In this document: piece after piece, positions 1-64,000 of the stretch
Position numbering within the stretch: the first letter of the stretch is position 1
How the letters are laid out: each line of letters starts with the position of its first letter
Origin: Amoebophrya sp. A120
Lineage: Eukaryota > Protista > Dinoflagellata
NCBI GenBank assembly: GCA_905178155.1
Contig: CAJINV010000014.1
Span: 716,116-780,115, forward strand
DNA length: 64,000 bases
Direction of reading: 5' to 3'
Notes under the pieces: generated by a model
Database searches by the model: none
Told to the model about the DNA's origin: nothing
What the model saw: only the letters and a program-made list of their open reading frames with translations
Translations under genes and position numbers: made by a program

Positions 1-229
1 TGCAACTTGTCATGCTAAATCTGAAGCATTGAAAAATCTGTGTTGCATGATTACCAAAAGTGGTCCAGTTTTGACCAAGTCGGGAGGGAGTTTCTCATGC
101 AGGGTAGGCATGAGAGAGATCGCGCAGAATCTGTCATGCTAGGTCCTGCATTCCAGACCTCGTGTGTCATGGAAAAGCTGCATGACAAATCTGACAATCT
201 TCCAGACCCAGACATTTTTACAATCCATA
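1..229. mobile_element. Introner family A (partial, right end)
   Basis: TIR CTTCCAGACCCAGACATTTTTACAATCCATA. Confidence 0.85.
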
Positions 230-3200
230 CCCCGCGTCGACAGCCAGCTCCTTGCCGATGTCGGACATTTTGGTGTCTTCCTTGGCCAGCCACAGGGACC
301 GGACCAAACCCAGCACGGACTGCACCCCTATGGACACAGACATCGACATGGCCAGACTCGTGGGCGCGAGCATGTAATCCTTTCCGGCCACCGCAGAGGA
401 AGCATTCGCGAAGCTGGGGCCCGCCGCAGGGTGCTGCCGAATCACGTGCAGGCCGCCACGCATCTGAGTTTATTTTTGCTAGTTGTTCGGTATAGTTACT
501 TGGAACTGCGTATGCCTACTATTAATCAGCTTTAGAAAAAATTTTCCATGGTGGTCTGTCACGCAGATGGATCACAACAACTACAACATCCAACGGGCCC
601 TGCTCTATTAAATGAACGAATAGAAGCGTAGGAGTAGTACCGGGTCCACTTTGAAGGTGTAGTGTTTTAGCGGCAAGAAATTCTCTCCGATCGCGTTGAT
701 ACCACCTGCCAGGGACGAGGAGGCCCCTCCTGCGGACGCCGCGCTGGTCGCGCCCACAGAAGTTGCACCAGTGCTTGAGGCCGCAACCGCGTGGGCAACG
801 GCCTGGGATGAAGCTGCGCCCGCTCCTCCAGTGACACCTCCACTCCCCGCGGCCACCAACGCAGCGTTGACTTGCCCGGCGTTGTTTGCAATGAACAAAT
901 TGCCCCCGGCGGTGGAGGCAGTGGAGACGTATCCTGTGCAAAAACGTCGGGGGCCCCAAACCGCATGTTAATTGGAGGTCATGCAAATCTGCATGCAGCT
1001 GCCCCAGAAGTCTCTCATCATGATTCCCAATGAGCAGCACTTTCCATATGACGTGTTGGACCAGCCTTCCGAAAAAATCATGCTCTTGCTAGCAGGACCA
1101 CAACATGGCCAATTACAATTTCAATTCGTCGTGATGCGGCTATTTATAGCCAAGCACGACCACAGAGACAGACACATACACACTGCATGTCATCAAAAGC
1201 ATGCGGAGTCGACAATGTGCTTCTCGAACAAGAAGATCTGTCTAACCAGATTTCTGATCTCGCCTCCGGAAAGGGGTGAACGACGTTTTTACATAGAATA
1301 AGATGACGCGCTGGATGAGCCAGGTGTCCGCGACGTTTTTGATGGCGTTGGTGGTACTGGAGCCGGTCGCGCCGAGAACGTAGGCGGGCGTGATCACGTT
1401 GGGCGTGGCCCGGTAGTGCGTTATAACGCGCTCAGGTGTTACAATCTCAAACGTTACAATAGAGTTTGGAAATCTGTGATCCAAAAAGTGCATGACCTAG
1501 CCTTCATCTCCCACAGGTCTGCGCATGACAAGTTCCGGAGTCCCAAACCGCACTAGAATCATCATCTGGCGAGATTTGTATTGCAGAAAGTGGACCAAGT
1601 CTGTGTCTGTCATGCTCATCATGCAACACAAAATCCAGACTCTATTGCCACATTGAAGATTGCAACATCTGAGCAAGCCATATGCGTGATCCGCGTCTCC
1701 TGTTCTATGGGCTGCTTCATCTCGGCCTCCCAACGGTTCGACAGGTTGTTCTGCTCCAGGTTGGGGTGGTGCGACAGGGCGGCCCGGTTGATCCGTGTTC
1801 GCGCGGTGGTGGTGCAAGAGAGTTTCTTCGCTCGTGCACAGGTCGTCGTCTCTACTTCGGACGTAGTCTTCAGCTTGTCGCTCAACCTGATCGCCGGGGT
1901 CTCCTGTGCCGTTCCAACACCGCCTGCTTCGTCGGGCGAGACCGAGAGTGTAGCTGCCGTTCCAGCTTCTGCATGACAAAGTTCATGGTCTGATTCCGTG
2001 CAAGCCGTGGACTCAACATCGGACTGGGACGAGGGCCCGTGCTGGTGCTTATGCAGTAGGAAAAGTACACGACCGCATGAGGATTTTCCTCTTCATTCAT
2101 AACCATAAGTAGTAGTAGAAATTATTGCATCACAAAAAATTGTTTATGCAGTACAACAAGCAAATACCAACATCTGAAAGATGGAGAGAAAGAGGTTTTA
2201 AAACCTCTGCGATCATACCGATCAAGACTCGTATTGCAAGTATAGTACTGCTGCAAATTTCCGCGGTACTACTGGTACTGCAAAAATTGGAATTTCATCG
2301 TATGATTAGAATTATAACCCGTGATCATGCGAGGATGGTACTTTTGCAGATGGGATACTGGTTTGTTTTTTTCTTCTATGGAGAGAAAAAAGTTTGTCAC
2401 AGTCACTACCTTGCAGGTTTTGCATTACAAATTTTTTCAGCATCACAGCTTTTCTTTGTATTGCAGAAACACTAGGGAAATCCCTAAGGAAGTTTGGCTG
2501 TGATGCATTTTTACGCATGACAGGAAGTTTTGTATTGCAAAAATGCGCATGAGTGATCGTGACGAACTTTTTTTGTTTGATATCTTCGTCGGTCCAGTAA
2601 AACTCTGTTTCCCGGCGCGCCGACCATGGAGTTTTGGAACCTTCACCGTGATGGGTTTGTCGTGAAAGTATCACTTGCAAAAACGTCCCCATCCCAGAGT
2701 TGTCATGCAGATTGGCAATGGCAGGAACATTTGTAATGCGCATCTCCATGAGAGGCATTTCCAGTCGTGTTTTGGCATTTGCAATGCTGTAACCAGGATA
2801 AGCAGATGGATTTGTGATGCGTTTGCCCTTGCTAAGCTGCACTACACTACGGACTGAAACTTGTGATGCGTGAGTTCCAAAGCCTCTAGGTTTGTGTTGC
2901 AAAATCCCCATCTTGACTCTGGGGTGGGGACATCTTTACTCAGGATAGGAAGGCGCCAAAGGTCAGCGACTGGAAATCGGACTCGGAACCTCCCGAAGCG
3001 GCTGACGAGGGGGACCGCGTGGACTGGTCGGAATGGTGATCATGATGCTGATACTCACCACCAGCGGACGAAGATGTTGATGTGAAAGCGTGCCTAATAG
3101 CACTTCCATCCTGCTGGTGGTCTACTTCACGACGCGCCTCCGACGAAAGAATGTCGTTCGGTCTTCTCCCATTTTTAGTGCCAAAAAGCTTCTTGTCGGC

Positions 3201-6200
3201 ACCATGTTCGCTGGTCGTGTTAATATTCTCTCCACTGGAAGTAGTTGTAGTGCTAGACGTCATGAAAGCTGACACGCTGTGCCAAAACGTGTCAAGCAAA
3301 GAAGGCTTGGCGTTGTAGTAATTTTCATCTTCCTCAGCGCAGGAAACACCTGGACCACGACCGTAGAAATCATCATCCTGCTCATCGGCATTAGAAGTGG
3401 TGTTTGAAACACACGAGCGCGGAGTGCAATTATCAAACAAAAAAGTGCTAACGTTAACGGTTTTCGCAGATGGCAGTTATGCATTTACAAATTTTGCCTT
3501 CCATGCATGCTGCGCAATACAAATTTAGGCACCTGACATTTCCTGATGCATTACTGCATAACAAATTTCGTAAACGTTAACACTTTTTCTTGTGATAGCA
3601 ATTATCCTGCTCCGACGTTGAAAAGTCCTCTACTTCGCTGTTCACGTCGGTGGTAGAGTTCTGGTCCACATCCACCCCGGTGGCGCAAGAATTCTCGTCC
3701 GTGAAGAAAAAAGAACCCCCGCCTGCTTTTGATGATGTCTCGTCCCGTCCGTGCACTTCGAGTTGGTGATCCTCCTCGTCGGATACTACAATTTTTGTCC
3801 CGACATAATCCATCGACTTTTGCGCGGCGGCCGGGGCCGCCCCACCGGGGGGCTTCAACTTCGTATCGCTCCTTCGTGGAGGTCTCTCCGTAGCGAGAAA
3901 GTCGGGGGAGTGCAGCAACAGTGGCGTGACGTCAGACGGTCGTGTGGAATCGTTGTTCCTCCGGTCATCTTGCGTGCAACCACGTGTGGGTGAGAGGGAC
4001 AACGTCTTTGCGCCGTCCGAGTTGGAAGTTGCACAGAAATTGTGCTGAGCATCCCGTGGAGGTCCTCTTGCAGAAGGAGCCCGCCCTTGATGTTCGACGT
4101 CCACATTGGTCTCCTCACTGACAGGTGGGGATTCGAGCAAAAACGTAGACCCGACGAGCAACGAAGAGCCGGTGGATGCTTGTTCTTCGCTGACGCACCT
4201 ACTAGAGATCAACAAGTCCGGCGTTAGTGTTTGCTGCGGTTCTTGTTCAACATCTCCTGTCAACATCAGGAGGCTGTGGTCCTCGTCCTGGATGCTTGAG
4301 GTGGAAAGGTCTTGCGACACCTCACCAACACGCGTCGAGCAACTTCCAACGGAAACATTCAAATATTGTGATGCTGCAGTTCTTGCACCAGAAGGCGCGC
4401 CGCCTTGCTTGTCTTCGTGCTCCTGGAGGTGGTTCTCGTCGTCAACTACACACCAGTTGTCTTCAGGAAGATGATCTGGCGGCGAGTAAAGAGTAGAGGC
4501 GTCAGTACAACCAGTTGTAGCATCTGCATCCCCATCAAGAACTTGTTCTACAGAAGGCGCGGTCGTGGATGCTTGTCGCTCGACGAGGAGATTCGCTTCG
4601 ATCTTAGCTACTGCCCTAACCTTTCGCGGCGTTTCGAAGGCCGCATCCTCTTCATCTCGCAGTTGTGCTATTTGCAAACCCGGCGGGGCTTCTTTTTCTT
4701 GTCGCGGAAGCGGTCGCACATCACGATTCGTAGTTGTAGATTCAACGATATCAGTGTCGGCTTTCCTCGTGCTCTCCTCGCCTTCTGCTTCTTCGAGGTG
4801 GTCGTCGGGCCGCGTTGCAGTGGTCGTGGTGGTTCCAAGGGTAGCTTTCAACAATATCTCGTCACCTTCATCTTCTGCCGACGAGCAGGGAGGTGATAGC
4901 ACATCAACCGGGCTCGTTCTTTTGCTGTGCGGTGGATCATCCTCGACGTCGTCTTCCTCGTCCTCGTCTTGCAGCTCTACTCCCTCCTCTACCACCGGCA
5001 GCTGCATCAATTTTGCCTTGTGCATTCGCATCAGATGATGTTGATGAGAGGAGCCGGAGCCGGACGACAGATGATTATTAGCATGCTTCAACGAGTGGTG
5101 TATCCGGCCGGCCTTTGGGTTGATCTTCGTGTGAGGCTGTGACCACTGTGAGGGATTGTTATTATTTCCAGCTTGTTGCCTTGTACAAGTTGTTGTGCCA
5201 ACGACATGCGCCGACGAGGAGGGGAGTTTGCTGTTGTAAAGAACTCCTGCTGGACTACTGGAGGAAGCCGCAACAACTACTCCTTGTCCTTCTGCTCCTG
5301 CTGGTCCAACAGCTGCACCGCTAGTAGTTCTACAACTCGTCCTCCCGTTTTTCATCATCAAATTGTGGACATTTTTACTACTATTCGTTGCAGTGCCTTG
5401 CTGCAGTTCTAGTGCCTCATGTTCTTCTTCATCACTCGCCCGCGAGGTTTTCTTATCCTCGTGGTCTCGTCTGCTCGACGTCGACCTGGCACCAACAGTG
5501 GAAGTACCGCAAGACGCCGATCTGCTACTACCACGGGCAGCTGCTCTTTGCTCCCTGCCGCCTTGTGCATCTGCAGGGACGATAGTAGATGAAGCGCTTC
5601 TACCCGAACTACCGGCGGTAGGAGCTGTACTTTTGCCGAAAAACTCATGCAAGAAAAAAACTGCGCAAGTCTAGGTAAGTTTGTGTTGCAGATCATGTTC
5701 AATCCAGTCACAGTTGTCATGCTGGTTGTGCGTCTTCATCATGGGTTCGCTTCATAAGTGTTTTCAGTTTCACGTACTTTACTGACGTACTAGGTGCCGC
5801 TGCGCATGACAGATTAATGTGTCAAACAAATTTGTGATGCGACTCAGCATCCTGCTCCAAAGTTACACTTCCACAGTTTTTCTTTTGGATAAAACTGGAA
5901 GGATTTGCCGGGCCGGATGCCGAGCCAGTAATCTTCCAATCGCCGGAGGTTTTTCTCCACAATGCCCTCGGCTTGCGGTTGTAGCTGGGAAAGAACCATG
6001 GCAAGGTTAGAAGATGTTCCAGCACGACCGCAAGTAGAATTTGTCACCTCATTTTCAGGTCCACCAACCGGAGCTCCGCTCCCAGCAGCTTCTCCACGAC
6101 TAGGACCACCGGAAGCCGTTTCCGAACGAGTAGATGATCCGGCAAAATTTTTTGCGGACTCATTTACCATGTCCATGTCCGTCCTCACGGAGGTTGTGGC

Positions 6201-9200
6201 TGTCGTGGTCGTTGTGGTTGTGCCGCACCTTCCCGGGCCCGTGGTTTTGTAGTAGTCGTCGTCCCAGGTAAGCGCTAGAGGTGCGGCCCCCCCTGCAGAT
6301 CCACCTCCAACCAGCAGACCGATTGTGCCAGTACTTCCTGTCGTGGGAATGTTGATTTGATTCCCCGTCAAGAAAATACTGTTTCCGTCTTCCTGCCCGG
6401 GGAAAATACTGCTGCCGGAAGATGAACTACAGGTACCGGCCGACGAAATTTCCACCACCGACTTGCCGAAAAAGTACTCAGAGTGGTACGCGTAGTTGGC
6501 CTATGCATTGCAAGTATACGTCTGGTGCTGTTCTGGAAGGATTCAATTACACTTACACCTGTGATGCGAACAAGTTCGAATCACGCAAAAATTTGTGCTG
6601 CACGAGCGCGCTTGTTCGTCCCAACATTGCTTCACTAGAACGCAAAGAACAATTTTGAGTTTCTCCGTACAAAACAGGCATCTCACCACCTCTGCAAACA
6701 AGCCTGGATAGGCTTTCGGGGGAAGTCAACATCCGCGTCACTTGTGTGAAGGATGCAAAAGCTGCACGACGACGACACAATCGACATCTCCACCTTTCAC
6801 TTCTAGACCCAGACGCAATATTTGCAATGTTGCATATGGCCAGCCCGGGCGGCACGTAGTTGCCGAACGTCAAGGAACGAAAGAGCTCCACCTTGGTCGA
6901 CAGGTGGCGGATGTGCGAGCACAGCGCCGTGATATCAAATGTAAAAATGTCTGGGTCTGGAAGAATGCAGAAGTCTGTCATGCAGATTTTCCATGACCCA
7001 TGAGGTCTGTAATGCATGCCCTAGCATCAGAGATTCTGTGAGGGCTCTCTGATGCTCATACCGCATCAGAAACGCCCTGTCCGATTAGCGCAGATTGCGC
7101 CTCTTATGCTGTTCATGCAATACAGATTTTATGTAGAGTCCAAAGGTAGCATCACAAGTTCCAACTTTCCAGACCCAGACATTTTTGCAGTTCATACGTG
7201 ACGTCCAGAAACGAAATTCGCGCGTTCAGAGCCATCAGGTCCACTTGGCGCACCCGGTTCCCCCGGCGCAGGTGCTGCAAAAACTGCAGCCACGCGGTGA
7301 ACTCGCTGTAGTCACACTCCACGGATATCAACTGTAAAAATGTCCGGGTCTGGAAGATTGCGAGCTTTGTCATGCAGATTTTCCATGACCCATGAAGTCT
7401 GGAATGCAGGGCCTAGCATGACAGAGTCTGTGAGGTCTCTGCCATGCCTATCCCGCATGAGAAACTACCTCCCAACTTGGTCGAAAGTGGACAGCTTTTG
7501 GCACTCATTCGTTCGTTCGTATGGATCGGCTCTGCCGACCGGGTGACCCATCGCCTTGCATATAAATGACCGACATAGGCGATCCCCGTTACGGGACATA
7601 CATATTGGCCGCACGGAAGGGCCCTAGGCGCTACATACATAGTTCATCCTAGCGCCTACCACTTCGGTCGGGACTAAGTCAGCCTGGTCCTGGGGGTTCA
7701 CAGCGCACTAGCCATCTGCTAGCATAAACAGACTGGGTTTTACAAACTGTAACTGATCTAACATCTCATAACAGTGAGGCCATCATAAAGGTGCGCTAAA
7801 ACGGGTTCGGGGCGCTCCGTACGGAAGGGAGCCTTTCGACGCGGCGCACACTCTCCTGTAGAGTTTTACGCGGAACACGGATGGGCCGCGCACGCAACTC
7901 AGTCGAGGAGGACACACGCTCCCTCAATAATAGAGGCGGTAGTCAGGTCACTCACGGCGGCTGGCCTGTCTGAAAACGGTAATCCCCACCACCCATCTTC
8001 CCGGTTCGTCAATGACTCTGGCAAGCCATGTTACTTAGACTCCCCGCACATGCAAATATGGGACGGCGGGGGGGTTTTAAAAAGAGCTCTCGCCGTCCTT
8101 GATCTACTATAAAAGAAAAAGCCCTATAATTTCGGCGAGGCTGTTTAACTACTCGCTAGCTGATGGCCTCCTCAGGCAGCCGGCCCCGGGCATTCTCCGA
8201 GGCTTAAAACTTGCTATATTTTTTCTAATGTCGCGAAGGAAAACAAAGAAAGAAAGTGGCGGCAATGCCGCCAAAGACAACACCCAACCCGAAGACCACC
8301 GGGCAAAAATCATGGGGGGTGGGACACCAAAAACGAACGGGGCCAAGAACTTCGCGGCCAAATACCTAGCGCCCTGGGGCTCCTCCCATCCAGAGAGAAA
8401 ATGGCCCAGAAGGGAGGCGACCCCGAGGGGAGGCCAGGCGCGGTGTGCAAGATTAGGGGGGGCGGCAATTCGCCCACACAAAAAACCGGGAAACCGCCCG
8501 GCGAAATGATCAACAGCAACCACCTAGCCGGAAACAGACCGGGCGGGGCACCTCTTGCCCCGACTAATTCCTTGCCTAAATCGATGCTAAGGCAGGCGAC
8601 TAACTTCGCGCCTAAATTCCTGGCTAAATCACGGCTAATTTTTTTCATTGCAAACCCTTTCGCATTCCCTATGCTTGAATTAGAAACAAATTAGACGCGA
8701 AATTAGACCCCAAATTAGCCCCCCCCAACCCCACCTCTGCGCCCCTCATAAACCTCGGCCGGGCGGGCCGGGGCCATTGATATGCGGCCCGAGACAAATG
8801 GAAAACAGTCGCGCCGTTTCCCTCTGGGGCAAAAACTAAAATCGCAGGGGCGCAAACCTTGGAAACCCCGGGCCCCGATGCGCCACGGGCCCTGCAGACA
8901 CTGGGGCGGGCAATCTTCGCCAAAAAAATTAAAAAAAATCCCCAGCGCCCCAATTTCCAAAACCTGCAAAAACTACCGACGAAAAAACCCTTGCCCGGGC
9001 TACCTCTAGAACCCTTGGGGCCCCAGACTCGTGGGGCCACGACGAAAAGAAAAAAGGAGGGCCACAAGCCGGAACAATGTGGGCCCCACAATATTAGAAA
9101 AAAATCGGCAGCCTTTTAGGCGGCAAATTTGCGAGCCATCGGCCGGCTGAGCCTCCTGTATAGTAATGGTCTCCCTTTTCTCCTCCTTTCCCCTTTCTCA

Positions 9201-12200
9201 ATTTAACTCGCCTGCATCCCCCTGCTAATTTAACTCGCCTCCCCGTTTATCTCTCTGAAAACTCCGTCCGCAGTTTCACTCTCCTGCCAATTTAACCCGC
9301 GACGCCAACGGCTTTACTTCGGCGCATGGTGTGAAATCTTCGCGGCTTCTCTTCTCAGCTCCTCGACCTCTGCGCAGCGTTTTGCTCTGTTACCTTCGTT
9401 TTTTTTTTTTTTGGATCCGCGCCGCGCTTGTTTCTCTGAGTGCGGTCGATCTTCTTGGCCTATCGTCGCCGCCTGTTTGAAAGTTTGGACATTTTGAAAC
9501 GCGCCCCGCGATTCGCCTGAAGCTTATCGGGGTGATCTTGGCCCTGTCGCGTTCGTTGGCAACTTAAGGGATCCCCTGGAGATCCTTAATCTGACTGCGC
9601 TGAAACAATCTGAGAAGTATGAGGGCAGGATCTTAAGGCGAACGCGCCGGGTCATATTTTCCGGCAGTCCTCGAGCCTGCCGGGCCTTTTCTTTTTTTAT
9701 TCAAACGGGAAATAGTGTTTTCGTTTTTTTCTATGATTTCGATGCTGTGCGTTTTTCAAAAATCTCCGGAGTGCATTTCTCAGACTTTTCAGTCGCTCGG
9801 CCTGGTGTCCGATTTTCGGTCCGTCACTATGTCACTTCAATCATAGGGATCCTGCGTCGCCTGAAGTCGTCCCCCCGCTCCCCTTCCTGTGCTGTCTTGC
9901 AGCGATCTCCGAATAATCCGCAGCGATCTCCGAATAACCCGCTTCCTGTGCTGTCTTGGCACTCATGCAACACAAATTTTTGCATTATTCGGATTTAGCA
10001 TGACAAGTTTTAATCTTCCAGACCCAGACATATTTGCAATGCATAACGGAGACGCACCGGCGAAAGTGGCTGTTGCGGAAGTAGAACCGGTACTGGTGCT
10101 TTTTTGTGGACGTCCCGGATATGGTCTTGATCGGGTTCAGAGAGGCGGAACTGCTGTTGTGCGAAGTGGAACTACTAGAGGTGCCGGACCGTGGAGGGGT
10201 GCCAGCGCCTCCTGGAGCACCACAAAGAGGTCCTGGCGTGCTATTGTGTTGCATGCCAGTTATCGACGTTGTACTCACGCCGTTATTAGCAGGTGCTAAA
10301 TCACTACTTCCAGCATGTTGATGCGCTGCGGCAGTAGAAGAAGTCGCAGCGGCCTGATCGGCGACATTGTGCTGGTCCGCGACTGCGGTAGAAGTGGCGC
10401 TCCACCGGCCAAAGATAGAACTCGACCCACTAGCAAGAACACCCGCGCCGCCGGTTGTAGTGGTTCCGTCTTTCATCCGAGAAGTGCTGTTGTTTTGCTG
10501 CTGGTGCTCCACCCCTGAAGAGGAATTATGGCCTCCTGCCCCTGAAGGTGCTGGGGGTGGTCCTGTACAACCGGTAGTTTCGACTTCTTCCTTACTGAAC
10601 ATCGAGTGCGCCCCGTTGATAATGGCCACGTTGCTCCCAATCGAACTCGTCGCGGTCTTCATCTGCTCCATATTACGACCCTGCAAATGTTCACCCTGTC
10701 GCTCGCGCTCGGCCTGCTGCTGGGCTCGATGCTGCGCCTGCTGTTGGGCGGCTGCGGCGGAGTCCGAGACGTGAAGCATTATCATATGTAAAATCGTCCC
10801 CATACCAGAGCCAAGATGGGAAATCTGCTAGACAAAATCAAGCAGCTTTGGTTGCTTCGCATGACAAGTTTGTCCTTGTAGTGTAATCCTGTTTAGGTAG
10901 TTTAGCAGCACCACAGATCTAGCCTATCACGCGGATTCTAGCATCACAAATGCCACAACACGACTAGAAATGGCTTCGCATGGGGCTCCGCATGATAAAC
11001 TTTTTTCGCATGCAGATTTGCATGACAACTCTGGGGTGGGGACGTTTCTGCTCAGAATAAGCATGTCCAGGTTGTTATCGGAGGTGGACAATCGGTTCAC
11101 CGAACTCGCTGAAGAGGACCCGTAGTATCCATGATTCTGCGTACTAGCCATCTGCTGACTGTGCATTTGCTGTTCGATGATTGTCGCACCATTGCCAGTG
11201 TTCACCGTGTCGCCGGGTTCATCTGTGTTGCAGCTGTTCGTGGTTTTCGTCAGCGAGGTTGTGTTGTTTGTGGTTATGGTCGTCCCAGCATTTTGATTTT
11301 GCGCGGCACGACCCGCAGACGAGCTGTGGCTGTGGCGCGGACCTCCACTTGTTTCCAGGTGCTGATTCTGTTGGTCTACTTCTACTGCTCCAGACGTAGA
11401 ATTACTGGTTTTATTCACATTTTTCGAGGAGGAAATGGAGCAGGAGGAGGTCGTGTCAAATGTAAAAATGTCTGGGTCTGGAAGAGTGCATGTTTGTCAT
11501 GCTTGTCTGGTATGATTCTCAAATCTGTCATGCACGTTACCGAATAGCGCCAGTTTTCTGTCATGCAGAAACGCAGGCTGTAATGCAGAATAAGCAACAC
11601 CTAGAAGCTCAGAAACTTGCCATGCTGAGCCAGCACTTGTGGCCTCCTCATGATACGCCACCCAGCATCACAAGTTTCCAGACCCAGACATTTTTACATT
11701 TGATAGGTCGTGCTGTGCTTCGGATTGTCCACCGACGAGGACGCGAGGTTGCTAGAGGATGATCCTGATGCTGCTATGAAAGCGTCTGGATTGAAATCGT
11801 CAAAGTTGAAATAATTATTTCTCATGCATAAATTGGAAGGCATGAAGCGCCTCTCTTGCAGGGATGGCAAGTGAGGCCGACTGTCAGCCTGTTTGGGGTC
11901 TGCGATGCAGCTGCTGAAGTAGCATGACAAAGGACGCCTTCTATCCCTAAACAGCATGACAAACTGGATTTAGACGGTGCCGAAATTTGTCATGCGCCCC
12001 TTGGCAATTGGGCTTCCAACTGGTATCGATTTTAATATGCATATACAAGTTATTTCAACTTTGTCGATTTCAATCCTGACACTCCCATAGCTGCGTTTGG
12101 GGAAGAAGTGGAACTCGAGGAGGAGGAGCTCGTCGTGATTTCGTACGGCAAAACCAAGAGGTCCGCAATGAAGCGGCTGGCTTCAATGTGCGGCAGGCAC

Positions 12201-15200
12201 AGGTATGAACTGCAAAAGTATCGTACTAGTATAAATTCAAATTGCAATACAAATTCGCTCAGCATTACAAGTAATGCGGATTTACCTCAACAGCCTAGAT
12301 TTGTAATGCATAGCTGCAATTAGTACGAGTACGAGACTTTTGCAGTGCATAACAGGTACTCCTGGGGGATGTCCAATGTCAGCTGCATCGTCGCCCGGTC
12401 CAAGGAATAGTCCTCTTCCAAAATGCGGATCAGGTCCAGCGAAATCCGGTCCGCCGTCGACATTTCGGTGGGGCGGGTGACGATGATGGAGTGGAACAAC
12501 TTGGAAGACAACAGGTTGCCAATCGGTTTATCAAATGCAAAAGTGTCTGGGTCTGGAAGAATGCAACTTGTGATGCGCATTTCAGAACACAGAAAAATCT
12601 CTCACGCATAGGTGGCAAAAGCTGCCCACTTTCTGTCACCAAAATGTAAATGGGGGATTTGTCATGCGGATTCGGCATTGCGGAAGCTTCTCGAAACCTG
12701 TGATGCTAGAGCTTCCATGCCAGACCTTCTGTGTCATGCAAAAACAGCATGACGCTTCCAGACCCAGACATTTTTACAGTTGATACGGTTCCTCCGGCAG
12801 CAAGTGCGTCGCGGACCGGAAGGCGGACAGCTCCATGTAGTCGAGCCCGTAGCACTATGGATTGCAAATATGTCTGGGTCTGGAAAGTTGTAATGCTGAA
12901 TGGTCATGATTGACGGCGCCGGTAAGTGCAGTGCAGCATGACAAATGTTTCAAACGCTTTCTCATGCGCAGAACGCATTACAAAATGCGCTTTTGCAAAG
13001 CGAGAGTGTGGCGGTTTATTTGCTGCTTATGCAATACAGATTTCTTAGGAATGTGAAAAATGCAACACAGATTCAACATTTCCAGACCTAGACATATTTG
13101 CATTTGATAAGTACCGCATGGCCTTCCGGTACACGTTGCGCCACAGTGTGGTAGGCTTTTCCGCTAGGATCAAGCTGTAGTGAAAATTCCGGGAGGGGCA
13201 CAGCCGGAGAATCACCAGGTTGTTCTCGTTCATATGAGCCGAGTTGTTGCAGGAGCTGCTATTGATGTTGCCGCCAGACTGGCGCTGGTGGTGGTTGTAT
13301 CGCCCGGAAAAATTATTAGTACCGCCTCTCGTCGCGGTGGTGCCCGGGTAATGCTTCTGCTGCTGCATCTCGTCAATGTTGAAAGTGTTACTAGTACTCG
13401 ATCCATGATGAAGAGGACCACGATAGTTGTTTTCAACAACACCACCCACGCTATGCTCCGCGGAGCCCGCTCGGTCAGGATCTTCACGATAGTTGTAATT
13501 GCTGTGTAGTGGCTGCAACGACCCAACGTCTTCGAAGTATCAACTGTAAAAATGTCTGGGTCTGGAAGAATCCAACTTGTCATGCTGATTTTGGATTCTA
13601 AAAAAATATGCATTGCATGAGGAGCAAAGAGAGTCCAAGTTTTGCTACACGAAAAGAGCATTTGTCATGCGGTATAGGCATCAGGAAGCCCTCACAAAAT
13701 TTGTGATGCTAGCGCATGCATCACAGACATCAGAAGTCATGCAAAATGCGCACGACAAACCTGGCAATCTTCCAGACCCAGACATTTTTACATTTGATAC
13801 GAAGCTAAGCTTGCTCATTTGAGGGTCGTCGTGCTGCTGCACCAGGTGCATGCTGTAGTCTTGCTTGATCAGATATCGCAGGGAAAACTGTTTCACTTTG
13901 ATGATTTTGCAAGATCTGCATCACAAGTTTGTTACACATGACGCTGAAAATCTGTCATGCGCGCTTCCCAAGGGAAAACACGCTTGAAAATCCAATGTCT
14001 TGCAGGTGTAGCAAGACAAGTAGTTCTGTGTTCCATTTCCTGCATCACAAGTTCACAGTGAAGCAGTTTTTTCTTGCGATATCAGACTGCCCGTAAATCC
14101 CGCCCGCACGCTGTAGTACTTGGAAAAGGACTTGTTCATGCGAAATACCTCGTGGTCCACCAGATTCGAGTTGTTTTGTCCGGTTTCAACATCGATTTGG
14201 TAGTGTTTATTGTAGTAGTTGTCGTGGTGCGTGCCGTTGTAGTGGAGCTGCTGATTATTCTGGCCGTAATCTGGCAGAGCTAACATTCCACCTGCTCCAG
14301 AACTACAGTTATAATTTCTCTTGCCGTAATTATTTCGAGAGAAATTATGGTTGTAGAAGTTGTGTGTCAAATTGCAGTTGGCTCCACCAGCATTGCTCGC
14401 CGTGACCGGGGGCTCCTTGACGTGATTCCGGTTATTTTTCAAGTACAGCAGCGCCTTGCTGTGCAGCAGGAGCTTTTTCTGGCGGTGGTAGGCCATGGAC
14501 GAGGACGAGGAATTGATATCATGATGCGAGGAGGAGACAATTGCAGATCCTGAATGCTGCGGCGCGCCGCGGCAAGCAGTAGTTGTTGCACAACTTCGAA
14601 GGTTATCCTTATCTTTAACATCCCGCAGTGATAATCTACTCCCCCCCGCGAGCCCAAACGCGGACGATGTAGCGGAGAGTTGATGCGGCCCAACATAATT
14701 CATCCTGAGCCGCAGGTCCGCCTTGAGATTGCACCGTGCCAGAAACCCGGTGGATTTCCAGCCCTTCTGGTAAAAATGGTAGTCGGTCATGGTCTATCAA
14801 ATGTAAAAATGTCTGGGTCTGGAAGATGGCAACTTGTCATGCTAAATCTGAATCAGGCAAAAAACTGTGTTGCTTGATTGCCAAAAGTTGTGCACTTTTG
14901 ACCTAAAAATCGAGAGGCAGTTTCCCATGCAGGATAGGCATTGGAAAGGTTTCGCAGAATCTGTCATGCTATGTCCTGCATACCAGACCTCATGTCATGG
15001 GTTATGGAAAACCTGCATGACAAACTCCTGGAATCTTCCAGACACATTTATTTTTGCAATCCATATGGCCACGTCCAGCGGGAACTTCGTGTAGGGGAAC
15101 AGCTCCGTGACCTTCTTGCACAAAACGGACGACTTGAAAAGGTACTCGAAGCGGTTCAGACACCCCTCCACGTACTCCAAGACGTCGGACAAAATCCCGG

Positions 15201-18200
15201 AATAGATGCGCTCCACCATGTTCCAAGAACCTAAATTTTCCTCTATCACAGTGAGAAATGCCCCCACCCCAGATGAATTTAGCCGCATTTGCATTGCAAA
15301 TCTTTCCAATACAAACATTTCCCGTCTTGCATATTTATATGAGCATCGCAAGTTTTAGTTGCTGAGACGCTCAAATCTGTGTTGCAAAGGAGCCCAACAG
15401 CAGGCGGATCTGTTATGCAAGGGATACCTTGCCGCGCAGCTAGATTCTGCGTCAGAAAGGCTCCCACCTCGCAGTCCTTTCATGCAACACAAAACGCTTG
15501 CATTTGGAAACTTTGCATGAGAGACTTTTGCAAATTCCGGTCAGGGGGCATTTTTCATTGTGATATCCTCCGCGTGCGACAGCGCCCGCAGCTCCACCGC
15601 GGACCCCGATCCGCCGATCCCCGAGAAGAGGTTCGTGTACGCTTCGACCACCTGGGAAATGAGCAGGTAAATCTGCACCAGGGTCTGGAAGGACAGCTGC
15701 TGGCTATTCTGCTGGTTGTTATGATTTGCATTTTGATTTTGCTGTGCATTTCTGTCCAACATCCCGTTATTGTTCAGTAGGGAGGTGTGCGCACCATTAT
15801 TACCATTTGTTCCACCCATGACTCCACCCCCGCCCCCGCCCGCAAGCAGGTGTTGCGTCGACGAGCTGTTGCGCGCATTAGAAAACCCGTAAATGGTGGA
15901 GTTCACGGCGTTGTGGTTGGAATTGCTGCTGTGCAGCGAGCTGTGGGCTGCCGCGGCGGAGGACGAATTGTGCTGGTGCACCAACCCGCTGCCTTGAGTC
16001 CCATTACCACAGTTGGTGTTGCTGCTCGAGCCAAAGCAGGTCAGCTGTCCGGTCCGCTCGTTAATGTACAAAGCCTGCTCCAATCGCTTCTTGAACGCAT
16101 CGCCGATGGTCAGCACGATGTTTCGAATCCGCTTGCGCAACAGCTGAAACGCGTTGTTCACCGTTTCGATTTTCACCGTCGAGCCACTAGTTGCGTTACT
16201 ACCTCCAGCCGCGGCGTTGTAATTATTTTCAACAACACCGTGCTGGTTGTGTGCATTGTAACGTCCTCCGTTGGATGTCGAATTATTCGAATTTGCGTTG
16301 TTTTGCCCAAACTTGTTCTTATCCAGGGGGGTGGCGAGAATGTAGATGAGGTTGCACTTCTTCAACACGTAGAGCTCCTCCTATGCACTGCAAAAGTATC
16401 GCACTAGTAGAAATTGCATTACAAATTTTCCCAAGAACAAAAATGCAAGTTGTCATGCTATTTCAGATGAATAGTTTGATTTGTCATGCATATTATCTGC
16501 AATTAGTACGAGTACGATACTTTTGCCCAGGATACCTCCTCCATTTCGTTGATTTTGTGATTCAACTCGTTCTGAAATAACGTGGACTGATTGTGCTGGC
16601 GCTGCGCCGCTGTGTTGTGGTGGTGGTTTCTACTATTCGACGTAGCGGAAGTACGAGCACCGGTCGGATGTTGGTACGCGCGATTTAGTTGTTCACCACT
16701 GCTGTGACCTCCGCGCGGAGCTGCTCCCGAGGACCTGTGCTTCGAATTCGACCTGCCTGCCTTGAACTTGGGATCATTGTGATGGTTTGTTCTTGCCTGA
16801 CCATTTTCTCTCATCTGGTGCCCCCTGCTCGAACTACCATTATTGTTGAACGTAGTTCCACCGCCCATCCTCATTCCGCTGCTTCTCTTGCTGCCGCTCC
16901 TGCGCTGTTGCGCAGTCATAGTCGTGGACATTCCGAAGGAGGAGCTCATGTTCGTGGTCCCCTTGCTCTGGTTGTTTTCCGAGGTGGAGCGGCTGAGCAG
17001 GTTGTGCTGTCGGCCCTGCTCACACTTAATCCGTCGCCCGTGGTGCTCCCGGAGGGTCAAACAGCCGAACGAATTCTTGTTCGCGCGGCCCCGGCTGCTT
17101 TGGTTTGTGGTCGGCGTGAAGTCGTCCTCCTGGGTGCTGGAATTACTGTCAGAGTGGTTGTTCAAGGAGTGATTCATATGGCGTTCTCAAATGTTACATT
17201 CTCAACTGTTACATGATTTGTCATGCAAAATGACCATGAGCCACCAGACGATCAAGCTGCTTCGCATGACAAGTTCTCGCATGGCTAAACAGCGTCTAAA
17301 TCTCTACCAAATCTGTCATGCAAGACGCGCAAGCTCCCTCCTTTCATTTTTGCCATTCTTGCATGGCAAATTCATGTAACAGTTGAGAATGTAACAGTTG
17401 AGATTGCCATAATTCATGGTGCCCAGGTCGATCTCCGTGACGCAGCCAAACGTGTCCTATGCATTGCAAAAATATCGTACTCGTATTGCAGTCATGCATT
17501 ACAAATCTTTTTCTTAAGGTAAATCCGCATCACAAATTTTATTTGTCATGCTGAGGAAATTTGTAATGCATTTATACGAGTACGATACTTTTGCACAGGA
17601 TATGTCCCCAGCGTCGACAATGAGGTCGTCGTCCTCGTCGTCTGTCGTCCCAAGGTGGATCTGGTGACCACCACCTGGAGCTGGTGCTCCTCGTCCTCCG
17701 ACGTGCTCACCGCCTCGGTACAACGAATTCTCATTCTCAAAATCGCAGTCGTCCCCGTGAAGCTGCTGCAGGCCCCCGTGGTCCTCGTCTTCCTCGTCGG
17801 CATCTTCCTCGTCCAGAATTTCCCGCGGCGAAGAGATCTCCGTGCACTCGTCGATATTTTTCCGGGATTTGAGCAGCAATTCTTCGTTCTTTTTGCTCCG
17901 TCGGGTCCGCAGGTATTCCTCGTCCTCCCGCTGTTCTTCCTCATCCAAGATCGACCCGTGGCCCACCATCATCGGCGTCGTGGCCTCCTGGAGGTTCTGA
18001 TTCAGGTTATTTGTTGTTCCTATAGCGATCGCATTCAGCGACGATAATTTATTGCCGCAACCACCAGCCGTGTGGACGTGGTCGGTATTCGGATTGATGT
18101 TCAGGTGGTTCATTTGCGACAGTACGGCTACCGTGCTGGGTCCGGATTTCATCAAATTTTCGATCTTTTCCTCCGTCAACGGCTGGACGATCAGTTCAGT

Positions 18201-21200
18201 AGTTCTGTCGCGCTGTACAACTTCTAGACCTGCTTCATCGCGTTGTTCCTGAGTAGATGAAAAAGGAGCTGCTGCACGACCAATGTTGCTCGCTCCACCT
18301 GTGTACGTCGTGTCCTCTATGGCTTGAAACGCCGTGGCTGCTTTGGTCGCGGAAATTGTGCGGGAAATGGAATTTTGCAAACAAGAAGAAGTCATCTCGG
18401 CCAGTGTGGCGGTGGCATTGTTGTGAGTGGTGCTGTTCGAATCCGTACGAATGATCTTTGTCTTCAAATCAATCTTCAAGTTGCCGCTTCTGTTTTTGCT
18501 GTTGCGTTTACTGTTATTGTTCGCATGTTGTTCTTTACCGCTGCTCCTGGAATTTTTCGAGTCGCTGCGAGAGTGCTTGTGGCAGCTGCTGTCCCGGTGA
18601 TTGATGATTATTTCTCCCTCCTTATAATTCTCGCCTTGCTCGTCAGCATTCACTGCAGGCGGAGAGGAATCTTTGTGGCCACAAAAGGCTGCTCCGGGAA
18701 GGAGATGTGAAGCCATGTTGCTGTCTTTGCTAGCTTTCCGACGAAGATTCAACATTCTCGCTTCCTCCGTTTCTTGTGGACGATCTTGGTGCAGAAGCTC
18801 TTTTGACGCCGAGGAGCTTCTCTTCTGCTTCTTTTTGGATGTTGCAACTACTACCTCACCGACGCTCTCGTCCCTCCTGTCGTTCGTCCCCTGTAGTTGA
18901 TGCCCGCGCCGATTTTTTCCGCTTTTGATGTTGTGTTTCATGATATTGTTGTTCTTTCCCCCCGTTGTTGTAGTATCCTGGTGACCCTCAGCAGTCCTAC
19001 TTATTGCGCGCCGGCCTCCGGAGGTTTTTTTCATCCCGCTCCCCGCAGTTCTCGAGGTCGTCCGCCTGCCACCTCCACCTGCGTTATTGTTAATATGTGC
19101 AACCTGTTGTATCCGCGCGTTGGTGCCCCCACTCGACCTGGAGGTCGCGTTCGAGGACGAGTTGTTGTGCTGGTTGGTGTTACTCAGCGGCGGTAGGAGC
19201 CTATGCTGTGCAAAACAAAGTATCGCACTCCCTCGTACTAATTGCAGACATGCATGACAAATCGCCTTTCTATAGCTAAGCCAGCATTCCCAATTTCATC
19301 TGTCACTCTAAGGAAATTTGTAATGCAATTTATACTAGTACGATGCTTTTGCACTTCATAGAGCTGGGTTTTCTGCAAAATTTCTTGCAGCAGCATGTCC
19401 GGATCCGGGTGCAGCAGGATCAGATCCCAGTTCAACCCAAAGGTGTTGCAGCGGTCGCAGTGGCTGTGGAACAGCTTCTCCATGGATTCCATCAATTGGT
19501 ACTCGTTCCGCGGATTTTGGTACAGTTTTTTCAACCATCGTTGCAGCTTCAGAATCGACTTCTTGATGAAAAACGGCTCGCACTGCGCGTGCAGCTCGTT
19601 CGGGTCGGAGGCGGAGGCGGGCAGGGGTCTTTTATTCCGTAATGTATTCGGATCATGTTTCAGTGAAGACTTCTTGTTTTGTTTCGAAACAACAAGCTCC
19701 TGCTGCGAGTGGCTACACGAGCACGTAGTTGTTGGTGCGCCTGACCTGGAAGTAGATGTCACGACAGATGTTGCGCAAGCGGGATTATTTAGTAAACCCG
19801 CATCATGTTGCTGCAACTGATGTTGTTGAAGTTGAGAACTACATGCCCCTTGCGGCCCTTGCTGCGTGTGCGTAGAAGTATCATACTGGAGGTCAAGATG
19901 AACATTATGTTGCTTGTGCATCAAGTTCAGCCTTGGATTGTGCTGCTGCTGATACGACAAAGCCATCGACATGGTCCTCGTCGTGTCGCCCGCGTTGTGA
20001 ACAAGACCTACTTGTTCACTCTGCCCACAGGAACTGCTTGCGTTTTCACCCACGTGACTCATCGGGTCCGCGCGGGAGTGCAGGTAAAAGTCGCTGGAGG
20101 GTGCGAGCGTGGCGAAATTACTGTCCGCCGTGGCGGAGTGGTTGTCTTCGCCTGTGTAGAAGTGGTCCTTCTCCATAGTTTTGGTGTAGAAGGAGCTCGT
20201 CGCGGAGCTGCAGGGAATGTCCTGCTCGGTCAAATTAGAATTACGCCCGTGCTGGCGGCCTCGTCGTGGGATTATTTCGCCGCTCGCGGTCGTTTCCTCG
20301 CTGCTGCTGTTGTTTGCAGAAGATGAACTGTGAGCATTCATCCCCTCCTCGTTCTCGTGTTCGTTTTCCTCCTCCTCGTCCGAGGTAGTACTAGAGAAGG
20401 TCGGCTGCCGGGAGAAGGAAAACCGAGGGCTCGTTTTATTGCCGATTGCGCTCGTAGTTCCTGACGTGCCGGCTGGATTTGTTTCACTCTGCAGCAGTAC
20501 TTGACCACAATGTTCTTCACCCTGCTCGCCTCCGTCTGCAGATGAAGTGCCTCCTCCTTCTCGAGGTGGATCAGGAGCTGCGCCCACTACACCAATTGAG
20601 CTGATCGCACTGCTTTTTTCATCTTCATCTTGATCCTCTTCACGACGAGGACCCACGAACGAGGAAGTTGTACAACCAGAGGCACTGGAAAAAGAGGATG
20701 ATCCACTACCACTGCTGTTCTTTCCGCGCCTTGGAATTTTCTCTACTACTTGTTCCGTGGACGTCGAGCTGCTGTGTTCTTGTTCCACCTCGCAGTCGTT
20801 TGTTAGACGATGATCATCTCTATGAAATGTAAAAATGTCTGGGTCTGGAAGATTCATGCTGTTTTTGCATGACACAGAAGGTCTGGCATGGAAGCTCTAG
20901 CATCACAGGTTTCGAGAAGCTTCCGCAATGCCGAACCCGCATCAGAAATCCCCCATTTTGGCAACAGAATTGAGCAGCTTTTGCTACCGATGCATGAGAG
21001 ATTTTTCTGTGTTCGAAAATGCGCATCACAAGTTCAAATCTTCCAGACCCAGACATTTTTACATTTGATAATCTCCGCCTCCCAGCACCGTCGATCTCCC
21101 CGGATGGCTGGTCGTTGCGGAGAGTATGCACTGCACTCGTATTGCGATCATGCATTACAAATCTCCTTTTTAAGGTGCATCTGCATTACAAGTTTTTATT

Positions 21201-23170
21201 TCTCATGCTGAGGAAATTTGTAATGCATTTATACGAGTACAATACTTTTGCAATTCATAGAGAGACAGTCCTGTTGATCAAGTTCAAGGGTTGATGATGT
21301 TGACGTGTCGTGAAGATGATTGTAGCCCTGAAGATGACCATTGTGTGCAGCTGCCGTCGTTGTCCTCGCCGTGGTGTTTTTAAGCATGATACTATTACCA
21401 CTGGACCACGACGACGATGAAGTTGAGCAGGAGGATATCCTGAGGAAAAACGTACCCACACCAGAGTCAGGATGGGGATTTTGCAACACAAACCTAGGAG
21501 TTTTGTGAATCACGCATGACAAGTTGCAGTTCGTAGTGTAGTGCAGGTTAGCAAGTGCAGCCGCGTCACAGATTCATCTGCTCATCCTGTTCACAGCATC
21601 ACAAATTTCAAAACACGATTGGAATTGGCTCTCATGGGGATGCGCATTACAAGTCTTCCTGTCTTTGCAAATCTGCATTACAACTCTGGTGTGGGTACGT
21701 TTTTACTCAGCATAGAGGAGGAAACCAGCAGCTGTGGCGGCTTCTGCCCGTTCACGTACAACTGGATCTCGATATCAAATGTAAAAATGTCTGGGTCTGG
21801 AAACTTATGATGCTGTGTGGCATATCATGAGGAGGCCACAATTGCTGGCTCAGCATGACAAGTTTCTGAGCTTCTAGGTGTTGCCTATTCTGCATGACAA
21901 ACTACGTTTCTGCATGACAGAAAAGTGGGGCTCTTTGTTAATGTGCATGACAGATTTAAGAGTCATGCCAGACAAGCATGACAAACTTGCATTCTTCCAG
22001 ACCCAGACATTTTTACATTTGATACTCGATTTTCCCGTGCCACAGACTGGACTCCAGCAGATGTTGCGGGTTCAGCAGGTGTCGCACCCCAAAAGCCTCG
22101 TTGAAAATCCACAGCTGGTACTGCATCGAGTTCGCGATCGGGTTGTTGTATGTCCCGGAGTTCATTCCATACTGCGGGTTGTTGTAAGAGCTACCGGGAA
22201 CTACTCCACCTCCGCTGTTGGGCATCATCATGTTGTTCATCATGAGCGCAGTAGTACCGCCAGAAGCCGATGTTGAACAGCCCATCGTATGATCGCTGTT
22301 GATATGCATTGCAACTATCCCTGGATGTCTGAAAGATTGCAACTTGTCATGCTAAATCCGAAACATGCAAAAATTTGTGTTGCATGAGTGCAAAAAGCTG
22401 TCCACTTTCGACCAAGGTTACCATGCAGGATTGACATGGCAGAGACCTCCTCACCGAGTCTGTCAACATGCTAAGTCCTGACTCTAGACCTCATGGGTCA
22501 TGAAAAACCTGCATGACAAGTTTACAAGCTTCAGGACATCCAGGGATTTTTGCACTTGATAGTTGATGCTGATCTGTACCAGCATCATCAACGCGTGCTT
22601 GTGGATCTTTCGGAAGGCCTCCAGCGGGTACTCGTTCTCGATCAACACAATATTCCCGGAGCTGCAGTGCGAAAACCCCGACGCGTCAGTCAGGGTCACC
22701 CGCAACGTGCGGATCCTTTCCTGCTGAAGGTTCTTGTCGTGCGCGTCATGGTGGGACGAGGAGCGTAGTGCTGGGGCAGGATGATCATGATGATATTTAA
22801 TATCATGTTCCTGGTCGTGGTGCTCCGCCAGGGGCAGGCTAGCATGGTGCAGCAGGGGTTCATCTCGCTCAACCACTGCCCTGTTCGTGTTCAGGTTCAT
22901 CTTCTCGTAGTAGTCGTAAGAACAACTCCCGTTGTTTGATGCATACATTGTGCTCGCCTCAACAGCTCCTACACGACTGTGCTGCTGTCCTTCTTGGAAC
23001 AGTAGGCGGGACGGATCACGGGGGTCGACTACACGGGCGCCGTTTGGAGGTTGATTCTGCTGGTGCGCCTCGTCGGCGTACAACATCCGATGTTGAGGAC
23101 CGTCCATCGCACCAAAGGCAGCTGTAGTATCTTCGGCAGCGTAAGTTGATGAACAAGGAGGTCGCTCCAT
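230..23170 (-). CDS. Giant multi-exon uncharacterised protein (>4,000 aa; low-complexity S/T/N/G/Q tracts between folded blocks); 3' end uncertain, probably runs off the window start
   Basis: ATG at 23170 (MERPP). Excising 26 consecutive introners (element + 5 nt) keeps one open frame to 2358 (12,030 nt = 4,010 codons). The 1422 junction is also in frame. Joins between 2358 and 230 are only partly resolved. No family recognised. Confidence 0.7.
930..1048. mobile_element. Degenerate introner (B-like)
   Basis: TATC...CATA ends, TSD agacg/tgacg. Confidence 0.5.
1422..1682. mobile_element. Introner family E (degenerate)
   Basis: TSD tgcgt; frame restored RITH|YRAT. Confidence 0.75.
2197..2357. 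mobile_element. Degenerate introner (B-like)
   Basis: Right end TACTTTTGCAGATGGGATA; left end decayed; TSD gaggt/ctggt. Confidence 0.45.
2377..2582. mobile_element. Introner family G
   Basis: TSD tcttc; very similar to 35984-36189. Confidence 0.9.
2669..2947. mobile_element. Introner family C
   Basis: TIR core AAAACGTCCCCA..CCAGAGT; TSD gaaag/ggaag. Confidence 0.85.
3431..3597. mobile_element. Introner (G-related)
   Basis: TSD gcaat; frame QDNC|TPR. Confidence 0.85.
5646..5891. mobile_element. Introner family J
   Basis: TSD aaact; CATG...GATA ends; in frame. Confidence 0.8.
6502..6836. mobile_element. Introner family A (degenerate)
   Basis: TSD tggcc; in frame. Confidence 0.85.
6933..7196. 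mobile_element. Introner family A
   Basis: TSD cgtga. Confidence 0.92.
7326..10045. mobile_element. Introner family A carrying the nested 2.45-kb insert
   Basis: TSD acgga; frame RCVS|VEC restored. Confidence 0.9.
7509..9955 (-). mobile_element. 2,447-bp non-TIR insertion (retroposon/non-LTR-like, non-autonomous or degraded) nested in an introner
   Basis: 11-bp TSD TTGGCACTCAT at 7498-7508 and 9956-9966; (TCGT)3 at the left end; the flanking halves join into an intact family-A introner (compare 26510-26774). Confidence 0.8.
10780..11059. mobile_element. Introner family C
   Basis: TSD agcat. Confidence 0.85.
11454..11705. mobile_element. Introner family A
   Basis: TSD ggtcg. Confidence 0.92.
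11775..12089. mobile_element. Introner family H
   Basis: TIR core GGATTGAAATCG.CAAAGTTGAAAT; TSD gctgc. Confidence 0.88.
12204..12351. mobile_element. Introner family B
   Basis: TIR TATGAACTGCAAAAGTATCGTACT; TSD acagg. Confidence 0.92.
12529..12785. mobile_element. Introner family A
   Basis: TSD cggtt. Confidence 0.92.
12856..13109. mobile_element. Introner family A
   Basis: TSD agcac/agtac. Confidence 0.88.
13538..13799. mobile_element. Introner family A
   Basis: TSD cgaag. Confidence 0.92.
13874..14081. mobile_element. Introner (J-like)
   Basis: TIR TATCGCA.G.AAAACTG.TTCACT; TSD tcaga. Confidence 0.88.
14795..15065. mobile_element. Introner family A
   Basis: TSD tggtc/tggcc. Confidence 0.9.
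15244..15565. mobile_element. Introner family C-related
   Basis: TSD tcctc; related to 45052-45356. Confidence 0.88.
16382..16534. mobile_element. Introner family B
   Basis: TSD cctcc. Confidence 0.92.
17177..17411. mobile_element. Introner family E
   Basis: ~40-bp TIR TATGGC.TTCTCAA.TGTTACATTCTCAACTGTTACATGA; TSD attca. Confidence 0.92.
17458..17602. mobile_element. Introner family B
   Basis: TSD tgtcc. Confidence 0.92.
19202..19360. mobile_element. Introner family B
   Basis: TSD gagcc/gagct. Confidence 0.88.
20821..21070. mobile_element. Introner family A
   Basis: TSD atctc; inverted relative to 12529-12785. Confidence 0.92.
21125..21259. mobile_element. Introner family B
   Basis: TSD gagag. 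Confidence 0.9.
21436..21714. mobile_element. Introner family C
   Basis: TSD gagga. Confidence 0.9.
21773..22024. mobile_element. Introner family A
   Basis: TSD ctcga. Confidence 0.92.
22303..22561. mobile_element. Introner family A variant
   Basis: TSD gttga; both TIR arms carry matching changes (TCCCTGGATGTC / GACATCCAGGGA). Confidence 0.9.
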
Positions 23171-24967
23171 GATAATTATGATTATCACTGGTCGTGTATA
23201 TTACGCGAGGACCAACATGAGTCGTTCATACAACTTAATGGGAGCACGATCTTCGCAAAGAACCTGAGTAGTAGACTCGATTCTAGTATAAACCTTTATT
23301 TTGTTCGCCGACCCAAACTAACACAAAAAACGGGTCGGCAGAATGAGGTATCGGAAAGCTAAAATGTCAGTATAATTGTATCGACAGAATAAATTCATGA
23401 AAAGCAAACCCTTGTCAAACAGAAGCACTCAACAAGAATTTATGGGTAAAAAAATCGTTTATCGCCAAGGATCCACGAATTTTTCGGTCCCGGACAGCGA
23501 CACGTCGCGCGAAGACAATCACACTTGATGCCGTGAGAGTGTTGAAAATTTTCTAAAAAATGTTGATACTTGTGTTGTTACCAATCTTTTTCGTTTTCCA
23601 ACCTGACAGGACGCCGTGCCACTTTGTGCACAGGAGCTACCTGCTACCAGGGCGGTTCGTTGTATTTATACAAGGATAGTTAAAGTCAAAGCCTATTTGC
23701 TTTTCTTAAGAAATGAGATTCGCTAGTATCGGTAGAATTAGAGTTTTTATCGCTTGTTCAATGAATCATACACACGCAAGACAAATCGCTTTTAGGTTAA
23801 GTTTACACACAAGTATGTCGTGTCAAATGAATAAGTACCGTAGCAGAATACTCGCAGACGAGTAAACTAGTACTTTACATCGGCTGCTGGTTTGCGTTTG
23901 CTTTTGACAATTTGCATTTGGTATTGGTTCAGTTTTTTTTTCTCACGATTTTTCTTACAACAAGCAGGCGCTGCTTATTCACTAGCACTAGCCGTTCTGT
24001 TTCTTTTTGTCTTCCTCTAGCTACTACAGGCCACTTTGCATTAGCATTTGCTCACGCTCGAAATACTTAAGTCAGTAGTAGACCAGCTTAAACCACGATG
24101 ATCAACAGCATACAAATACAAAAAGGTCTTTCAGGTCGTGGTTTGCGCTCCCAATCTTTTGTGCTTACTAACTAGATCCTTGCACCACCCTGATCTGTAC
24201 TCAAGTCATGAGAAGCAAGTCGATCTTTTGAGCTGCAGGCGTCTGATGAAACGAGATCAAGAATAACTAAACTAGTATGTTCTCACGAACCGGTCTGAGC
24301 TTGTTGAGTATGTTCTCACGAAGTGTTGCTATAGCAGATCATAGCGTCGAACTAGAGATGATATATAGAAAGACTACTTGCTGTCGTCTATGATCCACCA
24401 AGCAAGGCAGAAGCACCCTTGTGCTTGTCCGCCGTTTTTCCTACTGTGAGATCCTTTTCCACCAGCTATGTGTAAACAAACTCGCAACGACCTCCTTACA
24501 AATAAAAGAGGTGGACCGACGAAGATGATCCAAACAAGTAGAGATCTTCGGAAAGGATCGCACAAGATGAAGAACGAGAGATCTTTGATAAGGATCGAAC
24601 ACAACTGCTGTCGCTTTCTATGACGACCGACCATCAAGAACAAACGTACACAAGCTTTTTTCTCGTCTTCGCACTGAGCCAGAGAAAGCCAAGCCGCGGC
24701 CCGAAAGAAAAGATGCTGCCAAGCATGGTATGCCATGCGTGTACGCAAGTGTAGTTGACTTGCAGCATGATCTAATACTTCGTGTATTGATAATTGCTCC
24801 TGGTGAGTAGTTGTGACTCTTGCAAGTTAAAAGAAATTCGCGTGTCGCTGTGCTTACATTTCAACAATTCCCAGAGTTCTTCGAGTGACCAATAGCCATG
24901 AATCAGTGATATCTATCAAAGAGTCCGTCGGCGTTGATCCGCGAAATAAAAAAAGTGTATTTTTTTC

Positions 24968-27900
24968 CTACCCGGTCGTGGGCGTGTGCCACTGTGTCGC
25001 CAAAGTTTTCAGATTTGCATAGTAGATTTTCTGGTTCGTTTTAGACACTCGCTTCTGCCAGTTCGGCGGCAGTCTCTTCCCTGCGCGAGAGAGCCATTGG
25101 TCCTGATCTACTCCGGCGCTTAAAGTAGTCGTCCCGGGTGCTGCCGGATGTGGGTGCGCAGCAGAAGACGAAGCAGCCGCAAGAGCTCCGGACCGGCCGG
25201 AACTACTCGTACCTGCGGTAGTATTAACAGCCGCGGAACCGCCAGCTGGTGCGCCACTTCTTGACATAATTTTCGCGTTACTGTTGATGTTCCCTGCTCC
25301 TGTGGCACCACTTCCACCCCTGCTGCTCGTTGTTGGCGCTCTACCACTTCCTCCTGCCGCAATGTTCTTCTTTTCGCTTTCCTCCAGCATTTTGACCAAC
25401 AGCCGTCGCTCTTTCTCTTCCTTCGAAGTCTCCAACGCACCCGTCACCACGTCCACGGTCGTCGCGAACCGCCCGGTATCAAATGTAAAAATGTCTGGGT
25501 CTGGAAGGATGCGAACTTGTGATGCGTGTTGCGGATCATACAAAAATCTGTGTTGCATGACTTGCAAAAGGTCCCCATTTCTAGCCATGCCGAGGGGGCA
25601 TTTGTCATGCAGAATAGGCATCACCAAGGGGCTGCAGAACCTGTGATGCTAGGCCCTGCATTCGAGACTTGGCGGAGCTTGGAAAAACTGCATGACAAAT
25701 CTCAGAATCTTCCAGACCCAGACATTTTTACATTTGATACCCGGCGTCCCACTGTGGCACCGGCGTTTCGGTGAAGTAAAAGTGCTGGAGCGCCTCCTGA
25801 GAGGTCAGCCGGAATTTCGGGTCCAGGTTGAGCATATGAACTGGAAAAATATCGTACTCGTATACTAAATGCAATACAAATTTCCTCAGCATGAGAAAAA
25901 AAAATTGTAATGCTGATTTGCCTTGGAAACAAGACTTGTAATGCAAGACTTGCATTTGTACGAGTACGACACTTTTGCACAGGATAGAGCAAGCCGCCCA
26001 GAAACTGGAACAGGGAATCTTTGATGTACAGCTGGTTCCGGACCTGCTTGCAACTGCTATCAAATGCAAATATGTCTGGGTCTGGAAGTGGTCATGCATC
26101 TTTTGCATCACACATATGCTCTGGAATGCGCGCAAGACCATTACAAGTTTGGTTCAGGTCTACTGAAAATGCCTATTCTGCATGAGAGAAACTTGCTATT
26201 GGCATAGCAAAAAGTGGACGGCTTTTGGCTTTCATGCAACACAAGTTCTTGCGTAATCCAGAGTTTGCATGACAAGTTTGGATTCTTCCAGACAGAGACA
26301 CATTTGCAATTCATAACTGCCTGTGGTAAACAAAGCCTTCAACTCCAAGGCTTCGTTATTGAAAAAAGAGTTTGGATTTGATGCTACGCCAGCAACTACC
26401 GAGGAACTAGTACCTTGTGTAGTTCTGCTATTCCGGTCAAAGGCAGAATTTCTGTTGGCGGATTTATTATTCTCCTGCTGCCCACTTCTCTGCTGCATCA
26501 ACATCATCTTATCAAGTGCAAATATGTCTGGGTCTGCTGGAAGATTCCGAGACTTGTCATGCAGATTTTCCTTGACCCATGCGGTCGGGAATGCGGGACC
26601 TAGCATGACAGACTCTGTGAGGTCTCTGTCATGCCTCTCCTGCATGAGAAATTCTCTTCCAAGTTGGTCGAAAGTGGGCAGCTTTTGGCACCCATGCAGC
26701 ACAAGTTTTTGCACGATTCGGATTTAGCATGACAAGTTGCAATCTTCCAGACCCAGACATATTTGCAATGCATACTTCGTCCGTTCGTTCAGCACGAATC
26801 GATCCTGGTGCGGCCGGGCTTTCCGCACTTGCGCCTCGAAATTCTCGAAGTTGATCTGGCGCAACAACTTCTCGTAGTCCGGCCATGAGGTTCTGGTCGG
26901 TTTCCCGAGTAAGGTTAAAATGTACGCCGACACGGTTTGCTCGGTGACGTTGTTGCCCAACGTTTGGTCGTAGAAGAACGGCTTCTTGGAAACGCCCCCC
27001 TTGAAAATTAAAATCTCCGCCAGGATGCACCCCACGCCCCAGATGTCCAGCGCGGGGCCGTATTTCTGCTCCCCGAGTAACAGCTCAATGCTCCGGTACA
27101 GAATGGTCACGATAAACTGCGGCGGCTCCAGGTTGCTGGCGAGAACCAGTTTTTTCGTGCCGTTTTGATCTTCTTCTTCCCCAAAAGCGACGCGGGAAAG
27201 ACCGAAATCACACACCTGAAAATGATGAAAAAGGTAAAAATGCTCAAAGAGCGGGCTTGCTGCCATCGATCACGACTTGTTTTACGGATGATCACATCAA
27301 TGAAATAAAGTCGTGGACCTGTACTAGTTCGTAGTTGTAATGATCGAGAAAAAATTTTGGAATCTATTTCGATATTACGTAGAGCTACAAATCAGTACCT
27401 TAATCTCCCCGCTGATGTTGAACAGAATATTTTTCGTGGCCAAATCCCGGTGCAGCATCCCGATTTGGTGCATGTAGTCCACTCCCTGCAGTACCTGTTG
27501 CATCAAGTATTTGATGTTTGCCATGGTCAGCGGGTGCTTCTTATGGATTGCAAAAATGTCTGGGTCTGGAAGAATGCAGGAGTTTGTCATTCAGATTTTG
27601 CATGGCCCAGGAGGTCTGTGATGCATGCCCTAGCACCAGAGATGTTGCGAGGGATTTCTGATGCTCATACCGCATGAGAAATGCCCTCTCCGCGTGGCAC
27701 AAATTGCGCCTCTTTTGCTGTTCATGCAATACAGATCCTATGTAGAGTCCAAAGGTAGCATCACAAGTTGCATCCTTCCAGACCCAGACATATACATATT
27801 TGCATTTGATATTTCTCGGACTGTAGCAACTGCGTCAAGGACGCGTGACAATATTCCAGCACGATCACGGGGTCGCCTTTGCTGGTAACGGCCAATTCGA

Positions 27901-29424
27901 TCAGTTTCACGATGGAATCGCACTTTTCCAGCAGCCGCAACGTGTGCACCTCGCGCAGGAACGCCAGGTGCACGCCCCCCTCCTCGTCGGACATTTTTGT
28001 GGTTACCTTAGCGGCGACAATCTGCCCCGTCTGCTTGTTTTATCCAGGAAAAAACATCCACTCCCATCCATTTTTTGCATGACAAACAGTGGACTTTATG
28101 CATGTTTTGCATGACAAATTGGCTAGGGATGGGTGTTTTCATGTGAGTATGTTTTTCGCCTTATACACCTTGCCGTAGGCCCCCTGCCCGATGGGCTGGA
28201 TGGTTTTCTCGTCGCTTTTGCGGGGCAGTTTCTCGTATTTGTGGTCCCAGTGGGGGAGTTTCCGCGAAAACTGGTATTTGGGGTCGCTGAGATGAACCGT
28301 GAGCCGGGAGGTGTGCAGAAGCCCTGCTCGATTATTGCCTGCGTTCTTGTTGCCCCCGCTCAGATTGTTCAAATTTATTGTTCCGCGTTGTCTAGAAGTA
28401 CTAGACGCGGCTGACGAAGAAGAGGAGGCGGCATTTATTTTGGATACTGGTGGTCCGGCACCCGCATCGCACCTACCTTGAGCAATAATTGAAGTGCCAG
28501 AAGTTCTCTGTTCTACCTCCTTCAATCTACGCAGAGTCACATCGGTTGGGCGCCGGTACAGGTAATACCGGTGCTTGTCGAGCCATTTTTCGTGCTGGAG
28601 GTTCAAATCGACATTGGTATGATCTTATGAATTGCAAAAGTGTCTGGGTCTGGAATGTCATGCTGAGTCTGGATGATGCAAAAATTTGTGTTGCATGATT
28701 ACCAAAAGATGTCAGCTTTTGACCAGGTTGACAGGTAGTTTCTCATGCAGGATAGGCATGATAGACATCTCACAGCATCTCTCATGCTAGGTGCTGCATG
28801 CCAGGCCTCATGGGTCATGGAAAACCTGCATCACAAATCTTGCATTCTTCCAGACCCAGACATTTTTACATTTGATAGATCTCCGCCGGATGTCGAGGTC
28901 GTCGGGGGAAGATCGTCTACGAACTCCAGCTCGGGACCGCTGCTGCTGCTTGCGGCGGTTTTGTCTCCGCGGATTCTTGCAAGCTTGCCGTCTTGACCTT
29001 CCTGTCGTGATCTTGACCTTCTTGATGATGCCCCCGCTTCAATATTGCGCTCCTTCTTCGAGGGCTTGCTTCTGTCGGTCGTGCCAAAATTTGTCGCAGC
29101 CTGCTTGAGACGTCGAGAAGAGGAACTGTCCTGGGAGGAGAGAGATCGGGATCTCTTCCTTGTCCCGTGTCGCCGGCCAATGACATCTTGATCTTCACCC
29201 ACGACCGGCGGTCTCGCTGCATTTTTCCTGCCCGTCGTTGTGCTCCCCGGCGCATCGAGAGGTGCAGCTCCGGCGCGACGAGGACCCTGCTCGTCGGGCC
29301 GGTTCTTGATCGTGCCACTGTTTGCGTTGTGTTGATTTTTGGCTGCAATTGGTGGAGGTTTTTTCTTCTCCTCCTCGGGCGTAAACATGTAACTATCCGA
29401 TGAAGATTCGTCATCTTGCTTCAT
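24968..29424 (-). CDS. CDK-like (CMGC) Ser/Thr kinase, ~889 aa, with basic/RS-like N-terminus and C-terminal WW domain; 9 exons
   Basis: Motifs IGQGAYGKVY, VAAK, GVHLAFLRE (PSTAIRE-like), HRDLATKN, DFG, VTILYRSIELLLG, DIWGVGCI, LLNLDPKFR; WW domain LPPNW...YY...TQWHTP. Removing 7 introners and 1 GT-AG intron gives 2,670 nt in frame. Confidence 0.9.
25477..25739. mobile_element. Introner family A
   Basis: Perfect ~31-bp TIR; TSD cccgg. Confidence 0.95.
25835..25986. mobile_element. Introner family B
   Basis: TSD gagca; splits kinase subdomain XI. Confidence 0.92.
26058..26315. mobile_element. Introner family A
   Basis: TSD actgc. Confidence 0.9.
26510..26774. mobile_element. Introner family A
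   Basis: TSD diverged (catct/cttcg); in frame. Confidence 0.88.
27216..27398 (-). other. Canonical GT-AG intron in the kinase gene
   Basis: AAG|GTACTG...TTTTCAG|GTG joins GEIK|VCDFG. Confidence 0.9.
27542..27811. mobile_element. Introner family A
   Basis: TSD cttct/tttct; frame QSEK|HPL. Confidence 0.92.
28041..28149. mobile_element. Short introner (109 bp)
   Basis: TSD tgttt; frame KAKN|KQTG. Confidence 0.85.
28626..28877. mobile_element. Introner family A
   Basis: TSD gatct; frame GGD|HTNV. Confidence 0.92.
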
Positions 29425-30324
29425 CGGTAAAAAAGCGCAAGAAGGGATGATGAAATTGAAAGCGCTTTACTCAGTACGTACTTTTATCTTATCGATCCGA
29501 TGAGGTCAGGTGCGGAGACAACTACAGATGAAATAAACAACCACTATTTCTCAGTCTTCTAAGCAGCGAAGGCCAAGGAATTTTGTAAGATTTTGAAAAA
29601 AAGTTTATCGAGCTTGTTCTCAGGAAAATGAGTTCTTGCCGCTCGCGCTACGAATAAAAAAAAAACGCGTATAGTCTTTATTCATTTTCATTCATTTTCG
29701 TTGGACCGCTGAAATAAGGAGTAGTCGGATTTCATAGAGTAAAACACGTCTTGCAGGAGCAAAGATGATGGAAACGAAACAAGGTTGTAGGATCTCTGCT
29801 TGTATCAGGAAAAGCTGATCATGGATCTTGATCGTGTGGCTCCTGTGGTGCTCGATACATAAGTACTACTGCACCACTTTGCGCTGCAGCAGCAGCTGCA
29901 AGGACGTTATCGTTATATGCTCCTTGCGAAAATTACTTCCACCTCAAGTCGTCGTGGGAATCATGTTGGAAACTACCATCCTTGCAAATGTTCAGGATCG
30001 CATGGGCATGGCCCTACTGGTTTCAGCTGAAGGACAAGGAGCTTGTGTTTGCAACAGCACAATAATTCTCCCCACTCGCGGAGGTGCAGGGGCTGCTAGA
30101 GGAACAGGAAGCTTGCAGGTACAGCAAGTGGCACCACTGCGTGTCGTAATTATTTACGCGGCTACAGTTTCAGCTGAGTGTCATCTTCTCCTCGCGCTTT
30201 TCATCACTTTGAGCTGAATATTATAGAGCAACCATATGGTCGCGGGCGTTCTCTTTAGTACGTGTAGAAAAAATTCTTATGATTCCGCTTATTTGTTTCA
30301 TCATTGCAGCAGTGCCTGCACAAT

Positions 30325-32420
30325 TCAATTCACAGCACCACCGCCTCCACCACTACTGACGTTGTGGAACCGTTCTTCGATGAATTGGTGGACTTCCGAC
30401 GTGGCTTTGCGAATTTTGTGTATTGCCGAAACCGCCACCGGGTCTTCCAAACTGGCGTCCACATGCAAAAGGGGTCTGCCTTTAATGTTGTTGCTTGTTT
30501 CGACGGTTGTACTAGAGGCAGTTCCTCCTGCTGATGTTGTCATTTTTTTACCACTACTCGCCGAAGCTACACCAGGAGTTGCTGTAGCCAAAGCTCCACT
30601 TGTAATTTCATTTTTCCCCCCGCGACTGGTAAAATTCATCGGCGGCCCTGGTCCGGAACCGCCGAATGATGTTGAAAAGGCTCCACTTTTCAAATTGTAG
30701 TTCGAAGTAGTAGAAGATGACCTAGACGAGGACGAAAATAAAGGTCGTCTACTATTTGGCGCAAATTTATTCTGTTGCTGCTGTTGCTGCACCAGATTCA
30801 ATCTGGTCGTGGTACTCGAGGTCTTAATATTCCTGTCTGAAGTAGTAGCCGAGTTGTAGTAATATCCTTTCGCTCTCATCGGCGAAGTGGGTCGGCTCGA
30901 AGAGGAGGAGGAGCTGGATTGATGTTGTCCTGAGAGAAGTGGATATTGCGATCCTGAAGATCCATACGCTCTCGCAGTATTTTTATGTGCCGATCGCGGA
31001 TTCATCCCAGCTGCAGCTCCTCCTTTTACGTTGCTATACCGCTCGGATGAAGATGATGAAGCGGTGCCACCATTGATGGTATTACCGCCTTGCTTATCCA
31101 AGAAGCTGGCTGCACTGGTGTCTCGTCCTGTGCCTCCGTGCGAGAACGGGACGGCACCGCCACGCATTCTGGAGGAGGACGATGTTTGTCCCAAGGAGGT
31201 ATTTTTGCTTGTCGCGAGGGCTTTATTGTTCTGGTCGCGGTTTGTTCCCGTCGAAAAATTTTTCGGATTGGCCGCGTGGTGCCGCCACTGCTGACTGCGG
31301 AGGACGACTGTAGTTAAAATTGAAAGGTGGTTTAGCAAGATCTTTACGTTCTTGCACACAGTGCTGTGATTCCAGGTCTTCTTAAGTTAGTCAAAATTCT
31401 TCCCATAATCGACATGTGATGTTAATGTCATACATCACTTGCTGCAAAAAGAATTATACCATCCCACAGTCGGTCTTCTGCCTCTTCGTAAAACGCCTCT
31501 TTTTCCCTGCTCGGCAAGTAAAGATTTTTCGCTTCACTGACGCTGGAGGTACCGTTTCCGTAAAGTGCGTGCTCGACGAATTTATGCATTGCAAATATGT
31601 CTGGGTCTGGAAAAATGCCAGGTTTGTCATGCTCTGCTAGCATGACTGTCAAGTCTGTCATGCAAGGTACCCAAAAGCGCCACTTTTGTGTCATGCAAAA
31701 ACCCAGTTTCTCATGCAGAATAGGCAACACCTAGCGACTCAAAAACCTGTCATGCTGAGCCGTCATTTCTGGCGTTCTCTTGATTCGCCAACCAGCATCA
31801 CAAGTTTCCAGACCCAGACATATTTGCATTTCATAGAATTGGGTGTACAGCCAACTTTTCAAACGCAACTCTTGTTGCACTTGCCGCCAAACGGTGCAAT
31901 GGAGAGCGGAAAGTAGTAGTACTATGGTATCTTCATTCAATGCATTTGCATTTGGACCGTACTAGGGCTTCGAAAGCGAAACAAATGATCTGATAATGCC
32001 ACATCCAGACTACATGAAGGAACACATCATGAAGAATGATTTCCAGCCCGTGCCAGTTATGCATGCGATATTACTGTAGCTGTACTACTTCTTACTTTCC
32101 AAGTCATAACCTTGGTTCCGTCGCAGCTGCGTCGCGATTTTTCGGTCGGTCGTTTGTTTTTTGCTGGTCAGCACGGACTGCGCGTGGTGCTGCAAAGCGG
32201 TGGCGAGGAGGATCTCCTCGATCTCGTCGAGAATGTGGTTCGCGGGGGGAAGTTGAGATCTCAGGTCGGACGCAGTTTGGAGATCGGTCATCGCCATGGC
32301 GATCTCCTTCACAGCATGTATTCGAGAAAAGACCACGAGCGGCACGACATATAATTGACTCTCCTTCTCTTGCGCTTCTACTGGCAGCGTCGAAACAGAA
32401 AGGAAGCCTCTGTCAAACAA
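30325..32420 (-). CDS. Uncharacterised multi-exon protein; both ends uncertain
   Basis: ORFs 32085-32420, 31731-31940, 31428-31730 and 30325-31359. Introner 31583-31835 joins in frame (YTQF|VEHAL); GT-AG intron at 31381-31433. Confidence 0.5.
31381..31433 (-). other. 53-nt canonical GT-AG intron with branch-point-like TGACTAAC
   Basis: GAT|GTATGA...TGACTAACTTAAG|AAG, in frame. Confidence 0.65.
31583..31835. mobile_element. Introner family A
   Basis: TSD gaatt. Confidence 0.92.
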
Positions 32421-33129
32421 GAGCGGCGATGTTGCTTCATGGATACTGATTCATGATCCACATGATCTTTACTTGTAGCTTCGATCACGTGTTCTCGTCG
32501 TCCAAAAACTTACGACTACTCTCACTCTCTTCTAGCATACTCCTGATAATCATAAGTAATTGTCGTACTTATTCTTCCACTCATGGTCATGCTGCGGTAC
32601 GGCATTGGCACGAACAAAAACTACTGACACAAGAGCACATGACGGATGCAACACATTCCATGAGTCATCATGAGTAGCACTAGCAGCTCGTAACGCTCTG
32701 GAGATTAGTATAAGTTTCAGTTGACCTTCACCACCCAGTACAGTTTTTCGCTACTTGCAGAGAAGGGTTTAATCGTTCTGCCCTTAGCGGCGTCGTTGGT
32801 GTCTTGCAAAGCAAAACCAAAATTTTGATCTAGTACTTTTTACCTACGCACAAGCTGCCCAGCGGTCGGAAGGGAGACAAGAACCGATGTCCTCTCTTCG
32901 GCAATCTGATTCTGAGCTCCTTATCCCTAAGGAGGAAACCATCGAAAGCAAAACTTAACTTGTCCTGTACCTGTTCTCCTTCAAATAGTTTCGCAACACA
33001 TATTCACAATTCAATCTAGAAACCTTGGAGTTTGAAGTACGCAGCAGGAAGCGCATACATTTTTACTCGGGCGGTGCACGTGGACAATCAATCTGGATTC
33101 CTGTACCGAAACAACAAAACGAAGAATCT

Positions 33130-33426
33130 CTAAAGAGTGCTTCCTTGGGGGTACACCGCTTTGCTCTGCACGGTCTCGTCGTTGACCTCCTGGGCAGGCC
33201 CGTAAATCATCAACCGTTGCTCCGGCGTGAGCACCGCCCGTCGGACCACCAACCTCTCGGCCTCGGCGGCGTGCTTTATCGCCTGCGCCAGGTCTCCGGT
33301 CTGGGGGACGTTGCGACTGGTGTGGTGCGCGTTTGCCAGGTGCACATTGGCCTGGTGAAAGTGCTCCCAGGCTTCCGAAAGTGGATCGGTGCGGGCCAGA
33401 ATCTTACCAACCCCACCGGCACCCAT
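33130..33426 (-). CDS. Small intronless hypothetical protein (98 aa)
   Basis: ATG-to-stop ORF with GC3-rich codons, flanked by AT-rich sequence; same strand as neighbours. Confidence 0.55.
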   Translation of the reverse strand: MGAGGVGKILARTDPLSEAWEHFHQANVHLANAHHTSRNVPQTGDLAQAIKHAAEAERLVVRRAVLTPEQRLMIYGPAQEVNDETVQSKAVYPQGSTL

Positions 33427-34412
33427 GATTTTACAGTTAGTTTTTAGGTTTCGTTTTCAATTTATCGTTTTTTCTCAGCTGTTCTTCTTCTTTCTCATTT
33501 TTTCGCTAATCCGTGAAATGTATATGCGTGGAGAAGATGGAAGCGAGCGGTTCAGAATCTTCATACTCAAGAGAGTTTCCCACACTTTCTTATACAAACA
33601 TAGAAAGTAGTTGCCGTCGACGAGAAAAGTAGTTTACAAATGTCGCTCACTGTCCCGCTTCAGGTACGACTCCACCCTCAGAAACATTTTCGTCTGAGCG
33701 ACTTGTGGCCCAGATTCCTCCGCTTCTGTTTTTCGATCATTGACGAATTTTCTCATACTAGAGCTAGTCCTAGAGATGCGAACTCTTGAAGTAGTAGGTT
33801 TTTTAGCGAGGCCGTCGAGTTGGACTTCTCTCAATCGATGCGACCGAGTCTTTCTTTTGTCCACCCGATGCGTCGTTTTATCGACATCAAGGTCAAAACA
33901 CTGTTTCGCTGCGAGGTAGCGCGACGTCTAGAAGATGACCAACTCCTACCCAAGACATTGGGTAGAAGAACAAGAGGCACGACCCCCTGGTTTAGTATTC
34001 GCTTGGGATCTTTATCACAACTGGTTCCTGTTTGTGGGACGACATTTTTTGGGTTTCATCAGTCGTCTCTTCCTGTTCATCATTGCGACAATTTTGACGC
34101 GCCCGCGCGTACCAGCTGCGACGGGGCCGCATAAGATGCCCAGCAGCAAAATGCCAATGCACACAGCAAAAATGCGGACACGTTCCTGGTCGCTGTAAAA
34201 AATCGATCATGTGTTTGATTGACATAAAAATCAATCCGGGTTATTTGTGACAATAATCAAAAAAGTGCCTCTTTCAATGATTTTGGTAAAATTTGTCAGA
34301 CTAATTTACGCAGTCGCTCTCATAAATATTGACGCTCTTTTTTGCCTTCAACATCAAAATCCAAAGCCGTTCATCTTCATCATGATCGCGGGTACTTAGT
34401 TAAGCAGTTTTT

Positions 34413-37400
34413 TTAGATATTCCCCCCCACTACAGCTCCCGCCGTCACTGCCGTGCTGGTTGCGTGATTTATTCCGGGATCCAAAAGCATTGCCACCTGC
34501 TCCTTGGTGTGCGTGGTGATGTTCAGCGCCTGGATTCCGTCGTACAAGAATGCGTACGCGTCCGAGATTTTCCCGCACACGTTACGTCGCGACTGCTCGC
34601 GAATTTGCCGGTTGCTGATCTTTTCCACGTGCTGGAGGGACAGGGTCTTCAGCGTGAACAAAGACGTGTAGAACGTCCGGAGCACCGAGGACAGTCCCAC
34701 GGGGTGTAGCTCTGGGATGGCTTGGAGTTGCTGCAACGTTGGGGGCGGGGTAGTCAACGAAGATGCCGGTGTCGAACCACCAGTAGTCTGCGAGCTGTCT
34801 TTCGACGACGATGTCGTGGTAGCAGCAGCAGTACCTGGTCCTGTGGAAGTGCTGGCCCCCCACACCTTTCGCAGCGCTTCCACTTTTTCCAGCAAATTCA
34901 GCTTCTGCAGGACCTCTTCGGCCTGGAAATTGTCCAGGTACTCGATTTGCTCGAGGAGCAGGTGGTTGTACATTTCTACGCGTTCGGTGGCGAATTATCA
35001 AAATGAAAAATCCCCCCACGCCATATTCAAATTGGAAATTTGCGATGCTGATTTGTGACCACAAATCATGTTGTCATGCTAGAAGGGAAAAGATGCAGAC
35101 TGTAGGGCTGGCTGGCGTAAGAAGGCCCTGCATCTTCAGCATGACAGGAGGCAACTGGAAGTGGGAAACAGCATGACAAATTGCCTGCAATTAAGGCCGC
35201 AAGTGCGTCCCTTGGCCTTCTAGCAATACAACGCGATTTGTGTAAGCAAATCCAGCATCACAAATTTCCTGCACGATATGGCGAGGGGGGATTTTTCCTC
35301 ACGATACGAATCTGGTCCGTTTCAACGGCTCGGTCATCAACGACAGGCAGTTGATCAGGAAAACCGCGCGGTCACACGCATCGTTGGAAAACATTTGCCT
35401 GTTTTGTATGTGTTGACAAGGGGGGGAAATTAGAGCAGTGCTGGAAATATCGTGAAGAGGGGGCTCTTTCAAAGGGGCCACAAGAAATGCTTCTTGATAG
35501 GTCGTCTAAACCAGCTGAACTTTAAGTGACTCCACTGGACGAGGTACTGCACACTCAAGCTCAACATTGCAACATCAACAACATTTTTGGCAGAAACAAA
35601 TTGTAAATAACAGCACCGGCAATAATTGAGCAACGGGTCGTAGGCGGCGCAGACCACGGGCTGAAAATCCTCCTCGCTCTCCACGTCGGCGACAATTTCC
35701 TCCATTAGCCGCACCGTGTCCAGCACAAACAATGGTGCTGACAAATCGTCGAGGATCGCGTACCGACTCCGCGAAGAGCTAGAAGAAGAAGACGATCCTC
35801 CTCCCGGCATGGTCGAGGGGCCGGTAGAAGAAGTTCCCTGGATGTTGTTGCCCGCTACCCCAGTCGTGCCCGTTGTTCCACCGAGGCCGCTACTAGACCC
35901 GCCCCCGATCATGGGGTTCGACGGGGGGAGGAGGGCTGAAGCGTTCCCAGAAGAGGAAGTAGTCGTGAATTCCTCGCGCATCATATGGAAAGAAAAAAGT
36001 TTGTCACAGTCACTAACGTGCAGGTTTTGCATGAGAAATTTTTCCAGCATCACAGGTTTTTCTTGTATTGCAGAAACACTAGGGAAATCACTTATGAAGT
36101 TTGGCTGTGATGCATTTTTACGCATGACAGACAGTTTTGTATTGCAAAAATGCGCATGAGTGATCGCGACGAACTTTTTTTGTTTGATACATCAGCTGGG
36201 AATTGCGATCGCAGACTTCGAGAAACTTCCCCATCATGCGCTGCTGGAACATCGACAAGAGCTTGACGAGCCGGTTGTCCTTATGCAGGAGGTGGAATTG
36301 TTCCTTTCTCGACGAAGATGCATTTGATGTTGCATGATAAGTTCTATCCTTTTTCTGTTGCGGCTCGCACAGTTGGGACTTGAAGTAGCTCATGAGGCGG
36401 GAAATCTTGTAGTAGTTCAGCAGCGGAAGTTCGTATTCGTTGGAGAGCAGGGACTCTATCCGCTGCTTGAAGCTGTCCAGGAGCCCCTCGAGCACGAAGT
36501 CGTATCCTGAGTAAAAATGTCCCCACACCAGAGTTGTCATGCAAATGCGCACTGAGAGGAACATTTGTAATGCGCGTCTCCAGGAGAGGCATTTCCAATC
36601 GTGTTTTGTGCTTTGTCGTGCTGTAGGCTGGATGGGAAGCTGGGTTTCTCATCCGGCTTCCCTTGCTAACCAGCACTACACTGCAGATGGAAGCTTGTCA
36701 TGCGAAGCTCCCAAAACTTGGAGATTTGTGTTGCAGATTTACCAACTTGACTTGCTGGGGACGTTTTTACACAGGATAAGTCGAGGATGCTGTTCAAGTC
36801 CGCCAGTAGCCCGTCGTCGTTCTGAACCGCTTCGTTGTAGTTGACGATGCTAGAAAGCACCTCCGCGCGGCTGTGCAGGTCGAAATCTGGGTTGTTGGCA
36901 GTCGAGGCCACATCCGTTGCGGAGTTGTTGTCCTTTAAAAAATTCTGGTGCAACTGCGTGATCTTCTGTCGCGGCTTGATGGACATACCTGTGATACAGT
37001 CAGTTTTAATGCCGGCATTTTTGACCTCTCTTGCACTGCTTGTATAGTATACTTTGCTTTCAGTTTTTTCTACTTTTAGTTTACATTCACTTTCATCACA
37101 CGACGAGATGACACCAGAAATAGATTTTACCTAAAAACGTGGTCAGTGCCTCCTTTTCGGTGGCAACATTTTCGTGGATCCAGGCTAGGATGTCCCCGAC
37201 ATACCGCACGGGATCGTACGTTTTGCACATCTCGATCGGGCGACTGTGCCCGTCCCCGCGGGAAAGTGCCTCGTGGAACCGGGCATTGAGCAGCTGCTTG
37301 CGCATTTTGGCGATGTCGCGCAGACAGTGGTTGAAGTAGACCGGGCGGTCCTTCAGGTACTGCAGCGACTTCTATGACAGTGCACAACTCCCCCTCCCCC

Positions 37401-39693
37401 TCAGTTGTCATGCAAAATACCCAATCCACCCTTTGCCTCTTGGCACTGTTTGCATGACAAGTTCTGGTCGTCGACCAAATAGCACTACACTGCAGTGCAA
37501 ATTTGTCATGCCAAACCGGTATTCTTGCTGATGCTTGTATTGCCGTTCATGCTATACAAATGAGGGGGAGAGGAAGTTGTGCACTGTCATAACTTTTTCA
37601 GGTTCGCGGAGGGGAGCTTCAGGAAGTCCGAGGACTGAAACGTCGCACTCGTGCTGTTTGTTCCTGAGGACGAGGAAGTAGTGCCGCTGCTGGACGCGAG
37701 CCGGCGGCACTGCTGCTGCACGGACACAAACAAGCGCTCAAACGCAATGTCGAGGATCTCCGTGGTCTCCTGGATCACGTCAAACGCGCTGGTCTGGTTC
37801 AGCAACGCCGAGAAACCGTTTTTGTTCGTCACTTATCAAAAGGAAAAATCCCCCCTCCCCACATCAAAACGAGATTTCTGATGCTGGATTTGAGTGCACA
37901 AATCAGGTTTGTATTGCAGGAAAGCATTGCAGTCAGATCCCCAGGCTAGGCAGGGGCGTATGCGTCTAGTTGTTCAGCATGGCAAGCGGCTCCCCTTTAG
38001 GCCCAATAGCATGACAAATCGCTTCCATAGTGTGGCGGAAGCTTCTGCCGGTGTCTTCTTGCAATACAAATGTGATTTGCGACCTCAAATCAGCAACACA
38101 AATTTTCGAAAACATACCTTTTCGATATGGGGAGGGGGGATTTTTGCTTTTGATATCACTGTCGTGAAATTCGTCACCGAACTTGCGTCGGACATGTTCG
38201 AGCTGTATGGGTGTGCCAGGATCGAAATCGACAAAATCGAAAAATTTGTGATGCGTAAAATGTAGGGCACTGCAGGCCTGTATTGGGGAGCAGGCAAATG
38301 AGACCGATTGGCAGCCTGTTTAGGGGTATACAATGTGCTGCCAGAGTAGCATGACAGGAGCAGTCTTCTTTGCCCAAACAGCATGACAGACTGGATTTGG
38401 TCTCCCCCGAAATTTGTCATGCGCCACTTGGAAAGTGAGGCTCCAACTGACATCGATTGTGTGCATCACAAATTTTTCGATTTTGTCAATTTTTTGTCAA
38501 TTTCGATTCTGCCACTTCCATAAGCTGTAGTTTTTGTTTAGCCTGCTCGTCCCAACGCCGGAGCTTGTTGTGCCGGGATGAATGGATGCAATAGTACTTC
38601 CCGCGGCGGGTCCACCGCCGACAATGCTACTTCCGTCCCCAGCTCCTCCGCCCCCACCCGCCCCGCCGCCCGAGGATGAAAAGGTGCAGTTCCGCCGAAT
38701 TTCCTCGATTTTTTCCAGAATTTGGAAAAACCGGTTGTCGATCGGGTAATCGTATCAAATGTAAAAATGTCTGGGTCTGGAAGAATTCATGTTTGTCAAG
38801 CTTGTCTGGCATGACTCTTAAATCTGTCATGCACGCTACCCAAGACCTCCATTTTTCTGTGATGCAGAAACGCCGTGTGTCATGCACAATAGGCAACACC
38901 TAGAAGCTCAGAAACTTGTCATGCTGAGCCAGCACTTGTGGCCTCATCATGAGACGCCACCCAGCATCACAGTTTTCCAGACCCAGACATTTTTACATTC
39001 GATAAATCGCTGTTGCGGATCCGCTCCAGGTCCTCCTCGGGGAGCTGGAACTTTTTCAAAAAGGAGTTGCAGATTTTCAGTTTTTCGTTCGATATCTGCT
39101 GCTTTTCCCGCAGACGGAGGGCTTCCTCGTGAATCAGTTTCGTCTTCTTCCGGCTGTCCTTCAGATCAAAGTGGACGCGGTCGGCCAAGTCGCCCAACTC
39201 GGTAATTTGTTGGTCCAGGTCGGTCAGCATCGACTCGATCGGGGTGAAGTGCTGGATAAACTGCTCGTGGACCTGATGCAGAATGAAGAAACCAGCACTA
39301 TTTACGCTTAAACTTTTTTTTTTGCGCAACAATTTTTTTGTGCAAGTAGTACCAGCACGATGCAGATCCGATCTTCATGAGGAAAAAAAAATAGACAAAC
39401 ACGACATAATTCCACCATGAGTAATCTCTAGGCACCTTCAAACTTTGCTGTTCCACGTGCGAGCGCAGATTCCGGCGTGTGTGCGCGTTGTTGTCTGAGA
39501 CAAATTTGGACAGACATTTCAGCTCGTCCCGAAGCAAATCTGGCCGCAGTTGCAACACCTTCCGCACCTTCCGCGTCAGCGTCGCGGTGGCCTCGGCTGA
39601 GGTGCTCGCTGCGGAGGAACCCGCGGCGGTTGTGCCGGGCATGGTTGATGTGCCGCTCCCGGGTGGTAACGGAGCGGCAACTGCGGCGGCCAT
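34413..39693 (-). CDS. COG6: Conserved oligomeric Golgi complex subunit 6
   Basis: N-terminal RKVRKVL...RRNLRSHVE, FLKKFQL, and the COG6-type motif [31 protein letters not shown]. Contains 7 introners plus canonical introns (e.g. 39273-39435). Start codon tentative. Confidence 0.85.
34996..35306. mobile_element. Introner family D
   Basis: TIR core GAAAAATCCCCCC.CGCCATA; TSD cgaat. Confidence 0.9.
35984..36189. mobile_element. Introner family G
   Basis: TSD catca. Confidence 0.92.
36503..36778. mobile_element. Introner family C
   Basis: TSD agtcg. Confidence 0.9.
37373..37591. mobile_element. Introner family F
   Basis: TIR TATGACAGTGCACAACT.CC.CTCCCCCTCA; TSD acttc/acttt. Confidence 0.92.
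37834..38155. mobile_element. Introner family D
   Basis: TSD tcact. Confidence 0.9.
38206..38522. mobile_element. Introner family H
   Basis: TSD agctg. Confidence 0.9.
38753..39004. mobile_element. Introner family A
   Basis: TSD aatcg; close to 11454-11705. Confidence 0.92.
39273..39435 (-). other. Canonical GT-AG intron in COG6
   Basis: QSLK|VHEQ. Confidence 0.8.
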
Positions 39694-40948
39694 TGCGACA
39701 GCCACTTCTCGTTGCAATTGATGAGAGGAGGCAACACTAGTAGAGCGTCGACCTCTACTCACCGGGCCTCAACGAGCAGAAAGGGGGCATTGTTTGATTT
39801 TATGGGAACATGATAGACATAGATTGTGTCAAGGAGGACATGAAGATTGTCGAGGGATGGAATTTTTTAGAAACACTTCGAAAATTATCTGTACAACAAT
39901 GGTCGAGTCAAGCTGATGCTTTCGATGTCTATCTGCATGAAGATCAGTTTCGAAAAGACCGATAATTTTTACGAAAAGTTGATGTCCAGTGCTTCACAAA
40001 AAATTGAAATTATCGCATGGGCATGCAGGAGCAATTCTGTGTGTCGGTACTTACTAGACTGAAATAAGACTCGTCCGGAGAAATACACTTGATAGATCCC
40101 ATGGTCGTCCGTGCAGCTGAGGCTGCGGGCGCGTTGCAACTACGCGGGTTGTAATTCAGATGATCATGGCGTGTGCTGAAGTAAGCGAACACCGCGAGTA
40201 GGTAAACCGGTCCCGTGTGCTGAGTCGCAAGATATCAGGCCCTTATGCACACCTCCTTGGCCGGCGCCGGTTTCTGTACACGAATTTTCCGAACTACATT
40301 TTCTCCTTGCTTTAAAAATTGTTGTAAATTGCCTTGATTTTTGTTCCATCATGTAAAACAAAGACAAAAGATAAAATTGATGTCCGTAGATAAAGTAGCC
40401 CAGCATGGTTCTTCATCTCGCTTGATAAGGTTATTAAGGTTAAGAATTATGAGCACGATTCTACATACTCTGGAGGCTCCTGTAGTACTACCCGTGTCGT
40501 GTCGCTCCCATGGTTGTGTTTCTGCACCAACCACCTGCAGTCTTGTAGCGCGGCTCGAGTTCATTTTACGTGTATTCAACATTTGCTGTTGTACATGATA
40601 TGGCATCTAATTTCGAAGTTAAACTCCAGCTCCATGCTATTGGTATTCTTTTCTATAAGAAATTCGAAAGCGTTCATTAATTCTGATGTGTTCCATTCGT
40701 CTCAGCGGTCGAAACAACTACATGTTTTTTTTTGCATCTGTAAAATCATAATTTGCATCGAGCGGTCTATAGAATAAAAGAGAAACCAGGTTCATGTGGC
40801 ATCTGCTGCCTACCTATTCAAAAGTGCAATCTATCCTGTCATCAATTCGAAACTGTTGTAAAAACAAGCGGAATAAAGCTTAATAGTGCGATAAATTCTG
40901 TTTTTTTACGGCATGATGTGACTTTAATATTTCTGTCACCTCATCAAA

Positions 40949-43900
40949 TCATCCCCGCTTCTTTCCCGCCCCCACCGTGTTCGCCCCGGCAAAAGCTGAG
41001 CCTGCACCACCGGTACCAGGCGGCATGACCGGAATGGCTTTGCCCTGGACGTCTAATTTTCCCAAGAACGTCGGCTTTTTCAAACAGCAACTGCCCTGGT
41101 AAATCAGCTCCCACTCCCCCGTGTCCGGCGGCTCCGCGTACTTGTCCACGGGTTGCTTGTTCTCGATCTTGTTGTTCATTTCCAGCTTGGTATCGACCAC
41201 CACCTTTGCCAAATCTTCCATGACCTGCTTGACGAGCGGCGTGGTCACCGGCGTCGAGTAGTCCATTGCGGGCGAGGAGTTCACCTCGATCAACCAGGTT
41301 TTCAGATCTTCGTCCAGCATGAAATCGTAGCCGAAGAGCTCCATGGAATTTTTCCGGTGCTGTGGAAGTGCATTTGATTTTCAAACAAGGATGATCCATC
41401 GCGAAGTCAAAGTGGAGAACTAGTACCGGGTACAATTTTATCAAGCGGAGAAGGACAAAATAAAACAGCCCGTGCTTAACAAATATGACCGTATATACTT
41501 ACCTCAATCCCATCTTGCACGGACAGTAGTGAGAGCTTCACGATTTGGATGATATCCGGAAGAATTTTCCTGCTCCACACATCCACACAAAACCGTGGGT
41601 CCGGCGGGGGCGTGCTGCGCCTCTGGCGTGTATGGAGGCGCTGCTCTCAAACGTTCTTACATTGGTCGCTGCTGCGTGATGGCGATGTGAAGTTGCAATA
41701 ATAGCATAAGTGAAAGGAAAAAGGAAAAGCTTGCGCGTCTTGCATGACAAAGTAACGTAGTTTGAGAGCAATCCCATATCTTGCAGGCGAGTCGTCGTCC
41801 GAGCTGTCGGGCGGGGGTGCAGCGGAGGAAGTCGTAGAAGTTGTTGCAGCAGGAGCCCTAGCATGAGTATTATTATCCGTAGATGATGAACAACTGGTGT
41901 CCGGCGGCGCACTAGCAGGTCCTAAAAGTGAAGGTGTTGTTGACCCAGAAGTGCCAGTTCTGCGGTCAGCCCCGTTTATCGTAGTTCCCGTGCAGCTGGT
42001 CATCCAAGACTTTTGGTGGTGTTCATGTTGACCGCTATCTGCTTCCCCAAGCACTTCCACCTTCACCTCCGCTGTGTCTACCAACTTGGGCAATTTCAAA
42101 AGCTGAGTCTCGGTTTCCGACGCGGTCGTCGAAATTTGCTCACTGCCGCTCACTGGAAACGACGTGCCAGCAGCGAAGCCGTCACCGGGCTGTTGTGGCT
42201 TTATCGGCGATAGTTTGACGTTGGACGATTTGATGTTCTCTGCTGCACCAGAATTGACGTGCTGGCTCGAAGAACTCGAAGTCGTGGTGCAGCTGCTTGA
42301 CGAGGAGGAGGATCTGCTGGCATGATCCGTCGTAGCGGCGGTGAAATCTTTAGTAGTTGCGGTCTCGGCCAAACAAGCAACCTGCTGCTGCTGCTGACCA
42401 CCTTGGTGTAGTTCTATTGCGGGCGGCGGTGCGCCGTTTGGTGCATTGTTATCCTCGTAATCCTCCTCGTCGCACTCCTCCTGCACAAACCGGACTTCCT
42501 CTATGAATTGCAAAAATGTCTGGGTCTGGAAGATTGCAACCTGTCATGGTAAATCTGAAGCATGCAAAAATCTGTGTTGCATGAGTGCCAAAAGCTGTCC
42601 ACTTTTGACCAAGTTTGAGCGGGGTTTCTCATGCAGAATAGGCATGGGAGAGGCCTCGCATAGTCTGTCATGCTAAGTCCCGCATTCCAGACCTCATGGG
42701 TCATGGAAAATCTGCATGACAAGTCTACACTCTTCCAGACCCAGACATTTTTGCATTCGATATCCTCCCACGATACGCCAAAGGTCTCACACAGAAAACA
42801 CTTCACATCTGACAACCTCTACTGCATTTGCAGTTGTACTTCCAGTTACTTAATACTTGTTTTACATGCAAAAGCCATATAGAAAAACTCCTCTTCCTCT
42901 GTCATGGCCACTCAGCGGCCATCGCAACATGCTGCTGCAGAGGAGCTGCAAAGCAAAGGGAAAAGCTTCAGTTCTACTGTTAAAGAAAGTCGCGCTATCA
43001 TTTTATTTCGAATTATGGTTGCATAGACGTACAAGTAGCTAGTAGATGCCAGACTTCATAATTTTCCATCAAGGATAAAACGTTTCGCAGGTGTAGGGGG
43101 GCTCGTGGAGAAAATCCGGTTTCGCGGGCGCGTGGCCAAACTTTTTTATGAACTGCAAAAGTATCGCACTCGTATAAATGCATTACAAATTTCCTCCGCA
43201 TGACAGATAAAATTAAAATTTGTAATGCGGATTTACCTTAAGCTAAAGATTTGTAATGCATGACTGCAATACGAATGCGATACTTTTGCACAGGATATTT
43301 TTCGCGATCGAGCAATGCGGACAGTATTCGTCGTGGAGCCACTTTTATGCAAGAAAAAAGCTGTGTAAGTGTAAGTCTGTGATGCAGAAAGTGCAAAACT
43401 GTCACACTTGTCATGCTGTATCTGCGTCATAGGCTACTTTCATACGTGTTGGTGTTTCCACGTACTAGCTGCGCATGACAGGTTTACCTTCTAATGCAAA
43501 GCGAATTTGTGATGCTTCTCTTCCTACATAGTATACACTTACACAGTTTTTTTCCTGGATATCTTTTGAAACTTTTGGTAGAACCACATGTAGTGCGCGG
43601 AGTCGAGCTCGTCGTTCCATTCGCCAAAATTCTCCTTGTCCGTGTACACGATGGAATTGTTTACCAAGTGGACGTAGGCGGAGTGGTCCGTGGTGGAAAA
43701 CTTTTTGCTCGCGAACCGGAGGTAGGGCTGCTTCCAGAGGTACACTATGGCGCTTTTAACTGTTCCATTCTCAGCTGTTACATGATTTGTCACGCAAATT
43801 TGCCTTCATCAGCCTTGACTATCGGCCCCATCAAGCTGCTTCGCGTGACAGATTCTCAGACGGCCAAACAGGGTGAAAATCTGCGCCAAACCTGTCACGC

Positions 43901-46900
43901 AAGACGCGCAAGGTCCTTCCTTTCACTTTTGCAATTCTTGCTTCACAAATTCATGTAACAATTGAGAATGTAGCATTTGAGAACGCCATATACACTGTCA
44001 AAGGGTTCCAGTCCGTGACCAGCACCCACTGGCGAATGTCAAATTTGTAGCCTTTGATGGTCAACGGCCGCTCGATGTATTTCTGCACGATCCACTGCTC
44101 GATGTACTTGCCAACCTGTTGCAAGTTCTCATCGTCGTCCGGGGTTCTGGAGTAGAGGTAGCTCGGCAGCGGGCCGCTGCTGGTCTTCTGGAGAATCTCC
44201 TCCAGCTCCCGGCACATCTCGATGCCGCGGCCCCGCGACTTGCCCGCGGGCTTGATGATCCACGTGTTCTTCGGCCCGATCAAACACCGGCTTTCGCTGC
44301 TGTTGTTGAACTCGTGAAGGACCAAATTGCACTCGTACGCGAGAAATTTGCAGACCGGGCGCTGCGCGAAGTCCGGCATCCGCACGTAGTAGGTGATGTC
44401 GTCGGCGGCGTCTTTCTCGTCCCGTTTCTTCTTCAATTTCTCCAGTCTTTTCAACTCCTTCGTCTTCACGTCCAGCGGATCGTACACGATGAGCGGCTGG
44501 CGAAATTTGGGCTGCGGCCGCTGGAGCTTGTCCAGCACGGACAACGGATCGTCCAGATTCACGCGCTGAATGTACTTCCACTCGTCGTACGTGACCAGAT
44601 TTTTCTTCTCCGCCGTGTCCTTGTCGTCGATCGCGTCGTCCGCCTCCAGCAAAATCCGCTTGCAGACCTTCAGCGCGATCCGCACCACGTCCTCACTGTG
44701 GGTGAAAAACGGCGGGATCTGCTTCTGCTTCTCGATGATGTGGGCCGGCGGGATCAGATTTTCGAACAAACTAGAGGAACTGTTGGACCGGGACCGAGTT
44801 TGTGGTTGTTTTTCGTTAGGGGAAGTACAACTAGAGGAACCACCTTTAGAATTCGCTGCGAATTTATTGCTGCTCTTCATCTTGTCCTGATCCTCATTCG
44901 TCCCACCAGAACTGTTCGCCTTTTTTTTCCTGCCAAACACCTTCTTTTTCCACATGCTGGCGGCCGCCACCGCCGCCTTCTCCGCATCGGATTCCTTCCG
45001 CGGTTTTGCGCTCAGGGCAGATTTTTCTTCCAATAAAGCCGCGACTTCCTTTATCGCGAGGAAAAATGCCCCCACCCCCAAGTTGCAAAAGTTTGTGTAT
45101 GCAAAGTTTCCAAGTGAAAACTTTTTGTCATGCATGAAATGAGTATGAACCTTTCTGATGCAGAGTCTAGGCGTGTCTCGCATCGCTTGCGAGACAAGCG
45201 CCGCTCTTGCTGGGATCTTTTGCAATACAGATTTTTCCTATTCACGATCGGAAATCTGTGATGCTGATAGATGCAAGAGGGCGAATGTTTCATTTGGAAA
45301 GGTTTCCAATACAAATGCTCCCAAGTTCGGGGGTGGGGACATTTTTCATTGTAATATCCTTGCGGCTGTTGAAGCTGTCCTTGCGCTCCACGAAGCTGCA
45401 CTGGTCGTAGGCCTTATCAGAGTGCACAACTCCCCCGCGTCCCCCTCATTTGTATTGCATAACTGGCAATAAAAGCGTCAGCAACAATGCAGGTTTTGCA
45501 TGACAAATTTCCATAGAATTGTAGTGCTATTTGGGCTTCCAGAACTTGTCATGCATAATAGTGACAGGAGGGAAAGCGCGCATTTGGTATTTTGCATGAC
45601 AAATGAGAACGAGGGGGAGTTGTGTACTTATTCTGATAGGCCTCCAGGAAGGCACACAGAATGCTTTGGCACTTGCTGATTTGGAAGGCGGTGCAGAAAT
45701 CCGCCTTTTCGCGGCTCAGGTCGAAGCACAGCGGGTAGAAGCTGCTGCTTTCCTGCGCGAGAAACTCCGATTCCGCCGCAGATGATAATTCCGCGTTTGC
45801 GTCGTCCCTTTCCCGGTCGAGCAAATGGTCTTTCACGTCCGGCATCTGGATGTCGTCCGATTGCAGGATCATGTTCGTAAGCGTGACTTGCGGTTCCTGC
45901 TCCGAAGTGGATCGGAGTTGCTTCGACAGCGACTGCACCTGAATCAGGTTACTGCTGTTATTACCCCCAGCAACTGCAGGGGTCCCAGCTTGATGTGTAG
46001 GTGTAGTTCCTGCTGCTGCCCCCGCTGTAGAAGTGCCACTGCTCGACATGATTTTGATTCCGTTAGTAGAACTACTGTTGCCCACAAAGTTCGACTGGGT
46101 CTGGAGAAACTCGTCTGCCCGAGGGTGCTTAGACGTCGCCGAGCTGGATGACCCCGACCCTGACCTAGAAAGCGTGTTTCCCGTTCGATTGAAGGAGGAC
46201 GTGGGCGTCTGCGGGGTGGGCGTCGTCGCGTAGAAGGTAGTAGTTGTCACCGTTCCTGCTCCTGCGCCACTGCTTGTTTTCAAACAACCGTCGCTCTGAT
46301 GATCCGAGTCTACTGCAGTAGTTCTTTTCGATTGATTTTCGCCAGGTCGTTGCAAGCACTCCGATTTTTCCTGATCGTCTTTGGATTGAGATTCATGCAG
46401 CTCCCCCACCGTGGTTTGATGTTCATCCGTACCACCAACCGCCGTTACTGTAGTCGTCGTCCCGATTCCGAGCTCGGCCAGCCGACTTTCCTCCATTGTC
46501 CTCAACTTCTTCCGGCGGAACACCATGTTTCCCACGGGCGGCAGCCACGAGGAGTTCCGCAGATTTAGCGTCAGCCCGAGCTTCGTCGTGATTTCGCGGT
46601 TGCGCTGGTAGTGGTTCACAATCTGGTGCGGGTCCAATTTGTCGTACTCAATGTCGCAGGCCTTCAGCGTGAAGATCAGGTCGAAGAACCGGCTCTGCGG
46701 GTCCGTGTTTTCCACCCAGTTCCGCGCCAGCATGGCCTGCCGAAAGTCCGGGTACCCACCAATCACGATGAAAACGCCCTTGGCCTCCTGATCGCAGTGG
46801 TTGCGCTTCCGCCAGTCCCGCATGGACGTGCAGATCTTTCCGACGTTCTTCTGCCACAGCGACGTCATGCGGTGATGCATTGTAAAAGCAGTTATATCGC

Positions 46901-49136
46901 AGTCGCATCGACGGTTGTAGATAGAAATCTTCGCATATACGAATTTTTTCAATCAGAACAGGAATGTGCGATCTGTCACTGTCAATGCTAAATCAGCTAA
47001 AAACATAAGGTGTTTCTACTTATGCATGCTTGCAATTACCAGTACCTACGAGTGCGCTCATTTTTTATGCAGGGGATAACGGTTCTTCGAGGGCGATAGC
47101 GAGCCGGACTGGGAATAATTGTCGCGGTTCGTTTTGCGGCCCGGCGAGAGTAAGCCGCCGATCCCGAGCGACTTCTGCATCTTTGGGCTGAGGACGGAGT
47201 GGACAAAGTGCTCGGCCTTGGTCTCGTTGGTCGGGTCCCGGAAGGATTTGCGGCGAAAAGAAGTGGGAGTTTTGTTCGACGTGGGCGTTTTATTGTCGGA
47301 AGTGCTAGTGGTCCCGGTACAACTTGTACCCCCTCCTGGTTGGGGTAGTGGTAAGGAAGTTTGCGCCTGGTGCTTACTGTACCTCGCAGGCGAAGACCAC
47401 TTCGTGCCATTTTTTTTGGCCGCCCGAGCAGTGGAGGAAGATGACGATCCTTTGTCGGCCCCCGTTCTCGTCGCCGTCCCCACCTTGGGCGACAGGGAAG
47501 GCATTCGCGTCGGCGTTTTGTGACCGTCCACCTTAGAAGTACTACAACCCGAAGTAGATGATGAAAGTGTAGCCTCGCCGCCGCCAGAAGTGCTGCTCAT
47601 GGCGCGCGAAGAGGACGGCACGAAAGGTGGTCCACCTCTGCGCTCGTTCATCACCCTGCTGCCTGACGGGGTCGTCGTCGTGGTTGAGCCGTGCGCAGCT
47701 GCAGCGGTTGGTGTGGTGGGTGCAGCTGGAGGTGCGTGGAGGTGCGGGTAGGTCGGCAACGTGGTGCCCGTTTGTTCTTCAGATAGCCCCGCCGTGCTCG
47801 TCGCAGCATTGGCGCGCGTAGAAGTAGAAGAACTTGAAGTAGAACAAGATCCTGATGGCGCTCTTGGCGATGTTGATTTCCCCTGGACCACCATACTGGA
47901 CGACGACGACGCTCTCGAGTGCGCAGTCGCAAAGGACGAGGCTTTCGAAGTGGTAGAAGACGCAGCTGCGTCGCTTGCGGCACTGCTGGACCACGCGGCT
48001 GCTTCTCCGGTTGTAGAAGTTCCTGTCCTTTCTTGGTGCTCCCTGTGGTCAGCACTTCCGGTAGTCGACCCGATCCCGAGCGGGTGGTTGTTATAACTAC
48101 TTTGAGCGGCAAGATTTTTAGCTGCCCCGCCGGATGCAGTTGACGACGCCGAGCCGGTCCGAGGTCTACTGCGTAGCTGTTGCCGAGTTGCGGTTGATGT
48201 GGAGGATGCGGGAGTTGTTACTAAAGCGGGAACAACTATACCAGAGCGCGTCGAAGACGAGGAGGTCGCCGGCCCGGATTTTTTATTCAAAGATGAACCC
48301 GAGCTGCCCACGACCATCTTGTCTCCGTCGCGACCCTGCTGGTTAGTCCTTGTGGTCTCTTCCTGTGCTGCTTGTTCAACACCTTCCGGAGGTGTCGTCG
48401 CCCGGGAGAGAACCACCACCACCTCTTCGGCTTCCTGGGCCAGTTGTTTGATCTTTTCGTCGGCTTTCTGCATGTTTTCAGTGGTCTTCGGAATCTTCGG
48501 CGGCGCCTCCCCGACCTCCTGCTCCGATTGGATGGACTCGAACACGCTCTTCCGCGCCTTGTGCATCGCCCACTGCAGCTTCAGCTTCCTCTTCGTCTTC
48601 TTCAGCTTTTGCTCCTCCCGCTTCTGGATCGCCTTCTGGATGGCAAGCTCCGCCGCATTTTTCAGCAGCGACGGGTTGCCGATCGTGTTCGAGGATGTCG
48701 TGCTTGTCGTGCTGTTTTTCCGCGACGAAGCAGACGGGGCGTTTGACGTAGGTGTAGTAGTACTGGCTTTAGAAGCACCAGTAGAAGCCCCTCCTTGGTC
48801 AGCACTTCTGGGTCCGGCTGCGGCTGGTGGTACAGAAGATATCGACGCAGTAACTGATGTGCTAGGAGCAACATCCCCTCCTGTCGGCGCATCATTAACT
48901 AGCGTTCCAGAAGTCGCCGAGGTCGTGCTCATTCTTACCTTGCCAGAATCTGACTCCTCTTTGTAAAGATTATTTGCCGCGAAAGATATTACACCACCGC
49001 CACCAGTACCGCCCGGCGTTTTTCCCGGCGAAAAAGAAGAAGTGCTGGTTCGTGTACCTGGGTGCACAGCTGCGAATGACCCGCGCGAGGAGCTGCTCGT
49101 GCTCGCGACCGCAGAAAATTTTACGTTCAAATCCAT
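40949..49136 (-). CDS. TTLL3: Tubulin-tyrosine-ligase-like protein, TTLL3/8 (tubulin glycylase) type, with long low-complexity N-terminus
   Basis: Motifs [25 protein letters not shown]...[69 protein letters not shown]. At least 8 introners, a GT-AG intron at 41360-41502, and one unresolved intron at ~42800-43077. Confidence 0.85.
41360..41502 (-). other. Canonical GT-AG intron in the TTLL gene
   Basis: GAG|GTAAGT...CCACAG|CAC joins DGIE|[10 protein letters not shown]. Confidence 0.88.
41631..41778. mobile_element. Degenerate introner
   Basis: TATGG..TGCTCTCAAAC / GTTTGAGAGCA..CCATA; TSD decayed but the +5 rule restores the frame. Confidence 0.7.
42502..42762. mobile_element. Introner family A
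   Basis: TSD tcctc. Confidence 0.92.
43147..43297. mobile_element. Introner family B
   Basis: TSD ttttt. Confidence 0.92.
43346..43561. mobile_element. Introner family J
   Basis: TSD acttt/tcttt. Confidence 0.85.
43746..43990. mobile_element. Introner family E
   Basis: TSD tacac; frame PLTVY|LWKQP. Confidence 0.92.
45052..45356. mobile_element. Introner family C-related
   Basis: TSD tcctt. Confidence 0.9.
45415..45638. mobile_element. Introner family F
   Basis: TSD ggcct. Confidence 0.88.
46874..47078. mobile_element. Degenerate introner (B-like)
   Basis: TSD gcggt/acggt; frame SKNR|MTSLW. Confidence 0.7.
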
Positions 49137-50525
49137 GGTTAATCTGATTAACTAGCTCGCGCAGTGAGAAAGTGAAGATTGATTATAGTAAGATCATGTA
49201 GTACTAGGTCTTGCGACAGGAGGACCACAAGCAACGTCGTGACTGAGCACCCTCTGAAATAGTTCCATACAACTTCCAACTCCACTCAGGTATTTTTCAC
49301 CAGGACATGTTACGACACTCGCCTTCTTGATGAGCTCCACAGAATCACAGTTCTTCAGACGAACAGAATCCCTCAACGTAGTATTCAATCTCAAGGAGGA
49401 TGTGGACCACAAGAAAAAAAGGAAGAAGAAGATAGTACACGGAGGGATACACAAGCTCGCTCTTTCCTGCGCCCGTCTGGGTCTGGTTGAACAAGAACTA
49501 CACCTCCATAATATCATGAGCTACATAAACACTGCTCCGCGTCTTACATCGCATCAGTCACAGTGAAGGCATCGTAGATACTCACTGTCGTGAACACGAC
49601 AACGACACGGTTCTGGTTTATCTGTTTGCTCATTCTATTTATTTCGTCTCGAAGATTTCGTGTGATGGACTTGGACATCACCTCCAAATTGAAGTTGCAC
49701 CATGGAAGGAAGCCTTGGCATCATGCCTCAACCTTATGGCAAAGTCTGGGCGAAGAAAAAACTCCTGGTGGTGAGACGCCAAACAACGAACAAGATCAGG
49801 CAAAAAAACACCTCTGCTGCTTTTGTACAAGTTTGGATTTGGAAAGGTGGTGTAACTGATGAATTTATTCTGCTCGACGTTTTCCATTTCCTTTTCGCCT
49901 TGGAAAGGTATAAATAAGCGGCGTATTTCGTGCAGAGAATCAGAATTCTATTTGAAAAAGGGTCCAAAAAACGGAGCCTCATGTAGACGATGAGAGCTCG
50001 TCACAACGAACAGCACCGCGCGAGGTGGTTACCTTTGCCGGATTATCAAAACTTCAACGTAGTAAACATACTTATACTTTAGTAAAAAAAGCGTCTGCAA
50101 GTCGTGATAGTGTCTTTCCGATCATTTGTATGGCCCTGTTGCCACAAGAAGCCGTAGGATGACTAAGGTCAGTTTTAAACTCAACCGCGTTGAGGTTCTT
50201 TCACGGTTAATTAGAACCATAGCGCCTCAGTAGAATCTTCCGCTGCGTGCAGAGCCCTTTGACGTTTCGATCATTTGGTCGGTACTTCTACTTATTGTCT
50301 GCATCGTTTGCATTCGCGGCCACCTCCTGGGCACTATGCTGGAAGGCCTTTCTGTTTGTTATTGTGCCTGCTATCCATTCTTATTTCTGGTACGTGATCG
50401 CTTTGTTCACAAGCCTAAAACATCTGAACTGCGCTAACAGGTATGGTCGTTGGCTATCGTTTTCTTACACGCTGAGCCGCTGCGGCTCGCTGAGCATGCA
50501 GCTGCATCACCGCTGGCACTACGGG

Positions 50526-52262
50526 TCACTCTTCTCGTCCCATGTCCAGCTCTTCTTCGGCCGCCACTCCGCGGACCACGTTGAAGGAGCCCAAAAATTC
50601 TGGCTCTGCGGTTTTTGCATGTTGGCCCTCCACCCACATTCGCCGCTCTCGCAGCGTCACCGCGTCTAACATTTTGGCTGCAGAACTTCTCCCTCGTCCA
50701 GACGGAAAGACCAAACCGGATTTATCGTCATAATCTTGCTCAGCGACAAGAACTTCGTCATCCCCTGCAAAGAAGTTTTCGTGCTTTTTGTTCGTTTTGT
50801 TCTCCAAAAACAGCCAGTTGTAGCACTGATCCCAGTTGATCCTGTCCGGGTCCGCCACCTCGGTTTTCTGGTCTTGGTAAATTTTTTTTCCCCCGTTCTT
50901 TGGGTGAAAAGCGAGTGCGTAAGCGAACTGCACGCCGACGGGGATTTTGTTCTCCCAGAGCAACTTGCGGAATGCGGTGGATGGACTTTCTTTTTCCGCT
51001 TTGCCGATTTCGCCGAACACTGTCCGTAACAAAGGCTGGCGAAAAACCAGCTGCAAAACGCGACACAGCCGCTCTGCCTGCGCGATTTGCAATTGCTCCT
51101 TCCTGCGGTGGATTTCCTCGGACAAAGCAGACGACTGGCGGTGGCAGGTTGCGTGCGCGGTGGAGGAGGACCACGAGGAGGTGGTGTTGGGCGGGGAGAG
51201 AAATTGAAATGCAGTTTCGAGGCTGGATCTTCCGGCGAACGAATCATGGTTAGTACCTTCGGCTTGTGACAACTCCTGCTTCGACCCGGCTACAACTTCC
51301 AGTTTCCGCCACAACTTCTCGCACGCCGTTTTCACCGCCTCGAGCACCAGAACGGCGGAGGCCGGTAGGTAGCTTGGCGTTCCGGGCGCAACGAACAAGG
51401 TCCTCGTTCCCGACGCCCGGCCGTCTGTCGTCTCATCCGTGGTCCCATCCGTGGTCTCCTGGACAACGTCCGACGTTTTCCCCTGCAAACCGGACGAAGC
51501 GATGAAAGTTGCGTCGCGAATGTTCGTCCCACCCGCCCGCGCAAGCTGGGCATCCTTTTCGAGATATCTGTCCACTTCTTCCTGCAAGAAGCCGTAGAAA
51601 ACGTAGGGGTCAGCAAACTTAACAACGCGGCCTGTCGCAGAAACCCACAACAATTCCTCCGCAGAAGGCAACCGCACATCATTCGAATATTCGTTGTTGT
51701 GTAGCACCAGCGGGGGCTCGTTATTCATCTTGTTATCATCAACATCGGTTCTTGGAAGCTGTTTTATTTCTTCTTCAGTGTGCGTTGTATGGTCAGCAGA
51801 AATAGAGGAGTCTTCAGTAATATAATCTCCCGCTCCACTTTCGGCCGATGTGGCGGCAGCAGTCTCCGACGTAAGTAGAGGTCCTTCTTCCGATTCTGTT
51901 ACTGGAACGTTACACGACGATGCAGCAGCAGCAGCAGCTTCGGGGAAGTAAAGCTTCCCGACCGTCTCCGTGAATGCCGGGGAAGACAGTTTCAGACCAG
52001 CCCACCACTTTTCATTCACCCCCGCCCGAAACGCCCCCCCGACCACGAACTCGAGCATCTCAAGGTCCATGATTTCCGGGCGAAACAGGCAGCCAAAATC
52101 TTGACAGAACTCTTCGTACCGACTAGTCGAATGACTTGTGCTTCTGGAGTCAGCACCACCATGCATCTTCCGCCGGCCGCCGATCATCTTCCAACGGGTA
52201 GCCCAGAAAGTATCTGGCTGTAACAGGAGGTGCAGAGGCGTCGCGTACATCTCGATTTCCAC
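50526..52262 (-). CDS. Uncharacterised protein (578-aa ORF; may have upstream exons to ~52819)
   Basis: Long ORF with protein-like composition; no motif recognised. Confidence 0.55.
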   Translation of the reverse strand: MEIEMYATPLHLLLQPDTFWATRWKMIGGRRKMHGGADSRSTSHSTSRYEEFCQDFGCLFRPEIMDLEMLEFVVGGAFRAGVNEKWWAGLKLSSPAFTETVGKLYFPEAAAAAASSCNVPVTESEEGPLLTSETAAATSAESGAGDYITEDSSISADHTTHTEEEIKQLPRTDVDDNKMNNEPPLVLHNNEYSNDVRLPSAEELLWVSATGRVVKFADPYVFYGFLQEEVDRYLEKDAQLARAGGTNIRDATFIASSGLQGKTSDVVQETTDGTTDETTDGRASGTRTLFVAPGTPSYLPASAVLVLEAVKTACEKLWRKLEVVAGSKQELSQAEGTNHDSFAGRSSLETAFQFLSPPNTTSSWSSSTAHATCHRQSSALSEEIHRRKEQLQIAQAERLCRVLQLVFRQPLLRTVFGEIGKAEKESPSTAFRKLLWENKIPVGVQFAYALAFHPKNGGKKIYQDQKTEVADPDRINWDQCYNWLFLENKTNKKHENFFAGDDEVLVAEQDYDDKSGLVFPSGRGRSSAAKMLDAVTLRERRMWVEGQHAKTAEPEFLGSFNVVRGVAAEEELDMGREE

Positions 52263-52889
52263 TCTCGGCGTGGTTCCCTTCGGTAGTTGTGCTAGTGCGT
52301 CTATTCTGGCGGTTCAGCAAAAACATGAGGACAATCGGGTTGTTGTAAAGCTCCGGAAAGGTGATGTGGTGTGCCACCGGAGCAAGTTCTTTATCAGCAG
52401 AACCGTTGGCAGGAGCCTCCGGCAAGACCCGGTGCTCGCGATCCAGCACCGGCGGTCCAGGCCAAAAACGCGGGTCGTTGTCGAGCTCGTTCGAACCTTG
52501 TTGATATAGTTCGCAAGGTGGAATAAAACATTAAGTGTTCAATGATTCATTGTTTACCAATCAATCTGCTTCTCCTGCTTTTTACTTATGTCGTGTTTAA
52601 AATAAAAACAGTTATCTTGAAAAAGTAAATAAGTAGAAAAGTACCGTCATCCGCCGGTTTTTCTTGCGGCTCTTCAGCATTCTTGCGCACGGTTCGTTCC
52701 ATCAACGCGGCATAGGGTTCGGTCCCCAGAGCATCATGCGTAATGTCCCAGCCACTCGCCGGCAGAGTGTGGTGGAGAGGATCCGACTTCGCTAACCCTC
52801 TTAAGGTCCAGGTCGGCATGGAAAGTCTGAAGTGTGAAATTCAAGTTCGTACTCGTTTCCATTCTTTCCTCTGTGACAAGTACTATTAT

Positions 52890-54131
52890 TTAGCGAAAGA
52901 GAAAAAAACTCACAAAAACGCTCACAAGAGGACCGAAAGGAAACACCAAAACGCGAAAATAAATACAAGATGAAGATGGATTATACCTTGAAGCAGCTTC
53001 TTCGTCCTTGAAAGCCTGGTGCAACTCCGGAGCGGCTGTTAGAGGAATATTCTTGACAAGCTTTGTTCTTTGCTTTGGTGGCTCTTGCTGCGGCTGCGCA
53101 GACGAAGCCGCGAGCCTTTGCGCCTCTGCAGCCGGCGCCGTCGGTTGTTCTTCTTGTTGATACACCACCCGCCGTCGCCCCCGCGGCTTCCGTGCTTGTT
53201 GCTGCGGCTGCGGAGCAGGCGCCATGGCGCTACTTGGTGCCCATCCAGCTGGCATCGGCTGTTGTTGATCATTCCCCGCGGTGAAGCTGTCGTCCGGGTG
53301 AAGCTGCAGGCCAGGCGGACCCGCAGCTTCTCTACTAGCCGAAGGTTCAGAAACATGCACCTGCGAAGATGGATAGCCCGGTCCGTAACCTTCAAAACGC
53401 GACGCCTCGTCTTGGGGCCTTTCGTCGCCAATCCTAGACGGCATCACGGACGGACGAGCACTGAACATGTCATCGTGTTCGCGGTCGCGTTCCCTCACGT
53501 AAGGAGCTTGTTGCAACAAAATATCTTCCGACCGCGGGGGAAGCGGACCGGTTTCAACATCATGGTGCAGCCACGACGAATTATAACCAGCACCACACGA
53601 CCTCTGCTGCGACTCCTGCCACGAAGATGGACCACCCGCCGCCAACGTGCCCCCGAAAAGAGAGAAACATCTTCGTGGCGGACTCGTGGAGTGCTCCCGC
53701 TCCTGCAAACCCGGTGTAAGTGGCATTGCGACACCAGCTGCGTTCATGGCATAGCCTTTTGCGTCCGCTTTCGCACCAGAAGGAGACGCTCGATGTGGGT
53801 TTCGAAATTGCCTCCGAGTCGGTTGAGCAGTAGCACGGGAGTTATTGGGAGAGGATGTTGTCCACGTTCTACTTGCCGGATCATCATGCTCCTGAGTCAG
53901 AGCATGCTGGTCGTGCGGGAGAGGATCTTGGACTCCTTCCGTGTGGTATGTTTGATAGTGTTGCGGGATGTTGTGCAGTCCCGGGGATGAAGGGGTGAGA
54001 TTCAGTCCCGGAGGAGCGAAAAATCCGTTGGGAAACGGAGAGTTGGCGCCTCTCGCGATCTCGGCTCCGAAAAAGGCGGAATAATACACCCGCAACATTT
54101 TTTGCTTCTTCGCAGTTTCAAAACTCGGCAC
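52890..54131 (-). CDS. Uncharacterised P/Q-rich, probably disordered protein
   Basis: 413-aa ORF co-oriented with neighbours; boundaries uncertain. Confidence 0.45.
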   Translation of the reverse strand: MPSFETAKKQKMLRVYYSAFFGAEIARGANSPFPNGFFAPPGLNLTPSSPGLHNIPQHYQTYHTEGVQDPLPHDQHALTQEHDDPASRTWTTSSPNNSRATAQPTRRQFRNPHRASPSGAKADAKGYAMNAAGVAMPLTPGLQEREHSTSPPRRCFSLFGGTLAAGGPSSWQESQQRSCGAGYNSSWLHHDVETGPLPPRSEDILLQQAPYVRERDREHDDMFSARPSVMPSRIGDERPQDEASRFEGYGPGYPSSQVHVSEPSASREAAGPPGLQLHPDDSFTAGNDQQQPMPAGWAPSSAMAPAPQPQQQARKPRGRRRVVYQQEEQPTAPAAEAQRLAASSAQPQQEPPKQRTKLVKNIPLTAAPELHQAFKDEEAASRYNPSSSCIYFRVLVFPFGPLVSVFVSFFLFR

Positions 54132-54794
54132 GCTGCGACTTGTGCTGAAGCTGAACTAGTAAAGTGCCAGAGTATTGGCTGACTGTTGTGGTACACAAAA
54201 GTTTGTTCAATTCGAGGAGTCACGTGCGTTGGAGTAGATCGATTGTTTCGTTTTGTGGAAATAACTGTTTGCAATGACAGATTGTGCAATTCGTGGGTTG
54301 CGTGCAATAACAAACATGCGGCGCGTGCTGCGATAAGTGGTTTCTTTCGTTTACGTTCTGGACAATAGTGCCTTATGCGATTTCCTTGACGCGAAAGCGA
54401 AAGTCGTGCTTTCTCTGTAGAAAAATGTTTCAGCGAAATACTTTACCCCTTTGGAAGTGGGCGTAAACTTTCTATCACGCGAGAGAGGATCGCTGGAACT
54501 CACAGAAAAAAATCGATCGGGAAACAGGATCACGCTCTTGAACGAGAGTGAATGAACAAAGACCGCGGTTGATCAAATTCAGGACGGATGGCATTAGCAG
54601 ATCCGATCCTATCGGTGTGACAAAGATGAAAAGATTCGGAAAGACATAACTGGCGTCGGTCTTGTTACTCCACCACTGCAGTTCTGTCTAAAGCAACACT
54701 TCTTTTGCTAAAGCTGTCTCGCTAGTCGTCTAATTGAAGGCGAGAGCCGGGCTGCTCTCTCGGACGAGGATACAATTACAAACCTCGCCTACTT

Positions 54795-57700
54795 CTAGAA
54801 GAAGTATTTGGCCGCCTCCCGAGCGATGCGCTTCAGTTTTTCCTTGGAAATCCCCAACTTCTCCGCCATCTCCTTGTTCGTCAACGCTGGCTCGTCGTTT
54901 TTCAGATCCAAGTATCAAATGCAAAAATGTCTGGGTCTGGAAGAATGCAACTTGTGATGCTGCATTTGGATGTCTAAAAAATTTGTGTTGCATGAGCAGC
55001 AAAAAGATCTAATTTTTGCTTAGCGGAGAGGGCATTTGTCATGCTAATAGTCATCACGAATCCCTCGAAAAACCTGTGATGCTAGGGCATGCATCACAGA
55101 CAGCATGGCTCATGCAAACCGTGCATGACAAGTCTCAGAATGTTCCAGACCCAGACATTTTTGCATTTGATACCAAGTAAGCAAACACCAAGGGATCTTC
55201 CACGGCGTTCTTTTGCACTTCCTCTACCACCTCCCCGCCACCAACAGCACGTGCTGCCGGCGCGAACGAGGAGCTACCGCCCGTCGAGCTGCTGCTCGCA
55301 TTGATGTTCAGGTTGTCGTTTCGGTTTTTTGTTCCCTTAGACTGCTCGCACTGCTGCTGACCTCCATTGAGCGCCTTCCCGATCTCCAGTAACGCCATGC
55401 GCAACTCCGAAGACTTAAACCTGCGGTCATCGATCGGACAAAAATGTTGTTGATTCGAGTTATTCTTATTTTGACGAGATGCGCTACAAGTCGGTACAAC
55501 ATTACATCACACAGTAAAAAGAAAAACACTACATTTACTTTGACCACATCATCTTGTTCCGACTTCTTCTTCATCATTGTTGATGGGTCATTCATCTCAT
55601 TGTTTTATGTTTCTATTGGACAAAAGCGACACAATACTTTTGCAGAAAATCGCCTCCAACCACCGTCTGTAACTCCGCCTTGAGCTTCTCCGAGCAGATT
55701 CTTACGCTTTGCAGGTCGGACAACAGGTCGCAGACTTCTCGTTCCCGTGTGTCCGGCATGTGGAGTATATGCGTCTCCGTAAACTCCGATAGCGGCTTCA
55801 ACCCTGCCACGCCTCCCGTGACCGGGCTATCAAATGCAAATATGGCCGCTGGGTCTGGAAAGTTGTCACGATGCAAAAGGTCGTGAATCATAGGAGCACT
55901 GCGATAGTGCGCTGCCAAGCATGAAAAGTTTTTCCGCTCCTGTTGTGAAGATTTTTGCATGCCTATAGGCATCACAAAGCTCATCAGAGTCACCATGTCA
56001 GACAAGCACCATGGCAAGCAATGCTTTCAGACCCACGGCGATATGAAAATTTGCAGAAATGCATAGAGGCAGTCGGTGATCGATTTGAAGTCCCAGAATC
56101 TGCTGTTTTTGGGGATTTCCCGGAACCCCAGCAGGCAGGTGTTGCGAAACAGGCGGAGCCGCTTCACCGCGCGCGACCGTTGCTGCAGCAGCGGCAGGAG
56201 CGATTTCCTTCTCGCCTGCAGCGGCTCGATGAACTTTTCCCGCGTTTTGGAACTGATCAAACTTTTTTTTCCCGAGGACATGATCAAAAGTGGACTTGTT
56301 TTTAACAGCGGTCTACTGTTGCTGTTATTCTTCACGACAGGGCTCGACGTGCTGCTGTCGTCCGCCACAATAGATGGACCACAAGGAGCAGCAGTAGTTC
56401 CTTTGTTCGCAGTCGTTGCAACCGCGGCCGCGGCCCCGTCGACGAGAATCAGTTTCAGCAACGCCCTATGCTGTGCAAAAGTATCGCACTCGTACTAATT
56501 GCAAATATGCATGACAAATCTCCCTCCTAAGGTAAAACAGCATATACAGATTCCACTTTTCTTCTTGCCAAAATTTGTAATGCAATTTATACTAGTACGT
56601 TACTTTTGCAATGCATACGCCCAGGTCAAGGCTTCCACCACTACGGGCTGACCCGAGAACGATCCCTGCTCCTCCTTTTTCCCAAGCAGCACAGACTCGA
56701 AAACAGCCGCGGTTTGGTAGCCGGTCCAAGCGGCGCAGTGTGACGGAATGCAGTTCTTCATCGAGAGAGTGATCTTCCCAGCTTGTTCATCCCCGTGCAG
56801 CTCCTCTCCTCGGGGCGGGCCACCCCGTAGTTTGTTCAAAGAGGACGTAGTTTGTGGCGCTCCCGTAGCTGGGTGATGCCCACCACGTCCACCGCCGTTT
56901 CGCGGGCACAATTCCAGGTTTTCTTTCTGCAAGGCCTTCTTTCCCTTTTTCCCCGCGACCGCGACCGACCAGCGACCGGTGGCCGCAATTTTCCCCTCCA
57001 CACAGCCGTACTTGCCGTTCAGTGCCTAATGGAGTGCAAATGCGCCTGGGTCTGGAAAGTAGATGCGATGAACTTGTGCTGCGGATGCTATTGCTAGCAC
57101 ACACCACAAAGCCTTGTGTTGCATGATCTAGCAGAAGATGCGCGCTTTTCGTTTTGTCCCTAAAAGACGCGACTTCTCATGCGGCCTATAGGCACGGAGC
57201 CTCCGAAGAATTTGCCATGCGCTGTGAGTATTCCAGGCCTTCTTGTTCTTTCGGATGCAAAAACAGCATTACAAGAAGGTCTGCTATCTTCGTTCCAGAT
57301 CCAGCCGGATTTGCACTTGATACGCCTGCCCCGAGACCGATTTTAGGTCCTTGATTCTCACGAGGGAGCCGATGTGGAGCTGTTCCCGATGCAGCGACGC
57401 TGCGCCAGCAAGTTCAGAAACTTTCATCTCCTGCAGAAAGAACTCTTCCAAGTGCAAGCAAGTGTAGAACTGCAACTCAAAGGTCGCTCGAATACGGTAC
57501 ACGGTGGCGAAGAACGTCTCGATGTGTGCTATGCTAGTGGATGACAACTCCCCCTCCCATTCCGTCGTCATGCAAAATTCATATGCCCCCAATGGCAATA
57601 ACCCGTATCTGGCCCTGGGCCCTGCTCTGGCTGTGTTTGCATAACAGGGCCCGGAAGCCCAACAAGCTGCGCAACTCCTGGCATGGTCTTGCCATGCGAC

Positions 57701-60700
57701 AGCTGGATCCTGCTTCCGGTTGTAGTTATTTCTGATGTTGATGCTACATACAACAAACATACAAATGCCCTGCAAATTATGAGGAAAAGGGAGAGATCAT
57801 GTTGTCCGCCATCTTCGTATCAGTCCCTTTCAGCCCACTACCGACGAGTTCTTGCATGCTTCGCGGGGTGTCCTTCTTGAAGATGCCCATGTGGAAAAAT
57901 CGCATCGACGGCCCGGCCCCGGTATGCAGCTGCTGTAGTGGTGAAGCAGAAGCACGCTCTTGCGTATGATCTTTTTTTGCCTGCTTGGATTTTGAACTAC
58001 GCGGCTCCTGCTGCAGTGTTGCAGCATTAGTGGCACATGTCTCCTGTTGACCACTCGTTTTCGTCGCATTGTTGTAGGCCCAGGCGAGACTACCTCGTGA
58101 AGATGATGAACAGGTCGAGGCGGTTCCACCTCCTGCAGCCCCGCTTATTTTCTTCCGTACTTGAGCCAGATCCTTGTCCCGGCCGAACACCCCGAACAAC
58201 CCGCCCGCCCCCGGCAACTCCAGCCACTGGCAAATGGGGTGCTTCAGGTCCTGCGCCGTGGCCCCGGGGAGCGTCGGCTGCGCGGGCAGACTATGAACTG
58301 CAAAAGTATCGTACTCGTATAGATGCATTACAAATTTTCTCAACATGAGAAAGAAAATTTGTAAATGCGGATTGGCCTTAGGTAAAGGATTTGCAATGCA
58401 TGATTGCAATACGAGTACGATACTTTTGCACAGGATACAGACACGTCGTGGCCAATTCATAGAGCAGAACCGCCTTCTCGAACCACTCGTTGCACAGGCC
58501 CAGCAGCGCCACCATCTTGGTGGGCACCTCCTTGGGGCCGGTGCGGTGTATCAAATGCAAAAGTGTCTGGGTCTGGAAGTCATGCATTATTTTGCATGAC
58601 CCACGACGCCTGTAATGCATGCCCTAGCATCACAGATTTTTAGAGGGCTTCCTGATGCCTATTCCGCATGGGCTGCCTGATAACGCCCTCCCCGCGTGGC
58701 ACAAACTGAACTCCTCTTGCTAGTCATGCAATACAGATTTTTTTGGAATCCAAAAACAGCATCACAAGTTACCAACTTCCAGACCCAGACATTTTTGCAT
58801 TTAATACGGTGCCGCAGGATGCCAATCCGCTCCATCAGCGCGGGCAGGTACACCCACCGAATGGCGCGGTAGTCCTGCGCATACTTGCACACGTTGTTGC
58901 TACCCGGGGCTGTAATTCCGAGCTCCCGCTGCGACTGCTCGCGCTGCTGCCGGGCGTACGCGGGCTCGCCCCGGTAGACCAGCGAAACCAGCGCCTCCAA
59001 CTGGGTGGACGACGAGGCGGAATCATTTTTGTCCTCCTGTTCTTGGTCGACAACGTAGTGGTCCACCACCACAGCCCCATGGTCAACACCGTGTTGCTGT
59101 TCCTCCTGCTCCGTAGTTCTACTTGCCGAAACAGAAGCTGCAGCCGCTTCGTCCGCACCAGTCGGGCCGCTGGTTAAACACGAAGAACTTTTCGCTTTCG
59201 ATTTCGCCGCAGTAGAAGTACAACTTGTTTCACGACTCGTACTAGAGTTATTTCTTGTGTTCGTTCTGACACTCCCGAGAAACGCCCAGGCAATGTTCGC
59301 TCGGTTCTCGTTTTCGGTTTCCAGTTCAAAGGCCAGCTGGAAGTTCAGCAACACCTGCACCAGGTTGGAGCTCCACTGCTGCAAGTCCGTCATGGTGTTC
59401 AGGTGGAAGTCTCGCCACGCCGGCTCGGTCCAGTACTTCCCAAAAACTTCGTGTTCCGACGCGTGAGCTCCGTGCTTCTCGAGCAGCTGGAACACCTGCT
59501 GGCAAACCGGGTGGGGGCAGATCGTACCAGACCACTCGTGGTGCAGCATCAGGAGAATGTCAGCCATGCCCTGCAGCACGTCCTGGGCCAGGATGCCGAG
59601 CATCAGCGCGGCCACCGGATCCAGGTCCACGTCGAGCTCGCCGTTGTCCCGCGTTTTCGCTGCGGGAAACAGGATATCTTGATCTTCCTCATAGTCCTCC
59701 ACAACACCTTGAAGTTGTTGTAAATCCTCATTCCTCTGACGACCCAACCCGTGTCTTTGTTCTGCTCGCACCTCGGGAAGCGAGCTGGTGCTTCTGCCGT
59801 CCTGGCCGAAGACCAACTTTGCGAAGTCCTCCGTTTTCGCAAAATACTCGGTCATCAGATCCCGGAGCGCCTTGTCGTGCGGAACCTCAGGGACTTGATC
59901 CAGCTCGTAGTCCGGAACGCCGCGGAACACGTCGGATTGTTGTTCGTACTGTGTCCGAAACGCGGCCTGCCGCTCCTTGCTGCCCTTTGGCAGGAATTTC
60001 TCCTCCCGTTCCGTGAAAGCGGTGGGAATCCGCGGCGCCACAAACCCAATCTGCTCGCCGGCCTCCCGGTTCTGCAACAGGCTCCCGTAGTCGGCCCGCA
60101 CGAGGGCGAGCGAGTCCGGTTTCAGGCTGAGGAGGACCTTCTTGCTGCTGTTGTTGTTTTTCGGATAGTTTTCGTGGTCCGGACTTGTTTGCCTGATGTT
60201 TTCGTGCAACAGTCGCACGGCATACCGCGTTTGATGCCCTTGCTGCGCGGAAATGCATTCGACAACTTCGGCCCGCTGCCCATTCAACTCCGGCTTGCTC
60301 TTTAAGTTCTTCAGATTCACCCGGTCTCCCACGCAAAAGATAAACTCCTTCTTGTCTTTCGTTTTATTGTTCCCGGGGACGATATCAAACTGGGCGTGTT
60401 CAACATCGGGCAGGTGTTGCGAACAAGCTGAAGCAGATGAGACCACTGCGGTATCAATTTTATTCCTGCTGGTCGCCTTCTTTTTCGAGAAAAACGCCTG
60501 CTGGCCGTGGTTAAAAGGTACCAGCCCGTATTTTCCCATCTGCTGATAAATCGGCGCGAGCCAGATCAGGTACGTGGCACAGGCGGAGAACAGCTCCACC
60601 TGCTATCAAGTGTAAAAATGTCTGGGTCTGGAAGATTGGAACTTGTGATGCTGCATTTGGATGTCTAAAAAATTTGTCTTGCATGAGCAGCAAAAGGATT

Positions 60701-63700
60701 CTAATTTTTGCTACGCGGAGAGGGCATTTGTCATGCGGAATAGGTATCAAGAATGCCTCAAAAAACCTGTGATGCTAGGGCATGCATCACAGACATCATG
60801 GCGCATGCAAACCATGCACGACAAGTCTCAGAATCTTCCAGACCCAGACATTTTTGCATTTGATACCTGCTGCAGCATCGCCACTGCGGTCGCGGGATCG
60901 GTTGCGCGAATGGTAGTTGCGACGTCAAGAACCGATCCTCCAGTACAACTTCTACATTGTTCTTGCTGTGCCTGTCCCGACCGCTCTGAAGAGCCACCGC
61001 GCCGACTGCCTTTCAGCTCGTCGCCAAGCTTCACATACCCATCGACCTGTTTCACATCGATTTTGTAGTCTTGGTCCTGCTCCTTCGCCGCATTGATTTC
61101 CTCCCGCTCGTCGGCATCGTCCGCCATCTCCGCGAAGTAGCGGCGGAGGTCCGCGGAGGTGAAAACGCCGTCCTCGTCCTTTACCTTTGCGGTCTTTTTA
61201 CCACTTTTCGCATTTTTTTCATCTTCTTTTTGGCCAACATTCTCATCGTCTTCTACATCGCTTGCCTCGCCGTCGTCGTCCTCCATTTCCTCTGCCTTTA
61301 GTTTCTCCGGCGCGCCCTCCAGCGGGTCCATACCCCACTCTTGCTCCAGCTGCCGCCGGATCTGTGCACTCGAGAACCAGCCCCCGAACAGAGCCAGGGT
61401 CTCGGGGTCGGCGGACCGGCACGTGTGCTCGCACGCGCCACACAGGATGTTGTAGAGCCCAAACAGCAACTGCTTCTTCTTTTTCACCGCTTTAGGCGAT
61501 GTTAACTCTACCTCGGCCTGTCGGTCCTGGTCTTTCAGCCCCTGCAGGGTAAGGTGAAAAAAAATCTTCAAGTTTAACAACTCCCCGTCGTCCGCAATGT
61601 TGAGCCCCAAATTTACGGCCGCGTGTTCCGGTGTGTACAGAATGTAGTCCTTGTTCAACTGCTTCTGGTCCGCGAGCTGCCGCTCGCGCACTTGCCTGGA
61701 CAGGATCCGCTTCGCCTCTGCCGAAGCCAGACACGAACTGTTTTTCGTGCCGCGTGTGGTCTTTTGCTTCTGGTCCTTTTGCTCTTGCAATCTAACATCG
61801 TCCGCCAAGCCCGTCAAAAACAGTTTCCGCATCGCCGAGGCGTTGGCACTTAGCTCCAGCGTGCCAGGCACAATGCCCACCTCGTTGTCCGAAGTACCCG
61901 GCGCGGTCAATTGGTACCAGCACTTCGGCGAAATTTCCGAAGTGGGGACGCCAAACACCTTCAGCAGACGCTGCAAAATGGTCTCGATCTCCGCGAATTG
62001 GCGATAGTGGAAAAACCGCTTGCGCAGGTCCTCCAACAGGAAGGCGACGGAGAGCGCGAATGCGTGGCCGAAGTGCTCCACGACGTAGTGTCGCTTCAGG
62101 TAGCCTTTCTCCACCGTGGCTGCGATGAAGTCGAACGCTTCGGTCACGGACGCGTAAAAGAGTATCACATTCCCATACTGCTTCTCCAGGTTCTGCCCCT
62201 CGTGCTGGTCGTGGACCACGCTATTAGTATCATCTGCTTGTTGTTCCTTCCTCTTGCGGTTGTACCACTTGTTGCCTTTTTCGCGTAGCCGTTCCTCCTT
62301 CTTCGTGCCGTCGCCGTCGTAGTCGTCCGCACAGGACACTTTCTCCACCTCCGTCGCGAGCCGCGCGTTGAAGCGGGTCGCCAGGTTCCGCAGCATGTCC
62401 TCCCGCTTGTCGGATACGAGCGCGCTTTTGCGCCAAAACTTCGCGTGCATGTCGTCGATCAGGGCCAGGATCTGCCACAGGCCGTCGGTCTCCACGAAGG
62501 ACACGAATCCGGTGTCGATCACCCGAAACACGCGGGCCCGGATGGTGGCCAGCAGCACAAAGTCCAGCTCTTCCAAAGTTTCGGACGACAAGAGGTCTGT
62601 CAAATTCTTTTTGCTGTACTCCTTCGTTGTAGTTTGTTCGGTACAGGTGCTTGTCGTACTACTAGCGGTCGCACTAGCAGTCGCAGAAGTGGTTTTAATA
62701 CCGGCACGTTGATCAACATCGCCAGCCCCCTGGGCGGGTTCCAAGCCCAGTCCTGCTAACGCTACGGCCAATCCATCAACGTCAACATCTTTCACTTTGT
62801 TTATTTTGCCCTCCCCTTCGTCCGCAACCGCAACCGCATCATGACCACAAAAAGCATAATCCTGGTCCGGAATCAGCCCCGGGGGTTCGCGGTTCTTCAT
62901 CTCCTTGAGCACTTTGCCGGGCGAAAACAGCTTGTGCTCGTAGAAGAACATCTTCAGCTTCCGCTCGGCCTGCTCAAACGCTTCCTGACTTAGCAGCACG
63001 AAAACTTCCTCCAGCACCGCCTCCACGGCCCCTTCCGCGTGGTCCTTTTGCGCCGCCGTGAGCTTCTCGGCCTCCGCAGTCAGCTCCGCGAGCAAAGCCG
63101 GCTCGCCCGCCAGTTCCTCCACGAGAATCACGGGCAGTGTCCAAGAACTTCTTATCCAGAGCAAAAACGTCCCCAACCGCCCAGAGTTGTCATGCAAAGC
63201 AGCAAGCTTAAAATGTCCCACATGCGCAACCCCATGAGAGCCATTTTCTAATGCTATCTGCAGACTTGTCATGGTAGAATCAGGATGAGGTAGTCAGTTT
63301 GTGATGCAACTGCACTAGCTAAACAGGATTTTTACTCTACGAGACCAAACTTGTCATGCTCGACAACCAAAACTTGTGGATCATTTCTGTAGCAGATTGA
63401 CTATGGGGTCGGGGACGATTTTGCTTAGGATACAACTTCTACCGTGATTTTTCACGTCGACCTTAGAAGTTGTTGACGGCGGACTGTCGTCCTCCGGCGA
63501 CGGTGCTGCGGTAGAAGCCGCACCGCTGCTGCTCCCGGGTGATTGCGGCGGAGATGATGCTGAACTGCTTGTGCAAGAGTCTTCATTCCGTGCGGATAGA
63601 GTTGAGGTTTTTCTGTTGTTCGTGAGGACCTCCGGTGCAGGAGGCTTTTTACCAGCATAATTTCGACCACGATTGATTGACGCTGTATCTACTTCTCTCG

Positions 63701-63911
63701 TCCTCCGCTGCTCGAATTCAGCGTGTCGTTCCTCGATGCACTTCAGCGTGCCCATAAAGACCGCCCGCGAGACGGCGTGCTTCGAGTGAATCGAAACGGG
63801 AATGCACCCGTGGCCGTCCTTCGTGAAGATGTGGTGAGACCCGGTGATGCGATCGCACGCCCATCCGGTGTGCTCCAGAATTTTCTGGAGGGAGCGGTAG
63901 GAGGCGGCCAT
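54795..63911 (-). CDS. ~2,224-aa multidomain protein: N-terminal HicA-like domain, helical regions, two SH3/KOW-like repeats, C-terminal HTH-like motif; 11 exons
   Basis: Removing 9 introners (+5 nt each) and GT-AG intron 55421-55637 leaves 6,675 nt, open to TAG at 54795. The frame stays open to the window end, so the start could lie further upstream. Confidence 0.75.
54913..55172. mobile_element. Introner family A
   Basis: TSD ccaag; close to 60604-60865. Confidence 0.92.
55828..56065. mobile_element. Introner family A (degenerate)
   Basis: TSD cgggc/gaggc; in frame. Confidence 0.78.
56467..56617. mobile_element. Introner family B
   Basis: TSD cgccc. Confidence 0.9.
57028..57322. mobile_element. 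Introner family A (degenerate)
   Basis: TSD tgcct/cgcct; frame SGQA|LNGK. Confidence 0.82.
57530..57819. mobile_element. Introner family F (degenerate)
   Basis: Left TIR ACAACTCCCCCTCCC; TSD lost; the +5 rule restores the frame. Confidence 0.65.
58292..58437. mobile_element. Introner family B
   Basis: TSD cagac. Confidence 0.92.
58549..58806. mobile_element. Introner family A
   Basis: TSD cggtg. Confidence 0.92.
60604..60865. mobile_element. Introner family A
   Basis: TSD cctgc. Confidence 0.92.
63153..63432. mobile_element. Introner family C
   Basis: TSD cttct/caact; joins the HicA exon in frame to the 814-aa ORF. Confidence 0.82.
63729..63911 (-). other. HicA-like (dsRBD-fold mRNA interferase) domain
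   Basis: YRSLQKILEHTGWACDRITGSHHIFTKDGHGCIPVSIH...VFMGTLK matches the HicA pattern L...G(W/F)...R..GSH..F.......VP.H, including the catalytic His. Confidence 0.8.
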
Positions 63912-64000
63912 ATTGATGAATCCTTTTAGAAGTGTAGTAGTAGTTGTTTCGTTGACTTTCTGTTTGTCTGTTTCTCGCTGCACCAGAAGTAGTACAATCA

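Follow-up and report, generated by a model that had tools for sequence, protein, structure and literature searches.

Elements with terminal inverted repeats in Amoebophrya sp. A120 are very probably removed from RNA with five further nucleotides, perhaps by a relaxed spliceosome

Amoebophrya sp. A120 is a marine organism that parasitises algae. The 64,000-nt stretch of its DNA analysed here (the window) contains 60 whole elements and one truncated at the window start, close to the "about 62" of an earlier note on this DNA; a relaxed rescan of the remaining window sequence yielded no additional convincing element. The host genes are:

608-23170, minus strand: gene with 29 elements, coding for 4,274 aa once these are removed (its ortholog has no Pfam family)
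24968-29424, minus strand: protein kinase gene (889 aa) with 7 elements; single GT-AG intron at 27216-27398
34416-39374 (approximate span), minus strand: COG6-like gene, 7 elements and canonical introns
40947-49151 (approximate span), minus strand: tubulin glycylase (TTLL3-like) gene, 7 elements and canonical introns
54790-63911 (3′ end approximate), minus strand: HicA-domain gene with 9 elements; single GT-AG intron at 55421-55637

The elements are listed below without strand, with the matching positions of their direct repeat (DR). The 4+1 register denotes an intron N|TAT…ATA|NNNN, with 4 nt of the upstream DR kept; P0001 is the deposited A120 protein of the HicA-domain gene.

1-229: truncated by window start
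930-1300: DR 4/5; ortholog residue leans against 4+1 register
1422-1682: DR 5/5
2050-2357: DR 3/5, weak TIR
2377-2582: DR 5/5
2669-2947: DR 4/5
3431-3597: DR 5/5
5646-5891: DR 5/5, one terminus changed
6502-6836: DR 5/5
6933-7196: DR 5/5
7326-10045: DR 5/5, 2,720 bp, ~2.4 kb interior unrelated
10780-11059: DR 5/5, missing in RNA-like contig
11454-11705: DR 5/5, missing in RNA-like contig
11775-12089: DR 5/5, missing in RNA-like contig
12204-12351: DR 5/5, missing in RNA-like contig
12529-12785: DR 5/5, missing in RNA-like contig
12856-13109: DR 4/5; contig requires at least 3 upstream-DR nt kept
13538-13799: DR 5/5, missing in RNA-like contig
13874-14081: DR 5/5, missing in RNA-like contig
14795-15065: DR 4/5; contig piece boundary gives at least 2 upstream-DR nt kept
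15244-15565: DR 5/5, missing in RNA-like contig
16382-16534: DR 5/5, contig lacks exactly 158 nt; GT-AG at 4+1 register
17177-17411: DR 5/5, missing in RNA-like contig
17458-17602: DR 5/5, missing in RNA-like contig
19202-19360: DR 4/5, contig lacks exactly 164 nt; at least 1 upstream-DR nt kept
20821-21070: DR 5/5, missing in RNA-like contig
21125-21259: DR 5/5, missing in RNA-like contig
21436-21714: DR 5/5, missing in RNA-like contig
21773-22024: DR 5/5, missing in RNA-like contig; fold z = -8.95
22303-22561: DR 5/5, missing in RNA-like contig
25477-25739: DR 5/5
25835-25986: DR 5/5
26058-26315: DR 5/5
26510-26774: DR 3/5
27542-27811: DR 4/5
28041-28149: DR 5/5, shortest (109 bp)
28626-28877: DR 5/5
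31583-31835: DR 5/5, within short open frame
34996-35306: DR 5/5
35984-36189: DR 5/5
36503-36778: DR 5/5
37373-37591: DR 4/5
37834-38155: DR 5/5
38206-38522: DR 5/5
38753-39004: DR 5/5
41631-41778: DR 3/5
42502-42762: DR 5/5
43147-43297: DR 5/5 (TTTTT)
43346-43561: DR 4/5; conserved Trp requires at most 4 upstream-DR nt kept
43746-43990: DR 5/5, interrupts PLTVY|LWKQP motif
45052-45356: DR 5/5
45415-45638: DR 5/5
54913-55172: DR 5/5
55828-56065: DR 3/5, decayed TIR; P0001 requires at least 4 upstream-DR nt kept
56467-56617: DR 5/5
57028-57322: DR 4/5
57530-57819: DR 2/5, decayed TIR; P0001 requires at least 4 upstream-DR nt kept
58292-58437: DR 5/5
58549-58806: DR 5/5
60604-60865: DR 5/5; GT-AG at 4+1 register
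63153-63432: DR 3/5; P0001 requires at least 4 upstream-DR nt kept

The TIRs and the 5-bp target duplication, sometimes decayed, that had been described earlier were recovered: the termini read TAT…ATA in 55/60 elements and differ by a single base in the remaining 5. A perfect 5-bp DR flanks 45/60, against 0-10/60 for the other lengths (2-4 and 6-9), the DR having served partly as a selection criterion for this list. A finder using TIRs only returned 30 elements in the window, every one also on the main list, and none in each of 10 Markov controls. Applied to 161 loci of another assembly, it returned 232 elements, with a perfect 5-bp DR in 184, at most one mismatch in 213 and other lengths perfect in 0-24. 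This anatomy suits the label "MITE-like", but the 2,720-bp element 7326-10045 is beyond MITE size; its removal joins a protein stretch that is 94% conserved. As had been claimed, sliding the boundary does not yield consistent canonical sites, GT-AG being obtainable in 2/60 elements and GT/GC/GA-AG or AT-AC in 14/60. In predicted folds the ends are paired in 57/59. Same-strand genes carry both orientations of a family (8 and 11; 5 and 4), and the RNA-like contig lacks such families in either orientation.

Deleting each element plus 5 nt opens the 4,274-aa frame over 29 junctions, where the earlier note had counted 26; its 7 kinase junctions (889-aa frame) and 9 HicA-domain junctions held, as did the rebuilding of both conserved motifs, PLTVY|LWKQP and GGLL|NLDPKFR. 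Retention of any single element gives a stop (58/58 tested). The frame sets the removed length modulo 3 only, +2 and +8 opening it too, and thus the exact +5 rests on the RNA-like contig and on P0001. The latter (2,224 aa), a deposited gene model and not reads, is reproduced letter for letter, which supports a predicted scarless removal of 9 further elements.

Contig X1 was taken as RNA by a guess that we consider probable, and contigs conceal minor forms. Its record 1 aligns to exon sequence as 8 pieces totalling 7,144 nt, with 0 mismatches, and in 7/7 gaps, two of them spanning a single element, the missing length equals the summed elements plus 5 nt each. Thus, 19 elements are absent from this probable RNA contig by exactly element + 5 nt, a finding we regard as supported and in line with the earlier expectation for transcript junctions (19/19 elements covered). 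Record 1 starts 179 nt upstream of the start codon. The depth of X1 is zero in two intergenic bins, where that of run X5 is 43-45, and also zero over one kinase exon. A check for empty sites in DNA, proposed earlier, found the elements kept: in 8 X5 contigs among those listed, the exon runs into the element at a depth of 42-45; rare empty sites may still occur. Removal very probably takes place at the RNA level.

The position of the cut was inferred from elements with unequal DR copies, which bracket it. The X1 contig is reproduced only if at least 3 upstream-DR nt are kept, while P0001 demands 4 or 5 at three junctions. The upper bound of 4 comes from homolog conservation, not RNA, at one strong and one weak junction. 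At 43346, keeping up to 4 nt gives Trp and keeping 5 gives Arg, and 99 of 120 homologs aligned there (W49 Y23 H14 F12 L1 R0). At locus L066 of the other assembly, 1-4 nt kept give Arg and 5 give Pro; the motif occurs in 20/40 unselected bacterial homologs (Arg 3, Pro 0), the position being variable. Junction 930 points elsewhere, Val in ortholog P0124 corresponding to 0-1 nt kept where 4 would give Ile. The 8 other informative junctions (three contig, three P0001, two conservation) are all compatible with 4. The intron is therefore likely N|TAT…ATA|NNNN, and its register is probably fixed at 4+1. The fixed offset from the TIR stem proposed earlier thus fits these 8 junctions, with 930 leaning against it and few junctions in all. 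The loss of +5 is exact even where the DR matches at 2-3/5 positions (57530, 55828, 63153), so it is not the repeat that directs the cut. This likely cut position is what is new here, Farhat et al. 2021 having left the border undecided.

In the 4+1 register, 60/60 elements place U at +2 followed by A at +3, a conservation of U+2 that is not separable from TIR symmetry. On the transcript strand, AG at DR positions 3-4 occurs in 25/167 against a 7.9% background (p = 0.0016; loci 18/107, window 7/60), and the mirror-image CT shows no enrichment (6/167). AG at DR positions 1-2 was enriched in the window (9/60, p = 0.005) and not in the loci (5/107), so that such counts are noisy. G is not enriched at +1 (51/167 vs 31%), and +5 carries it less often (67 of 258) than the mirror position does (92 of 258). 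The first T deviates in 1/258 5′ ends and 5/258 3′ ends (p = 0.22); the start of one element reads CAT. A branch-like internal motif is missing in 14/59 elements and, where present, lies 38-221 nt from the element end.

The U at +2 and the weak AG preference tilt the machinery toward a relaxed spliceosome. Our main reading, to which we give about even odds (roughly 0.5), is that such a spliceosome places its cuts a constant distance from the predicted hairpin; that the catalyst is a spliceosome at all seems fairly likely. A DNA transposase would insert the elements in either orientation with a 5-bp duplication; no transposase for the elements was found. The paired ends would then bring the splice sites together, the intron starting 1 nt ahead of the stem and ending 4 nt past it. 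The element would supply the second and third intron bases, U at +2 followed by A at +3 in the manner of GUA, and +1 and the last two intron bases would be free, with a mild leftover preference for AG. In the yeast spliceosome, G+1 pairs with the final G at the 3′ splice site and U+2 with U6, so both Gs could relax together. A120 has U2, U4, U5, U6 and 83/89 spliceosomal proteins, U1 not being found (Farhat et al., PMC7789003). The nine top A120 boundary motifs in Table S4 of that paper carry T at +2 in 9/9, and equally fit a 1+4 register or an aligner habit (A at -2 in 8/9). A fixed offset from the hairpin, if true, would make the splicing mechanism testable.

The main rival is a spliceosome-independent endonuclease that would recognise the TAT/ATA stem and cut at fixed offsets, the exons then being joined by a ligase; such a route has been proposed for euglenid nonconventional introns. 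It would suit the absence of a required base at +1 or the 3′ end, the equal conservation of both ends, the irrelevance of orientation and a genome without detected U1 (PMC7789003); moreover, euglenid hairpin introns come out as full circles, according to the available part of PMC11282704. However, the AG enrichment is strand-specific and lies exactly at the inferred 3′ end, +2 and +3 are occupied by U and A, and outside the stem there is no pairing from which a bulge-helix-bulge could arise (mean probability ≤0.2; DR positions 1 and 5 complementary in 63/280, the chance level); we regard this reading as rather unlikely. A cut that slides within the repeat, between introns or between molecules, would likewise remove element + 5. 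The 2021 paper implies as much in calling splice sites variable relative to the hairpin (Farhat et al., PMC7789003), the perfect repeats of 45/60 elements hide the register, and junction 930 leans this way. Yet all eight other informative junctions fit 4 nt kept and the decayed repeats still lose exactly +5, and we regard sliding as quite doubtful.

Excision from DNA in some life stage, as for ciliate internal eliminated sequences, would make X1 such DNA. Transposon-like ends would suit this, the RNA status of X1 is a guess and the DNA comparison rests on one DNA-like run (X5). Nevertheless, the 8 X5 contigs among those listed run across the borders between exon and element at the depth of unique sequence, and X1 is devoid of intergenic DNA and begins just upstream of the gene, making this very improbable. 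Finally, reverse transcriptase might switch template across the repeat-flanked hairpin, the cell coping with the elements otherwise. Hairpins with short basal repeats are a proven source of false introns (available part of PMC2923612), and the RNA evidence here is entirely cDNA-based; but retained elements would put stops in conserved genes (58/58), a single contig lacks 19/19 elements, and +5 persists where the repeat has decayed to 2-3/5. We consider this improbable in the extreme.

The earlier link to Amoebophrya introners proved right and stronger than claimed, with the same strain and element class. The elements are the published introner elements that Farhat et al. 2021 (PMC7789003) placed among A120 non-canonical introns, their class, repeats and RNA support being known since then. 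Shared features are inverted repeats starting TAT + 7 nt + AAA, border direct repeats of 3-5 nt (given as 5 bp in the Fig. S19 legend), a length of ~240 nt, many families and RNA-seq support. In contrast to the variable DR length and position of that paper, the DR here is always 5 bp, and removal is element + 5 in a likely fixed 4+1 register. Euglenid nonconventional introns, in Milanowski et al. 2014 (PMC3935182) and the review PMC11282704, likewise have non-GT-AG borders, junction repeats, ends that pair at a constant distance from the junctions, a proposed MITE origin and an unsettled machinery. Their stem is CAG/CTG, placed at +4..6 and -8..-6, and their junction is pyrimidine|purine, whereas the A120 stem begins at +2 with TAT and has no fixed junction base; release as circles is reported for the euglenids (available part of PMC11282704). 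The MITE-derived non-canonical introns of Fritillaria borealis, as covered by PMC11282704 and bioRxiv 2025.08.15.670264, share the TIR and TSD hallmarks, and there non-GT-AG introns are removed by a modified U2 spliceosome. They prefer the ends AG-AC and AG-AT and come with a duplicated U2AF, while A120 element ends are nearly free. The TSD/TIR introners of Symbiodinium, Polarella and Aureococcus (bioRxiv 2020.10.14.339549; PMC9860276) are also DNA-transposon-like, give rise to scarless introns whose position relative to the TSD is fixed and occur, in some cases, in both orientations. Their splice sites, carried or recruited, are G(T/C/A)-AG, whereas GT-AG is readable in only 2/60 A120 elements.

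The host is Amoebophrya sp. A120, since a 595-aa exon of the HicA-domain gene is 100% identical to P0001, the deposited A120 protein of 2,224 aa. Scans for inverted ends returned 60 whole elements and one truncated by the window start, rather than the 62 or so counted in the earlier note, whose description of terminal inverted repeats (TIRs) with a 5-bp, sometimes decayed, target duplication was upheld. Elements measure 109-371 bp in 59 of the 60 cases, the remaining one being 2,720 bp long. Their termini read TAT…ATA in 55/60, followed by seven variable bases and then a run of A; over the 120 ends, T, A and T occur 118, 119 and 118 times at positions 1-3, and A is found in 99, 100 and 106 ends at positions 11-13. 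A perfect 5-bp direct repeat (DR) flanks 45/60 elements, and other repeat lengths are at chance level in the window. Because this list was partly DR-based, the DR test was redone on 161 loci (L001-L161) fetched from another assembly with the TIR pattern; among the metagenome-collection matches listed, 80 rows (78 loci) all come from assembly JACKZZ01. In these loci a finder using TIRs only recovered 232 elements, with a perfect 5-bp DR in 184 and at most one mismatch in 213, and it gave zero matches in the 10 Markov sequences used as controls for the window. The DR sequence is arbitrary, with neither a target-site consensus nor palindromy found. The 59 short elements fall into families of 19, 9 and 5 members, six pairs and 14 singletons, the large families being present in both orientations. 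Thus, the elements have a MITE-type anatomy: short, TIR-bounded and with a target duplication of fixed length.

The element ends are predicted to pair in 57/59 folds, with slight pairing outside the element and single-fold z-scores of -8.95 and -3.68. Bulge-helix-bulge introns, of the tRNA-endonuclease type, pair exon with intron in a helix whose two bulges surround the cut sites; this geometry was rejected, the flank pairing probability being at most 0.2 and the DR ends being complementary at chance level. In oriented elements, C outnumbers G at TIR position 4 by 178 to 67 at the 5′ end and by 148 to 92 at the 3′ end, which may reflect an orientation preference of some families. Most elements also hold one to six copies of an 8-nt motif, GCATnACA, or its complement, the forward form being concentrated in their inner and 3′ quarters; these copies are possible transposase-binding subterminal repeats. 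JACKZZ01 contigs among the listed rows carry the same element families at up to 97.6% identity, and 50 of the 59 short window elements have a near-full-length match in the comparison loci. Exons of the window, by contrast, are shared with none of these loci, which therefore provide no empty orthologous site for comparison.

All element-carrying genes of the window lie on the minus strand. Long minus-strand frames, which make up 78% of the element-free sequence, contain 58/60 elements (p = 7e-5); the remaining two are likewise in coding frames, and no intergenic element was seen in the window. The features discussed here are as follows.

54790-63911, minus strand, HicA-domain gene encoding P0001
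63770-63911, minus strand, HicA domain (PF07927, residues 6-48), opening this eukaryotic protein and common to two EukProt relatives
30328-31386, 47061-49151 and 50529-54155, frames free of elements
2358-2376 (19 nt) and 17412-17457 (46 nt), minus strand, very short exons between neighbouring elements, repeats included; judged by length, the RNA-like contig includes the second
7326-10045, within a minus-strand gene, the 2,720-bp element

Deletion of each element plus 5 nt leaves a continuous frame of 4,274 aa across 29 junctions, where the earlier note had counted 26; its counts for the kinase (7 junctions) and the HicA-domain gene (9) stand, and a COG6-like gene (7), a TTLL3-like gene (7) and a short frame with one further element are opened likewise. 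When a single element is left in, a stop codon results in 58/58 tested cases. The frame alone permits loss of +2, +5 or +8; the exact value is +5, and +2 and +8 were rejected, because it is given both by the gaps of a contig from run X1 and by P0001. This 15,640-nt contig aligns to exon over 7,144 nt with no mismatch, and each of its 7 gaps, two of them with a single element, equals its elements plus 5 nt apiece. All 19 of the 60 elements that could be checked against it are absent, which agrees with the earlier expectation of junctions lacking element plus 5 nt, X1 being RNA by guess only. The contig extends 179 nt upstream from the start codon; X1 depth is nil in two intergenic bins, but nil also over one kinase exon. 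Taking out nine elements at +5, together with one GT-AG intron, yields the exact P0001 sequence. Moreover, ortholog alignments, which contain 15 of the 29 junctions of the 4,274-aa frame, show continuity at conserved junctions, and in the other assembly a confident open frame is obtained with +5 in 72/176 elements (14-20 with +3, +4, +6 or +7). Of the 11 runs, 4 entered these read and contig comparisons, which covered 19.9 kb of the 64-kb window; none of the runs recorded as RNA contains this stretch. The raw RNA reads of runs X9 and X10, two of the three such runs listed (201 and 6 reads, respectively), fell on repeats only, with no junction seen. About 200 of the X9 reads, which come from a different sample bearing the same species name, resemble one element end over about 80 nt (14795-14877 and 9961-10035; 90-95% identity) and have foreign flanks on both sides; at this one locus, a transcript may keep half an element, with the partner TIR missing.

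The position of the cut can be expressed as k, the number of upstream DR bases kept in the exon, which perfect DRs conceal; the copies are unequal in 15/60 elements. The X1 contig requires k of at least 1 at the element starting at 19202 and at least 3 at 12856, and at 14795, where homology is uninformative, a boundary between contig pieces indicates at least 2. P0001 requires at least 4 at 55828, 57530 and 63153. At 43346 the junction would encode Trp, as in the closest ortholog, if k is 4 or less, and Arg if k = 5; the residue, aligned in 99 of 120 homologs, is W in 49, Y in 23, H in 14, F in 12, L in 1 and R in none. At a junction of locus L066 (Polysacc_synt_2 family), the residue is Arg for k of 1-4 and Pro for k = 5; of 40 bacterial genes chosen by family, the 20 that lack the motif were dropped and the remaining 20 show Q5 L4 K4 R3 H2 I1 F1 and no Pro, which weakly supports k of 4 or less. 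From this Arg/Pro question we excluded 80 homologs seeded with an Arg-bearing peptide (80/80 Arg), and 90 loci of a long, distant family form were left out. A Rab-like junction (L038) seemed to favour at least 4 nt under what we take to be the consensus, and was kept out of the count. Six unequal-DR elements make no difference to the protein or fall where the sequence is not conserved, and a stop-codon test on the unequal repeats of the loci ruled out no register but 0, and that at a single junction. Protein searches returned no A120 copy of the TTLL protein or of the 4,274-aa protein, so these gene models give no register bound.

Overall, k = 4 fits 8/9 informative junctions, its upper bound coming from homolog conservation and not from reads. 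The exception is 930, where the ortholog has Val (k of 0-1) and k = 4 gives Ile, which would need a conservative change in the exon copy. The fixed offset from the TIR stem proposed earlier is supported by these few junctions, with 930 leaning against it. Furthermore, in some elements the DR has decayed to 2-3 of 5 positions and the loss is still +5; DR-guided cutting was therefore rejected, and it is likely that the stem rather than the repeat sets the cut.

With k = 4 the intron reads N|TAT…ATA|NNNN, a 4+1 register that puts U at +2 and A at +3 in 60/60, leaves +1 free and has T, A, T and C/G at +2 to +5 in the window. GT-AG occurs at this register in 2/60 elements. Canonical U2-type ends (GT/GC-AG) do not describe these introns, U+2 alone being constant and AG mildly enriched; sliding the borders to reach such ends was also rejected, as GT-AG is possible in only 2/60, and the earlier claim that no choice of boundary gives GT-AG consistently holds. 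Read on the transcript strand, 25/167 oriented elements (18/107 in the loci, 7/60 in the window) have AG at their inferred 3′ end, DR positions 3-4, a position chosen beforehand; phase-matched flanks have it at 7.9% (p = 0.0016). In the same 167 elements the mirror CT is not enriched; AG at DR positions 1-2 is enriched in the window alone and not in the loci. Oriented elements show no enrichment of G at +1, and G at +5 is rarer than at the mirror position. Conservation does not differ significantly between 5′ and 3′ TIRs, and a branch-like internal motif varies in its position. In the available part of Table S4 of PMC7789003 (Farhat 2021), T stands at +2 in all nine commonest A120 boundary motifs, and those of A25 are TT-NN. 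The A120 motifs fit k = 4, but 8/9 fit the mirror register too, and aligner habit may contribute.

We favour removal by a relaxed spliceosome, in which the hairpin would substitute for U1 and for 3′-site recognition, over the other explanations, and give this reading as a whole a probability of about 0.5. In the P complex of yeast, G+1 is paired with the final G of the intron and U+2 with U6 A51; we infer that both Gs could be given up jointly by a spliceosome that retains U+2. PMC7789003 lists U2, U4, U5, U6 and 83/89 proteins for A120, U1 not being found; in another Amoebophrya strain introns are mainly GT-AG and U1 is present. A fuller version, somewhat short of even odds, is that a spliceosome without G+1 and 3′ AG would use the transposon hairpin as a ruler (1 nt before and 4 nt after the stem), so that every insertion of this transposon family would make a perfect intron, whatever its site or orientation and at sizes reaching at least 2.7 kb.

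Removal by a nuclease and a ligase is a serious but less probable competitor. Less probable again is a cut that slides within the repeat, which the ortholog Val at 930 would suit and the 8/9 junctions fitted by k = 4 oppose. Excision from DNA is very improbable: ciliate-type internal eliminated sequences are absent from somatic DNA, while the 8 listed contigs of X5, the one run that behaves as DNA, keep the elements and enter them at unique-sequence depth, a partial answer, from one run, to the earlier call to check DNA for empty sites. Slightly less credible still is a reverse-transcriptase artefact, of a kind described at hairpins with short repeats in the available part of PMC2923612, given the stop codon that each retained element would bring.

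The element at 7326-10045 is probably spliced by the same rule as the short ones, as its removal joins a protein stretch 94% identical in the ortholog. It is a member of the main family with about 2.4 kb of unrelated interior, where the longest frame is 176 aa. A DNA-like contig at about 3x unique depth touches it at 9884, which suggests that its sequence is a repeat; it could be a nested insertion or a larger element. A transposase was not found in these sequences: the longest TIR pairs in the 161 loci were 457-631 bp, and the TIR pattern had 0 matches in viral contigs. No transposase is reported for A120 in excerpts of PMC7789003, and those of a later paper describe A120 TIR elements with Copia/Gypsy-like frames.

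Since 2021, the removal of the tens of thousands of non-canonical introns of Amoebophrya has been unexplained, partly for their unplaceable borders. A fixed 4+1 register predicts exact intron ends, so that lariat, circle and inhibitor experiments become designable and readable, and existing RNA-seq could test it genome-wide. If a spliceosome does so with U+2 as its one constant base, splicing could do without the GU-AG rule wherever RNA structure provides the geometry, and this would explain how a transposon could fill coding exons at little cost.

Among known systems, the nonconventional introns of euglenids have, in the available part of PMC11282704, CAG/CTG pairing at +4 to +6 and -8 to -6 and pyrimidine/purine junctions, and their release as full-length circles is described; the bases at +2 to +5 and the free +1 place our elements outside that class. 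The A120 introners of PMC7789003 are the close match, and the link to Amoebophrya introners made in the earlier note was correct. The strain is identical, and excerpts of that paper give a TAT start, 3-5-nt border repeats and RNA-seq support. Its TIR rule (TAT, 7 variable nt, at least 3 A) describes the window elements, whose border repeats are 5 bp, and family repetition and removal from transcripts at non-GT-AG borders are shared as well (19/19 covered elements absent from the probable RNA contig). The same excerpts call the splice position variable and leave it unplaced, although the paper's figures, which mark where the DRs lie, may already imply the register; no paper fixing register or mechanism was found in a literature search that had most subscription journals outside its reach. 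The element class is therefore real and already published for A120, and our study adds to it a sharper, testable rule.

Follow-up and report, generated by a model that had tools for sequence, protein, structure and literature searches.

The TIR introners of the marine parasite Amoebophrya sp. A120 carry an array of the short motif TGT[CGA][AT]TGC, and, judging from the sequence, we consider it fairly probable that these arrays are binding sites on dsDNA for a common protein that mobilises the elements. In the whole stretch of 64 kb analysed here (the window), 216 strict matches were found, 114 on the plus strand and 102 on the minus strand, against 12–30 expected under Markov models of orders 0–4, and the motif thus recurs in both orientations as the earlier note had reported. 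The window contains 57 TIR introners (TAT...ATA ends, 5-bp target duplication, TSD), which fall into 17 clusters, and a partial one at 1–232. Elements were called independently of the motif, 51 automatically and 7 by eye (two of these 7 are the halves of one split element), and a call needed agreement at 4 or more of the 5 TSD bases. The TSD was perfect in 43/56 window elements and in 266/313 elements in the loci of a second, near-conspecific assembly. Inside the TIR introners lay 203 of the 216 matches (14.6/kb over 13,950 element bases). The restored reading frames held 5 in 35,385 bases, a nested insert 2 in 2,459 bases, and other window DNA 6 in 12,206 bases; these 13 matches are at chance level (10.5 ± 3.3 in dinucleotide shuffles). 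Enrichment in elements was approximately 30-fold over dinucleotide-preserving shuffles, and per-cluster shuffles gave 3.0 expected vs 88 observed matches in cluster A and 0.7 vs 25 in cluster B. These counts bear out the enrichment proposed earlier and the rarity in exons; in canonical introns there were 0 strict matches, in 3 GT-AG introns that come to only approximately 490 bases in total. The extended site is approximately AAAYY-TGT[CGA][AT]TGC, and no description of this motif was found in the literature searched. In the element at 25477–25739, given previously as an example, all 5 quoted strings are present (25514, 25546, 25600, 25639, and 25690), and their motif cores are:

25518–25525, plus strand, motif core TGTGATGC, the first inward copy as counted from the left end of the element, at 41 bp
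25549–25556, plus strand, motif core TGTGTTGC, second copy of a 31-bp tandem pair
25603–25610, plus strand, motif core TGTCATGC
25642–25649, plus strand, motif core TGTGATGC, another copy
25690–25697, minus strand, reversed motif core at 42 bp from the right end

The elements of the window, listed without strand, are:

1–232, cluster A, partial, cut by window start; 4 matches
930–1300, cluster J, decayed; 0 strict matches, 3 one-mismatch sites
1422–1682, cluster K; 4 matches
2377–2582, cluster E; 6 matches
2669–2947, cluster C; 5 matches, single direction
3431–3597, cluster L; 1 match
5646–5891, cluster D; 4 matches
6502–6710, cluster M, decayed, by eye; 1 match
6933–7196, cluster A; 4 matches
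7326–10045, cluster A, interrupted by a nested insert of 2.45 kb, with its 5-bp TSD intact; 3 matches in halves
10780–11059, cluster C, orientation opposite to 2669; 3 matches
11454–11705, cluster A; 5 matches
11775–12089, cluster F; 3 matches
12204–12351, cluster B; 3 matches
12529–12785, cluster A; 4 matches
12856–13109, cluster A; 5 matches
13538–13799, cluster A; 4 matches
13874–14081, cluster D; 5 matches
14795–15065, cluster A; 4 matches
15244–15565, cluster G; 2 matches
16382–16534, cluster B; 3 matches
17177–17411, cluster H; 3 matches
17458–17602, cluster B; 4 matches
19202–19360, cluster B; 2 matches
20821–21070, cluster A; 3 matches
21125–21259, cluster B; 3 matches
21436–21714, cluster C; 5 matches, single direction
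21773–22024, cluster A; 5 matches
22303–22561, cluster A interior, both ends with a variant inner TIR; 3 matches
25477–25739, cluster A, the earlier example; 5 matches
25835–25986, cluster B; 3 matches
26058–26315, cluster A; 3 matches
26510–26774, cluster A, by eye; 4 matches
27542–27811, cluster A; 3 matches
28041–28149, cluster N, shortest (109 bp), made up of two TIRs plus a single 32-bp tandem pair
28626–28877, cluster A; 3 matches
31583–31835, cluster A; 5 matches
34996–35306, cluster O, in COG6; 5 matches
35984–36189, cluster E, in COG6; 5 matches
36503–36778, cluster C, in COG6; 4 matches, single direction
37373–37591, cluster I, in COG6; 4 matches
37834–38155, cluster O, in COG6; 4 matches
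38206–38522, cluster F, in COG6; 5 matches
38753–39004, cluster A, in COG6; 5 matches
42502–42762, cluster A; 3 matches
43147–43297, cluster B; 4 matches
43346–43561, cluster D; 4 matches
43746–43990, cluster H; 0 strict matches, identical one-base variant at three sites
45052–45356, cluster G; 3 matches
45415–45638, cluster I, by eye; 4 matches
54913–55172, cluster A; 6 matches
55827–56065, cluster P, decayed, by eye, ends uncertain; 1 match
56467–56617, cluster B; 2 matches
57028–57322, cluster Q, decayed; 2 matches
58292–58437, cluster B; 1 match
58549–58806, cluster A; 4 matches
60604–60865, cluster A; 5 matches
63153–63432, cluster C, by eye; 3 matches

At least one strict match is present in 55 of the 57 window elements and 16 of the 17 clusters, and the motif is present in 312/313 elements of the second assembly. 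The claim that it runs through all introner families goes too far: the counts cover the TAT-ended families among A120's introners, and 930–1300 and 43746–43990 lack a strict match. That these families have otherwise unrelated TIRs needs narrowing: only about positions 16–30 are family-specific, whereas the ends share TAT-N7-AAAA. Across 11 families, TAT at TIR positions 1–3 is 99% conserved and the A-tract at positions 11–15 68%–88%; clusters F, H, and K keep TAT with a weak A-tract. Within inner TIRs, minor variants are common to both ends (51 vs 16 expected). The elements of the window and loci are short, multi-copy, and non-coding, with TIRs and a TSD, as MITEs are. No transposase domain was found in 95 frames scanned, and neither the window nor the 143 loci (approximately 0.46 Mb sampled) contained a long coding element with TIRs.

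The motif copies follow a spacing grammar (31–33-bp tandems, a half-site at 15 bp, and approximately 10-bp steps from the ends) that is new in this analysis. With one representative per cluster, same-direction copies lay 31–33 bp apart in 11/17 clusters, whereas position randomisation gave a mean of 1.7 and a maximum of 6 (2000 draws), and a maximum of 8 for the best window (400 draws). In the second assembly, tandem spacings of 31, 32, and 33 bp occurred 178, 82, and 47 times, and spacings of 30 and 34 bp 10 and 3 times. The spacers within such 31–33-bp pairs look unrelated among clusters. Three turns of B-DNA measure 31.5 bp. A weak inverted half-site often lies 15 bp downstream of the motif (TGC-N7-SSA), with SSA at +15 in 50% of family A sites and 34% of other-family sites, vs 17%–18% at +16 and at most 14% at other offsets. 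Measured from 26 element ends, the first inward copy lay at 32–34 bp in 10, at 40–44 in 8, at 52–55 in 4, and elsewhere in 4. Period coherence of these distances (25 values, the value 89 being dropped) peaked near 10 bp (p = 0.004, uniform null; p = 0.011, smoothed null), an estimate that is broad (approximately 8.5–11.5) and does not by itself discriminate B-DNA from A-RNA. At one end of family A the first copy lies at 33 (46/177) or 41–43 (99/177) and never at 37–40, in family O it lies at 44–45 (8/23) or 55 (12/23), and within-family length variants differ by jumps of 9 and 11 bp in two families. The short form in family A arose only a few times (4 changes on a tree), and the families have common ancestry. 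Phasing is local: the periodicity check suggested in the earlier note gave little 10.5-bp periodicity in same-direction spacings beyond the 30–34 peak (0.06; 0.19 at 10.25). For outward-facing sites, phasing was not significant after the period scan (p 0.11–0.18), and inverted spacings of 45–48 and 34–36 did not exceed the best-window null.

Motif and spacers were also compared for conservation, as had been proposed, and the core diverges far less, with changes at 17/675 positions (2.5%) vs 885/4414 (20%) in 14 copy pairs. In family A, private changes in the core amount to 2%–3% vs 6.8% (177 copies), and conservation of the motif is roughly on a par with that of the inner TIR. Persistence in decayed copies, asserted earlier, is partial: density was 11.9/kb in the 13 window copies with imperfect TSDs vs 16.1/kb in the 43 with perfect TSDs (14.7/kb vs 15.4/kb in the second assembly). 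The cores decay after insertion (51/1250 in TSD-mismatch copies vs 184/7189), and this decay rises with spacer divergence (TGC from 1.5% to 2.7%, TGT from 2.0% to 4.0%). It does not correlate with TIR decay (Spearman −0.06), core mismatch staying at 2.4%–3.0% across TIR-decay bins.

Two host genes interrupted by elements are:

2328–23200, minus strand, host gene, open frame of 4072 codons after removing 26 elements and 5 bp each
34416–39693, minus strand, COG6 gene; with 7/7 elements and 5 bp removed, every junction agrees with the annotated A120 protein P0001

The COG6 product is 100% identical to P0001, which places the window in A120. In the 4072-codon gene, when 3, 4, 5, 6, or 7 bases were taken out along with each element, the open frame was longest with 5 at 24/26 junctions. 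Frames are restored by removing the element and 5 bp, at junctions without a common sequence. Both genes speak indirectly for removal of the elements from mRNA. Elements are inserted about equally often in either direction with respect to transcription (A 27:24, B 11:11, C 4:3). In cluster C, the strong copies are all on one strand, and its elements are inserted both ways round, with frames restored both ways.

Four other explanations were weighed against mobiliser binding. That the motif is passively left over from a common ancestor or from CpG decay, with no present function, is hardly credible. The families do share their TAT-N7-A-tract ends, and the elements are poor in CpG (0.57 vs 1.06) and rich in TG/CA; however, the enrichment stands over shuffles that preserve dinucleotides, private changes are few, and spacing is kept although spacers differ. 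Core-versus-spacer conservation already largely refutes this reading. It is very improbable that the copies are complementary blocks lengthening an RNA hairpin that draws the splice junctions together. Predicted pairing is 75% for motif bases (41% with another copy) and 60% for spacers, element interiors fold below shuffles (mean z −2.5; −2.2 in a mononucleotide shuffle with motifs held fixed), and some family A inverted pairs covary (40/140, z 5.3; 164/180, z 2.8). However, the strongest covariation (z 8.4) is in a same-direction pair that cannot base-pair, and subfamily history therefore explains such signals. The covariation test of inverted copies gave no compensatory change between paired copies: the end-proximal mirror pair of family A shares variable bases below chance (0.31 vs 0.47, z −5.0) and other families show little. 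Moreover, same-direction copies are retained in cluster C, only in 26/55 is the transcribed strand the more stable one, and pairing needs no single primary sequence across families. G-U vs A-C mismatches in the TIR stem number 109:110. An RNA signal for a splicing protein or small RNA is somewhat less improbable, and it would work in either insertion direction because most elements carry the motif on both strands. Both forms are on the transcript in 95/121 oriented elements, the motif is absent from the 3 canonical introns, and the UGU..UGC form is in slight excess overall (243:195, p = 0.025 with sites counted as independent). This excess is confined to the second assembly (160:108, 35 vs 18 elements) and absent in the window (83:87); the strand polarity expected of an intronic RNA splicing signal was not seen in A, B, or the window; and elements with one form only number 18 and 7. 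Fixed 31–33 spacing and jumps of 9–11 bases would be unexpected for single-stranded RNA, and the window gave no Rfam match.

The remaining alternative, unlikely but the one to take most seriously among the four, is that the motif is recognised on the gene by a DNA-binding protein of the host, which may be a domesticated transposase domain. This protein would flag the element for removal during transcription, in place of intron definition by U1, and the sites would serve splicing alone or together with mobility. All DNA-level features fit this equally well, a single motif spans families with different inner TIRs, frames are restored with no common junction sequence, core mismatch is steady across TIR-decay bins, and U1 is reported as undetected in the text of Farhat and colleagues (PMC7789003). 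Against it, core decay increases with TSD decay and spacer divergence, and 43746–43990 lies inside a restored frame with no strict site. To our knowledge, DNA-defined splice sites are without precedent. The specific form in which a protein on helically phased arrays marks introners and U1-less machinery cuts there during transcription, so that A120 defines its non-canonical introns on DNA, is likewise unlikely; if true, a code for binding to transposons would have been co-opted to define introns.

A dsDNA binder is favoured over an RNA splicing signal because of the tandem spacing, the approximately 10-bp end steps, insertion in either direction, and the lack of covariation. The earlier note had proposed a cis-code common to families, which enrichment, spacing, and conservation support as constrained, and had offered two readings of it. 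Subterminal protein-binding sites on DNA fit best, with a transposase as a putative binder that was not among the 95 frames; the RNA intron-definition signal is disfavoured, although one subset shows a slight strand bias. In the mobiliser reading, a dimer-like binder would occupy motif sites on one helix face, in phase with the cleavage end, and this occupancy would resemble that of subterminal repeats in other DNA transposons. The enzyme may be an integrase-like (Ginger/GingerRoot-type) transposase or a cofactor working across families. More tentatively, the family-specific inner TIR, covarying between ends, might be the pairing element that joins exon ends for splicing; moving and splicing would therefore use different parts of the element. 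Counting against a mobiliser, a single motif recurs across families whose inner TIRs are different; this would not be usual if each family had its own transposase, and a host factor could be responsible.

With its fixed spacing, the motif could serve as bait in pull-downs aimed at the missing factor, help to spot old introners as well as autonomous parents, and allow a mobility role to be tested cleanly against a splicing role. A role in transposase binding only would be a neat further example of an established principle; guidance of splicing would be a new way of defining introns. The common motif suggests that the many reported families belong to a single cross-mobilised system.

Farhat et al. 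(2021, PMC7789003) describe A120 introner elements whose IRs start with TAT, 7 variable nt, and then at least 3 A, with 3–5 nt direct repeats and no fixed splice dinucleotides. The window elements, from the same organism, fit this IR definition, and their 5-bp repeat falls within those border repeats. Text sections and supplement legends of that paper give terminal repeats and a hairpin only, with no internal motif or spacing rule; its text reports no transposase in A120 and poses as open both introner mobility and splicing without fixed sites or detected U1. In the supplement of Gozashti et al. (2025, PMC12130899), A120 family 38 (approximately 810 bp) is listed as Ginger, with a 5-bp TSD and TA/TA termini, features also seen in the window elements; A120 also carries Mutator-like and non-LTR introners. 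IS3EU/GingerRoot, an integrase-related transposase superfamily, shares TA..TA termini with the window elements but usually has a 6-bp rather than a 5-bp TSD; GingerRoot elements are 3.9–12.9 kb with TIRs of 100–150 bp, and the sections drawn on here describe no internal motif array (PMC10045372, PMC6839031). There is also a likeness to Emigrant/Lemi1 (PMC1636448) and Hermes (PMC10368747), whose subterminal repeats are bound cooperatively by transposase: here too, multiple short repeats lie inside the TIRs in both orientations and in quasi-palindromic pairs, conserved with the TIR. Unlike those, the A120 site (8–14 bp) is dissimilar to the family-specific inner TIR, occurs in at least 16 clusters, and keeps a fixed 31–33-bp period in elements that are probably introns.

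Fifty-one elements were called by a motif-blind search for inverted repeats bounded by TAT...ATA, and 7 entries were added by eye, 2 of which are halves of one split element. The resulting 57 elements of the window fall into 17 clusters by blastn (A to Q), carry terminal inverted repeats (TIRs) of approximately 30 bp and a 5-bp target site duplication (TSD), and belong to the introner class of A120; their ends agree with the A120 introner signature in the text of PMC7789003. The ends in A25, in which U1 is likewise missing, are of the TTA type. An Amoebophrya sp. A120 protein matched one window frame at 100%, a match on which Fritillaria, a candidate suggested by the anatomy, was rejected. Because taking out 26 insertions, each with 5 bp, results in a 4072-codon minus-strand frame (2328-23200), and deleting each element with 5 bp recovers the annotated COG6 protein at 7/7 junctions, the elements are, on sequence grounds, very likely spliced precisely. 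Genes of the window include:

2328-23200, minus strand: 4072-codon gene with 26 introners, open without any canonical intron; no Pfam match in the three exon frames scanned
24971-49151, minus strand: genes in one orientation that encode WW, protein kinase, COG6, and tubulin-tyrosine ligase domains

The strict motif, TGT[CGA][AT]TGC on either strand, occurs 216 times in the window (12-30 expected). Elements contain 203 of these matches, and the 13 in non-element DNA are at chance level (10.5 ± 3.3 expected). In a motif-blind word count of element interiors, the highest-ranking words of 6 to 8 bases, taken over the clusters, were those of the motif. The repetition of the motif in elements, and its enrichment there over other DNA, are thus borne out more strongly than the earlier note had described. 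That note had also placed the motif in all introner families, with otherwise unrelated TIRs, as a shared cis-code. Among TAT-ended families, to which our comparison applies, at least 1 strict match is present in 16/17 clusters and 55/57 elements, which is not quite all, and the TIRs have TAT and an A-tract in common, so that "unrelated" needs correction. Longer TAT-ended elements (370-385 bp) without a strict match lie at 930-1300 of the window and, in a second assembly, at L071:3136-3520, and are useful natural tests of whether splicing needs the motif. The element at 43746-43990 has the same one-base variant at three motif sites; concerted change of copies inside one element is not general (4 pairs versus 2.5 expected). 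Window elements have a CpG observed/expected of 0.57, versus 1.06 in the DNA around them, and elevated TG and CA, which suggests that introners are methylated.

A scan of metagenome contigs yielded 143 loci of this second assembly, with no overlap with the window. Leaving aside intron read-through, one of its genes is almost the same as in A120; the assembly is, judging by sequence, near-conspecific with A120 and therefore provides more copies, not an independent lineage. The element caller, which called nothing in a shuffled control of 188 kb, called 313 elements in these loci, and 312 carry the motif. Choosing the loci by a family A TIR-plus-motif pattern makes their 157 family A elements a biased sample, so the fair figure comes from the remaining elements (155/156).

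The 8-base core of the motif changes more slowly than the spacers between copies, a comparison that the earlier note had proposed. In 14 copy pairs, counted both ways, changes were 17/675 in the core versus 885/4414 in spacers, and in 177 family A copies, private changes amounted to 6.8% in spacers, against 2.1-3.0% in the core, 2.8% in the inner, family-specific TIR, and 1.3% in TAT. The core is under constraint. Post-insertion decay is mixed, with core changes of 4.1% in copies with TSD mismatches versus 2.6% otherwise, and core decay does not follow TIR decay. At 22303-22561 the interior is that of cluster A, and both ends bear another inner TIR in mirrored form, which points to conservation of the symmetry of TIRs and not of their sequence.

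The copies also obey a spacing grammar, which is new here and absent from the earlier note. The extended site is approximately AAAYY-TGT[CGA][AT]TGC, with a weak inverted half-site at +15 after the motif. A spacing of 31-33 bp separates same-direction copies in 11/17 clusters (the null reached 6 at most, and 8 in its best-window form), and this peak recurs in the second-assembly set; of the periodicity that had been proposed for checking, the peak stands, while longer same-direction spacings show little periodicity. The first inward-facing copy lies 32-34, 40-44, or 52-55 bp from the end in 22/26 ends (p 0.004-0.011), with a period that is only loosely determined. The site is at 33 or 41-43 from one end in family A and at 44-45 or 55 in family O, variants that have few origins. 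Phasing of outward-facing sites was not significant, and two inverted spacings failed the best-window null. In tandem pairs of the loci elements, the second copy ends in TTGC more often than the first (family A, 71 versus 5 pairs), hinting at unequal sites within pairs.

With the spacing, conservation, and symmetry of the motif established, we infer the binder: the copies probably serve the mobilizing machinery as sites to be bound on double-stranded DNA. DNA makes 10.5 bp per turn, and on this basis the copies would be helically phased. A120 family 38 is listed in PMC12130899 as Ginger-like, with a 5-bp TSD, TA/TA termini, and frames with Copia/Gypsy homology, and for this reason an integrase-like enzyme is the leading candidate.

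The same geometry fits a factor of the host that binds DNA and directs splicing, a reading that we consider unlikely; intron definition marked on DNA is about as unlikely. Readings at the RNA level fit less well. That the motif is an RNA signal is rather improbable: elements lie in either direction within transcripts (A, 27:24; B, 11:11). Pointing the other way, one form exceeds the other 160:108 on inferred transcripts in the loci, where strand was inferable for 72/313 elements, an excess that is absent in the window. Strong sites of cluster C all face one direction, yet frames are restored with elements either way round. Rfam gave 0 matches, and reading GCATG as RBFOX-like was rejected because common motif variants lack it. 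RNA pairing between copies is very unlikely; element interiors fold better than shuffles, but consistent covariation was not found between inverted copies, and the strongest covariation is between copies unable to pair. The inner TIRs covary between the two ends and are predicted to be 88% paired, and G-U versus A-C in TIRs is 109:110, without G-U excess. A passive relic also fits less well, and is the least probable reading.

As to the mobilizing machinery that we favor, no autonomous element was found among the TIR pairs >500 bp inspected, which comprised 2 with non-coding-looking inserts, 1 composite of neighboring elements, and the split window element. A Pfam search of the 95 frames that reached 250 aa, and of the nested insert, detected neither a transposase nor an integrase. 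Elements with inserts are:

7509-9967: 2.45-kb insert with an 11-bp duplication, splitting a cluster A element
L045:3304-3934 and L063:2990-3961 (second assembly): family A elements with internal inserts of several hundred bases, TSD intact

The 2.45-kb insert has no Pfam domain in four frames and occurs only once in the window and loci taken together, and removing the 2.7-kb composite of split element and insert with 5 bp still restores the frame. In viral contigs, 2 loci matched the family A TIR, neither of them in an element context, and 44 matched the tandem-pair pattern; as blastn showed no similarity of the 44 to elements, we read them as chance and rejected them.

No description of an internal motif of A120 introners was found in the literature searched, which included the available parts of PMC7789003 (text, not figures), PMC12130899, PMC12005148, PMC11282704, PMC11453091, and bioRxiv 2025.08.15.670264; the search covered openly accessible papers, so that a description may exist elsewhere in print. 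The motif strings are in none of the 14 supplement files of PMC12130899. The termini resemble IS3EU/GingerRoot in the portions seen of PMC10045372 and PMC6839031, where a 6-bp TSD is a feature; because the elements have 5 bp, we do not file them there. By analogy, they may work like the MITEs with subterminal repeats, Emigrant and Hermes, as far as these are described in the accessible parts of PMC1636448 and PMC10368747.

Follow-up and report, generated by a model that had tools for sequence, protein, structure and literature searches.

Two questions are raised by the locus described here, namely whether an introner that has itself been invaded by other mobile elements can still be removed as an intron, and whether the invader chose its site. 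In a 64,000-nt stretch of the Amoebophrya sp. A120 genome (the window; contig CAJINV010000014.1), an introner with TAT...ATA ends at 7326-10045 is interrupted by a 2447-bp insert that is flanked by an 11-bp duplication and ends in (TCGT)3. On balance we favour a three-layer nest that is spliced as one non-canonical intron. It would consist of an introner with terminal inverted repeats (TIRs), a non-coding element likely inserted by target-primed reverse transcription (TPRT) with a borrowed LINE enzyme and a likely preference for the T/GCA site of family-A introners, and a small TIR element that likely entered later (Table 1).

Anatomy of the split introner

Within the 64-kb window, the + strand contains the duplicated 11-mer, TTGGCACTCAT, at positions 7498 and 9956 only. 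When the insert and one copy of this target-site duplication (TSD) are subtracted, a 262-bp remainder is obtained that aligns over its full length to eight other copies in the window (73-88%), with twelve further window matches being partial, or full-length but weaker. The sister copy at 42502-42762 contains one 11-mer at precisely the insertion point. Because the sister copies align and the empty site lies at the same point, the inner TSD is not a chance repeat, and its length is better given as 8-11 bp than as 11 bp since TTG also terminates an internal repeat (9880-9899 versus 9939-9958) and might represent microhomology. The (TCGT)3 end comprises three units only (7509-7520).

The outer TIRs have 34-nt arms with 82% complementarity. 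As in A120-type introners, these TIRs start with TAT-N7-AAA, the boundary carries a direct repeat of 3-5 nt (ACGGA), the element belongs to a family repeated in unrelated genes (22 family-A copies in the window and 141 paired copies in a relative), and it is removed from RNA with non-GT-AG ends, where the allele of the RNA cultures may differ. The focal copy is 10.5 times as long as the local median. Deletion of 2725 nt (the introner with its insert and one TSD copy) leaves the host frame open and retention gives 31-51 stops per frame. An earlier note, made from the letters of the window, had described the split by an 11-bp duplication, the insert without TIRs ending in (TCGT)3, and the intact outer TIRs, ACGGA TSD and exon frame; all of these were confirmed at their coordinates, with the inner TSD refined as above.

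Table 1. Features of the nested introner, its host gene and related copies (window positions)
Feature	Position	Strand	Remark
Host gene model, 4020-codon S/T/G/N-rich ORF, 26 TIR introns	2325..23170	-	Junction close to residue 2860; low coordinate calculated from the ORF length
Host exon downstream of intron, 124 nt	7197..7320	-
Outer TSD ACGGA, left copy	7321..7325	.	
Family-A introner, left part, 183 bp	7326..7508	.	TIR 7326-7359; intron 3' part in host sense
Inner TSD, left copy	7498..7508	+	Putative first nick on + strand at T7508/GCA (TPRT geometry)
(ACGA)3 simple-repeat 3' tail	7509..7520	-
Retroposon-like element, 3' part	7509..8165	-	Contig depth points to tens of related copies sharing it
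33-nt motif	7858..7890	-	Also in a different abundant sequence (3/3 probable RNA runs) and at a DNA depth peak; candidate partner-family link
Direct repeat GCCTCC(T), 6-7 bp, left copy	8166..8172	+	TSD of third element; joint 8165-9151, 7 letters fitting either side
Third layer, 979-bp non-coding element	8172..9150	.	TCAG...CTGA ends; imperfect ~58-nt TIR
Direct repeat, 6-7 bp, right copy	9151..9157	+
Retroposon-like element, 5' part	9151..9955	-	Purine-rich in sense; contig depth suggests about 2-3 copies
Short repeats A-B-B-A at element 5' end	9880..9958	-
Inner TSD, right copy	9956..9966	+	First 3 nt possible element microhomology
Family-A introner, right part, 79 bp	9967..10045	.	TIR 10012-10045; intron 5' part in host sense
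Outer TSD ACGGA, right copy	10046..10050	.	Retained after splicing; joint with 5 letters fitting either side
Host exon upstream of intron	10046..10774	-
Family-A introner, other subfamily	21773..22024	+	21915-21943 matches flank of second retroposon copy
Sister family-A introner, empty site	42502..42762	-	Single 11-mer copy

Composition of the insert

The insert had been proposed to be a single 2.45-kb retroposon-like element. Its retroposon-like character stood, and its unity did not: we found a composite of a 1462-bp non-coding retroposon-like element and a 979-bp element nested within it. The ends of the insert form neither TIRs nor LTRs (scores of 17 and 12; shuffle mean about 16), which together with the long TSD is the pattern of a non-autonomous non-LTR retroposon. 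A simple-repeat 3' tail is also present, short in the focal copy, (ACGA)3, and found in a second copy as well. Summed DNA depth in run X2 is about 2980 at 7509-7612 and 105-200 over 9277-9900 against 44 in single-copy flank, and the same one-sided shape was observed in X1 at 90% likeness. The copies therefore show an excess of 3' over 5' ends, where contig depth is a rough measure and not a copy number, and truncation is inseparable from subfamilies sharing a 3' end. From the TSD, the tail, the absence of TIRs and LTRs and the one-sided gradient, the 1462-bp element is likely retroposon-like.

The longest sense ORF, with the 979-bp block taken out, has 69 aa. None of the six frames of the insert gave a Pfam match at E<=1, the RT and endonuclease ORF of an autonomous LINE included, and none of 71 long ORFs in the window and the relative's loci matched RT. 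Since the 1462-bp element has no ORF, its enzyme would be supplied in trans. The part at 7509-8165 had no Pfam, Rfam or tRNA match. SINE features were likewise absent, with no tRNA from ARAGORN, only two sub-threshold chance matches from Rfam, and no Pol III B box in a consensus scan. An HDV-like ribozyme, as in R2-type SIDEs, was found neither by Rfam nor by a descriptor search, and the ends fold no better than shuffles (z of -0.07 and 0.79). The insert, the element without its block and the block alone gave no BLASTN match in the relative's 148 loci (545 kb, overlapping, one assembly); pattern scans gave none for the element 3' end in metagenome or viral contigs and none for the TIR in viral contigs, and among the six loose ends listed per DNA run none lies at the element 3' end. 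Several candidates were rejected. A hammerhead-like core at 8175 is created only by the end of the block and shows no stem I on visual inspection, a processed mRNA copy is contradicted by the absence of a spliced-leader relic from the insert, and a Helitron, LTR element or solo-LTR by the presence of a TSD and the absence of an LTR.

Dada-like and non-TIR Mutator-like are class labels for TIR-less DNA transposons, and the 1462-bp element might be one of these, possibly still target-specific. A TSD of 8-11 bp suits DDE transposases, the element has but a short tail, the search for an RT gave none, and about three near-identical copies have a common 5' end region. Nevertheless the tail end is strongly over-abundant where a DNA transposon should have two abundant ends, the tail is a simple repeat, and the relative has similar inserts with tetranucleotide or poly(A) tails, whose TSDs vary in length from 7 to 21 bp. 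We therefore regard a DNA transposon as very improbable and continue to treat the element as a likely retroposon.

The 979-bp block has a TIR score of 38, which was reached by none of 1000 shuffles and none of 1777 random pairs. Its empty site was seen in DNA and in X4, at a depth of about two copies, and another, independent copy of the block ends at 9150 (X1). Contigs with a near-identical block reach a depth of 187-190, no less than that of the retroposon immediately 3' of the block (162), a pattern not expected from a deletion in two copies. TIRs, TSD, empty site and copies elsewhere are those of a non-autonomous TIR DNA element, and no ORF in the block had a Pfam match to a transposase. 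The block is likely a separate, later TIR element; its TIR is imperfect, and a deletion between inverted repeats is a less likely alternative.

Removal from the host transcript

None of 12 host exons has a Pfam match above cut-off. The exact 7320-10046 joint, which the earlier note had named as the RNA signature of splicing (about 10046 to about 7320), was found in contigs of all three runs guessed to be RNA (X3, 15,640 nt, depth 105; X5, depth 117; and X4), and the 4020-codon frame stays open across it. The joint is absent from DNA run X2, where a depth of zero over exon 7197-7300 is a hole with no bearing on splicing. Under the host gene model the X3 contig starts 179 nt before the ATG, consistent with removal of all upstream introners, and GT-AG was found in none of the six possible splice registers. 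These observations support removal of the 2.7-kb nest as one non-canonical intron. No unspliced focal insert sequence was found in the probable RNA runs, so the cultures behind them may not carry the insert. From X9 and X10, raw RNA runs of 2026, came 190 and 3 matching reads, all partial and none on host exons.

The splice evidence might accordingly come from a shorter allele, the insert being polymorphic or misassembled and the RNA cells carrying the 262-bp introner or none. The probable RNA runs belong to one study and to samples other than those of the DNA runs (X1 and X2), X3 and X5 hold no intronic sequence of the focal copy, neither inner junction is bridged by any of the listed contigs, those of X1 and X2 included, and between the window and the nearest DNA contigs there are 8 differences in 1264 positions, besides homopolymer indels. 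On the other hand, misassembly would hardly yield a perfect TSD that agrees with the empty site of the sister, the exon pieces of the probable RNA runs show 0 differences from the window, the element 5' part is present in DNA at 2-3 copies, and a 972-bp nested introner in RPB1 comes from an independent assembly. We consider the shorter allele improbable and retain splicing of the whole nest.

The same TIR stem is predicted in folds of the 262-bp and 2720-bp introns (duplex -39.9 kcal/mol) and was also given by shuffled inserts (4/4); as the folds are insensitive by design, they are no demonstration of a mechanism in cells. Tolerance of the long loop had been held to imply recognition of the ends, which overstates the evidence. 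With both halves of the introner intact, the case shows only that the halves need not adjoin and that intron length is not gauged in splicing; it does not discriminate between TIR pairing on the one hand and exon definition or protein binding on the other.

Possible site preference and known systems

A second retroposon copy was found in X4 (record 18; 10 differences and 1 gap in 205 nt). Its 29-nt flank gave no nhmmer match to the family-A profile but did match in direct alignment, with 27 of 29 positions at 21915-21943 (score 50; best of 20 shuffles, 26). This second junction is known from 29 nt of one contig, in a run guessed to be RNA, and shares the alignment column and orientation of the focal site. 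Its host introner is just 61% identical to the focal one, and copying of the composite as a unit is thereby excluded. Both known tail junctions (2/2), from a family of tens of copies, lie at one column, and a target-specific retroposon is one in which a single repeat, at a single site, flanks more than 20% of the copies through independent insertions. The two junctions suggest that the retroposon may be site-specific for family-A introners as a hiding place (n=2).

The introners might instead be passive havens, in which the retroposon lands at random with a loose T/GCA-type preference, exonic insertions are purged and the shared column is a hot-spot coincidence. Nesting alone is ordinary, because unrelated inserts with long TSDs were found in 4 of the 141 family-A introners of the relative, at scattered sites and in one case inside RPB1, where the frame is open once the elongated introner is removed. 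(Four candidates, L045, L098, L064 and L090, were set aside because they were length variants of subfamilies or tandem duplications; rows whose outer TSDs did not match, except L006, were discarded as pairs of separate copies.) Hot spots exist, since introners are rich in TGCA/CATG motifs, with TGCA 3.6 times and ATGCA 12 times denser than in exons, and two of the six unrelated inserts overlap (39-57 and 45-60). The chance of a shared column is 5e-4 at random and rises to 0.088 with a TGCA preference within family A. Published A120 introner families also already include retroelement matches, as given in file 8 of PMC12130899. Against mere coincidence, the column and orientation recur in a 61%-identical subfamily, the chance is 0.019 genome-wide even with a TGCA preference, and none of the six unrelated inserts lies at the focal site. 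A passive haven appears rather unlikely to us. The safe-haven idea of the earlier note is borne out as to tolerance, by the relative's four nested copies including RPB1; active targeting is possible, from the second junction at the same column.

The order of events that we favour begins with the 262-bp TAT...ATA introner and its 5-bp TSD in coding sequence. A + strand nick at 7508/7509 would free a 3' end to prime reverse transcription starting in the (ACGA)n tail, and the TSD would result from a further nick 8-11 nt off. Judging from the empty site and TSD, the 979-bp TIR element would then enter at 8166-8172. In the probable RNA contigs the element with one TSD copy, 2725 nt, is removed exactly, with no GT-AG register. 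The TIRs are predicted to pair the intron ends regardless of the contents between them, and passengers would therefore cost the gene little. The two junctions suggest that the retroposon family may target the site, tolerance becoming a niche. A bolder extension, which we hold to be rather doubtful, is that the endonuclease of the lineage evolved toward one conserved site in the dominant intron-making transposon. New copies would be transcribed in host pre-mRNA and excised scar-free with the hairpin intron, and the excised, target-flanked intron RNA could serve as template, making the retroposon a hyperparasite of thousands of splice-out slots that renew themselves.

Each nested copy amounts to a natural insertion mutant. 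Here 2.46 kb lies 79 nt from the intron 5' end and splicing is exact in probable RNA, and the inserts of the relative, at six further positions and in one case in RPB1, indicate which parts of the intron interior are dispensable.

Farhat et al. 2021 (PMC7789003) give a mean length of about 240 nt for A120 NCIs and a hairpin model, and describe non-GT-AG intron removal without detectable U1 snRNA, the mechanism being an open question. The focal introner resembles theirs in end inverted repeats (TAT-N7-AAA), a short boundary direct repeat, a repeated family, non-GT-AG ends and removal from RNA, and differs in its length and two passengers, the word 'nested' being absent from that paper. Euglenid nonconventional introns (PMC11282704) are alike in TIR-paired ends, TSD-like repeats and lengths of dozens to thousands of nucleotides, so that length tolerance of TIR-paired introns is already on record, although they belong to another lineage with other end motifs. 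In Gozashti et al. 2025 (PMC12130899), fam38, called Ginger, shares TA/TA termini and a 5-bp TSD with the focal introner. File 8 of that study (50 of 58 A120 rows) lists large families with LINE or LTR peptide matches and end coordinates of 4-16 kb, column meanings being as interpreted here. The retro matches are taken there as introner origins, and the portion consulted describes no nested or targeted insertion; secondary insertions are filtered out (PMC9860276). A caution from the focal nest is that some A120 families labelled retro-derived may be TIR introners with passengers.

R2 and R2/R1 SIDEs (PMC3414825) are non-coding, like the focal element; they are also site-specific and dependent on an autonomous LINE, as the focal element may be, and could derive from a host co-transcript; R2 SIDEs target 28S rDNA, whereas the focal target is an introner, no HDV-like ribozyme was found and the LINE origin is putative. 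The closest known systems are Tx1 in Tx1D and SINEU-3 in Mariner-N4. Tx1 (Tx1L) lies at a preferred site of the non-autonomous Xenopus piggyBac element Tx1D, read as a safe haven (PMC6719617, PMC4494074); it is an autonomous animal non-LTR element with an APE endonuclease, in contrast to the focal element, which has neither ORF nor found partner and is carried by an intron that is removed from mRNA. SINEU-3 in crocodilian Mariner-N4_AMi (PMC4494074) is also a non-autonomous retroposon with a long TSD and independent insertions into a MITE-like host, hitchhiking being excluded in both. It differs in its snRNA head and in 313 of 347 copies checked, against no small-RNA head and two junctions here. 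If site targeting is true, transposon-targeted retrotransposition would extend from animals to a dinoflagellate and to an intron-type host element.

Anatomy and splicing of the nested intron

The focal intron (7326-10045) is a real three-layer nest and is spliced, its joint being found in probable RNA runs. Elements of 140-380 bp that end in TAT...ATA inverted repeats and are flanked by 5-bp direct repeats are dense across the window, and their ends match the TAT-N7-AAA motif given for Amoebophrya A120 introners in PMC7789003. The top named matches of a TTL protein encoded in the window are Effrenium and Perkinsus (46-48%). Both observations make a dinoflagellate of the Amoebophrya type a likely source.

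All features described in the earlier note, the 11-bp repeat, outer TSD and intact frame among them, were confirmed where it had placed them. ACGGA borders the introner on both sides, and the plus-strand 11-mer occurs only at 7498 and 9956 in the 64-kb window. Over its full length the 262-bp introner remainder can be aligned with sister copies, one of which (42502-42762) has a single 11-mer at the focal insertion point. The inner TSD is 8-11 bp long because its initial three bases also close an internal repeat of the insert. Removal of 2725 nt leaves the frame open in all six registers and their retention gives 31-51 stops per frame, while GT-AG, as read from the sequence, was found in none of the six. 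Local introns have a median length of 259 nt, and the focal one is 10.5 times as long. No Pfam family scored above the cut-off in the 12 host-model exons searched.

The join of ~10046 to ~7320 that the earlier note sought in RNA was found as an exact joint (7320 to 10046, five letters fitting either side) in X3, X5 and X4, three assembled runs that are RNA by guess only and represent two samples of a single study. It does not appear in the DNA run X2 among the joints listed (15 of 24). These three runs skip introners, X4 additionally joining 10773 to 11059, and their exon pieces are identical to the window sequence. Under the host gene model, 179 nt precede the ATG in the X3 contig. X3 and X5 contain no focal-copy intronic sequence, as would be expected equally if the intron is removed efficiently or if the RNA cultures have an empty allele, one without the insert. 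Among the DNA contigs listed, none spans an inner junction with 31 letters to either side of it. The probable host-gene transcript contig (15.6 kb) runs ~3.4 kb beyond the stop. In the raw RNA run X9, ~160 reads carry 9961-10035 with unrelated sequence joined on both sides, an abundant RNA from another locus that keeps part of a family-A introner.

Features of the window, the relative's assembly (L loci) and the probable RNA contigs
Feature	Position	Description	TSD (bp)
Host gene model	2325-23170, minus	4020-codon S/T/G/N-rich low-complexity ORF, 26 TIR introns	
Diverged family-A-like introners	55828-56070; 57030-57322	variant TIRs	
Introner	26510-26774	flanking repeats mismatched	
L071	6014-6985	972-bp family-A introner, 691-bp poly(A)-tailed insert	19
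L006	8614-9589	976-bp insert, related to L048	21
L048	3966-4304	339-bp insert, related to L006	13
L047	684-903	introner insert	8
L069		introner insert	16
L068	2605-2909	24-bp introner insert	7
L025	5304-5760	introner insert	
L073	8961-9456	introner insert, ends in poly(A)	
L018	505-1608	introner insert	
L026	5483-6215	introner insert, extends past its contig	
X3 contig with joint		15,640 nt, depth 105	
X5 contig with joint		15,664 nt, depth 117	
X4 contig with joint		depth 3.8	

The probable retroposon and the block within it

The insert (7509-9955) has neither TIRs nor LTRs at its ends, and no Rfam family or tRNA was found in it, nor any Pfam match in its six frames translated through stops. 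The element is oriented in the host gene's sense. Contig depth, which is not copy number, is one-sided in X2: ~2980 at the tail end (7509-7612), 1410 in the next stretch, mostly 190-630 further in, where it peaks at 1608 (7821-7924), and 105-200 across 9277-9900; the single-copy flank has 44. A gradient of the same shape was observed in contigs of the DNA run X1. Target-primed reverse transcription of non-LTR elements leaves many tail ends and few far ends, and the tens of the former and two or three of the latter seen here are the pattern it leaves. None of 71 long ORFs has a reverse transcriptase match that could mark a partner. A 33-nt motif at 7858-7890, in a DNA depth peak, recurs in another abundant sequence of the X3, X4 and X5 runs; it is the lead to a partner and may be a 3' element for recognition by a partner LINE. 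By the tests made, the element is neither a SINE nor an R2 SIDE.

The most probable reading of the 979-bp block 8172-9150 is a non-autonomous TIR element in its own right. It starts with TCAG, ends with CTGA, is flanked by a 6-7-bp repeat and carries an imperfect inverted repeat of ~58 nt whose score of 38 was reached by none of 1000 shuffles or 1777 random pairs. A joint of 8165 to 9151 with seven shared letters occurs in X4 and also in DNA, there at a depth of 90 or about two copies, and a 907-nt DNA contig matching 8961-9150 departs exactly at 9150. Slippage between the inverted repeats is a less likely alternative. A native block deleted in two copies should leave the 3' side deeper than the block, whereas depth is 162 just 3' of it, 187-190 in near-identical block contigs and 103-136 in the retroposon's 5' part. 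With the TIR block taken as separate, the retroposon proper is 1462 bp; the retroposon-like reading of the earlier note is supported by the end structure and the one-sided depth, but its 2.45 kb includes the 979-bp block.

Nesting in a relative and choice of site

A TIR scan gave 151 stretches, every one in the assembly JACKZZ01, taken as 148 loci (545 kb, overlapping), none of which matches the window insert. Four of 141 paired family-A elements (L047, L048, L069 and L071) hold inserts of 215-691 bp, and two of 39 unpaired left ends (L006 and L068) also carry inserts. Among the tails are (AATG)3 and poly(A); the inserts of L047, L068, L025, L073, L018 and L026 end in (AATG)n, (GATT)n, (GAT)n or poly(A) or are of uncertain type. 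The L071 copy lies within Rpb1 domain 5 of RNA polymerase, the trigger-helix region, and the predicted frame is open upon its removal. The L006 and L048 inserts are related (70% over 249 nt), share their right end and both begin at an introner C(A/G)TGACA motif at differing positions, suggesting from sequence another passenger family that prefers a motif.

Six insert sites mapped onto the focal 262 bp (39-57, 45-60, 92-104, 131-151, 151-155 and 203-209), two of which overlap and none of which lies at 173-183. Introners exceed exons in density of TGCA by 3.6 times and of ATGCA by 12 times. Nesting is therefore frequent and some sites are hot spots, so that tolerance is the favoured baseline and a claim of targeting calls for caution; neither nesting nor tolerance of length is unusual in this lineage.

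A second retroposon copy (X4 record 18; 10 differences and one gap in 205 nt) keeps 29 letters of flanking sequence of its own beyond its tail, of which 27 match 21915-21943 (score 50; best of 20 shuffles 26) inside the family-A introner 21773-22024, the next matches falling at the corresponding position of three sister introners. In the alignment of the two introners its junction and the focal one share a column, at T|GCA. The copies are ~95% alike, the hosts only 61%, and each flank follows its own subfamily as far as the junction, which means independent insertions. Landing in this column in this orientation has a chance of 5e-4 if sites are random, 0.019 if TGCA is preferred and 0.088 if that preference acts within family A, the shared column being two of two known junctions out of probably tens. 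These two junctions point to possible site-specific targeting of an introner, which is also the possible novelty here.

Mechanism and known systems

A LINE endonuclease acting in trans would nick the plus strand at 7508/7509, the element's tail would prime copying and a second nick would yield the TSD; the TIR element would have entered the retroposon later. The 262-bp and 2720-bp introns are predicted to fold with the same terminal stem (duplex -39.9 kcal/mol), also predicted with four of four shuffled inserts, so pairing could keep the ends together at any length. The proposal that splicing implies end recognition goes too far: both introner halves survive, which shows that they do not have to be adjacent, and exon definition or TIR-binding proteins would fit too.

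The word 'nested' is absent from the main texts of PMC12130899, PMC7789003, PMC9860276 and PMC11282704, and the literature searched has no description of a retroposon that nests in introners or targets them; Repbase-type catalogues, supplement figures and Roy et al. 2023 lay outside its scope and may bear on novelty. The A120 rows (50 of 58) of PMC12130899 file 8 give short TIR families with LINE or LTR matches and end coordinates of several kilobases, which we read as passengers already in published data; some published 'non-LTR' introner calls may thus be TIR introners carrying passengers. Large short-TIR families with LINE or LTR peptide matches in these rows include fam3, 6, 12 and 16. Further background is found in PMC4640811 and PMC3414825. 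Long TIR-defined introns are on record in euglenids (PMC11282704). The focal element may work in the manner of Tx1 in Tx1D (PMC6719617, PMC4494074) and SINEU-3 in Mariner-N4_AMi (PMC4494074).
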